Source: a virus (taxonomy: Duplodnaviria > Caudoviricetes). From it: 41,286 nt of DNA. Shown in pieces: positions 1 through 41,286 of this stretch. The stretch spans positions 1-41,286 of the IMG/VR virus record IMGVR_UViG_3300049015_000086. One strand, given 5' to 3'. The notes below the pieces were generated by a model. The model did not search any database. It was not told the DNA's origin and saw only the letters and a program-made list of their open reading frames with translations. The stretch's first letter is position 1. Each line of letters starts with the position of its first letter. Position numbers and translations under genes: made by a program.

Positions 1-483
1 ATGAAAAAGATAGCATTATTTTTAGTTGCCGCGCTCGCGCTTTCATGCAACGAGGACGACAGTGTCGAAATAGTTGACAATGGCCTCCATCACCCTTACA
101 TCGGTAGCGTGGTAGGTTCATGGAGCACTATAGGGCTTCGCGTAAACGAGGAGATAATTAATATTGATTGTAACCAGGAAGTCCCGTTTGAAGAGAATTA
201 TATCTTTACATTTTACGAAGACAATACCTTTGAACTTTACAGCAATTGCGAAAGCGATGCTACAGTTATACCGGTTCCCGTAGCAGAAGGCACCTATTCA
301 AAATCAGGAAATGTATTAACTATGATAATTGATGGGGAGGAAGGGAAGGCCCACACAATTGATCTTGATGAATATCTGGGGCTGGAGGATGCAGAGCAGC
401 TCGCCTTCAAATTTAGCATCGGGTCAGAAGGATTATTTTACGGCTACGATTTTGCTGTTGAGCGTATACCTGAAATTGATTAA
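1..483 (+). CDS. Lipoprotein, lipocalin-like beta-barrel (host flank)
   Basis: Signal peptide with lipobox LALSC followed by acidic residues; VVGSW motif and YSKSGNVLT strand typical of Bacteroidota lipocalin-like lipoproteins. Confidence 0.7.
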   Translation: MKKIALFLVAALALSCNEDDSVEIVDNGLHHPYIGSVVGSWSTIGLRVNEEIINIDCNQEVPFEENYIFTFYEDNTFELYSNCESDATVIPVPVAEGTYSKSGNVLTMIIDGEEGKAHTIDLDEYLGLEDAEQLAFKFSIGSEGLFYGYDFAVERIPEID

Positions 484-496
484 TCAATATAATTAT

Positions 497-527
497 AAAA
501 AAGCCCTGATAATTCAGGGCTTTTTTT
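497..527. terminator. Bidirectional intrinsic terminator marking the left end of the phage operon
   Basis: AAAAAAGCCCTGA-taat-TCAGGGCTTTTTTT hairpin with A and T tracts, between convergent genes. Confidence 0.85.
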
Positions 528-1173
528 ATTTAATAACCAGTCCCCCAACAAGGCCTGCCGCTAACCATACGTACCATTTCTGGTACCATTTCTGATGCAC
601 AGCTATTTCGGCAGCCTCCATTTCCGTTACCTTGATATAAGGGTTATCATAAGAGACCTCAGTTGTCAACGTTTCCTTTCCAAGAAACCACCTGCGTTTT
701 GTGCCGGTGATGATGTAAGTTTTTGTCAACGTAGAAAAAGGAGAAAGCGTTAAGCTATCGTTAGTAACCTTATAGCCTACAGTATACCACTTATTTTTGA
801 TAAGTCCGCTGCGAACAAAAGAACCGGCGGAATCACCTATCGGTATTTTTTCTTCAAACTTTACAGCAATGGTGTCGATAGTGATTTCGCTCTGAGCCTG
901 TGTGACTGATTTGACTGAGACAAATTCTTCTGCAAGCTTGCTAAGTTCCTTGTCCTTTTCAATGATCAGGGATTCAAATTGCTGTTTATCTAATTGTAGT
1001 GTCCTGATCATTGCGGTTTGGCTCCCTAACCTGTTCGTGTAATAGCGTATTGAATCTGTCAGGGTATTGGTATTGGCCTGAGCCAAATCTTTAATTTTAG
1101 AATTCTGTTGGCATTGACGTACTATTATCACTAAAAGAAAAAGTAATAGAGCATAAGGAATTATCCTTTTCAT
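526..1173 (-). CDS. Spanin-like lysis protein (candidate unimolecular spanin)
   Basis: Directly downstream of endolysin with 4-bp overlap; N-terminal hydrophobic stretch ending in Cys (LLVIIVRQC), coiled-coil and beta-rich middle, C-terminal hydrophobic WYQKWYVWLAAGLVGGLVIK. Confidence 0.6.
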   Translation of the reverse strand: MKRIIPYALLLFLLVIIVRQCQQNSKIKDLAQANTNTLTDSIRYYTNRLGSQTAMIRTLQLDKQQFESLIIEKDKELSKLAEEFVSVKSVTQAQSEITIDTIAVKFEEKIPIGDSAGSFVRSGLIKNKWYTVGYKVTNDSLTLSPFSTLTKTYIITGTKRRWFLGKETLTTEVSYDNPYIKVTEMEAAEIAVHQKWYQKWYVWLAAGLVGGLVIK

Positions 1174-1721
1174 AAATTAATCCATTTGCAAATCTTGCCA
1201 TCCTGTACTTCGTTAAATGTGTCGCTGCTATTGTATTTGTTCAGTAGCGAACGCCACGTATGGCCAAATGCCTTTTCAAAGTGCGGGTAATCGGGGAAGG
1301 ATTTCCAATTGCCGCCCCATGTCCAACCTTTTGATATGAAATAATTTGCAGCTTCTGTCCAGTCTGCTTTAAGATCGCAGTCAAAATCAGCTTTTGTATC
1401 CCACGAGGCGGTTTCAAAAGTCCCGTTACCATCTTTATCAAATAGCAGCACAATATCAAGGGCCAAGCCGTAATTATGCATAGATTGCCCGGCTTTTGCG
1501 TTAGTAACCTTTGTAATGCGTTTGCCGTTTTTATCGATTATTTTAGTACGTCCCAGGCTATATAGATCCTCCTGCTGCTCAAAAGTCCTTAAGGTTTGGG
1601 AAAATCGCAACCTTAAGTTATTGCCAAATAGTCTGTTATTGATGTGTTCATAAATTCCTAAGGCTTCCTTCCGGATTTGAGGATGGAGTTTCTGCATTCT
1701 CTCAAGTGTCAATTGATCCAC
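1170..1721 (-). CDS. Endolysin, M15 family zinc peptidase (L-Ala-D-Glu peptidase-like)
   Basis: Motifs RTFEQQEDLYSLGRT, VTNAKAGQSMHNYGLALD (SxHxxGxAxD) and WGGNWKSFPDYPHFE; GTG start. Confidence 0.92.
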   Translation of the reverse strand: MDQLTLERMQKLHPQIRKEALGIYEHINNRLFGNNLRLRFSQTLRTFEQQEDLYSLGRTKIIDKNGKRITKVTNAKAGQSMHNYGLALDIVLLFDKDGNGTFETASWDTKADFDCDLKADWTEAANYFISKGWTWGGNWKSFPDYPHFEKAFGHTWRSLLNKYNSSDTFNEVQDGKICKWINL

Positions 1722-1970
1722 TTTTTTTATTTTTTTGCAAATCGGGGGTCATGTTTTTAGATACTCATAAAAAGCGATACATCTTTAACAGCATATTGGA
1801 AACTTCAAAAAGTACACCGCCAACCGTGCACAATGTCAGTTTGTTGATTAACCCAATTACATTGCGCTTAATGTAAAGTCTCTTAATTTAAAAGCATGGT
1901 AGATGCTTACTGTGAATTTTACTTATTTTTACTGCGATTAACACCACTACCATGTACGATTTTCAAAAAA

Positions 1971-3041
1971 ATGTATAAAAATAATATCATCCAGCCCTTA
2001 TTTTTTTTTTGGTTTTGTACCAAAATAATTGCGTTTAATGCCTGGGTGCCGGGAAAAAGGTTGTTACCTGTAGTGCCGCTGTTCGATTTTTTAGAAGTTG
2101 AAAATAGTATACATTTGTTGCTTTATCTGGTGTCACTATTTTGCATATCTGTTTCATTCTTTAGGCCTGTAAGGCTTATAATATTGATATTAATTATTAA
2201 TGAACTGATCTCCTGCAACCTCGACGTTTTAAGATGGCAACCTTATCAGTATATGTATATATTTATAGCGCTCTGCTATTTATTTGCACCTAACATTGAA
2301 AAACTAAAATCCTATGTTCTTATAATATTTTCCTCTACATATATATACGCCGGATTACAAAAGTTTAACGGAGGCTTTTTATACTCAGTATGGGAAAATT
2401 TAATTTTAAAAAGGTTTTTAGAGGTTGAACCTTTACCTGGCATTCATTATATAGGGCTCATTATTCCTGTAATAGAAATTGCCGCCGGTATTGCTTTGTT
2501 ATTTTGCTACAAAAGAAAGGCAACGGTTGTAACGCTTATTGCTATGCATATTTTTTTAGTTATAATGTTAGTAAAGGTTAGGCACAATTATATAGTATTG
2601 CCTTACAATTTGTTTATGGCTTTTGCCTTGATAGCTTTTTACGATTGTAAAAAATATGGCTTATTGTATTATAAAAATTGGCAAGCTTTTGTATTGGTGA
2701 TATTTTGGGGACTACTCCCAGCTTTTAGTTTTATAGGGTTGTGGGATCATTACTTATCATCATCCTTATATTCAGGCAGGCTTGAAAATTTATATATAAG
2801 TCTAGATGATCCAAATGGACATTATAAAAAATATTATAGTAAAGCCAAAAACCCAATATCACCAGGTCAAAAATACATTTCTGTTCAGCATTGGGCTATG
2901 GCTGAAACCTACACAACACCATATCCTGAAATATGGTACTATGCAAAATTTAAAGAGAAATTTAATAAAATGCATCCGTATGATAATACAGTCTTTGTTA
3001 TTAGAAAATATCCATACAAATCTAATGTAAGATTAGAATAA
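1971..3041 (+). CDS. Polytopic membrane protein (HTTM/DoxX-like), AT-rich antisense cargo inside the lysis cassette
   Basis: Many hydrophobic segments; motifs DVLRWQPYQY, YIYAGLQKFN, IEIAAGIALLF; start taken as ATG 1971 (ORF is open from 1896). Confidence 0.6.
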   Translation: MYKNNIIQPLFFFWFCTKIIAFNAWVPGKRLLPVVPLFDFLEVENSIHLLLYLVSLFCISVSFFRPVRLIILILIINELISCNLDVLRWQPYQYMYIFIALCYLFAPNIEKLKSYVLIIFSSTYIYAGLQKFNGGFLYSVWENLILKRFLEVEPLPGIHYIGLIIPVIEIAAGIALLFCYKRKATVVTLIAMHIFLVIMLVKVRHNYIVLPYNLFMAFALIAFYDCKKYGLLYYKNWQAFVLVIFWGLLPAFSFIGLWDHYLSSSLYSGRLENLYISLDDPNGHYKKYYSKAKNPISPGQKYISVQHWAMAETYTTPYPEIWYYAKFKEKFNKMHPYDNTVFVIRKYPYKSNVRLE

Positions 3042-3067
3042 GATTCTCAGTAAGAGTCCGGATCTAA

Positions 3068-3616
3068 TTATTTTAGTTCTTCACCCTTTATTTCTTTGTA
3101 TATTCTCCAGCCTTCACGAATAATCGATCTAGTCTTTTGAAGTAAGTCAAAGCCCATTCTTTTAATATTCTCAAAGAAAATGGAATAGGACTCCACTATA
3201 CAAAAGAATAATGTGACAATAGTTGTTAAGGTTAGTTTTTGGGTGGTGAGGTGTGAAGGCTCAAATTCTTTGATAAGAAATATTGATTCAAGTATATAAG
3301 CAGTTATAATTCCTAACCCATAGGTTATAAACTTAACCCCGGAAGTTCTCATTTTCTCTGATGTAAAGAAATGACTGCTGATGGTTGCAGGTTCCGATAA
3401 TCCTTTTTTATACTCAATCCAGGATGCTATAACCCCGGTTATGAAGTCGAATACAAAAAGAATGGCTAATAGCAATAAAGTTTGCTGAGCAGTAGAAAGT
3501 CCTGGAAGGATGATAATGAAAAACATTGTAACCCATCCACTAATTGTTGTGAAGATATACTTTAATGCACAGCCTATCTTGTCAAAGAGGTGTAGATATG
3601 TTTTAAAATCATGCAT
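3068..3616 (-). CDS. Phage holin (holin 4_1-like)
   Basis: DFITGVIAS, SEKMRTSGVKF and ESYSIFFENIKRMG motifs; several TM segments; lies upstream of endolysin. Confidence 0.8.
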   Translation of the reverse strand: MHDFKTYLHLFDKIGCALKYIFTTISGWVTMFFIIILPGLSTAQQTLLLLAILFVFDFITGVIASWIEYKKGLSEPATISSHFFTSEKMRTSGVKFITYGLGIITAYILESIFLIKEFEPSHLTTQKLTLTTIVTLFFCIVESYSIFFENIKRMGFDLLQKTRSIIREGWRIYKEIKGEELK

Positions 3617-3623
3617 GATACTA

Positions 3624-4428
3624 TTAATCTGTAAAATATTCTAAATTCATAATCAAATGTGCCGTAAGCTCCTGATGTAAAACTGTGAAACAGCGTGTAA
3701 GATGCACCTGATACTCTTCTGAGTACTACTTTAGAGTATACGCCTGAACTTGAAACATCCGTAGAAGCATTGCCAGTTCCTACTGCTATATAATTGTTTG
3801 TTCCGTTAAATCCTGTTATTAAAGAAGGTAAGGGAAGCCCTTCTTGAAGAGGGACTTGAGCGTTGGATAATGCTATTCCCGTTACTGGATGATTAATATT
3901 TATTCTTACTGAAACTTTTTTTCCAATCTTTATAGCTCTCCAGTTTGTTGTAAACGTTCCGCCTGGCGCTGTGGTGCCACCCCATACGACGCCGGGTGTA
4001 AGGACACCACCGGGCTGAATTACCGGTAATAGCTCAAATGCCTTCCTATAAACTATAGTGATTGTTTTTCGTTTATAGTATATGACTGCAATCCGTTTAT
4101 TTCATCTAATATTTGTGCTGATGTGTAACTTGATGTGTAATGAAAATATTTTCTGATATCCAGGTTATCCTGGCGGGCATTTCACCACCCATTGTATTTT
4201 GGGAATAAATAACATCCGGTAAAGCTGTTTGCAGAGCTGCAGGTGTGCTGTGAACAATTCCGTTTACCTTGTATTGGGTGTGCGAGTTTTAGAAGACAGT
4301 ATATCATTTCTTTCATAGCAATTAAAAATCTCTACTCCATTAGTGAATACTGCCGAAATATAGTTACGTAAGTAAGGGATGCCATTAAAACTGAACTTTC
4401 GGCCATCTATTGTGTTAATGATGATCAT
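3624..4428 (-). pseudogene. Decayed paralog of the adjacent tail-fibre gene (several frameshifts, a stop, and an apparent internal deletion)
   Basis: Manual translation gives MIIINTIDGRKFSFNGIPYLRNYI..IFNCYERNDIL / HTQYKVNGIVHSTPAALQTALPDVIY / QDNLDIRKYF..LDEINGLQSYTINEKQSL* in successive shifted frames, collinear with the N-terminus of 4485..6236; followed by an unrelated beta-rich segment. Confidence 0.85.
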
Positions 4429-4484
4429 CTAAATTATGTTTGTAAATATCAGTATAAATTGTGAAACGATACTTAGTCGATAAG

Positions 4485-6236
4485 TTATGTATGCCTGCTA
4501 AATGTAACTTTACATGATTTTTTCCTTAACGAATCTAAAGCATTCCCCAGACTTGCTACCAAAATGAGGTAATTGTCGACTAAAGGGTTTATTATTGTCG
4601 AACCGGATGCAGCTATTGATGTAGCATAGTCATTAGCTGATGCGGTTGAAAAGTTATATCCTTGTAAAGTTCCACCTGCTTTTAATGTAAATTCCCGGCT
4701 GAACCTGTGGTACAGGTTGGTTGAACCTGCCGTTTGAATTGCAATTTGTGTTGGTGTACCAACGAGATCGGGAGTGGAATTCAAATAAAATTTCATCACT
4801 GTGCTCCCGGCAGTCCCTGTTTTCTCTATTTTGGAAATGACTTCAAAAATGCCCTCTGGAGAGTTTGCAGGAATCATGCAGGTGCCTAGTACCACTTCAG
4901 AAACAGTACCCGTTACTGGTGAACCATCCATGGTATCACAAAGCAATACCTGAGCAGTATGTTCCTGTAAAGATATTGTACCTGAGTTATTGGGAAGCAA
5001 GTAGCTACGGTCTGATGTTAGATTTGCTAAATCAAATACAAAGGCACTATTCCCATTAAAGAAACTAATATTTATAAATTCAGTGTTTTCATAATTAAAC
5101 AAATATCCACTGTCGTCTAAATCATTAAATTTTATTCCATTTATTGAATTTGTGGTTGTATTCCCACTATCCGTAATACTTTGTAAATCGAGTGATGCAT
5201 TGGCATCAGCCAAATCGCTCATCATCGCAAAATTATCGTTTGCCTCCTTAGCCGGTATTGTATATTTCACACTTGGGACGATAGGCGCTTGCTGCTCAAT
5301 ATAAACCGTATTCCCATTTGCATGTTGATAGAGCCGGCCGTTACTTAAATGCTGGGTTTGTTCCTGAGTGGCCAGGTGTTTTATTATCACGCTTTTAGTG
5401 GTCGTATTCCCTTGATTGGTAACCTGCTGTAATGTGTTTGCAGCACTTGCCACTACACCGCTTAATAGCTGAAAATCATCCGTTGTGCTTTGTGCTTCAC
5501 CTGCGCCATATGTTACTGCATCCCCTATGAAGAGGTAATCTTTCTGGAACCCACCTATGCTACCCTTAAATAATGTGTATCCCTCCGATAAAGGTTGCAC
5601 AATAATTGGCGCATGCAGGTTTAGCCACTGGTCAATAGTCTGCCCGGTTATGCTGCCGTAATTAATGATATCAGTACTCTCATCATTCTCTATATCTTCA
5701 AGCGAAGTGGAAGGCTGGCTGTAAATTAGCTCCAGGTTAGTTTTAAATAGTTGTGTACCGCCTATTCCGTATGTGCCTTTTCCTCTTCCTATCATTTTGA
5801 ATTTGAACACAGGTGGTGTAAATCCATCTACTTGCTGGACCGCAGACCTACTCACGAACAGGACCGATTCGATTTCACTCACAGTATAAGTGGGTAGTGC
5901 ATTTATAAGTTCTAAGGCTGCCTCAAGGGTGATTTCATTAGAACCTGCATTAAAGTATTTTCTAATCGTTTTATTATCCTGTACAATTGAACCGCCTAAA
6001 GTCAGTCGTGCAAATACTACATCCAATAATGCTTCCTGAAGTGCTTCCGCACTTTGGAACGTGTCACCGTTAACCGAAAATTCACTGTAATGGGTGTATT
6101 CGATGAGTACATCGCCGTTCTCATAACAGTTATAGATACTGAGCTTTTCACCGGCAGGGCGCGTTATGTAGTTTTTCAGGTACTGGACACCATTAAGGCT
6201 GAATTTTCTGTCGGATATTGTTTCTATAATGTTCAT
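4485..6236 (-). CDS. Putative tail fibre / receptor-binding protein
   Basis: Position between adaptor and holin; Gly/Thr/Ser-rich; repeated motif TLQQVTNQGNTTT / DLQSITDSGNTTT; YLLPNNSGTISL linker before a C-terminal domain. Confidence 0.65.
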   Translation of the reverse strand: MNIIETISDRKFSLNGVQYLKNYITRPAGEKLSIYNCYENGDVLIEYTHYSEFSVNGDTFQSAEALQEALLDVVFARLTLGGSIVQDNKTIRKYFNAGSNEITLEAALELINALPTYTVSEIESVLFVSRSAVQQVDGFTPPVFKFKMIGRGKGTYGIGGTQLFKTNLELIYSQPSTSLEDIENDESTDIINYGSITGQTIDQWLNLHAPIIVQPLSEGYTLFKGSIGGFQKDYLFIGDAVTYGAGEAQSTTDDFQLLSGVVASAANTLQQVTNQGNTTTKSVIIKHLATQEQTQHLSNGRLYQHANGNTVYIEQQAPIVPSVKYTIPAKEANDNFAMMSDLADANASLDLQSITDSGNTTTNSINGIKFNDLDDSGYLFNYENTEFINISFFNGNSAFVFDLANLTSDRSYLLPNNSGTISLQEHTAQVLLCDTMDGSPVTGTVSEVVLGTCMIPANSPEGIFEVISKIEKTGTAGSTVMKFYLNSTPDLVGTPTQIAIQTAGSTNLYHRFSREFTLKAGGTLQGYNFSTASANDYATSIAASGSTIINPLVDNYLILVASLGNALDSLRKKSCKVTFSRHT

Positions 6237-6238
6237 CC

Positions 6239-6736
6239 TTATCCTATTTTAGTAAATCTTAATACCCCCGAAAGATTTGTATTACCACATTTAAAATCAG
6301 GATGCTTTGTCCTGATGAGATAGTTGCGTACATTTTGCCATAACTGCATGGCAGCGTCTCTGTTAAGGGTGTAAATCGTTTTCTTAGAGGATACTTCCGC
6401 AGGCCTGCTGTCAGGATTTAGTTTCTCTACTACCGAAAATGGGGTGTCTGTTACCGATGAGAACATTATATAGCGTGCATAAGCAAAGTAAGCAAGTACC
6501 ATCTTCAGGCCATAATTCGTGTAGCTAATCCCATCATGTTCATAAATTCCTCCTGTGAGCAATTCTTCATGATCGGCAGGCGAGGCGATAATTTTATTGT
6601 AAAGGTTCTCGCCTAATAATGGCTGCAGGTCCAGCAGTTGCGCATCCAATATCATTTCGTTAAGCTTGTCGTTGTTTGGCGTTTTAGAAAGTTGCCGGTA
6701 TTGGGCTATATCACTCCTGGTTATTAATAATTGCAT
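6239..6736 (-). CDS. Putative head-tail adaptor (DUF6712-like)
   Basis: Immediately after the portal; AQLLDLQPLLGENLY and GLKMVLAYFAYARY motifs resemble Bacteroidota phage DUF6712 proteins. Confidence 0.55.
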   Translation of the reverse strand: MQLLITRSDIAQYRQLSKTPNNDKLNEMILDAQLLDLQPLLGENLYNKIIASPADHEELLTGGIYEHDGISYTNYGLKMVLAYFAYARYIMFSSVTDTPFSVVEKLNPDSRPAEVSSKKTIYTLNRDAAMQLWQNVRNYLIRTKHPDFKCGNTNLSGVLRFTKIG

Positions 6737-7868
6737 CGTCTATGAGTTTTATAGGTTCTACATTAAGGCTTGGATGATCCTGTGATTTTTCCAACAACTG
6801 ATTAATGACTGATGCAAGCAATACGCGCTCCTTGGTCGTGTTTTCCCAATAGGTACGCTTCATTTCCCTTATGGCTTCACCTGAATTACCAAACAGCGTG
6901 GCCTCATTGGTCTTAACCAGTCCGGCAGGCAGGTTATTGAAGGCAACAAGAATGTTCTCCCTCACACTCGTTTCAGTATAATTAAAGAGCTTGTCATCGA
7001 TTTTGCTTTCTATTTGTTTTACCAATAATGCATCCTCAAGTTTTTCTCCTGCAAAATCCATCTCCAGGCACAACACGCCACCGGTATTTTGCGCGCCAAG
7101 GCTGTCTTTAATCGCCTGTTGGAAACGCTCCCTCTCACTTTCAGCATCCAGTAGCGCTTTGCTGCCCGTTTCAAGGCCTTCGCCAACAAGCGGCCGTGTT
7201 ACCACAAGCGTGTTGCCAAAGAACCCTTTGCGTAGCAGCCTGTTCTTGTAAACTGCTGCCTGCGCTTCGCTGTCACAATCTTCGGCAACAGAGTCTATGC
7301 GCGAAAGGGGATAGAGCAATTTGGTGTCCATGTTTACAAACAGCACCTGGCCTTTGTAATGTTCCCAACCACCCGCTTTCTCTACCTGAGCGTCTATAAC
7401 TTTTTTGCGGGGATTAAAAATGTCTATCAGTTGTATGTCGCTACGCTTTGGTTTAAGCCATTCTTTACAGACGGCTATTTTACCCGCATAGTCATTGCTG
7501 TCCATTCGCCCAATGCGGCACCATTCATACGGAATGACACTGAAGTCGCTTATCTGGTACAGGGCATTCCAGTTGACATGAATAAATACCCCCCGCTGCT
7601 TTACTAAATCATCGGCTACATCATCGGCAAAGTCAATCAGCTTCAGGTTCTTTTCCTTGTTGATGATGAGTGAGTCATTTTCTGCGCCAAAGCCTTTACC
7701 GATGAGGTACTGCACCATGATAGCGGCTGCCGACTTCGCCGTTACGCTGTTGTTTATCAGCCTGTCCATGCGTTCAGGATAGCCGTTGTCGACATCGTTA
7801 GAATATACATCAGCCGATTTATTCCACGGTGTAAGCCTTTTCCAGACTTCAATCAGTAGCGTTCTCAT
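6711..7868 (-). CDS. Putative portal protein
   Basis: 385 aa; DNGYPERMDRLINNSVTAKSA N-terminus, GAQNTGGVL, ENILVAFNNLPAGLV and GNSGEAI segments resemble Bacteroidota siphovirus portals; synteny. Confidence 0.7.
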   Translation of the reverse strand: MRTLLIEVWKRLTPWNKSADVYSNDVDNGYPERMDRLINNSVTAKSAAAIMVQYLIGKGFGAENDSLIINKEKNLKLIDFADDVADDLVKQRGVFIHVNWNALYQISDFSVIPYEWCRIGRMDSNDYAGKIAVCKEWLKPKRSDIQLIDIFNPRKKVIDAQVEKAGGWEHYKGQVLFVNMDTKLLYPLSRIDSVAEDCDSEAQAAVYKNRLLRKGFFGNTLVVTRPLVGEGLETGSKALLDAESERERFQQAIKDSLGAQNTGGVLCLEMDFAGEKLEDALLVKQIESKIDDKLFNYTETSVRENILVAFNNLPAGLVKTNEATLFGNSGEAIREMKRTYWENTTKERVLLASVINQLLEKSQDHPSLNVEPIKLIDDAIINNQE

Positions 7869-8332
7869 TATGAATCTACACTTGAAATATCAGTTGCATC
7901 TCCTGTGGGCTCTTTTGAAGCATCAGGCTTTACTCTTACAATACGTTTACGTTTCTTTTTGCTTGGCGCTTCGGTTTCTGCCGGAGCATTTGGGTCGGGT
8001 ATCAACGCAAAGTACCGTTCACCGTTCTTCTGTTCAAGCAGTCTCGCAGCAAATTCATCCGTGATGTTGCCGTTGTTTACCAATATCTGTGAGCCAAATT
8101 CTAACGGAATGTTCTCATATTTGGCGTGAAGCCTGTATTTGCATGTGTTTGCCATTTCTTTGTAGTAGTTTTTATATCGTGTCAAATAGTCGTTAAGGCA
8201 CCTGGGACAGGAAGGGTTCACCTTTTCCTTAAAGATTTTTGTGTATTCCTGCAGAAAACTTTGCAGGTACCCTGTACCATCACTACCTCTGGAGGCAGCG
8301 ATGGTTTGGATATCCATTGTAGTAAAGTCCAT
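7868..8332 (-). CDS. Phage protein of unknown function (CPRC motif, basic low-complexity tail)
   Basis: One-base TAATG overlaps with both neighbours in the structural operon. Confidence 0.7.
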   Translation of the reverse strand: MDFTTMDIQTIAASRGSDGTGYLQSFLQEYTKIFKEKVNPSCPRCLNDYLTRYKNYYKEMANTCKYRLHAKYENIPLEFGSQILVNNGNITDEFAARLLEQKNGERYFALIPDPNAPAETEAPSKKKRKRIVRVKPDASKEPTGDATDISSVDS

Positions 8333-8931
8333 TACGGAGCTGTTTGCGCAAACTTATTGCTGAACGCTGTTTTAGTTGCTGCATACGTTACGTCAAGCAA
8401 TGTCCTTGGCATGGTGGTTTCTTCAAAACCGTCAGATGATGCCAACTCAAACATGATCATGTTGTCGTTTTCTTTTGAGCTGTTGGTCATGGTCATCAGC
8501 TCAAGGCCCGATGTCATTCCCAGTACTTCAAATGCTTCTGCACTGTTTGTACCTTTCCAAACCTGTTCTACCACAGCAATGTATTTCGCGCCTTTGCTAA
8601 GGCTGTCGGCCTGCTGTTTATTGGCTGCGCTTGGGTTAAAGATCACGCCGGAGAACGTGTGCTTGAACTTGTCAGGCGCGTTCTCTTTCTTGACCAATTC
8701 CCACGCTTTACCGCTCGATTGTTTTACCCCTGTTAGCAAAAAGCCTGTCTTGCCCGCTTTCAGCTGAAGGTTGGTTAGCAATATCCTGTTGTTTGCATCA
8801 ATTGTGGTATTGGCCACATCAATATCATCTTTATTGATAAGCACTACGTTCTGTTCTATACCGCCTACGGGCGCATTGGCGCAGTCAAATAAAATGTCTG
8901 CTGTTAAGTTTCCTGTACAATCTACTGGCAT
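8332..8931 (-). CDS. Putative major tail (tube) protein
   Basis: 199 aa, beta-rich, N-terminal CTGNLTADILFDC..GG; follows the capsid gene; function inferred from size and position. Confidence 0.55.
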   Translation of the reverse strand: MPVDCTGNLTADILFDCANAPVGGIEQNVVLINKDDIDVANTTIDANNRILLTNLQLKAGKTGFLLTGVKQSSGKAWELVKKENAPDKFKHTFSGVIFNPSAANKQQADSLSKGAKYIAVVEQVWKGTNSAEAFEVLGMTSGLELMTMTNSSKENDNMIMFELASSDGFEETTMPRTLLDVTYAATKTAFSNKFAQTAP

Positions 8932-8981
8932 GTTTTTTTAGATTTTATTGAAAGATTGAAGAAATTGAAGATTCAAAAATT

Positions 8982-9090
8982 CCTCTCCCCAACCCCTCTC
9001 CCAAGGAGAGGGGCAGCTTCACTCAGGCAAGTATTCGGCATTAGAATACTTCTTTCTCCCCTCTCCTTGCGAGAGGGGCCGGGGGTGAGG
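8982..9090. repeat. Inverted pair of REP-like palindromes (CCCCTCTCC-N-GGAGAGGGG family) between capsid and tail-tube genes
   Basis: cctctccccaacccctctcccaaggagagggg ... cccctctccttgcgagaggggccgggggtgagg in head-to-head orientation. Confidence 0.85.
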
Positions 9091-9137
9091 ACTAATGAAG
9101 CTGATCTTTGCGACTCTACAACTCAGTTACTTTGCGA

Positions 9138-10196
9138 CTAATAAGCCACCACAGTCATATACCCCTCTAAATGCTTGGCATCGATGGTATAAGCGGCATC
9201 CATGATGTTGGTTTTTTGGGTACGGTCGTAGAAAACGTCCAGCTTGGTCAGGTCTTCTTCGCTAAGGGTTCCGACAGGGATGTTCGACTTAGTTGTGAAA
9301 ACAGCCCTGTGCGGCAGGTTCCATTTTGTAGCATTGTCTTGGTAAGTTTTGATATACCTGTCCCAGTCGTAGCGCACCTTGATTTCAATACCGTCAAAGT
9401 ACAGCTTAGGGCGGCCTTCTTCAACTACTTCAAGGAAGCCTGAGCCGAGGTTCTTGTTCCTTAATGTTGCCCGATAGTTATCGGCCAGTGTTCGCGATGC
9501 AAGTATAAAAGCATCATCGGCAGATACAAGGCGCTCATCGGCGGCAGTAACCATTTTCTCGAAAATAGCAAGGGCGGCGTCTTCACCAAGGTTCTGCCCT
9601 GTATAGTTTGCTCCCGCATTTGCTGTAATAGCAACATAGTTTTTTGCTGTGGTAGGCACTTCGGCAAACAGCTGCTTGAACAATCCGTCAAAGGAGTTGA
9701 AGTAATCCAGGTCAGTACCGTTCTTGAACACACCTCCGTCGGCAATCGTCTCAGCAGCCGTGTCGTTGAACCATACCTTGCGGTGAATGTTCTCAATTAA
9801 AGCCGACTCCACAGCCGAAATAATCACTCCAAATTCCTCACTGCCCACAGCGTCAAAGAAGTCCGGGTTGACCCTTTTCGACTTTTTAAACAGCTTTAAC
9901 AAGGCAGGCATATCTGACTGGCAATGAGTAAGTCTGAAGTCTTCCATAACAGGCGTCCAATACTTCTGCGTAAGCTCAAAACCGCCTGCCTCGTTTGGCG
10001 TACAGCCTACGGTTTTTTTACCAAGCAATCCAAGCCTTCCGGCGAAAGCAATTTGCTTGCTTACATCAATTCCTGTTTCAATGTCGTGGTACTCGGCAAG
10101 GTCACTTTCGTTATACACCCTGCTGAAGATCACTTCGCTCATGGTTTCCACCTCGCGTGGGTTCAGTGTCAGGTTCTCTGCGTTTATTAATGCCAT
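9138..10196 (-). CDS. Major capsid protein
   Basis: 352 aa, coupled to the prohead protease by a one-base overlap; size and FNSFDGLFKQL / LYFDGIEI segments fit an HK97-fold capsid protein. Confidence 0.8.
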   Translation of the reverse strand: MALINAENLTLNPREVETMSEVIFSRVYNESDLAEYHDIETGIDVSKQIAFAGRLGLLGKKTVGCTPNEAGGFELTQKYWTPVMEDFRLTHCQSDMPALLKLFKKSKRVNPDFFDAVGSEEFGVIISAVESALIENIHRKVWFNDTAAETIADGGVFKNGTDLDYFNSFDGLFKQLFAEVPTTAKNYVAITANAGANYTGQNLGEDAALAIFEKMVTAADERLVSADDAFILASRTLADNYRATLRNKNLGSGFLEVVEEGRPKLYFDGIEIKVRYDWDRYIKTYQDNATKWNLPHRAVFTTKSNIPVGTLSEEDLTKLDVFYDRTQKTNIMDAAYTIDAKHLEGYMTVVAY

Positions 10197-11218
10197 TATT
10201 TACCTTTTTTAGACCTCAAATATTCTTTCATTCCTGCTGTGCGGTCGGTGTCGCCTTGTTTTCTATAGGCCGCTTTCTTTCCGTCAACGCTAAAGTTAGA
10301 ACTCACTTGTCGCTTCAATGCCATCACTTCATTGCGTATCGAGTTGAGCTGGCGCTTTAGGTTCTTGTTCTCTTTCTTTAACGACTCTGCTTCTGCATCT
10401 TCTTCAGGTTCAATAATTTCAGTCAGTTCACCTTCAGCGAAAACATAAGTAAATCCATCAGGCAAAATGTACTTGCCTTCAGCGGGTTTGCCGTCAATTG
10501 TGGCGATGGCTCCAACTTCAATGACGGCATCGTCGGCCAAATCTGTGAAGTCAATTTCGGTACCGGTGGCATCCTGGATTACTTTGTTGAAAACATGGGC
10601 GTTCTTGAATTTGCCCAGCACTTTGGTAAACAGGCTTTCCATCCAGTGCCTGTCGCGTTCGGAAAATGTTCCGTTCATTGTAGAATTGGTTTTAAAGAAA
10701 GCTTTGGCTGCGGCCTTAACCTGCCGCGAGGTAGTGAAGCCCAGTGTGGTGAGTTGGGTAGGGGTCAGCCAGGTCTCGTTCTTAAGGAGCGGCATCAGCG
10801 CCTGCTCTTCGAGGTGGAGTGACTTTTTGTAAAAGCCCACAAGCTTTTTCTCGATGCCCCTCAGCTGGTCGGCGAACTTTTCCAGCTCATCGGCAGTGCC
10901 CATGGAACCGCCCCACGGGAGGTGGATCATAAACGGCGTGTTCTCCCTAACCAGCCTTTCGGTGCCCGCCATAAAAATGACAGTGGCAATGCTGGCTACG
11001 ATACCGCTGCCAATGGTAGTGATGGGCTTGCCAAGCGACGTGAGGTAATTGTAAATGTCGAAGCCAACATCTACCAGCCCGCCTTCACTGTTAATGTGCA
11101 CATTAAAAGCAGTGGCTTTGGGCTGTTTTTTTACCTGGCTTATCACATCTATCAGCTCCACACCGGCAACACTGTCAAAAGTACCTATCTGCCCACTGAT
11201 GTAAATGTTTCCTGTCAT
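10196..11218 (-). CDS. Prohead maturation protease (ClpP-like S14) fused to a scaffold-like C-terminus
   Basis: HINSEGG, VASIA (Ser), FMIHLP (His) and ETWL motifs; C-terminal coiled coil. Confidence 0.9.
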   Translation of the reverse strand: MTGNIYISGQIGTFDSVAGVELIDVISQVKKQPKATAFNVHINSEGGLVDVGFDIYNYLTSLGKPITTIGSGIVASIATVIFMAGTERLVRENTPFMIHLPWGGSMGTADELEKFADQLRGIEKKLVGFYKKSLHLEEQALMPLLKNETWLTPTQLTTLGFTTSRQVKAAAKAFFKTNSTMNGTFSERDRHWMESLFTKVLGKFKNAHVFNKVIQDATGTEIDFTDLADDAVIEVGAIATIDGKPAEGKYILPDGFTYVFAEGELTEIIEPEEDAEAESLKKENKNLKRQLNSIRNEVMALKRQVSSNFSVDGKKAAYRKQGDTDRTAGMKEYLRSKKGK

Positions 11219-11225
11219 TCAATTG

Positions 11226-12112
11226 GATTGAAGATTGAAATATTTAAGGATTGAAAGATTTGAGGAGGATTGAAGAGGGATTTTTAGATTTTTAGAAGAA
11301 GCAACACAGATGAAACAGATTTGACTGATGTCCACAGATTTCTTACTTGAGCGTTCTGTTATGCTGAGCCTGTCGAAGCATCTCAATACTGAGTGAAGCT
11401 TGCTCCCCTCTCGTTCGGAGAGGGGCTGGGGGTGAGGACGGGTGTGTCATTTAAAATTTAAAATTCATCATTTAAAATACTTGCTTTCGACAGTACAAAG
11501 GTACTACGACTTTCGCGGGATGTTACTGAAGCGGGTAGTGCAGTAGATTAGATTATTAGATAGTTAGACTGCTGGATTTTTAGGCTGTCAGGATAATAGA
11601 GCGCGGATAACACGGATTATTTGATCAACGCGGATTTGTTAGTTGAACGTTCTGTCATGCTGAGCGAGCATAGCGCAATCGAAGAATCTCAATACTGAGT
11701 GAAGCTTGCTCCCCCGTCATTGCGAGGAGGAACGACGTGGCAGTCCTTCGGAGAGGGGCTGGGGGTGAGGTTTAGTCTTCTTTTGTCTTGAAACAAAAGA
11801 AGCAAAAGTTCAGGGCTTGCAAATCTTCCACTTCAAATCTACGTCAGATTTCGCCCGACGCGACCCAAGCCGTTTGCTGCTGCGCGCTCACTCGCGGATC
11901 GCTTACCTGCGCCCAACGCTGAAATCTTCCTCGATTTGCTACGTGAAATATTTGATGCCATAGCTTCACTCAAACGTCCACGCAGTCACGCTGAGCCTGT
12001 CGAAGCGCATTAAAATGAAGCTCGCTCCCCTCTCCTTGGGAGAGGGGTTGGGGGAGAGGATTCTAAGGCACAGGATAAACACATTTAAAATTCAAAATTC
12101 AGCATTTAAAAT
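11226..12112. repeat. Composite repeat field: GATTGAA-type oligomers, CACAGAT/CGCGGAT repeats, GTCATGCTGAGC..TCGAAG palindromes, CCCCTCTCC REPs, TTTAAAA repeats
   Basis: Modules read directly; about 11345-11437 is imperfectly repeated at about 11641-11770. Confidence 0.8.
11496..11545 (-). promoter_or_regulatory. Candidate late promoter of the head operon: -7 box TACCTTTG plus upstream inverted repeat
   Basis: caaaggta at 11496-11503 is TACCTTTG on the minus strand (Bacteroidota TAnnTTTG); TACTGAA-N8-TGCAGTA at 11524-11545 occupies the -33 region. Confidence 0.55.
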
Positions 12113-12129
12113 TACAATGCAGATTTCCC

Positions 12130-12137
12130 TAACTTTG
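12130..12137 (+). promoter_or_regulatory. Bacteroidota sigma70 -7 element
   Basis: TAACTTTG ending 15 bp before ATG 12153. Confidence 0.55.
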
Positions 12138-12152
12138 GGCTAAACCCCTTTC

Positions 12153-12713
12153 ATGAAGCAATACTATTTTTTAGCGATATTCGCATTGTTCATCGCATCC
12201 TGTGGTGAGAAAACGGCCGAGCCTAAAGAACGCGTCAACTATTCGGAGAAGATCGTAGCCAACTTCACGCAATGGGACGCACCGGGTTTCAAAAAGCCTG
12301 ATGTGACTTTAAGCAAAACCGTTCAAAGCGCAGTGAGCCAACTCGCTAACGACACCCTTGTGCCTACCGAACGTTACCAGTCGGCCTTTAAAACTCTGAA
12401 AAGTAAAGCTACGGAAAACGAGCTGCTCCTCCTTACCGTACACGAGAATCCTGTAATACGCTGCCATGCCTACACCGCACTGAACGAAAGGCAATACCGC
12501 CAGATACACAGGGTTTGCTTTGAGCATTTTAATGATACGCTTCAAAAGGTTACCCTTACAATTGATGGCAGGAAATTTCCGCTTTCGGTGCGTACGTGGA
12601 TGTTGTATGGGCTTCGCCCTGAATCGGGTTCTGAATACAGCTTCAAGAATAAGCTTTACCGAAGGTATCTTAGTGACTACCCCGACCTGAAGCGTGAGAA
12701 AAGGCGCAGGTAA
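12153..12713 (+). CDS. Lipoprotein of unknown function with a HEAT-like helical motif (antisense cargo)
   Basis: Lipobox IASC; ELLLLTVHENPVIRCHAYTAL. Confidence 0.7.
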   Translation: MKQYYFLAIFALFIASCGEKTAEPKERVNYSEKIVANFTQWDAPGFKKPDVTLSKTVQSAVSQLANDTLVPTERYQSAFKTLKSKATENELLLLTVHENPVIRCHAYTALNERQYRQIHRVCFEHFNDTLQKVTLTIDGRKFPLSVRTWMLYGLRPESGSEYSFKNKLYRRYLSDYPDLKREKRRR

Positions 12714-13045
12714 ACTCGCATTATACGGCTTTACACGCGTTTTTTGGAGTTCTTAACTACGCATTCAGGAAGTTTAATTGAAATTTCCGGTAGCTCCAGG
12801 CACAATAAGAAGGTTGTGACATTCGAAATTTGCTTATTTCCAGTCAATGCCAAATCATTTTTTAACTGATTATTTATGAGGTGAATATAGATTTCATGAA
12901 AATAAAATTTGTGTTAAAAAAACATTAAATATCATTCTAAATTTTATTTTTGGAAAGTAGTTACTGTTGGCTTAAGATACCCTGTGTATAACGATAGCCA
13001 GCAAAAAAATGATGATGAAACTGAATAAATGAAACTTAGAATCCA

Positions 13046-13843
13046 ATGCACAAAATTACTTTTCTGGCTACTGCGTTATTAATTTCCCTTACAACTTTTG
13101 CACAAAATTCTCCGGGTAAGCGCCCATCGCTTCTTCTCGACAAACTGGTGATAGTGCAACCACTTCAAAAAACCGTATTGGCATACCAAAAAGGGTATGA
13201 CAGCTTTTATGCTGACGAGAACCTGCTGGAGCGATACGCCGAAAACAAAAACAAAAAAACCGACCACGATGCCCTTGCTAACCGCGTACTTAAGGTTAAG
13301 GCTGTAGAGCCTTTTCCACTGCCGGGAGCACCCGATTATAAGATCGTGCTCCAGGACACGCTTAGCAAAGAAACCATCTTTTACAAGTTCAATGAGCTTG
13401 CCGCCAATAAAGGCAACTACTACTTTGAAGTTGTGGGCGGGCTCAATTACCCACCCGACTTTTATTGCGATTACATTCAACAGGATAAGGACGCTCTTAT
13501 TGCAATGCTGACGGAAGGCATATCGGTAAAAAAAATCGTTATGGGCAAAACTGTACAATACATTATGGAAGTCCGCACCATAGAAGAAACCATAAGCATG
13601 GTTCCGGGCATTACCCTTGTAATGGAAAACGGCCTGCAGATCGCTAAGCCCGATGTACAGGCAGAGGTGTCGGCGAGCAGTCAGGACAAGCTTATCTACA
13701 TTGCTTTATTCGAACTTACACCGCATGAGGTTTCGCTCCTTGGCCAAAGCAAGATCGTGAGTGGCAAAATATCCAAATTTGAGAAAACTTACAGCGAAGG
13801 CGAGAAGCTAAAGCAGATGGTTAAGTGTATGGGGAGGAAATAG
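13046..13843 (+). CDS. Secreted protein, distant paralog of 15345..16139 and 16449..17246
   Basis: Signal peptide TTFA-Q; shared RPxLLL, GYxxF, ALAxR, LQD, YYFEVxGGL..DFYCDY motifs and a C-terminal Cys. Confidence 0.8.
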   Translation: MHKITFLATALLISLTTFAQNSPGKRPSLLLDKLVIVQPLQKTVLAYQKGYDSFYADENLLERYAENKNKKTDHDALANRVLKVKAVEPFPLPGAPDYKIVLQDTLSKETIFYKFNELAANKGNYYFEVVGGLNYPPDFYCDYIQQDKDALIAMLTEGISVKKIVMGKTVQYIMEVRTIEETISMVPGITLVMENGLQIAKPDVQAEVSASSQDKLIYIALFELTPHEVSLLGQSKIVSGKISKFEKTYSEGEKLKQMVKCMGRK

Positions 13844-13908
13844 GAAAAGGGAAAAGGGAGAAGGGAAGAGGGGAAAGCCACGAGCCACGAGCCACAAGCG
13901 AAAAGCCA
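13844..13908. repeat. Heptamer tandem repeats (GAAAAGG / GCCACGA types)
   Basis: gaaaagggaaaagggagaagggaagaggggaaa and gccacgagccacgagccacaa. Confidence 0.7.
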
Positions 13909-13986
13909 ATCTCCAATATCCGACACGCAATATCTAACCACTGCTTCCGTTAAGGAATAATCCTATATTTGAGGAAATACATTCCC

Positions 13987-14613
13987 ATGAAACATTTATT
14001 CCTTTTTATCATTGTGATGATTGCAGCAAGCTGCGCAAAAGAACCAAAGCAGGACGTTAATGAGTCCGAAGAGCCGCCCGCTGTATCAGCACAAACCACC
14101 GATCACAATTACAGGATGGATGGCGATAAAAGAGGGTATTCGGAAGTATTTCTCTATAACCTGTCGAAACATAAAAGCACCCAAAAGATTATAGTAAAGG
14201 ATAACTATATACTTGTAGATAGCGATACAGTGTACTTTCCCGAAGACCTTGTGAAGATGAAAGATTATCATTTTACAGGGTTTACCGAAAAGCGCTTTTA
14301 CCAACTCGACGTTCGCCGTACGAACCTAACATCCTTAGAGTATGAGTATGTTGTGTTAGAGAACGAAAAACCCATACATGAGGCTAAAGGCACTGTTCAT
14401 CTCAATGCCGGATTCTATCTGGGATCAGAAACTGCCGACGATGACGAAACAGGCGAGGGTTACCTTTTGACCGAATATTTGTCGGAAGGAAAAGATAGTT
14501 ATTCGATAAGAATAGGAGAGCCGGATGAGCAGGGCAGGTTAAGGGCCACAGTATCAGGCGGCAAGCCTAATGATGCCGTTAATCCCGATATTACGCTGCG
14601 GCAAAGTATGTAA
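13987..14613 (+). CDS. Lipoprotein of unknown function (antisense cargo)
   Basis: ATG 13987, lipobox AASC; TATATTTG promoter box at 13964-13971. Confidence 0.75.
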   Translation: MKHLFLFIIVMIAASCAKEPKQDVNESEEPPAVSAQTTDHNYRMDGDKRGYSEVFLYNLSKHKSTQKIIVKDNYILVDSDTVYFPEDLVKMKDYHFTGFTEKRFYQLDVRRTNLTSLEYEYVVLENEKPIHEAKGTVHLNAGFYLGSETADDDETGEGYLLTEYLSEGKDSYSIRIGEPDEQGRLRATVSGGKPNDAVNPDITLRQSM

Positions 14614-14769
14614 TGAAAGGATTATTAGATATTTAAAAAGTTAGATTCTTCGATAAGATAAAACCTCTGTGAATCTTCGTGCTTCTTTAAGAATCTCTGC
14701 GAAACCGTTCAATTATCCCCAGTGTCTAACAATCCAATGGTCTAATAATCTAATAATCCACAATCTAAA

Positions 14770-15012
14770 TCAACTTTCCATAAACGCGATTACCGTAAAG
14801 ATGCTTCTCTCACTTATGCTGTAATCGTCGGCAATGGTACAGGCAACATGCGTTTTTCGGAGCTTGCCATGCTTTTTTCTGTAATTCTCCGCTTCTTTTA
14901 AGTATGCTTCATAATATACTTTCCAGTCCAGGATGTGCACAGGCACAAGCCCCTTGCTTATCAGTTTCACGAATTCGTCACCAAGGTTTACAATCGTTTC
15001 ATATCGGGTCAT
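14770..15012 (-). CDS. Small HTH DNA-binding protein, candidate late-gene activator
   Basis: C-terminal TIADDYSISERSIFTVI helix-turn-helix pattern; TAATG coupling to the upstream Cys-rich gene; last phage gene before the head operon promoter. Confidence 0.55.
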   Translation of the reverse strand: MTRYETIVNLGDEFVKLISKGLVPVHILDWKVYYEAYLKEAENYRKKHGKLRKTHVACTIADDYSISERSIFTVIAFMES

Positions 15013-15251
15013 TACCATTTATTATTGGGGCAAATATCATTGGACCGCACCTTAGCCGATAGCGGGCAGCCGCAGGCAGTGCAGTAAGCGCCCTGAATTT
15101 CCTTAAGGGTATCTTTTATAAATGCAAGCAGCTTTCCCTGTTTAGCCAAAGGGCATGCCGCACAAATAGCCGCCCGTTCTTTAGCAATGGCTTCGGTTAC
15201 TTCGCTTTTATCAAGGAAGTTCTTCCAGCCGTTAAGGATATGGTTAATCAC
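15012..15251 (-). CDS. Small Cys-rich, probably metal-binding phage protein
   Basis: ICAACP ... YCTACGCPLSAK ... CPNNKW; GTG start. Confidence 0.75.
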   Translation of the reverse strand: MINHILNGWKNFLDKSEVTEAIAKERAAICAACPLAKQGKLLAFIKDTLKEIQGAYCTACGCPLSAKVRSNDICPNNKW

Positions 15252-15276
15252 GCTTATTGTTTATTTTGAAATATTA

Positions 15277-15307
15277 TTTGGCAGCTAATAATTTTCTGAT
15301 ATATTTG
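15277..15307 (+). promoter_or_regulatory. Consensus Bacteroidota promoter TTTG-N19-TATATTTG
   Basis: TTTG 15277-15280, TATATTTG 15300-15307; conserved in the duplicate at 16382-16412. Confidence 0.75.
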
Positions 15308-15344
15308 TATTAATTATAAGAATATTTTCTAATACATCACCCGA

Positions 15345-16139
15345 ATGAAAAAACTTGCTTTCCTCCTATTATTAACTGCCTATGCCTTACAGGCTCAGGA
15401 TTATCCTTTCCGCAGGCCTGAACTACTACTTAACAAAGAAGTGAAAATTAAAGAATTGCCTTCTTACGAACTTCAGGATGGGTATAAGAATTTCAGGAGC
15501 AATGCTGATGGGCGTGTAACTTATGAAGAAATCAAATATAATGGTTCAAAACCTGAAGCCCTTGCAGGCCGTATATTTAAGGTGACTAATATTACCGGAG
15601 GTAAAACATCTTACGAAACAGCCAGCTATATACTTACACTGCAGGACGATAAAGAAACTATTTATTTTAACTACTACATCCCAAGTTCTGACTACTATTT
15701 TGAAGTAATTGGGGGCCTTGACGTTACAGCCGATTTTTATTGTGACTATGTAGCTGAAGTAGCCGGTGAAATGGGAGAAAAAGTTTATCGGCAGACGGAA
15801 AACACGATAGGCCTTATGTTTGAAAAGGTAATAAATACATCCACAAAAAAAGCCGAATATACTTTATATTTCAACGAACAAACTGTTAAGCCTGCCCCTA
15901 AAGGATTTGGAGTGGTTATAATGTTAGATAATGGCCAAAAAATTGACCTTCCAAAATCACTGGTTATCAAACACGATTCAGCGTATAAAGCCGCTATAAC
16001 ATTGACCACTGCCCACATTAACCTTTTGAAGGCCCACAAAATTACGAACTTCAAATTACTGGAGCATGAGGGTTCAGTAACAAATGAGCAAGCCTGGTTA
16101 CTAAGAGGAGTGCTTCAATGCCTACTGACTAAAAACTAG
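15345..16139 (+). CDS. Secreted protein, tandem duplicate copy A
   Basis: Signal peptide ALQA-Q; highly similar to 16449..17246. Confidence 0.85.
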   Translation: MKKLAFLLLLTAYALQAQDYPFRRPELLLNKEVKIKELPSYELQDGYKNFRSNADGRVTYEEIKYNGSKPEALAGRIFKVTNITGGKTSYETASYILTLQDDKETIYFNYYIPSSDYYFEVIGGLDVTADFYCDYVAEVAGEMGEKVYRQTENTIGLMFEKVINTSTKKAEYTLYFNEQTVKPAPKGFGVVIMLDNGQKIDLPKSLVIKHDSAYKAAITLTTAHINLLKAHKITNFKLLEHEGSVTNEQAWLLRGVLQCLLTKN

Positions 16140-16154
16140 TTTAATTAGTTTGAC

Positions 16155-16187
16155 AAAAAAGTTGCTGTATTAACAGCAACTTTTTTT
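16155..16187. terminator. Bidirectional intrinsic terminator
   Basis: AAAAAAGTTGCTGT-atta-ACAGCAACTTTTTTT. Confidence 0.85.
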
Positions 16188-16219
16188 AATGGTACCCAGT
16201 TGCAAACTCTCAATAGCTG

Positions 16220-16357
16220 TCAATACTCTGTGAATCTTTGTCTTTTTTGAGAATCTTTAAGAAAGCAGATTGTGACCTCACGCTCTTTAGCGATAGCTTC
16301 GGCCACTTCGCTTTTGTCAATGAACTTTTTCCAACCTCTAAGGATATGGTTTATCAC
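16220..16357 (-). pseudogene. Truncated duplicate of the Cys-rich gene 15012..15251
   Basis: Translates as MINHILRGWKKFIDKSEVAEAIAKER, then runs into repeat DNA and stops; the CxxC motifs are lost. Confidence 0.85.
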
Positions 16358-16381
16358 GCTTATTGTTTATTTAAAATATTA

Positions 16382-16412
16382 TTTGGCAGCTAACAATTTT
16401 CTGATATATTTG
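16382..16412 (+). promoter_or_regulatory. Consensus Bacteroidota promoter TTTG-N19-TATATTTG (duplicate)
   Basis: TTTG 16382-16385, TATATTTG 16405-16412. Confidence 0.75.
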
Positions 16413-16448
16413 TACTGTTATAAGAATATTTTCTAATACATCAATCCA

Positions 16449-17246
16449 ATGAAAAAACTTGCTTTCCTAATCCTATTATTAACTGCCTACGCCTTGCATG
16501 CGCAGAATTATCCTTACCGCAGGCCTGAACTACTACTTAACAAAGAAGTGAAAATTAAAGAATTGCATCAGTTAGATCTTCAGGATGGCTATTCAAATTT
16601 CAGGAGCGATCCTGAAGGCCTCGATATATATGAAGAGATTAAGTATAAAGGTTCAAAGCCTGAAGCTCTTGCAGGCCGTACATTCAAGGTGACCGAAATT
16701 AAAGGCGGAAAGACCTCTTTTAGGACAGCTAAGTATGTTTTAACATTGCAGGATGATAAAGAAACAATCTATTATACCTATAATATTCCGGATAATGATT
16801 ATTACTTTGAAGTGATAGGCGGGCTTGACGTTAGTGGCGATTTTTATTGTGACTATGTAGCTGAGGTAGCCGGAGAAATGGGAGAAAAAGTTTATAAGCA
16901 GACAGAAAACAGGATAGGCCTTATGTTTGAAAAAGTAATAAATACATCCACAAAAAAAGCGGAATATGTTTTACATTTTAATGAACAAAGCGTTAAGCCT
17001 ACCCCAAAAGGATTTGGAGTGGTTATAATGTTAGATAATGGCCAAAAAATTGACCTTCCCAAATCATTGGTTATCAAAGATGATTCAGCGTATAAAGCCG
17101 CTATAACATTGACCACTGCCCACATTAACCTTTTGAAGTCGCACAAAATTACCAACTTCAAATTACTGGAGCATGAGGGTTCAGTAACAATTGAACAGGG
17201 CTGGCTATTGAGGGGTGTGCTTCAATGCCTGCTGACAAAAAACTAA
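16449..17246 (+). CDS. Secreted protein, tandem duplicate copy B
   Basis: Signal peptide ALHA-Q; highly similar to 15345..16139. Confidence 0.85.
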   Translation: MKKLAFLILLLTAYALHAQNYPYRRPELLLNKEVKIKELHQLDLQDGYSNFRSDPEGLDIYEEIKYKGSKPEALAGRTFKVTEIKGGKTSFRTAKYVLTLQDDKETIYYTYNIPDNDYYFEVIGGLDVSGDFYCDYVAEVAGEMGEKVYKQTENRIGLMFEKVINTSTKKAEYVLHFNEQSVKPTPKGFGVVIMLDNGQKIDLPKSLVIKDDSAYKAAITLTTAHINLLKSHKITNFKLLEHEGSVTIEQGWLLRGVLQCLLTKN

Positions 17247-17262
17247 TTTAATTTAGTTTTAC

Positions 17263-17295
17263 AAAAAAGTTGCTGTGATTACAGCAACTTTTTTT
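17263..17295. terminator. Bidirectional intrinsic terminator
   Basis: AAAAAAGTTGCTGT-gatt-ACAGCAACTTTTTTT. Confidence 0.85.
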
Positions 17296-17416
17296 ATTGG
17301 TACCCAAGGGAAGTCAAAAGTCAAAAGCCAACAGCCACTTGGCAAGCCCTAAACCCCCAACCCCTTATTACATCTCGATACTTAATACTTAATACTTAAT
17401 ATTTAATACTCGCAGT

Positions 17417-20203
17417 CTAAAAATTAGCCCCTTCCCGCACTTTCATATAGCTGTTTCCTTGTGTGATGATATCCTCAACCGAAACTACAGGGGAGGGGAT
17501 GGCACGGTTTGCATCAGCTATCTTAGCAGCAAGTTCGTCAATATTAAGGGAAGGGGAAGCAATTTCCCTCGACACGATACCACCACCGGCAAAGTAGTTG
17601 GGCGCTGAACTGCCTCCTGCAGGAAAAGCATTGTTGAACGCCATAAAGTGGCTTGCGGCGTTACGGTTCATTACGCCTATAAGCTCACCTTGCTCGGCTT
17701 CAAAAGTAGTACCGTCTGCTCCCTTAAAGAGGGTACCGCCCGCACTGTGCCTGTTACCACCGATGCTGAACAACGCACCCTTTTCAGCTTTAGGAGGCTT
17801 AGTGGCAACTATCTTTTTCACGTTGGCCAAACCGGCAGCAATTGCAGCACCCGCTGCGATACCACCCAGTACCGGCCCTGCGGGGCCCATCCCTGCAAGC
17901 GCGGCATAAGCTGCAGTTGCACTCCTATACGTGTCTATTGTTGTTTGTGCAACGGCCATTGCCTTCCCCGCAGCGCTTTCTTTGCCCATAATTGTTGCAA
18001 GATTGCCAAACGTTTGGCTTGCAAGGGCAAGTTTGTTGTCAAACCGGGCTTTATCAATGTCCTGCATATTTTTATCGTGCTCTTTTTGACTGGCTTTCAT
18101 TAATGACAGGTAGTGTTCTTCAGTTATTAGGCCATCCTCCCTACGTTGTGTCAGTATAGTAGTTTCTTCTTTATACCGTTCCTCTTCTTTAAGGCGCTGT
18201 ACTGCATAATCATTGTCGGCGAGTGCAACCTTATCCTCATATTCCTGTCTCCTTTTGGCAGCTTCTTTAGCACGTTTTTTTTCCTTATCGGCGTCTTCAT
18301 AATCCTTTAATGCCTGGTCGTTTGCAGCCAATTGAGCTGCATGCTCTTCTTTAAGCCGGAGCATATCTGTAAGGAATAGTGTTTCTTTTAGGGAAAGCTC
18401 CTGGTTTGAACGTTGCTTTGCCTGTATTTCTTTAAAATTCAGGCCGCTCTTTTCATTTAGCAGTCGTTCATTCATGGAATATATGTTCTCCAGCCTCGTT
18501 TTCTCATCCTCAATAATTTTTGCTGTTATTTCCTTTCCGTTTTTTATAAGGCTTTTATTTTGCTGAAGGTAGAGGTCCAGTCTGGCTTTGGCAAAATCAG
18601 AAGTGATTTGCGCCGTGTTAGTCATTTGGGCGGTAGTGATTTTTGCAAGTTCCGCCGCGTACTCTAAATGCGATATCTTTTTTTGTAACAGCTGGTGCTT
18701 AAGCAGTGCAATAGACCTCGTTGCATATTCTTCTTCATATTTAAGCTGTTCTTTAAGCGATTTGGCCTTACCTTCAGATTCCGCCACAAAGAGGTCCAGC
18801 AACTGTTTTTGCTTTGCAAGTGCGTCATCCAGCACTTTCTGCCTGCGCTCCCTGTCTTTAGCTGCGGCGGCATCCTTATCGGCCTGAAGGCTTGCCTGGA
18901 GCTGTTTTTGTTCGTCTGCCTGCTTCCTGCTTAATGCAGCATCCTCACCATATATTTTCTCACGCTCCATTTGTGCTTTCTTCAGCATTTCAAGCTCTTC
19001 TTCAGATATTGCTTTCTTTTTCGCAAGTTCCTGTGCATAAGCATAGCCTTTCTCCCGGAGCATCTTTTTTTCTTCTGCGGTAAGGTTCTTGCCGTTTGCC
19101 AGCTGATTGACCGACAGGTTATAAGTATCGTCGGCGATCTTTTTGCGCTCGTTCATGTTCTTTGTCTCTTCTGCGGTAGCTTTTTTTAGGGCCTCAGTGC
19201 GTTCCTGTTCTGTTTTACTGCTGTCTTTTACAACAGCGTTATATTCCGCAATTGTATTCTTCGACTTTTCATTTGCCACCTCTTGCAATGCCTGCTGCTC
19301 TGTTAGCTTTTGCTGTGCTTCCTTGAGCTTTATGGCTTCGGTTGCCGCATCGGACGCCGACCCTATAAACCCTGAAAAGAAATCACTCAATGATGTTGCG
19401 CCTGTCAATAATCCTATAACCGAGTTCTTTACTGAGTCTACCACTGCACTTACAGCAGCCATTCCCTGTTCCATTGCATCCATAACCGGCTTAAAGCTTT
19501 TAAAGGCGTCAAACAGGGCGTTAACAATAGGCAGTACAATTGCAATTATAGCTCCTATGGGGTTTGCTTTTAATGCAGCACCCATACCCTGTATGCCACC
19601 CGTGATGCCACCAAAGGCATTTTTAAGCAAAGGGCCCACGCCGCCTGCTTCCTGCGCACGCGAAATAAAGCCGGTAATGCCTCCATTGAATATATTGATG
19701 CTGTCAAAGCTATCTATCACCTGCTGCTTATAGTCGCTCATGGTAGTGATAAGACGTGCATGCTCACTGCCATTCTCCTTCAGCCAGTTGTTGTTCTCTA
19801 ACAGTTTGCCATTTATTTTAGCAAGCCTGCTCTCGTAGTCGTCGCTGTTACTGTTCAGTTCCTTCTTAAGGCGGATGAGCTCGGCAGTGTTTGCCATGTA
19901 ATCGTTCTCGCTTTTGTTCACGGCATTAGTGGCAATCTTTATCTGCTCTTTCTGTGTGATGAGCTTTCCGGTAGCCTCCATGTTTTCCTGTAGTGCCCTG
20001 CTTTGCGCGCTATAAACGTCTTTAAGCTTTCTTATGGCTGCCTCATTCTCAACAAACCCCTTAGTGGCTTCCCGTCCTTTTTCCGTTAGCTTTTCCTGCT
20101 TTTGTTGCAAGTCTTCGATTTCCTTCTTTATGGCAACCATATTTTCTTTAAGCGCCTTAGAATCTATGTCTATCGATGCGACGATCTTTGTGTCTTTACC
20201 CAT
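17417..20203 (-). CDS. Tail tape measure protein
   Basis: 928 aa, long Ala/Glu/Lys coiled coils, hydrophobic ANPIGAIIAIV segment, C-terminal GKAMAVAQTTIDTY..AAAIAAGLANVKKI..GNRHSAGG. Confidence 0.9.
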   Translation of the reverse strand: MGKDTKIVASIDIDSKALKENMVAIKKEIEDLQQKQEKLTEKGREATKGFVENEAAIRKLKDVYSAQSRALQENMEATGKLITQKEQIKIATNAVNKSENDYMANTAELIRLKKELNSNSDDYESRLAKINGKLLENNNWLKENGSEHARLITTMSDYKQQVIDSFDSINIFNGGITGFISRAQEAGGVGPLLKNAFGGITGGIQGMGAALKANPIGAIIAIVLPIVNALFDAFKSFKPVMDAMEQGMAAVSAVVDSVKNSVIGLLTGATSLSDFFSGFIGSASDAATEAIKLKEAQQKLTEQQALQEVANEKSKNTIAEYNAVVKDSSKTEQERTEALKKATAEETKNMNERKKIADDTYNLSVNQLANGKNLTAEEKKMLREKGYAYAQELAKKKAISEEELEMLKKAQMEREKIYGEDAALSRKQADEQKQLQASLQADKDAAAAKDRERRQKVLDDALAKQKQLLDLFVAESEGKAKSLKEQLKYEEEYATRSIALLKHQLLQKKISHLEYAAELAKITTAQMTNTAQITSDFAKARLDLYLQQNKSLIKNGKEITAKIIEDEKTRLENIYSMNERLLNEKSGLNFKEIQAKQRSNQELSLKETLFLTDMLRLKEEHAAQLAANDQALKDYEDADKEKKRAKEAAKRRQEYEDKVALADNDYAVQRLKEEERYKEETTILTQRREDGLITEEHYLSLMKASQKEHDKNMQDIDKARFDNKLALASQTFGNLATIMGKESAAGKAMAVAQTTIDTYRSATAAYAALAGMGPAGPVLGGIAAGAAIAAGLANVKKIVATKPPKAEKGALFSIGGNRHSAGGTLFKGADGTTFEAEQGELIGVMNRNAASHFMAFNNAFPAGGSSAPNYFAGGGIVSREIASPSLNIDELAAKIADANRAIPSPVVSVEDIITQGNSYMKVREGANF

Positions 20204-20492
20204 TATCGGTTACGTTTAGGTTTAAAATATTGCTTGCAAGGCTTTTTGTTTTTCCAATGGTAGACACTATAAGCTGGAGGGTATGATTGCCCGCCTGTGC
20301 AAATGCTACCCTGTATTCATAGTTGGATACCTTAGTAACACTACCCGCGGTTTGCATGGTAAAGGTGTAGGCATCCTGATTGTAAAGTGTCTGCAGCCAG
20401 ACGGTAACCTCCTCGCCCGTAACAGCCATTTTAGTAAGGTTGCCAAAGCCAAAATCTATGGCCGGAACCGCGTTTTTTACGTCCTGTATCAT
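20196..20492 (-). CDS. Small Ig/PKD-like beta-rich phage protein
   Basis: In-operon, overlaps the tape measure start; FAQAGNHTLQL strand pattern. Confidence 0.55.
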   Translation of the reverse strand: MIQDVKNAVPAIDFGFGNLTKMAVTGEEVTVWLQTLYNQDAYTFTMQTAGSVTKVSNYEYRVAFAQAGNHTLQLIVSTIGKTKSLASNILNLNVTDNG

Positions 20493-20516
20493 TTAAGGTT
20501 AAAAATGCAAATCTGT

Positions 20517-22730
20517 CTATGGAATATCGATCTCGTAGCTGCTGCCATTTATGGTGATTTCTACCTCGTTGCTGTACTCGCTTCCTGCCTGCATACGTAT
20601 AAGGAACGTGCCCGTAGGGGTAAAGCTCTGGTAGCGTGGGCTGGCAATGCTGCCGGGGAAGTTGCTCCATGTGCCGGGGCTACCATAGCCGTATATTTGA
20701 AGTGTGGCCTGGTTCACCATCAGGTCAAGGTCAAAGTGGACCAATACATTATGTGCATTGACTATCACTTTCGTGATCTTCACAGGCGGAATAGCTTCTT
20801 GCTGCTCAAGAGTGTAATGCACCCGTACCAACTCACATTTTACAGGCTTGCCCGGTACGTAGTTGTTTATCTTGTTCATAAGGAAGTACGACGACAGTTG
20901 CTCGATGTAGATGAGCTTCCTGAAATCAAAGTTGGCAACATCCGTTTCAGATAAATAGAATTCTGCATTTACTACCAGCGACTTTTCCAGTAATTGCCTT
21001 AACGGATAATAATAGTCATCTACAATGTCCTTAAAAGGTAGCTTCCAGTATTGCTCTATCCAGCAGTTGAACCACGGTAAAGTTTGCCCCAGCTTTGGCG
21101 AATGCAACACCACATCCTTTGGCGAATACTCGGCACGCAGGAAGTAGTACCGCTTATCCAGCGCCTTGTATTTAACAGGTTCTGCAGGGTCCTCGTCCAC
21201 TTCCTTATCCCAAAGTTTGTACACATTGGTCTGCCGGTTCAGGTATGTAGATTTCGTTGCCCCGGGTGCATAGATCTTCGATTTTATCACATCCTTGTTA
21301 GGCGGAAGGTTTACATTTTGCACATCGATATATCCGTCGTAATGACTGCTTTCCTTGTCGTTGTAAGCATAACGCAGCCAGTTACGCTGTGCATAGCTGC
21401 CGTAAATGTAATTTTCAGACAATTTCCTTGTGAGCTTATTGCTCCAGTCCAGCACTTGTGGCGACTGCAGCTGTTCCTGCAGGGTAAGGAATTCATAATG
21501 GTTCGTGTACTTGTCTTTGAACATGGTAAGGCCAAAGCGCTGTACCACCTCGGTAAGCAGGTCTTTAATCATAAAATCTCCCATTACCTCGCTAAAGCTG
21601 AATTCGTTCTCATTTATTTTCACGAGGCTTACGTTAAGCGTGCAGGGGTCGGCCAGGTAAAAGCCGTTTGAAGCCGGTATATATTGAGATTGGCTAATTA
21701 TTACGCATACCGAGTCATAGGCATTGAGATCCAGTATAACCTGCCCCGAAAACTCAGTCTGAGAAGGTATGTAATCGTCAATAACGCCTATTTGCTGCAC
21801 GGAATTGGGCGGCAGGTAATGGCTGTTTTTGCCCACATATACTTTAGATGCACGGGGTTGCCCAAATATTACGCTCCTGGAGTTAAGGCTGCCGCTCACC
21901 TCCAGCCTGTAGTAGCCCGATTGCATTACTTTTAAATGGCGGTTTTGTATTACTACCACATCTTCTTCCTCTACTTCATATTCAGGATACCCGCCATAAT
22001 AAACATGCATGTTGCTTCCCGCGTTAACACCTTCATAACCCGATGAACTGTTGCTGAAGACAGTTTCTTCATTGTCTCCTGTGCTTACGCCTTTTGGAAA
22101 AGTTAGCCACAAGTTCCTGAACTTCTCAGTATCGAATACAGACCCGCTGTACGTGAACCCATAATGTGTAAAGACTTTGTCCCAAAGGTATTTTACGCTG
22201 GCCGATGGCACCAGGTAATCAACATTTACCGTGGGAGGGGTGGCATTTGTAGTGCCGGTGTCGCCATTGTAATCGGCAAGTATGTAACGGTAGGGTGGGT
22301 CCTGCAGCAGCCACGAGGTCATTATTGCAGCTGTAGATTTTACATGGTCCAGTTCCTGCAGGCCCACTGCCGATATGGGCATATTTTCAATAGCCTTATA
22401 CAGGTCAATGATGCCATCGTAAACCACTACATCAAAATCATCGCCTCCATCGGTTATTACTGCCCTGCCATTAAATACAAAACACTCGCCGGTATCGCTG
22501 TACAGGCTGCAAACATTTTCCTGATAGGGGATAAGGCTGTTGTTCCCGGGCAGGGTGAGGAACTGCATGATCTTAAGGTTGGTTGCTGTTTTGGGCAGCC
22601 TGAATTTGTTGGTATACGATGCCTGCCGGTCATCAAGGGTATTGAGGTCGTTTACCTGCCGCGTCTGGGCAATTACCTGCCCGGTATCAAGGTCGGCAAG
22701 CTGCCCGTTTATATAGAGGATAAGGGACAC
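20517..22730 (-). CDS. Minor tail / tail-tip (baseplate hub-like) protein
   Basis: 737 aa; LYINGQLADL..QVNDL..RQASYTNKFRLPKT N-terminus typical of Bacteroidota siphovirus tail proteins; adjacent to tape measure. Confidence 0.7.
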   Translation of the reverse strand: MSLILYINGQLADLDTGQVIAQTRQVNDLNTLDDRQASYTNKFRLPKTATNLKIMQFLTLPGNNSLIPYQENVCSLYSDTGECFVFNGRAVITDGGDDFDVVVYDGIIDLYKAIENMPISAVGLQELDHVKSTAAIMTSWLLQDPPYRYILADYNGDTGTTNATPPTVNVDYLVPSASVKYLWDKVFTHYGFTYSGSVFDTEKFRNLWLTFPKGVSTGDNEETVFSNSSSGYEGVNAGSNMHVYYGGYPEYEVEEEDVVVIQNRHLKVMQSGYYRLEVSGSLNSRSVIFGQPRASKVYVGKNSHYLPPNSVQQIGVIDDYIPSQTEFSGQVILDLNAYDSVCVIISQSQYIPASNGFYLADPCTLNVSLVKINENEFSFSEVMGDFMIKDLLTEVVQRFGLTMFKDKYTNHYEFLTLQEQLQSPQVLDWSNKLTRKLSENYIYGSYAQRNWLRYAYNDKESSHYDGYIDVQNVNLPPNKDVIKSKIYAPGATKSTYLNRQTNVYKLWDKEVDEDPAEPVKYKALDKRYYFLRAEYSPKDVVLHSPKLGQTLPWFNCWIEQYWKLPFKDIVDDYYYPLRQLLEKSLVVNAEFYLSETDVANFDFRKLIYIEQLSSYFLMNKINNYVPGKPVKCELVRVHYTLEQQEAIPPVKITKVIVNAHNVLVHFDLDLMVNQATLQIYGYGSPGTWSNFPGSIASPRYQSFTPTGTFLIRMQAGSEYSNEVEITINGSSYEIDIP

Positions 22731-22947
22731 TGTTTTTGAATTAAGCCAAATAATTTTCGAGCATTAAATTGAAAGTAAATTCTGAAGTATTGATTTTATT
22801 TGCAATTGTGTGGGGCGATTAGTGTTAAAAAACGTTTATTAACATCTTTATTATGAAGCTGTTAATATTTTTTTGGCTATCCTAATCTTGTTTTTTCAGG
22901 CAGATTTTATTTATTTTGAGAACTGGTTACATAAAGATTACGCATAT

Positions 22948-23202
22948 ATGAAAGAAGTATTAATAAAGGATTTATCTCAGTTGCTGATGACCGATAACCC
23001 TGAGGAGAAGATAAATCTGAAAGTAAGAGTATCACATCTGATCAAATCTGCAAGGTTTGATCTGGAGAGGGAAAGTGAGCTCCATACAAAGAACTTAATA
23101 ATAAGTACGATAAATAACTATGTCGATACTTCCGACACTGCGCTAAAGAATGCGCTCTCAGAACATCTAAAAACCATCGAAACACATTTAAAAGAGCTTT
23201 AG
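22948..23202 (+). CDS. Small helical protein, paralog 1 (antisense cargo)
   Basis: ATG 22948; aligns over its full length with 23338..23589 (LIISTxxNYxDTSDxxLKxAL). Confidence 0.75.
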   Translation: MKEVLIKDLSQLLMTDNPEEKINLKVRVSHLIKSARFDLERESELHTKNLIISTINNYVDTSDTALKNALSEHLKTIETHLKEL

Positions 23203-23214
23203 GCTCTTTTTTTT
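23190..23214 (+). terminator. Intrinsic terminator
   Basis: AAAAGAGC-tttag-GCTCTTTTTTTT. Confidence 0.7.
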
Positions 23215-23337
23215 AAGAGTATTACTAACAAAAAGTTAAATAGCAGATTTTCAGTTGTTAAAGTTTATAGTTTATGTTTTACGACATAGATTTTATATAA
23301 TTTTACATTACTTTTGGGTGTCAATCACCACGCATCC

Positions 23338-23589
23338 ATGAAAGCTAAAATATTACAATACATGTCTGAGCTTATCGAAAGCGACAATGTCATAAAAACC
23401 GGAGAACTCAAAGACGCACTCACACTCCTGATAAATGTGGCGCCTTTGCGGCTTGAAGAGGAAAGTCAGGCACATGTAAAACAGCTTATCATATCTACTG
23501 TGATTAACTATGCAGATACCTCCGATTCGTCCCTTAAAGCTGCCTTACATGAACATCACAGGACATTGAGCGAATTGCTGGAAGATTAG
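23338..23589 (+). CDS. Small helical protein, paralog 2 (antisense cargo)
   Basis: ATG 23338, TACTTTTG box at 23309-23316; paralog of 22948..23202. Confidence 0.75.
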   Translation: MKAKILQYMSELIESDNVIKTGELKDALTLLINVAPLRLEEESQAHVKQLIISTVINYADTSDSSLKAALHEHHRTLSELLED

Positions 23590-23594
23590 CAGCC

Positions 23595-23990
23595 TCACCT
23601 AACCCTTTCTGGAGGATTGGGAGGTAGTTTAATCCATTCGCATTTTCTTCTCCCCCGGCCCCTCTCCCAGGAATAGGAGTCCTCACCCCCAACCCCTCTC
23701 CGAAGGAGAGGGGAGTAAGCATCACTCATACCATGGAATGTTCCCTTCTTGAGAGGGGCTAGGGGTGTGCCAACATGATTTTATGACACCTCTCTATTTC
23801 CTCACCCCCAACCCCTCTCCGAAGGAGAGGGGAGTAAGCATCACTCGACCCCATTAGAGATTCTTCGACTTCGCTGCGCTGCGCTCAGAATTACAAACAA
23901 TCTGTAGTTTGTGCGATAACCCTGATATTTTATAAACCCGTGAATGAAGTTCACACCCCTCTCCTTGGGAGAGGGGCAGGGGGAGAGGAC
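23595..23990. repeat. REP-like cluster including a direct duplication of cctcacccc(c)aacccctctccgaaggagaggggagtaagcatcactc
   Basis: Copies start at 23681 and 23800; further palindromes near 23651, 23742, 23859 and 23956. Confidence 0.85.
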
Positions 23991-24048
23991 TGTCCAATCA
24001 GGGTTTCAAAGTCTAACAATCCAGTCGTCTAAAAATCTAATGATCTAA

Positions 24049-25185
24049 CTAAAGCTTCTGCGTATACCGCTGCGGCAATTCAAAGTCAAAAGTGAAATTG
24101 GTCAGCGGTTGCTTGGCATTCTTAAGCCTTGCGCCCGTGGTTTTAAGCGAAACTTCAATCCAGTCCTTACGGCTGCTGCGGGCATACGGCTGACCGGTAA
24201 ACAGGTAGATCTTCGGGCTGTCAAGGATTCCTTCTACAATGCCGCGCTCATCCTCGGTCAGCAGGTCGGCTATTACCCTTATAGTGTCCTGGCTTTCTTT
24301 GCCAAGCTGAGCCGTTCGGGTGTAGGCATCGTCAAGGTTTACATTGTCCCAGTCAATTTCACCCGTGTATTTTGTGCTTCGGTCAAGGGTATAGGTATTC
24401 TCGAAAAGCCAGTAGCTGTACCCGCCATATTTGTTGAGCCATTTCAGGTATACCCCGCATTTGTAGGGCACTTTCTCCAGAAGTACAAATTTGTCAATGG
24501 CCGACCCTGAAGGGCTGCTCATCAGCCGCAACTTGTTGAAACCCTCTACGAGAGGCAGCACGTCTTCGAGTGTTTCATCGGTACGGCCGTCGCTAAAGAA
24601 AATCCTGTCGCCATAGCCCAGGACGTTGAACTGCGCCGAAAGCAGGTTGGTTTCGTTGTACAGCCTTACTGTAATGCCCGATGTGTACACCTGCATATCA
24701 AACGGGTAGCCCTGCCAGTACTTTAAAAAATAACTGTTGCCACTAAGCTTCCGGAAAGGCGACAACACATAGCGGTTGTGCACTGCCAGTGGTGTGTGGC
24801 CGCCTATCTGTTCCACGCCGGCAAGCCAGGAGACAACGTGCCCGGCATAATCGGGAGGGCTGTCGGCATAGGTGATCTTAAACGTGAGCGCCAGTTGCAG
24901 GAATGTACCTTGGGTAAAATTATAGACAAAAGACGACGGTTGGCTGCTGTCAATTATAGGGTCGGTATTGTCAGCAAAGCCCCGCCTGTTAATGAGCGCT
25001 GCAACATACGATTTAAAGTTGCAGAAGAATTGCCCTGCGGGGTTGGGGTACAGCCGTATGCTTAGGTTAAGCCCGGTAATATCGCAATACATTGGCTCAC
25101 CGGCATTGCCGTAAAAACGCACAATGTGGTTGTTGTAAGCCATATGCAGCCGGGTGGCATCTATGGGAGTGGTAAATATTATCAT
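24049..25185 (-). CDS. Minor tail protein (distal tail-like)
   Basis: 378 aa; YLKWLNKYGGYSYWLF and ILDSPKIY motifs resemble Bacteroidota phage tail genes that precede the large tail protein. Confidence 0.6.
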   Translation of the reverse strand: MIIFTTPIDATRLHMAYNNHIVRFYGNAGEPMYCDITGLNLSIRLYPNPAGQFFCNFKSYVAALINRRGFADNTDPIIDSSQPSSFVYNFTQGTFLQLALTFKITYADSPPDYAGHVVSWLAGVEQIGGHTPLAVHNRYVLSPFRKLSGNSYFLKYWQGYPFDMQVYTSGITVRLYNETNLLSAQFNVLGYGDRIFFSDGRTDETLEDVLPLVEGFNKLRLMSSPSGSAIDKFVLLEKVPYKCGVYLKWLNKYGGYSYWLFENTYTLDRSTKYTGEIDWDNVNLDDAYTRTAQLGKESQDTIRVIADLLTEDERGIVEGILDSPKIYLFTGQPYARSSRKDWIEVSLKTTGARLKNAKQPLTNFTFDFELPQRYTQKL

Positions 25186-25631
25186 GTTAAGGCGGTTTTT
25201 AAATGGTTGAGTACCTGTGTGGTGAAGTCTTCCAGTTGGCTTTCGCCAATTTTGTCCAGTATGGCCTGTATGCGCTGCGGGGTGACTATGGAGGCCAGTA
25301 TATCTTCTTTATCGGGTTGCCAACCCTCACGGCCTATCTTTCGCGCAATGAGAAATGCAAGGCTGCTCACGCTAATGTCTTTTTCCAGGCGTGCCGCAAT
25401 CCCTTTGTTTATCAGCCATTGCCCAATCGCCTCGCTGGGCGGGGGAGTGCCTGGCTTACGGCCATTTATGTAATCGGGTGCGGTGAGCGATGCGCCTGTT
25501 TCAGTTAGTTCCACCTTCACATTGCCGCCCCAGTTACCTGATGCTGCCTGTCCCGAAGCTTCATAAGCTGCAACGGCTTCTGCCCTCAGCAGTTCGAATT
25601 CGGATCCCAGTATTTGGCTTACGCTACTCAT
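25182..25631 (-). CDS. Tail completion protein (HK97 gp10-like)
   Basis: ASG, GRKPGTPPPSEAIGQW and LAFLIARKIGREG motifs; start taken as ATG 25631. Confidence 0.65.
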   Translation of the reverse strand: MSSVSQILGSEFELLRAEAVAAYEASGQAASGNWGGNVKVELTETGASLTAPDYINGRKPGTPPPSEAIGQWLINKGIAARLEKDISVSSLAFLIARKIGREGWQPDKEDILASIVTPQRIQAILDKIGESQLEDFTTQVLNHLKTALT

Positions 25632-26067
25632 TTGGGATACGTATTTTGTAAGTGCAGAGGAGTCCGTCCATATTGGCGTCAAGCGCATCGGTCACATCTA
25701 TGTTGTCCCACTGGTTCACGGTATAGCCGGTACAGGCGAGGCTGTTGCCAATGTTTGAAAACACGCTGAGCAGGGGTTCTATGTTAGTCGTGTACTTTGA
25801 GGTTTCGCTGTCGCCAACTTCCGCAAAATAGTGTTGGTCGAAATCGCTGTGCTTCACGAGGAAGAACTTGCCTTCGTAGTTAGCCGCCACAATCTTAGTA
25901 CCGCTCGCGTTGTATTCGCTTTTGCGATTGGTGAATTCGTGCAGCATGAAAATGGTATCGGGATCAAGCGTGCCATCCAGTAAATTCAGTGCTGCCTTTT
26001 TACCGTAATGATAGGTGAGGTTGTGGCTTTCGGCAATGGTTTGGAGTATTCGTACGATGTCGGTCAT
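25624..26067 (-). CDS. Putative tail terminator / neck protein
   Basis: 147 aa, in-operon, C-terminal DANMDGLLCTYKI strand; function from synteny only. Confidence 0.45.
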   Translation of the reverse strand: MTDIVRILQTIAESHNLTYHYGKKAALNLLDGTLDPDTIFMLHEFTNRKSEYNASGTKIVAANYEGKFFLVKHSDFDQHYFAEVGDSETSKYTTNIEPLLSVFSNIGNSLACTGYTVNQWDNIDVTDALDANMDGLLCTYKIRIPNE

Positions 26068-26187
26068 TTTTTTTTAGATTTTTAGATTTTTAGAAACTAT
26101 GGAACTCCGATTGTCATTGTTTCACAGAGATTCGCAAAGGAGCGCAGAGGCTCACAAAGATTTGAATGTTTGTTGCTATTATATGAG

Positions 26188-26688
26188 TGAAGCTGCTCCC
26201 CTCTCCTTGGGAGAGGGGTTGGGGGAGAGGGCTCCTTAAAAAAACAAGACTTTGGGATTCTATAAAGAGATTCTTCGACTTCGTTACACTACGCTCAGAA
26301 TGACAGCTTCACTCTTGCGCATTGATGAAGCTGCTCCCCTCTCCTTGGGAGAGGGGTTGGGGGAGAGGGCTCCTTAAAAAAACAAGACTTTGGGATTCGA
26401 TAAAGAGATTCTTCGACTTCGTTACACTACGCTCAGAATGACAGCTTCACTCTTGCGCATTGATGAAGCTCGCTCCCCTCTCTTTGGGAAAGGGGCCGGG
26501 GGTGAGGGCTCCTTAAAAAACAAGACTTTGGGATTCTATAAAGAGATTCTTCGACTTCGTTGCACTCCGCTCAGAATGACAAACTACCCGAAGCTGACTC
26601 CCCTCTCTTTGGGAGAGGGGCCGGGGGTGAGGTCGGAAAGAGAGAGACTGTTTCCCTCTTGAGAGGGGTGGCTGAAAGCCGGGGTGTG
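26188..26688. repeat. Tandem array of about 138-bp composite REP units (three copies plus a fourth REP)
   Basis: Units start at 26188, 26326, 26464 and 26589; each has a CCCCTCTC..GAGAGGGG REP, ctccttaaaaaaacaagactttgggattc and the gagattcttcgacttcg..cgctcagaatgaca palindrome. Confidence 0.92.
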
Positions 26689-26727
26689 TCATTCAAATTC
26701 ATAATTCAATAACTTTTCCCTTATGCC

Positions 26728-27264
26728 TTATGCCTTGAGTCTTCGATACTCCCCCTCCACCTCATTCTGCGCTTTCGTCTGTGTCAATAATGAAAATATC
26801 TCGCTATAAGGCCTGCGCCCAAGGTCGAATGGGTATTGCCCAAAAAGCTTTCCGAGTTGCAGCAGCGGAAGCGTGTCGCTGTAGGGTTTCAGCTTATCGG
26901 CACCGGCCAGTTCCCAAAGGTGGCTGTCGGTAGTCCGGTTGTTGAGGAGTTTTGTTTCGGTAGTGATGACACGTTCAAACTCGGCCAGCATGAACTTGCG
27001 TGCGGCAAAGTACTCTTGTATGGGCGTACGCCAAAACTGCGTTTCGGAAACATTATAGCAAATAGTAAAAAGCCGTATGATACCTGCCCAGTCACTTACT
27101 TTTGGCAACAGCCTGATGCAATATTTTACGTTGGCATACGGCATTGCATTGATATCCATTTGCCTGCTGGCAAAAGCATTCTTTGGCTTTAAATGTTCCA
27201 GTATACAGTCGTAGGGGAGGGTATCCGGCAAGCGGGTATATTGCCTTATGGTGATGTTTTTCAT
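26728..27264 (-). CDS. Phage protein of unknown function downstream of terL
   Basis: ATG 27264; intact ORF on the phage strand; helical C-terminus. Confidence 0.65.
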   Translation of the reverse strand: MKNITIRQYTRLPDTLPYDCILEHLKPKNAFASRQMDINAMPYANVKYCIRLLPKVSDWAGIIRLFTICYNVSETQFWRTPIQEYFAARKFMLAEFERVITTETKLLNNRTTDSHLWELAGADKLKPYSDTLPLLQLGKLFGQYPFDLGRRPYSEIFSLLTQTKAQNEVEGEYRRLKA

Positions 27265-27504
27265 TGTAGGGTTATACGAAACCTTAAATAATACCACTAA
27301 ATGTTGTAGTGCTTAACCTATGTAAAGAATTATTCAATTTTTTTGTTAATAATTTAAGATATATAGGTCATTCCTGATAAAATACCGAGGCAGTTTTCTG
27401 TAGGTTAGTTAAATCGTAAATAAAGGGGATTAAACAATTTGTGTTCCTTATTTTTACAATTAAGAAATGCATAAGTAATTAATTTTACAGGTATTTTGGG
27501 GGCT

Positions 27505-27532
27505 AAAGCGGGAAGTAACATTCCCGCTTTTT
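27505..27532 (+). terminator. Intrinsic terminator hairpin with no obvious upstream plus-strand gene
   Basis: AAAGCGGGAA-gtaaca-TTCCCGCTTTTT. Confidence 0.7.
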
Positions 27533-27594
27533 AATTCTTATCTGATTGATTTTTAGGTGTAAATAACAAATCAACGCCTCAACAATTCACCGCC

Positions 27595-28920
27595 TTAACC
27601 CACTCTCACTTTCGTTACATAACTCTTCCGCAGCGCAAACCAGTACCGCATCATGATGCTGTCCCACTCATCGGGGGAGCGGCCTATGAGTTCTTTTATG
27701 CGGTCTTTCGGGATGATGGCCTGGCGGCCGTCCTTGTCTATATCCTTTAGCTTTACCTGCTCCATTTCTTCCGATGTGGTTTGCTGAACGGCATCGTCAT
27801 CGCAGACTTCCCCTGCCAAACGGTTCACGATCATCTCGGCCATCTTTATGGAACACTGGCTCTTCAGGTTGTCGTAGTTGGGCTTCACATAAACACTCCC
27901 CTCCAACATCTCCAGCGGACTCAAGTTGTTCACAAAGCCCTTGCACTTCAGGAAATCGACCACGCCACCGCCCACACCGTCTTCATCGGCAATGATGTTG
28001 GATAGCGCTATGCCGTAGCGTGATTGCAAAATCCGTGCGCGGCCTACCACTTCGTCAATCCCACTTTTAGCGATTGACTCCCGCTTTATACACACCCACC
28101 CGTGCCAAACCCGGTACACTGTTTTGTCCTTTCCCTTACGGGCAACATCTATCGTCATGTATTTGATGCCCTCAGGGGTGAGGTGCGTCGGACTAAAGAA
28201 ATCGGCGATGCTGTCATGGTCAATCAGCGTAGCAGGGTCATCGTCATACTCCCAGTTGCCATAGTACAGGCGTTCGCGGCTGTTCTTGTCGAGCCGGAGC
28301 AGCGACTGCAAATAGCTGGGGTGCAGGTGCGGATTGTCAGTTGGCAGGCTTTGTATGAACCGACGGTAGGGCGGGAGCGAACCGTCACGGCAGGGTTTGT
28401 AGAATTCTTTGTACGCCCAGTTCTTGGACGGATTGCAACTGCCCAATAGCTTCGGTATCAACCCGTGTTCGGTGAGCTTGTAGCGTATGCGGCTCTTTAC
28501 GATCTGCCACGCGTGGTAGGCCACCTGGTTGCATTCGTCAATGAACGCACCGGAGATTTCAAGTGAGCCAAGGCTGTCAAAATTCGGGTCGGAAGGGTAG
28601 TGGAACAGGTCTTTGAGCAAAATCTCGCTACCGTTGTTCCACCGTATGATGTGCTCCTGCGCCCGGTAGTGGAACTGCCCCGAGAGCTTAAGGCTGGTGG
28701 CCAACTCAAAGAACGTATTGAGCGTTGTTTCTTTAAGGTTCTTGAGCTTTGACCGACCCATAAGCCAACGTGTTCCGGGATATTTCTGGCACATTTCCAT
28801 GAGCCAAAGGCAGCCCAACGCACTCTTGCCGCCGCCTGCCGCACCGCCGTAGAGCACTTCTTCGGTGGTGGTGTCTTTCAGGAACCAGATGGCGTGTTCC
28901 TGCTTAGCCAGTAATTTCAT
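27595..28920 (-). CDS. terL: Terminase large subunit
   Basis: Walker A YGGAAGGGKS, Walker B FIDEC, SCNP coupling motif, nuclease residues IDVARKGKD, DEDGVGGG and RSPDEWD. Confidence 0.95.
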   Translation of the reverse strand: MKLLAKQEHAIWFLKDTTTEEVLYGGAAGGGKSALGCLWLMEMCQKYPGTRWLMGRSKLKNLKETTLNTFFELATSLKLSGQFHYRAQEHIIRWNNGSEILLKDLFHYPSDPNFDSLGSLEISGAFIDECNQVAYHAWQIVKSRIRYKLTEHGLIPKLLGSCNPSKNWAYKEFYKPCRDGSLPPYRRFIQSLPTDNPHLHPSYLQSLLRLDKNSRERLYYGNWEYDDDPATLIDHDSIADFFSPTHLTPEGIKYMTIDVARKGKDKTVYRVWHGWVCIKRESIAKSGIDEVVGRARILQSRYGIALSNIIADEDGVGGGVVDFLKCKGFVNNLSPLEMLEGSVYVKPNYDNLKSQCSIKMAEMIVNRLAGEVCDDDAVQQTTSEEMEQVKLKDIDKDGRQAIIPKDRIKELIGRSPDEWDSIMMRYWFALRKSYVTKVRVG

Positions 28921-29437
28921 CGTCTAGCGGGTTGTGGCCGGAGCCCAAATTGAGCGTTACCGCCTTCGCGGAATCGTCTTCGCTGTCGTCGTACTTCTCG
29001 TTCCACTGGCGTGGGTTGCGGTTGCGCAGCCAGAACTGCTGGCTGCGGAAGTCGGCAGGAATGTGCTTGTCCACCTCCACAATTTCAATGCGTTCCTTTT
29101 CCACGCGCTTGCCGTTATCGTCGTAGTAGATCTCCTTGCACTTAATGGCCTGCTTGGTGGTAATTACCCTGTCGATGGTGGCTGCATACAGCGAAACGGC
29201 AACTTCCATGTCGGCTGCCTTTTTGCCGCGCAATAATGCATCGGCAAAGGCGGGGTGGGTGCGCTTCCAGGTGTTGAAGGTACTGCGGCATACGCCAAAG
29301 AATGCGGTTATTTCTTTATCGGTCGCTCCAAGGAGGCAGAGTTTGTAGGCCTGGTCGGGGAACGCTTCACTGTAGGTTGTTTTCGGGTTGCGGGTTTTGG
29401 GTTGTGTGTTTCGTGTTGGCTCTGGCGGAGCTTTCAT
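28904..29437 (-). CDS. terS: Terminase small subunit
   Basis: HTH GATDKEITAFFGVCRSTFNTWKR and FWLRNRNPRQW; overlaps the terL start. Confidence 0.88.
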   Translation of the reverse strand: MKAPPEPTRNTQPKTRNPKTTYSEAFPDQAYKLCLLGATDKEITAFFGVCRSTFNTWKRTHPAFADALLRGKKAADMEVAVSLYAATIDRVITTKQAIKCKEIYYDDNGKRVEKERIEIVEVDKHIPADFRSQQFWLRNRNPRQWNEKYDDSEDDSAKAVTLNLGSGHNPLDDEITG

Positions 29438-29601
29438 TGGGGTTGGGTTAGGGAAGTATTGGTAATGAAAAAAGGGAAAAATGTTCCCGTCTTAAAGCCA
29501 TTGTTTAGATTAGGTTTGTGGTATAACTTTAAAATGAGAAATATGGATGTAGTGATGTTGGTGCTTATTTACATTATAATGTTAGAAGCAAAGAGGTAAA
29601 G

Positions 29602-29627
29602 AAAAAGCCTCATTAATTTGAGGCTTT
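29602..29627. terminator. Intrinsic terminator closing the kinase/DUF3037 operon
   Basis: AAAAAGCCTCA-ttaatt-TGAGGCTTT. Confidence 0.75.
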
Positions 29628-29637
29628 ATAATTTAAT

Positions 29638-30504
29638 TTAATCTTTCGTTATCGCCTTTATTGCCTTTAAAGAATATTGCTTGATTTTATCTTCTTCTAT
29701 GATAGAAGCATGTTTAATTTTTTCTAATAAACTAATAGCATGATCATAATCTTTATAGAGAGACTTAGAACTGGGTCTGCCAATAATTAAATCATACCTT
29801 AAATTATTTTCTTCTGCCTCATTTTCCAAATCAATAAACTGCCCCAGATTTTTATATGCTTTGTCTGCGATACTTTTAGATTCCTTTAAATCAAAACTAA
29901 TAGGCTTAACTAAATTAAGTGTCCCATTTTGCCATGCATAGTCAAATTTAAACTCATTTCCAGTTTCATTAGTCAAGATATAATCTTTATAAAATCTTTT
30001 TTTTGATTTATTAATTGAATTGATGTCAATACCTCTTATATACTCATAAAACTTCTCTGATAATTGAGGTTCTTTTGGAAGATGTGAATTTAACTTTAAG
30101 TCATCAATAAAATGTTTTTGTAATAGGCTTTCCTCTATAAAAGAGTTTTCAAAATCATTTTGAAGATTAGATTTACATTTTGAAAATTGTAGAACAGTAC
30201 TATCAACTGGTAAGACATATTTTGCTAGGAAAGTATCTAAATATTCAATTTCATTATGATGAAAAATATCTTGCTTTATATCTAAGGATTTTAATCTTCT
30301 ATCAATTTGTTTTAAATATTCTTTTAGCGCTCTTTCAGGTACATTATTATATATATATTTTACCCTGCTTAAGTTTTTAGAATAAGTAAAATAAAATTTA
30401 CAGTTGTTACTAAAATATATCAATAAGCCCACATTGATACTCTCATCAAGGAATGGCGAATGTTTATACTTGAGTAAGCAATATTTATAAAAATTTGTTT
30501 TCAT
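29638..30504 (-). CDS. DUF3037-like protein with a C-terminal nuclease-like (PD-(D/E)XK-type) region
   Basis: N-terminal YCLLKYKHSPFLDESINVGLL; C-terminal FKFDYAWQNGTLNLVKPISFDL; ATGA overlap with the kinase. Confidence 0.7.
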   Translation of the reverse strand: MKTNFYKYCLLKYKHSPFLDESINVGLLIYFSNNCKFYFTYSKNLSRVKYIYNNVPERALKEYLKQIDRRLKSLDIKQDIFHHNEIEYLDTFLAKYVLPVDSTVLQFSKCKSNLQNDFENSFIEESLLQKHFIDDLKLNSHLPKEPQLSEKFYEYIRGIDINSINKSKKRFYKDYILTNETGNEFKFDYAWQNGTLNLVKPISFDLKESKSIADKAYKNLGQFIDLENEAEENNLRYDLIIGRPSSKSLYKDYDHAISLLEKIKHASIIEEDKIKQYSLKAIKAITKD

Positions 30505-31319
30505 TTTACAATCGTTGTGAAATGCGAGTTTAAAAAAATGATATTAGTTTTAGCCCAATTTAGGTATGCAAAAATTTTATTTCTGTCTCCATAATTGATT
30601 TTGTAATCATCCATTTCATCGAAAAGAGTGTTGAATTTGTCAATACGAATATATCGTAAACTTTCGAAAAATTCTACGAATAAGTTATCTTTTGATCTTA
30701 ACGCTCTGAGATGTCTGGTTAGTATATGTCTTTCATATTGATAATTTCTAATATAATTATGGTAATTTGGGTTTTCGCTTGTATTATTTATAAAAGGCAA
30801 GGTAAGTTCATGATCTATAAGTAAGATTTCACGATCATTGATTAATAGATTAGGTTTGTCACGATAACCACCTCTATCTACATTTAGCACAAGATTATCA
30901 AAGCAAAATAAATTCTCTATATCGTAATCTTTAATGAATGGCAATGACACTAATGGACTAAAAATTAAATATTGCCCCATGAATTCACTGCAAAATTTAT
31001 AACCATTATCTAATTTGTTTATTCTATCTAATTCGTCATCGGTGAGTTCAGTACCCGATCCTTCATAAAAATTTAAAATATCTTCTTTACGTATCTTGAT
31101 GAGAGCATAATCGGGTACAGACAGCGCAAATTCCTTTGCCAATTCATTGATAAATATTTCTTTAGCAACAGAATAATTCTGTTCGATATTATCAGTCTTG
31201 AAAAGTTTAACCACATATTGCTTCGCTTTTTTATCTTCAGCTACCGCAGTTATCAGCAAAGGTTTAGAACTTCCGCCGGCGGCCAGACCATCAATACTTA
31301 CTAATTTTAGTACCTGCAT
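30501..31319 (-). CDS. HipA-like Ser/Thr kinase
   Basis: Gly loop AGGSSKP, YVVK lysine, helix Glu (KEIFINELA), catalytic FDNLVLNVDR..PNLL, metal-binding LIDHE. Confidence 0.85.
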   Translation of the reverse strand: MQVLKLVSIDGLAAGGSSKPLLITAVAEDKKAKQYVVKLFKTDNIEQNYSVAKEIFINELAKEFALSVPDYALIKIRKEDILNFYEGSGTELTDDELDRINKLDNGYKFCSEFMGQYLIFSPLVSLPFIKDYDIENLFCFDNLVLNVDRGGYRDKPNLLINDREILLIDHELTLPFINNTSENPNYHNYIRNYQYERHILTRHLRALRSKDNLFVEFFESLRYIRIDKFNTLFDEMDDYKINYGDRNKIFAYLNWAKTNIIFLNSHFTTIVK

Positions 31320-31527
31320 TTCATTTTTTTAGTATGCGAAATGTAGGAAATAATTTTAACATTATAAATTTAATGTAATTCATTTAGTTAGAGTGAGTGT
31401 TTATGAACACTTTAACCCTTAGCTTATTTACAATAAAGTGCTACATAAAGTCTCCAGACTTAAGCCATTTAGATCACCACATCGTCCCTCCTCGCAAACT
31501 ACAAAGTGGTTCGACAAACCAAATGAC

Positions 31528-31710
31528 ATACCCCCAATCCCTCTCAAGAGGGGAATAACTTCACTCATTATAAATAGAGATTCTTCGACTTCGCTGCGCT
31601 GCGCTCAGAATGGAAAAGCACCGTTCCGGTAAAACCACTGACCACACTTAAGTAAAGTTCGCTCCCCTCTCCTTCGGAGAGTCCCGATAGCTATCGGGAG
31701 GGGGTGAGGA
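31528..31710. repeat. REP-like cluster with a TCCCGATAGCTATCGGGA palindrome nested in a REP
   Basis: Palindromes near 31530, 31577 and 31663; perfect 18-bp palindrome at 31682-31699. Confidence 0.8.
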
Positions 31711-31900
31711 CTGACGCGTTACATAGAAAAATCAGTGGAAATGTTTCTGATCAGTTCAATCTGTGTTCCCTTCTTCGAAAGCTCAGCTGCCTGCACTCCG
31801 TGTCGTAAGAATATCATCAAATCTTTATCTAAATATTAACTATTGCGTATTGGCTATTTTGATGCTTTGGTTGTAAATTCGGTCAAAAAATTCTATTGCT

Positions 31901-32131
31901 ATGACTGACAACCTGTTTACTTCATTTATGAATTTCATTTATGCAAATGATAAAGATCTGGCGCAGCACTATTGCAATCTCATCACCGATTACTTCCAGG
32001 CACGCCGAAAAGACCTGACCGTGTGGAATCAGCTGGTCCACGATTATTTTAAGGATAATTATGTGCCAAAAATGAATATCCAGGCCGCATTGAAACAGGA
32101 ATTCCACAGGCTTACCAGCAGTCCGCAGTAA
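31901..32131 (+). CDS. Small hypothetical protein
   Basis: ATG start after AT-rich leader, 76 aa, convergent with the next gene. Confidence 0.5.
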   Translation: MTDNLFTSFMNFIYANDKDLAQHYCNLITDYFQARRKDLTVWNQLVHDYFKDNYVPKMNIQAALKQEFHRLTSSPQ

Positions 32132-32134
32132 TTA

Positions 32135-32359
32135 TTATTTAAATATTTTTCCTGCCTTCTTTATAAGCAGTAGTTGCTTTGCTTTAAAGATCGCTTTGCA
32201 CATGCGTAGCTTAGCCAGCCATTTTACCATAACCGCCCCCGGTATCAGGTCAAGGTAGAGCATCAGGGATTTTTTCTCTTGTTCGGAATATACATATTCT
32301 ACGGTCATGAGCGGCCCCCCTGTCTTAGCCTGAACGGTATCACCAATATTTAGTTTCAT
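32135..32359 (-). CDS. DUF2158 (YodC-like) small protein
   Basis: IGDTVQAKTGGPLMTV ... VKW signature. Confidence 0.7.
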   Translation of the reverse strand: MKLNIGDTVQAKTGGPLMTVEYVYSEQEKKSLMLYLDLIPGAVMVKWLAKLRMCKAIFKAKQLLLIKKAGKIFK

Positions 32360-32668
32360 AATAAGCTAAGGTGGTGAAAGTTAATGGCGTGGCTCATTAA
32401 TTAACGCAGTATTGTGATATGGACTTCCCGGCTTCTCTAAGATTGCCGCGCTACGCCCGCATGACAAGAATACGCTCCGGCTTTCAGCCGCCCTTCTCAA
32501 GAGGGGAACAGCTTCAATCATTCTTTTAGAGATTCTTCGATTTTGTTTCACCAGCCTTTCAGGAAATTAAGACAAATGTTGTAAGTATTAGATGCGATAC
32601 CATAAAAGAATACTATTGAAATTTATTACTTTCGCTGTATCATAAATGATTCTTTAAACCATTAAGAA

Positions 32669-33097
32669 ATGCGAAGAAACGGCGAAATCATTATTATTGA
32701 AGATGATGAAGAAGAGATAAACATTATAGAAATGGCGTTTACCAAACTCGGCTATCCTAATAAGATCACTTTTATTGCCGACAGTACCCAGGTTATCGAC
32801 TATTTGTCTAATGACAGCGTAAACCCGTTCCTTATTATTTCTGACATAAACATGCCGAAACTCGACGGGTATACCCTGAGGGGGCTCATCTCCAATGATC
32901 CGCAGCTGGCTGGGAAGTGCGTACCTTATATTTTCCTGAGCACGTCAGACCTCAATGAGCATGTAATCAAGGCTTATAAAATGTCGGTACAGGGGTATTT
33001 CAGGAAGCCTTCGGGTTTTAATGATTACTCGAAAATGCTGGAAAAGATCGTAACGTACTGGAAGGAAAGCATTGTCCCAAAACCTGAGGTAGCATAG
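32669..33097 (+). CDS. Single-domain response regulator receiver
   Basis: IIIIEDD, IISDINMP (phospho-acceptor Asp), FLSTS, YFRKP. Confidence 0.92.
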   Translation: MRRNGEIIIIEDDEEEINIIEMAFTKLGYPNKITFIADSTQVIDYLSNDSVNPFLIISDINMPKLDGYTLRGLISNDPQLAGKCVPYIFLSTSDLNEHVIKAYKMSVQGYFRKPSGFNDYSKMLEKIVTYWKESIVPKPEVA

Positions 33098-33220
33098 GCT
33101 GCATGCACACTATTCCATCCTTTCGCTGCCATCCGGCAAATTTTATTTTTATTCGCTAAAATAGGCGTGGTTCCGCCAAAATATTATAAAAGCCCCCGGT
33201 AAAGGAGGCTCTATAATAAT

Positions 33221-33508
33221 TTAGAAATCGAACAGGTCACCAAGGAAAGAGTCGCGCTTTTTCTTTTTGTAGTATTCGTCGTTGTGGCGCGGGTCGTTGC
33301 TGTGGCGGTGGTCTTTATCATGTCCGTACTGCTGTTGCGGGGGACGCTGCGTTTGCTGTGGCTGTTGGTTAAACGTCATGGAGCGCTCAATGATCTTATC
33401 GAGCTCGCCACGGTCCAGCCATACGCCACGGCAAGATGGGCAATAATCTATTTCTACGCCGCTGCGGTCGGCCATTACGAGCGTTGCATCACAATTGGGG
33501 CATTTCAT
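33221..33508 (-). CDS. zf-TFIIB-like zinc-ribbon protein
   Basis: MKCPNC..GVEIDYCPSCRGVWLDRGELDKI and KKKRDSFLGDLFDF tail. Confidence 0.88.
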   Translation of the reverse strand: MKCPNCDATLVMADRSGVEIDYCPSCRGVWLDRGELDKIIERSMTFNQQPQQTQRPPQQQYGHDKDHRHSNDPRHNDEYYKKKKRDSFLGDLFDF

Positions 33509-33617
33509 ATTTTAGCATTTTTAGTTTATATGTGTTTCAGTATTTAGCTAAGTTAAGAATTCCAACTGTGACGTACAACGGGGGCGTGGGGAGATTTTAC
33601 CCAAAGCGGCTGAAGTA

Positions 33618-33947
33618 TTAACGACGCTTCAAAGGTATTTTTATACTATCGGGCCTACCGCTTGTTAATATAAAGTACTTGCCAAACCAGACGGCAACTT
33701 CGCTCTTAGACATGCCCGTGTAAGGCAGGTGCCTGGCAATTGCTATCTCTACAATGCGGAGGTCAATTATGGTATGGCGTGGACGGTACAACTCCAGAAA
33801 TGTATTGGCAAACAAAAGTACTTCATATCCTTGCCCTGTGTCCATGATTTCCGTTCCCAGGTCGTGAGCGGCCGGGTTGTCCCTGTTGTCCACTGTCCAG
33901 GTATAATGTTTTAGCTTAAGGTCGCTTTTATTGTAGTTAAGTTCCAT
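33618..33947 (-). CDS. Hypothetical protein
   Basis: ATG ORF of 109 aa, protein-like composition. Confidence 0.55.
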   Translation of the reverse strand: MELNYNKSDLKLKHYTWTVDNRDNPAAHDLGTEIMDTGQGYEVLLFANTFLELYRPRHTIIDLRIVEIAIARHLPYTGMSKSEVAVWFGKYFILTSGRPDSIKIPLKRR

Positions 33948-34100
33948 GAAGACAGTATTATAAGTATAAAATTACCGATTTCTGGAACTTATAATATTAC
34001 ATCATTAAGGTGAAATCTTGCATAAAGAAGTCATGCAAAATGCGATAAATATAAACAAATTGATACCTTAGCGCTAAGCAACCAAAACCTACCTAAACCC

Positions 34101-34451
34101 ATGACGCTTCCGCAAAAGATAATGCTGCCATTTATCGCCATCCTTATAAACGCTGTAATAATATTCGCCGCATTTAAGCTATTCCCCGATTTTGGTGATA
34201 ACAAGGAAATGGGCATGGTTTTTTTGGGCGCAATACCCTTTGTACTTTTAAGTGTCTTCACGGCACTGGTCGTTGCCCTCTGGCTTCCTAAATGGTTTTA
34301 CGTTACTGCTGTGGTGCTGTGCGGAGTGCTATGGTTCAATAGCGAAGGAGCGGTAGATAACCGGTTTACGTGGTTCCTTACCAATGTTGTTTCGATTGCG
34401 ATTGCCTATAACATCCTCAAATATATGCAGGTAAAGAAAGGCAGGCTTTAG
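34101..34451 (+). CDS. Small four-TM membrane protein
   Basis: Four hydrophobic segments and basic C-terminus. Confidence 0.7.
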   Translation: MTLPQKIMLPFIAILINAVIIFAAFKLFPDFGDNKEMGMVFLGAIPFVLLSVFTALVVALWLPKWFYVTAVVLCGVLWFNSEGAVDNRFTWFLTNVVSIAIAYNILKYMQVKKGRL

Positions 34452-34457
34452 CATCCT

Positions 34458-34844
34458 TCAGCCGCGCATATATATTCCCTGGAGTACGTGTACAAGCTCA
34501 TCGTAGCTGTCGGGCTTAGTTATGCACCGGGCCGCCAGTTGTTTGATCTTTTCTTTACAAACTTCAATGTAATTGGTAGTGGAGTAAATAAATATATGTA
34601 TTAGCTTTAGCGAAGGTACCTTACTGACTTCTTCCATGAATTCGACGCCGTTCATGCGAGGCATGTTCAGGTCAAGGAATATCACGTCGGGCAACGCAGT
34701 GTCCTGCATTAATTTCCCAAGCGCATCTTCGGCACTGTCGTATGCCGTACAATTTATTGCGGGAGATATCTTGCCGGTCGCGTCAATGAAAAGTTCCCGA
34801 TCGTCGCGGTCATCATCGATGAGTACAACATTTGTGAATTTCAT
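34458..34844 (-). CDS. Single-domain response regulator receiver
   Basis: VVLIDDD, IFLDLNMP, IYSTT, ITKP. Confidence 0.92.
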   Translation of the reverse strand: MKFTNVVLIDDDRDDRELFIDATGKISPAINCTAYDSAEDALGKLMQDTALPDVIFLDLNMPRMNGVEFMEEVSKVPSLKLIHIFIYSTTNYIEVCKEKIKQLAARCITKPDSYDELVHVLQGIYMRG

Positions 34845-34966
34845 GATAGTGTTGTTATTTGGTATAGTAAAGCACGCTAAAAAATGGCTATTATATGCAT
34901 TAATAGTTATAATTTGGCTTATATATAACGTATATAAGAATTATCTTCTTATAAAAAATAGAAAAA

Positions 34967-34982
34967 CAGTATGTCAAAGAAC
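34967..34982 (-). promoter_or_regulatory. boxA-like antitermination sequence, copy 1
   Basis: Minus strand GTTCTTTGACATACTG, resembling rrn boxA; inside a 28-bp stretch repeated exactly at 35549-35576. Confidence 0.5.
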
Positions 34983-35010
34983 GGAGAGGAAGTATTTTGA
35001 ATTGTGAATG

Positions 35011-35147
35011 TCCTCACCCCCGGCCCCTCTCCGAAGGAGAGGGGAGTAGCTTCACTTAGCCTGCGCTCGACTTCCGATAGCTATCGGGACAGCGTGACTG
35101 CGGGGACTTCTGAGTGAAGTTGTCATCCTGAGCTTGTCGAAGGATCT
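35011..35147. repeat. Composite REP unit, duplicated at 35629-35750
   Basis: Same module order; 36-bp identity 35112-35147 vs 35715-35750. Confidence 0.8.
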
Positions 35148-35212
35148 GTCATAGTCGAATATAATATGGCGAGCTTCTCTTGCAGAGATTGAATATTATT
35201 TATATTAGCGGC

Positions 35213-35581
35213 ATGTTTTACGAATTAACCACTGGCCTTAGATTCTTTATGACTATCATAGCCGCGACACTCGTTGTCGTGGGCTGTTGTATATATGCAT
35301 TGTTCGACCCGGGGCCGCATGTGCTTCTTTATCTTATTGCTTCGTTGATGCTACTCAACTTTTCAGTTTTTGGCGGCCTTGTTTTTTCATGGTTATCAAA
35401 ATCTCATTATTTTTTTATTGCTTCAATTATTGCTATGTTTATAATAGCGGCAGGTTATACAGTATTGGTTGAGGATATATTCATATTCCTGCCGCTATCA
35501 CTATTTTCCATAATTGCCTCTTACTTTATAGTTAGAAGCTCTGGTAAAAAAAACAGTATGTCAAAGAACGGAGAGGTATAA
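35213..35581 (+). CDS. Small four-TM membrane protein, possible distant paralog of 34101..34451
   Basis: ATG 35213; four hydrophobic segments; FSVFGGLVFSWL vs LSVFTALVVALWL. Confidence 0.65.
   Translation: MFYELTTGLRFFMTIIAATLVVVGCCIYALFDPGPHVLLYLIASLMLLNFSVFGGLVFSWLSKSHYFFIASIIAMFIIAAGYTVLVEDIFIFLPLSLFSIIASYFIVRSSGKKNSMSKNGEV
35554..35569 (-). promoter_or_regulatory. boxA-like antitermination sequence, copy 2
   Basis: Minus strand GTTCTTTGACATACTG, about 435 bp downstream of the replication genes. Confidence 0.5.
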
Positions 35582-35582
35582 T

Positions 35583-35990
35583 TCTTCTTTTGTCTTGAAA
35601 CAAGAGAAGCAAAAGTTCAGGCAGCCGACCTCACCCCAGCCCTCTCCAAAGGAGAGGGAGCAGCTTCACTAAACCTGCGCTTTGACAGGGCTCGGTGTGA
35701 ATATAGTTACGCAGGAGTGAAGTTGTCATCCTGAGCTTGTCGAAGGATCTCATTCAGTTCTTCTTTTGTCTTGAAACAAAAGAAGCAAAAATTCAAGGCT
35801 GCGACTTCTTAGGCTACAAATCAATAGCAATTGCTAAAACATCTGAACTCGCTGCGCTCAGGCAGCAGATGTTTCTTTACGCATTTGCTCCTGATTTGCT
35901 TAACGCCACAAAGCCGAATGCCATAGCTTCACTCCAATATACCCGTCGTTTGCTCCCCTCTCCTTGGGAGAGGGGCCGGGGGAGAGGACT
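35583..35990. repeat. REP/MITE-like cluster including a long-hairpin element (35761-35934) related to 11778-11971
   Basis: ttcttttgtcttgaaacaaaagaagcaaaa..ggct start and atgccatagcttcactc end shared. Confidence 0.8.
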
Positions 35991-36004
35991 AACAAATCAA
36001 CAAC

Positions 36005-36538
36005 TCACCGCTTCTTCCATATCCTCCTCAAATTATTCGAGTAATCAAACTCGCTGCGGGAACTGAAGTCGCGGTGCGAGCGAAGCGTGTATTCTTCAGC
36101 TACCTGGCACCGCTGCTCAAAGTAATCTTTAAAGTAAGCCAACACCTTAGGTATCGTCAGGCTCTCGTAGAACTCGCCATAACTGCCTGATATCACCCTG
36201 CGGAAGAGGTACGTGAGGTCGCTCACCTTCAGGGTATAATAAGCCTCATTTATCTCCAGCGCGCACAGCTCTATCTGGTCTTCGGTCATGGGCTTGTTCA
36301 GGTTCAGGATGTCGTTCAGGTACACCAGCCACGCCATGGTAAAGCCTATCGTGAATTCCTTCCCCTTAACCCGCTGCAGGGTGCCTATTGTAGGCGCTTG
36401 TGCATTCATGGCACTGGCAATGGTTGGCAGCTTTGTGGCGTGCTTCATGCAATTACCCGGACTGTAAACGCTGAGCAATCTTTCGTTTGAAGTCGTCGCT
36501 ATAGCGCACTTTGCTCTTTCCTGCGGCAGGTTTTCCAT
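36005..36538 (-). CDS. Phage protein downstream of the replication initiator (possible helicase-loader-like)
   Basis: MTEDQIELCA..YYTLKVSDL..FRRVISGSYGEFY pattern; synteny; alternative start 36448. Confidence 0.6.
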   Translation of the reverse strand: MENLPQERAKCAIATTSNERLLSVYSPGNCMKHATKLPTIASAMNAQAPTIGTLQRVKGKEFTIGFTMAWLVYLNDILNLNKPMTEDQIELCALEINEAYYTLKVSDLTYLFRRVISGSYGEFYESLTIPKVLAYFKDYFEQRCQVAEEYTLRSHRDFSSRSEFDYSNNLRRIWKKR

Positions 36539-37188
36539 TGTCTTTCAGTTCAAAAAATCCTTTCCAGCCCTTGCCCATGCTCTGGTGCATAATGGCTATG
36601 GCGGTTTGTTCGTTCAGCGCCGAGAGGTTGCCCAGCTCTGCCACAGCGGCCTGTTCGCTCTGCGCGCTCCGGTAGCGCTGGTTGTGTTCCTTGGCACGGT
36701 ATTGCTTCCATGCCTCCCACTGCTGCGTGAATTCTTCCGAAGCGAAAGGGTAAACTACGGCCGTCGCCAATGGTTTTTCTCCCGAACCCTCTTTTCCTTT
36801 TCCGGTTACAACTTCAATTTCATTTTCAATTTCAATTTCCATATGTTGGTCATATGATGAAGATGTGCTTTTAACTGAAGTTTCTTTTTCTGATGTTTTA
36901 CCCGATCGGTTTTTACGTCTGCTTTCGCTGTAAGCCCTGCGTTTATTGATGCCATCCATAACCCATTCTATGTAAAAGCCCGCCGGGGTTTCTACCAGGA
37001 CATTTTTAAGCTGGGCGATCTCTTCTGCCGAAAAATTCTTTGTGAAGAAATTAAACTGTGCCGCAGACACGCAGGTGTTCCTCATATGTTCGCACATAAT
37101 ACGGTCAGGCAACCTGCACGGGTTCGCTTAGGCATTGGGTATCTCGCAGGTAATCGCCGGGATAGAATAGAAATGCCGGGTCTTTCAT
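36453..37188 (-). pseudogene. Phage replication initiator (DUF1376/YdaU-like N-terminus) broken by a frameshift after codon 27
   Basis: ATG 37188, TAATG-coupled to the upstream gene, gives MKDPAFLFYPGDYLRDTQCLSEPVQVA then TGA at 37105-37107; the rest (DRIMCEHMR..RRAYSESRRKNR..WEAWKQYR..SMGKGWKGFF) continues in the +1 frame. Confidence 0.8.
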
Positions 37189-37439
37189 TATACTCTTACC
37201 AGGTTATCAATTATCACGTTGTTATAAGTGCCTTTGCTTCCGCAGATGTGGAATTCCAGTTCGGCAACATCGCCTGGAAGGAAGTCCTGCAATACCTCTA
37301 TTTTGGTTCCCAGGGCAGAAGGGTAAAACACCCGCCCGCTGGCCTCCTGCTCAAAGTGGAGCTGCTGTACTGCTGTACCTAATTTTGTTGTTTTTATGTC
37401 GCCTATGGCGGTGATAATGCCTTTTATTTTGTAGTTCAT
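37188..37439 (-). CDS. DUF3127-like OB-fold (SSB-like) protein
   Basis: YKIKGIITAIG..FLPGDVAELEFHICG..YNNV. Confidence 0.6.
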   Translation of the reverse strand: MNYKIKGIITAIGDIKTTKLGTAVQQLHFEQEASGRVFYPSALGTKIEVLQDFLPGDVAELEFHICGSKGTYNNVIIDNLVRV

Positions 37440-37481
37440 TTTCTTTTAGATTTAAAATTTAATGATTGAAAAATTGAAAGA

Positions 37482-37925
37482 TTGATGGAACACAGATTGA
37501 ACAGATTTGACAGATTCCCACTGATTTATGGTGCCGAATGAACATTGATTGTGAGGGTTCTGTCATTCCGACGTAAGGAGACACGAGGCGATAGACGACT
37601 GGCGAAGCAAATCTCAATAAAGAGATTCTTCGACTACACTACGTTTCGCTCAGGATGACAAGTCGCCCGAGTGATGTTGGCTCCCCTCTCCTTGGGAGAG
37701 GGGCTGGGGGAGAGGACTTACTCTTCTTTTGTCTTGAAAACAAGGGGCGAAAAAGCTTCACTCTCGCCGACCTCACCCCAACCCTCTCCAAAGGAGAGGG
37801 AGTCGCTTCACTCTTCCCTGAAAGTAGCACGTGCTGTAGTATACGTTTGAGTGTTCCCCTCTTGAGAGGGGGGTGTGTTATCTAATAATCTAACGGTCTA
37901 ATAATCTAACGGTCTAATAATCTAA
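37482..37925. repeat. Composite repeat field inside the early operon
   Basis: cacagattgaacagatttgacagat, gtcattccgacgtaagg, gagattcttcgac..ctcaggatgaca, REPs near 37682 and 37770, (tctaataatctaacgg)n at 37881-37925. Confidence 0.8.
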
Positions 37926-38173
37926 CTATCCTTTTTAGCATTCTCCAGACACAGCCGGTTGGCTATGTGGTTAAAATCGAGGCAGCCTATCTCTCTGCCG
38001 GTTAGTTTTGTGTAGGTCACGGCAGGGGCAAGGTTGGCCAGCGCATGGAAGAAGTCGGCGGCATTGCCATTGTCTTCCAGATCGTGGACGTTGATGTGGT
38101 TCTCGCAGTCTTCCTCAAACAATTCCTGCAACTGGCTAAGGATCTTTATGGTGTATTCTTCTTGTTTATTCAT
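37922..38173 (-). CDS. Small early phage protein
   Basis: ATG 38173 (MNKQEEY); DFFHALANLAP..DFNHIANRL. Confidence 0.65.
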   Translation of the reverse strand: MNKQEEYTIKILSQLQELFEEDCENHINVHDLEDNGNAADFFHALANLAPAVTYTKLTGREIGCLDFNHIANRLCLENAKKDS

Positions 38174-38303
38174 CTTTTGGATTTTTTGAAAGGGAACACA
38201 GATTTGACAGATTAAAGCGATTTCCACTGATTAATATGGGTGCGCCTATAGTAGAATATCTGTGATCATCAGTTAAATCGGTTGAATCTGTGTTCCATTT
38301 TAA

Positions 38304-38567
38304 TTAATTATAATTCACGGCTCCCACTTCCTGCGCTACGAGGTTGTTGTACTGTATGCCGCTGTTCTTGGATATCTTTCCTTCCAGGGTTACGGTTACC
38401 TGTATTTCGTCGTTTTCCTTGAAGGCGGCGATATCGTCCATGCGGCGTCCGCGGAATTCTACAAAGGCACGCTGGCGGTGGTCGGGCACCAGGGTTACTA
38501 CTTTTTTCTCGTGTCCGGCTGTGTTGCGGTACTCAATGCTTTCGATTGTTCCTTTGATTGTCATCAT
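38304..38567 (-). CDS. DUF3127-like OB-fold (SSB-like) protein
   Basis: MTIKGTI..FVEFRG..FKENDEIQVTVTLEGK..YNNL. Confidence 0.7.
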   Translation of the reverse strand: MMTIKGTIESIEYRNTAGHEKKVVTLVPDHRQRAFVEFRGRRMDDIAAFKENDEIQVTVTLEGKISKNSGIQYNNLVAQEVGAVNYN

Positions 38568-38621
38568 TTTGTTTTTTTATTTTAGATTGAAAAATTGAAG
38601 TATTGAAATATTGTTGAGTTG

Positions 38622-39129
38622 TGGTTTCACAGAGATTCCCGGAGGTTTCACAGAGACTCGCAGAGCTTTTTTTTATGAACAGCACCAATTCTTTGTGTAT
38701 CTCTGTGCCTCCTCTGTGCATCTCAGCGTAATTGCAGCTTATTCAAAATTTATAATTCAGCATTTAAAATAATTTGCAGCTTCGTTATCTTCTCCTCCAG
38801 TTCCCTTAAATCCCTTTCCTGTTCGGCCATTCGGTTAAAGACGGTGTAATAGGGGAGTGTCTTCAGGTTTTGAATCTGCTTTTCGCATTCGCGGATGCGG
38901 GTTTTGAGCTTCATGGTTAGTTGTTGCGTTGTTGAGTTGTTGAGTTGTTAGGCTTTGGGTTTGGGGTTGTTGGTTTCACAGAGATTCCCGGAGATTTCAC
39001 CGAGACTCACAGAGTTTTATTATAAACAGTTTTTAGAGTAACCCTTTGTGTATCTCTGCGCCTCCTCTGTGCATCTTTGTGTAATAGCTGCCTGCATTTA
39101 AAATTTATAATTCAACATTTAAAATAATT
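38622..39129. repeat. Direct repeat of about 155 bp (38622-38774 and 38971-39129), CACAGAG..CTCTGTG hairpin family
   Basis: tggtttcacagagattcccgga..ctttgtgtatctctg..aaaatttataattca-catttaaaataatt in both. Confidence 0.85.
38750..38914 (-). CDS. Small coiled-coil early protein (54 aa, not in the ORF track)
   Basis: MKLKTRIRECEKQIQNLKTLPYYTVFNRMAEQERDLRELEEKITKLQIILNAEL*, on the phage strand. Confidence 0.55.
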   Translation of the reverse strand: MKLKTRIRECEKQIQNLKTLPYYTVFNRMAEQERDLRELEEKITKLQIILNAEL

Positions 39130-39487
39130 ACTCCGTTATCTTATATCGCTTATCACTATAAAAGTGCATTATTGCACGGTTCTCTAATTCGGTGGTTTCA
39201 TATCGCTTAAATTTCATTCGTAATTCGGTGACGGGTTTCGGGTTGGGGGTTACGGGTTTCGGGTTATGGGTTTCGTCCTCTTCTCTTTTGGCCAGTGCCT
39301 TTTGGCTATTGGCTAACTCCTCATATAGCTTCTTCAAATTCTCACTTACGACCAGTTTATTCTCCTTCACTAATGTGGCATTTTCCACTTGTTGTTGGCC
39401 TTCATACGAGGCTAAAAAATGATTATAGGCCGACTTTATTACACTTAGTTCCACAATTTCTGCTGCTATTGTGTTGGTTGTACGCAT
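39128..39487 (-). CDS. First gene of the leftward early operon, coiled-coil protein without a recognisable HTH
   Basis: Divergent from the repressor; contains an NPKPVT repeat. Confidence 0.65.
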   Translation of the reverse strand: MRTTNTIAAEIVELSVIKSAYNHFLASYEGQQQVENATLVKENKLVVSENLKKLYEELANSQKALAKREEDETHNPKPVTPNPKPVTELRMKFKRYETTELENRAIMHFYSDKRYKITE

Positions 39488-39494
39488 TTTTGTG

Positions 39495-39560
39495 TATCTT
39501 TGTTCAAGTATTATGCAAAATTAAGTGCAATATTCCACATTTGCAAGTGTAATTGTGGAA
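39495..39560. promoter_or_regulatory. Immunity switch: leftward promoter, possible rightward promoter and candidate operator
   Basis: Minus strand TTG(39544-39546)-N20-TAATTTTG(39516-39523); plus strand TATCTTTG 39495-39502; inverted repeat TTCCACA-N14-TGTGGAA 39533-39560. Confidence 0.6.
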
Positions 39561-39612
39561 AATTTCACTCAGAATGGAAATTTAACTTTTGGTGTCAGAT
39601 AAGTTTTGGATT

Positions 39613-40344
39613 ATGGAAGCACATGAAATAAGGGAAAGGCGCGAAAAGCTTGGGCTTACGCAAAAAGAGCTGGGCGACCTCATTGGCGCAAGCCGCGAAA
39701 CGATAATTAATTACGAAAAGGGCAAGCCTATCCCGAAGTCGAAAGACGAGATACTAAGCAAGGTCCTGGAGCCGGGGAGTGTATACACTAAGTCGGTGAA
39801 GAGCGAAGTCGTAAAGGAGAGCGACAACTTTGAGAATAAGAACGGCAACCGCTTTATCGAACTTCCTAACGGACAGTTCTATATGCTTATGCCTTTAGCC
39901 GAATTCAAGATTCAGGCGGGCCTGCTGAGCCATTACCAGGACGCCGACTTCCTGATGGATCTTAGCCAGCACGGCATTCTTGTCGATAAGCCGGTGCAGG
40001 GGCGTTATGTCGCTTTCCGCGTTAATGGCGACAGTATGGATGACGGTTCGAGCGAGGCCATTACCCGCAATAGTGTGGTGTCTACCCGCGAGCTACAACG
40101 CCATTTATGGAACGGCAAGCTGCGTTTTAAGGACTTTCCGTATTGGGTCATCTATACCACACAATCAAAGATGCCGCTCCTTAAGGAGATTGTAGACCAT
40201 AACGTAGAGGAGGGCTATATTACCTGCCACTCCCTGAATGACAGCCCTGAATTCTCCGACTTCCGCCTTAATATGAACGATATCCAGGCGCTGTTCTACG
40301 TGATTGATGTGAGCCGGACAGTGAGCAAGAAGATGGTTTATTAG
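39613..40344 (+). CDS. CI-like repressor: XRE HTH plus S24 autopeptidase
   Basis: REKLGLTQKELGDLIGASRETIINYEKG HTH; Ala-Gly site IQAG; catalytic Ser in VNGDSM; candidate Lys in LLKEI. Confidence 0.92.
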   Translation: MEAHEIRERREKLGLTQKELGDLIGASRETIINYEKGKPIPKSKDEILSKVLEPGSVYTKSVKSEVVKESDNFENKNGNRFIELPNGQFYMLMPLAEFKIQAGLLSHYQDADFLMDLSQHGILVDKPVQGRYVAFRVNGDSMDDGSSEAITRNSVVSTRELQRHLWNGKLRFKDFPYWVIYTTQSKMPLLKEIVDHNVEEGYITCHSLNDSPEFSDFRLNMNDIQALFYVIDVSRTVSKKMVY

Positions 40345-40401
40345 GAGGTTGAGTTGGTTATTTGGTTATTCGGTTAGTTGGAGCTTTACTTCAGGATAAT
40401 G

Positions 40402-40560
40402 GAACGCGGATGACGCGGATTGAGCTGATAATCGCGGATTAGCTTTTAGCACCGTTTTGTCATGCTGAGCTTGTCGAAGCATCTCCACATAATAATGCAG
40501 TTCCTGTCATTGAGTGGAGGAACGGCGCGGCAATCTTTGGGAGAGGGGCTGGGGAGAGGA
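40402..40560. repeat. Composite repeat field at the right end of the element
   Basis: aacgcggatgacgcggat, gtcatgctgagcttgtcgaagcatct, and gtcattgagtggaggaacggcgcggcaatc fused to a half REP. Confidence 0.75.
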
Positions 40561-41286
40561 TTATTTTTGCCTTTTCTTCCGGCGTGCCTCTCTTTTCTTT
40601 TTCATATACTCTTTATAAGGTAAAATTTTCCCCGCAACCCAAGCACCACCCATGCTGTAAGCGTCAAATGGAATGATTCGTTGAAATGTTTCATATACCT
40701 TGCGATAACCTATAATTGAGAGTAATTCACTTTTAAACTGCTCAATTGCGACTGCCTGTGGTAATTCAGGGAAAATCTTCGGGCTCCAGTAGGTCTTTAT
40801 ACCGTGAATATCGCTTTTCTTTTGCTGTAAAGCATAGCTGATTCCATCAAATCCCTGTCCCCATCCAACAATATACTCTTTTGAAGGAATAGTGTCAATA
40901 GCTGTCGAATCGATTAATGCTAATGCCTTTTGGGCCTGGTCTTTAGTGAGGGCAACTTTTAGTCTGAATAGTTGGTCTTTTGTATGATACTCGTCCTCAT
41001 TTTTCGCAACAATTATTATATCTCCAAAGGTGTCGTCACCATTCTTATATATTGTAATAGCTGAGTAATTAAATGACAACCTAAAGCTATAGTCGTTATT
41101 ATTATCGGCTAAAGGCTCAAGGTTGAGTGTGTGTTCAATTTTTTGGAGGGATTCAACGGAAATAGATTTTCTTCGTTGCCTCTCTGTTTCTACCTCATTT
41201 TCCTTTACGACCTCAGATAAAGTTTTTACCTGGCTGTATAATGAAGCGCTGATACTAAGCAATAGTAAAATAAATAGTCTTCTCAT
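40561..41286 (-). CDS. Secreted protein of unknown function (host flank)
   Basis: Signal peptide SLYS-Q; GWGQGFDGISY..YWSP motif; basic tail. Confidence 0.7.
   Translation of the reverse strand: MRRLFILLLLSISASLYSQVKTLSEVVKENEVETERQRRKSISVESLQKIEHTLNLEPLADNNNDYSFRLSFNYSAITIYKNGDDTFGDIIIVAKNEDEYHTKDQLFRLKVALTKDQAQKALALIDSTAIDTIPSKEYIVGWGQGFDGISYALQQKKSDIHGIKTYWSPKIFPELPQAVAIEQFKSELLSIIGYRKVYETFQRIIPFDAYSMGGAWVAGKILPYKEYMKKKREARRKKRQK

Follow-up and report, generated by a model that had tools for sequence, protein, structure and literature searches.

A candidate gene-transfer agent derived from a locked-in prophage in a Flavobacterium clade

Genes and features of the locus

The window, meaning the whole stretch of 41,286 nucleotides analysed here, is an IMG/VR provirus record (IMGVR_UViG_3300049015_000086; CheckV 100%). 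Three wild relatives are referred to by their handles: G435, a 39.7 kb wild phage in IMG/VR with terminal repeats and a tyrosine integrase; G430, a provirus with a tyrosine integrase; and a prophage in G379, with a serine integrase. Packaging, virion and lysis genes were assigned as follows.

29452..29460, minus strand: conserved motif AATA(C/T)TTCC, 22-25 bases upstream of terS
28904..29437, minus: terS, terminase small subunit (PHROG 309), with an N-terminal three-helix DNA-binding domain
27595..28920, minus: terL, terminase large subunit (Terminase_3 / PBSX-type family), with Walker A/B and nuclease motifs
24049..27297, minus: four conserved virion-assembly ORFs (189, 147, 168 and 378 aa)
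17417..22730, minus: tail-tip candidate (737 aa), 98-aa ORF and tape measure protein (928 aa; open frame at 17417-20203, minus)
14770..15251, minus: pair of small conserved ORFs (79 and 82 aa) that wild phages have too
10196..11218, minus: ClpP-type head maturation protease / scaffold, open frame
9138..10196, minus: major capsid protein, HK97-type (Atlas capsid clusters, 0.99; Foldseek capsid matches)
8332..8931, minus: probable tail tube protein (PHROG 19979 virion protein; Atlas lead only, 0.86)
6239..8332, minus: 154-aa ORF, portal (open frame at 6711-7868, minus) and DUF6712 head-tail adaptor candidate
4485..6236, minus: tail fibre / receptor-binding candidate, with a conserved N-terminus and variable remainder
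526..3616, minus: lysis module of holin, endolysin and spanin candidate, with an inserted membrane protein
3068-3616, minus: holin, open frame
1896-3041, plus (opposite strand): membrane protein interrupting the lysis module
1170-1721, minus: M15 endolysin, open frame
526-1173, minus: spanin candidate (DUF6549), from its position and N-terminal hydrophobic stretch
1..483, plus: lipocalin-like gene, at the integrase position of wild relatives

An earlier note on this DNA had reported uninterrupted phage ORFs, and those for terS, terL, portal, protease, tape measure, holin, endolysin and repressor are indeed open. Frames are also present for its capsid, tail and spanin calls, but the tail tube is a lead only, the spanin was called by position with no family match naming a spanin, and the Foldseek matches of the capsid come from a low-confidence model (pLDDT 55). 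The terL match to TIGR01547 falls below the cut-off of that profile. The TerS model has a pLDDT over 90 for residues 21-70, its Foldseek matches to Sf6 TerS are weak (E 0.4-0.65), and identity among elements is 46% in the recognition region against 85% in the C-terminal core. The motif preceding terS, a candidate late promoter or packaging signal, occurs in 17/20 elements and is absent before the TerS gene of the wild prophage G430; occurrences of AATA(C/T)TT(C/T) before the protease (9/22) and tail-tube (6/22) genes were not counted because they resemble low-complexity leader sequence. The four virion-assembly ORFs are common to G435 and G430 (43-78% where matched), the 378-aa ORF matches PHROG 12067, and the 82-aa ORF has, by eye, an HTH-like C-terminus. 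The fibre candidate ranges from 213 to 1561 aa among relatives, and its homologue in G356 matches tail-fibre PHROGs. No sheath gene was found by Pfam or PHROG search of the window, where several tail ORFs are without assignment.

The control and early regions lie at the other end of the window.

39589..40344, plus: CI-like repressor (Pfam HTH_3, PHROG 4), with HTH and C-terminal domain
39525..39538, minus: palindromic operator candidate GTGGAATATTGCAC, directly upstream of the early-promoter TAATTTTG box
39128..39487, minus: first early gene (Cro position), conserved orphan
38304..38567, minus: SSB-like protein (DUF3127, PHROG 4932), 74-90% identity in relatives
37922..38227, minus: small conserved early protein (PHROG 37916)
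37188..37439, minus: second small conserved early protein, 78% to wild phage G435
36453..37188, minus: replication initiator (O-like), frameshifted near 37105
36005..36538, minus: DUF6633 partner of the initiator, lost jointly with it in relatives

Residues Ala105-Gly106, Ser145 and Lys195 of the repressor are invariant in 13/13 aligned sequences and throughout a further alignment, a pattern resembling that of a RecA-cleavable repressor. SOS induction is predicted from these Ala-Gly, Ser and Lys motifs only, as the C-terminus gave no S24 match in Pfam, PDB sequences or NCBIfam and no structure match. The operator palindrome could be aligned in 20/20 elements, and an exact-pattern search returned a single site, at the element, in 4/5 genomes and 0 sites in the fifth, which has the other cluster type. 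For the non-canonical LexA of Bacteroidetes, repressor sites are described before host SOS genes (PMC8565304); the idea that the repressor of the element had turned host SOS regulator was rejected, as its palindrome occurs, by the same exact-pattern search, once per genome, at the element. The first early gene had no HTH match. No Cro was recognised, as had been noted, but its absence is not diagnostic because two ORFs after the G435 repressor are likewise without a PHROG match.

The initiator frame starts at 37188 and runs for 27 codons to a stop, beyond which the gene resumes in another frame. Contigs of two runs (depth 21 and 61; possibly the source samples) are identical to the window here, in agreement with the frameshift noted earlier. 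The DUF6633 protein is likely to be a helicase loader. The initiator is kept in 12/19 complete relatives, with at least four kinds of N-terminus, of which that of the window also occurs in a distant species. Initiator N-termini, lysis genes and fibres have been swapped between lineages, and several endolysin and holin types are found among elements.

Further genes and repeats are interspersed among those of the phage.

32135..35581, both strands: cargo of two receiver-domain proteins, Zn-ribbon, DUF2158 and membrane proteins
29638..31319, minus: cargo of a HipA-like kinase and DUF3037 pair, low GC (0.26-0.31)
12153..17246, plus (opposite strand): cargo with signal-peptide-like N-termini, including three 264-265-aa paralogues
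8993..40485: REP-like palindromes, six patterns, 46 hits, all intergenic

This cargo sits between phage genes and not within them, in agreement with the earlier description. In many relatives the tape measure gene is followed by members of the 12153..17246 gene family. The 32135..35581 cargo was not found at the same position in relatives. The kinase pair is a candidate defence system, PDC-M66, and defence-like cargo elsewhere includes PDC-S32 in G399. In the beibuense group the element is bordered by homologues of the lipocalin-like gene. None of the 46 repeat hits falls within the 48 listed ORFs and 10 Markov shuffles gave 0-1 hits, which bears out the claim of more than 20 intergenic palindromes. 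That heavy repeats imply long residence does not hold; orthologous elements carry 0 to 44 of them, and repeat count was rejected as a clock.

Distribution, loss of the integrase and descent

The gene set and order of the window were found again in 26 GTDB genomes (capsid identity 72-86%), all belonging to one Flavobacterium clade. In a genus sample of 401 genomes 15 clade members were recognised and 15/15 were occupied, 10 by the element, 2 by a remnant at recO and 3 by a sister cluster. The lysis end adjoins recO in 19/30 genomes, and the last lysis gene and recO are at most 11 bases apart in 11/14, with an identical 8-base overlap in 6. A second site is used in 7/30 genomes, and the recO site is empty in several clade members. 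Elements range from 21.9 to 48.9 kb across orthologues. The virion set is kept in 19/24 copies; four of the 24 are deleted, all without TerL, of which all keep the repressor and three the lysis genes, the G205 copy consisting of repressor, holin, endolysin and spanin only. MSM5 was rejected as a deleted copy, as the block first thought missing is inverted and on another contig. Internal inversions are present among elements, and virion genes survive there. Sequencing error of the 454 platform may account for the frameshifts seen in F. akiainvivens (PMC4616177).

As the earlier note had stated, the window holds no tyrosine or serine recombinase. The stretches fetched from 19 genomes contain no tyrosine recombinase, the nearest being ~75 kb from the repressor, and no serine recombinase was found in the elements (21 records); the remnant in G156 is accompanied by an integrase-like frame of 192 aa, ~4 kb from its repressor. 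In G435 and G430 the integrase adjoins the spanin gene. Repeats resembling att sites were not above control, the exception being an 18-mer in 1/18. Contig depth was flat through the lysis end into DNA past the window in three runs, and contig joints were not accepted as excision events, as they coincide with repeats. Window proteins are present on contigs up to 242 kb, and a metagenome scan with the spanin candidate gave two distant fragments and nothing more. Run X24 yielded scattered short pieces only. The element is endogenised, as can be seen from the missing integrase in 19 genomes, the lack of att repeats, the recO junction and the tolerated inversions, with the two loci as a caveat; its integrase and most of its early region have been lost. 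What is recorded as a complete provirus can, as seen here, be a host locus.

Late-gene order in G435 is like that of the elements, and capsid, portal and TerL share 68-83% identity (TerL 83% for the window), whereas ~15 kb of recombination, helicase and methylase genes are present in G435 and not in the element. In both G435 and G430 an integrase is present, genes are tightly packed and the repeat patterns gave 0 hits, in contrast to the integrase-free element. The cultured phages phi10:1 and 11b have only TerL in common with it (69% and 58%). In the head-gene tree the elements form a single group separate from wild phages (FastTree support 0.999).

Purifying selection was evident in the virion genes, with dN/dS of 0.045 for portal, 0.059 for TerL, 0.084 for capsid and 0.145 for protease, and no neutral decay, which answers the dN/dS check that had been proposed. 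Virion genes also survive loss of the replication genes; between two sister species without them, dN/dS was 0.050 over 2362 codons at a dS of 0.75. Element dS tracks gyrB dS (r 0.92 in 9 pairs). A first host tree (15/23 splits) was built on four element-linked genes and was replaced by unlinked markers; the element tree shares 12/22 splits with the unlinked rpoBC-tuf tree and 8/23 with gyrB alone (for both, chance 0.2, maximum 3-4). The predicted congruence was therefore found at shallow nodes but not at deep ones, where seven well-supported host splits of the rpoBC tree conflict with the element tree; deep nodes also disagree between host trees. Descent is largely vertical, with co-diversification with the host.

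Interpretation and rival explanations

The element is likely a host-kept, permanently locked-in prophage which packages the chromosome in situ after repressor cleavage, in the manner of a gene-transfer agent (GTA) or of lateral transduction, and it is a candidate GTA. Domestication is supported because presence is clade-wide, the integrase is lost, the recO junction is shared, selection is purifying and descent is largely vertical. The fuller account, that of a domesticated, mostly vertically inherited prophage whose virion and lysis genes are selected and whose particles would carry host DNA to related cells, we rate at slightly short of an even chance.

Under this account, DNA damage would activate RecA, the repressor would cleave itself, the single conserved operator would be freed, and late genes would be expressed. 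Lacking an excised genome to act on, the terminase would cut the chromosome in place and, given that the DNA-binding helices of TerS are retained, would probably do so at the element's own pac site. Successive heads would be filled along the chromosome before cell lysis. Where the initiator is intact, the region would be amplified before packaging, much as happens by run-off replication in Bartonella, and copies without one, including that of the window, would package unamplified chromosome; delivery to recipients and recombination there are assumed.

The main rival is a PBSX-like weapon, in which particles kill related strains and host DNA in the heads goes undelivered. We regard it as unlikely, although it would predict the damage-type repressor, the single operator and the lysis module, all sharing one locus, as well as fibres so variable in length on a conserved N-terminus. 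The PBSX tail is contractile, with a sheath, whereas no sheath gene was identified in the window. Constraint is strongest on portal, TerL and capsid, beyond the need of a pure tail weapon, though PBSX keeps them too. In favour of this rival, PBSX packages 13.4-kb host fragments yet acts as a tailocin (PMC12946183). A selfish grounded prophage, with virion genes selected through exchange with infecting relatives or through in-place packaging and RecA-dependent homing of part of the element into sister cells, appears improbable. The varied initiator N-termini, that of the window being shared with a distant species, the several endolysin and holin types, the two loci, the deep tree conflicts and the closeness of wild phages such as G435 suit it, but the single head-gene group apart from wild phages, the match of element dS to host dS, the tolerated inversions and the equally low dN/dS without replication genes argue otherwise.

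That the useful parts are regulated lysis (DNA or vesicle release), immunity and a safe cargo site, with virion genes dispensable or passengers, is distinctly improbable: the deleted copies, reduced as far as that of G205, and the cargo PDC-M66 and PDC-S32 would fit, but hitch-hiking cannot hold portal and terminase dN/dS at ~0.05 over a dS of ~1, and most copies retain the virion set. The least credible reading is that the prophage is of the ordinary active kind, its integrase lying just beyond the record, or that it is a neutrally decaying relic. The provirus class and CheckV value, the broken initiator and the fact that the window ends mark the limit of the DNA read are compatible with it; the integrase position, however, is taken by the lipocalin gene in the window and by recO in relatives, and the lack of att-like repeats above control (bar the one 18-mer), flat contig depth and dN/dS far below 1 all oppose it, so that for the family as a whole it is largely refuted. 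The interpretation of the earlier note is, overall, partly supported, its case for a domesticated element being upheld and most of the comparative checks it had put forward turning out in its favour.

Comparison with known systems

The GTA systems known so far are few and come almost entirely from Alphaproteobacteria, and the route from phage to GTA is an open question. The present family spans graded states in cultured type strains, from free phage with integrase to locked-in forms with or without replication genes, together with inverted and deleted copies. No GTA described for Bacteroidota was found in the literature searched. We tentatively suggest an independently originated Bacteroidota GTA in mid-domestication, a locked-in lateral transducer with phage-type repressor and pac kept, moving chromosomal DNA from cell to cell in ~30 Flavobacterium species, with a second, parallel domestication in three related species, wild ancestors still alive and replication genes shed lineage by lineage.

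GTA viriforms are defined by virion-like particles from caudoviricete-derived proteins, packaging of mostly random host DNA and delivery to other cells, full endogenisation with mostly vertical inheritance and co-diversification with the host, and a head too small for full packaging of their own genome (Kogay et al., PMC9662315). By sequence, the terminase, portal, protease, HK97-type capsid and tape measure genes of the element are of caudoviricete origin. The shortest elements are below the length of G435 and would thus fit an ancestral-size head. Like RcGTA, BaGTA, VSH-1, Dd1 and VTA, the element has Caudoviricete virion genes endogenised without an integrase, largely vertical descent and purifying selection. 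Unlike them it arose independently, from a Flavobacterium temperate-phage family, and has its own CI-like repressor, operator and lysis genes in one locus. Described GTAs have a TerS without DNA-binding domain and no replication genes (PMC11841831), whereas here TerS retains its helices, so that packaging starts would be biased rather than random, and replication genes persist in 12/19 complete relatives. BaGTA of Bartonella uses run-off replication (PMC11841831); in the element, too, an origin from a defective prophage would drive amplification of neighbouring DNA, coupled with packaging, but the element's origin and virion genes form one block and origin genes were lost repeatedly.

As in PBSX of Bacillus subtilis, the element is non-excising and repressor-controlled with a complete head, tail and lysis set, a TerL of the PBSX-type family and variable fibres; it differs in the sheath gene, not found in the window, in host phylum and in holding much host cargo and many repeats. 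When P22 is prevented from excising, phage yield is low and lateral transduction high (PMC8575938), and the element resembles such a P22 as an integrated pac-type packaging machine, predicted to be damage-induced; here, however, no infectious genome is expected and the lock-in is permanent and common to many species. Grounded or domesticated prophages described in PMC13626063, the main text of which does not mention Flavobacterium or Bacteroidota, have lost att sites and integration genes and also viral core genes; unlike them, the element keeps its viral core.

Gene content and repeats of the window

The window is classed in IMG/VR as a provirus of 41,286 bases. The phage gene set claimed for it in an earlier note was matched by PHROG or Pfam families for TerS, TerL, portal, ClpP-type protease, tape measure, holin, endolysin and an HTH repressor; a 352-aa ORF is a predicted HK97-type capsid based on Atlas and Foldseek (structure model pLDDT 55), and the tail-tube and spanin labels are less well backed than the other gene calls. 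As had been claimed, the window lacks recombinases of both classes, and the O-like replication initiator is frameshifted, its frame breaking after codon 27 in a region where contigs from two runs agree with the window. The following features were also observed:

13046-13843, opposite strand: 264-265-aa protein family, signal-peptide-like N-terminus
15345-16139, opposite strand: same family and N-terminus type
16449-17246, opposite strand: same family and N-terminus type
14770-15018: 82-aa ORF, kept in wild phages and most elements, deleted ones included
26188-26601: three tandem copies of a 138-base BIME-like composite repeat, each made up of a CCCCTCTC palindrome and a GAGATTCTTCGAC unit
29638-31319, just upstream of terS: low-GC insert that pairs a HipA-like kinase with a DUF3037 protein, a match to PADLOC candidate system PDC-M66A/B

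The C-terminus of the 82-aa ORF appears HTH-like by eye, making it a candidate late activator. In many relatives the 264-265-aa family lies 3' of the tape measure gene on the opposite strand, commonly duplicated; it had no protein-family match, and its homologues at E 1e-10 or better numbered 10. In L032, L069, L075 and other stretches cargo recurs between the early genes and terS, as a SocA/Panacea antitoxin-like gene with a partner or an AbiJ-NTD4/PDC-S32 gene (G399 and F. rivuli).

The more than 20 REP-like intergenic palindromes of the earlier note proved to be 46 matches to six repeat patterns, none within the 48 listed ORFs (shuffles give 0-1). Long residence does not follow from this load: elements carry 0 to 44 matches and both wild phages 0, so the repeats mark host-like DNA and not age. 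The REP-like repeats were denser within the element than in flanking DNA, with counts of 24 vs 0 in EBPR, 25 vs 0 in G356, 7 vs 1 in F. subsaxonicum and 8 vs 0 in Sd200.

Distribution, locus and descent

A capsid search of GTDB genomes gave 26 loci at 72-86% identity, with the gene order of the window; 23 have Flavobacterium in the title. Capsid matches were found in 17 of 401 evenly sampled genomes of the genus (10 at 72-86%, 7 at 23-47%) and 3 of 401 of the family. When the genus sample was ranked by recO and genomes were placed on host trees, 15 members of one clade emerged, within a boundary drawn by the analyst that low-scoring members could have escaped; 10 carry the element, 2 a remnant adjoining recO and 3 a sister cluster, whose repressor (53-57% identity), TerL (74%) and spanin are related to those of the element and whose head and tail are different. 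This integrase-less cluster (G356:C1:1632800-1661200, L150-L152; G073:C2; G380:C22) spans ~28 kb from repressor to spanin, has common flanks in G073 and G356 (dN/dS 0.041, two genes) and a split TerL in G380, and is possibly a parallel domestication. No prophage region is reported in the genome note on F. akiainvivens (PMC4616177).

Sixteen IMG/VR records have the window-type capsid (11 proviruses, 4 linear, 1 with terminal repeats), and only the two most distant (68-69%) have an integrase. The wild relative G435 is a temperate phage of 39.7 kb, with its integrase adjoining the spanin gene and ~15 kb of early genes; in host elements repressor and terS are 1.6-10.2 kb apart, cargo included. No tyrosine recombinase was present within the stretches fetched from 19 genomes, three of whose contigs stop 9 kb or less from the repressor. 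In the head-protein tree all elements form one group (support 0.999), separate from G435, the integrase-bearing provirus G430 and three prophages at greater distance. A distant prophage of this capsid family (L106-L107, G379:C12), with a serine integrase and sigma-factor-like genes, is a wild relative using another integration system.

Outgroups have ileS after recO, and the MK4S-17 element lies exactly between them. Among 30 genomes the lysis end adjoins recO in 19, and MSM5 is placed there by its other flank; 7 have a second site, close to bshB1-menF or its cargo, and 3 have no assignment. The lipocalin flank of the window suggests the second site. Two loci imply that the element relocated once, or else that it integrated twice and then lost its integrase twice. 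Contig depth in three soil runs is flat from the element interior into DNA past the window end.

Element dS follows gyrB dS (9 pairs, r 0.92, ratio 1.03). Splits shared with the element tree numbered 12/22 for the unlinked rpoBC-tuf nucleotide tree, 10/22 for the rpoBC-tuf protein tree and 8/23 for gyrB (shuffling ~0.2 in each case). The proposed congruence with the host is seen at shallow nodes and fails for 6-7 supported host splits; at depth the host trees are discordant with one another.

Selection, decay and regulation

By simple counting estimates, median dN/dS was 0.045 for portal (16/325 pairs unsaturated), 0.059 for TerL (7/136), 0.084 for capsid (47/378), 0.096 for the repressor (19/231) and 0.145 for protease (106/351), compared with 0.052 for host gyrB (111/351) and 0.159 for recO (7/231). 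Core genes of 15 close pairs gave 0.045-0.101, and F. subsaxonicum versus F. zepuense, neither with replication genes, 0.050 at dS 0.75. These values speak against neutral decay.

The virion set is kept in 19 of 24 tabulated relatives, two of them without a spanin homologue and one with a split spanin; the MSM5 lysis end is outside the sequence seen. One of the 24, from a 454 assembly, has frameshifts; for the four deleted copies a genome-wide search found no TerL. Both the initiator and its DUF6633 partner are missing from 7 of the 19. Initiator N-termini, endolysins, holins and fibres are of different kinds across lineages. MSM5, F. coralii and three virus records carry the block from repressor to tail in inverted orientation. 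In these inversions (L008 with L232 from MSM5, L014, L175, L176, L181) the repressor gene adjoins the head protease gene and late genes run in two directions. In L093 (G205:C174), at 6546-9891, the remainder adjoining recO comprises repressor, holin, endolysin and spanin, possibly a repressor-controlled lysis cassette.

The repressor matched no S24 profile; its Ala-Gly, Ser and Lys, the pattern of RecA-cleaved repressors, are kept in all aligned copies. A 14-base palindrome lies directly upstream of a TAATTTTG box, the Bacteroidetes -7 consensus, in 20/20 elements; an exact-pattern search placed it once per genome in 4 of 5 genomes and found none in the fifth, which has the other cluster type. 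A different motif is 5' of terS in 17 of the 20, despite unrelated cargo DNA further upstream. TerL motifs are intact, and TerS keeps its N-terminal three-helix domain, with a recognition region more variable than its core.

Interpretation and comparison with known systems

The element is very probably domesticated. An element unable to excise, and often to replicate, has no gain of its own in conserving terminase, portal and capsid, and selection on these genes therefore most likely works via the host; with the low dN/dS values, an ordinary or neutral prophage is highly improbable. Gene transfer is our leading reading of its role, at slightly under even chances. The element would package DNA in place, starting at its own pac site, by analogy with P22, for which one study describes such packaging when excision is withheld (PMC8575938).

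The particles might instead serve PBSX-like killing, which we consider unlikely. Selfish upkeep through exchange would suit the differing initiator N-termini, endolysins and holins, and is given a small probability, set beside an element dS that follows host dS; a benefit from lysis, immunity or cargo is slightly less probable again, as the virion genes themselves are conserved.

In searches of open-access full-text literature, no listed paper described the element or a Flavobacterium GTA in its title or abstract. The element is a candidate GTA, for which random packaging and delivery are presumed; described GTAs have a TerS without a DNA-binding domain and no replication genes (PMC11841831), whereas here TerS keeps such a domain and many copies keep replication genes. 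In anatomy and evolution the element works like a GTA or a lateral transducer.
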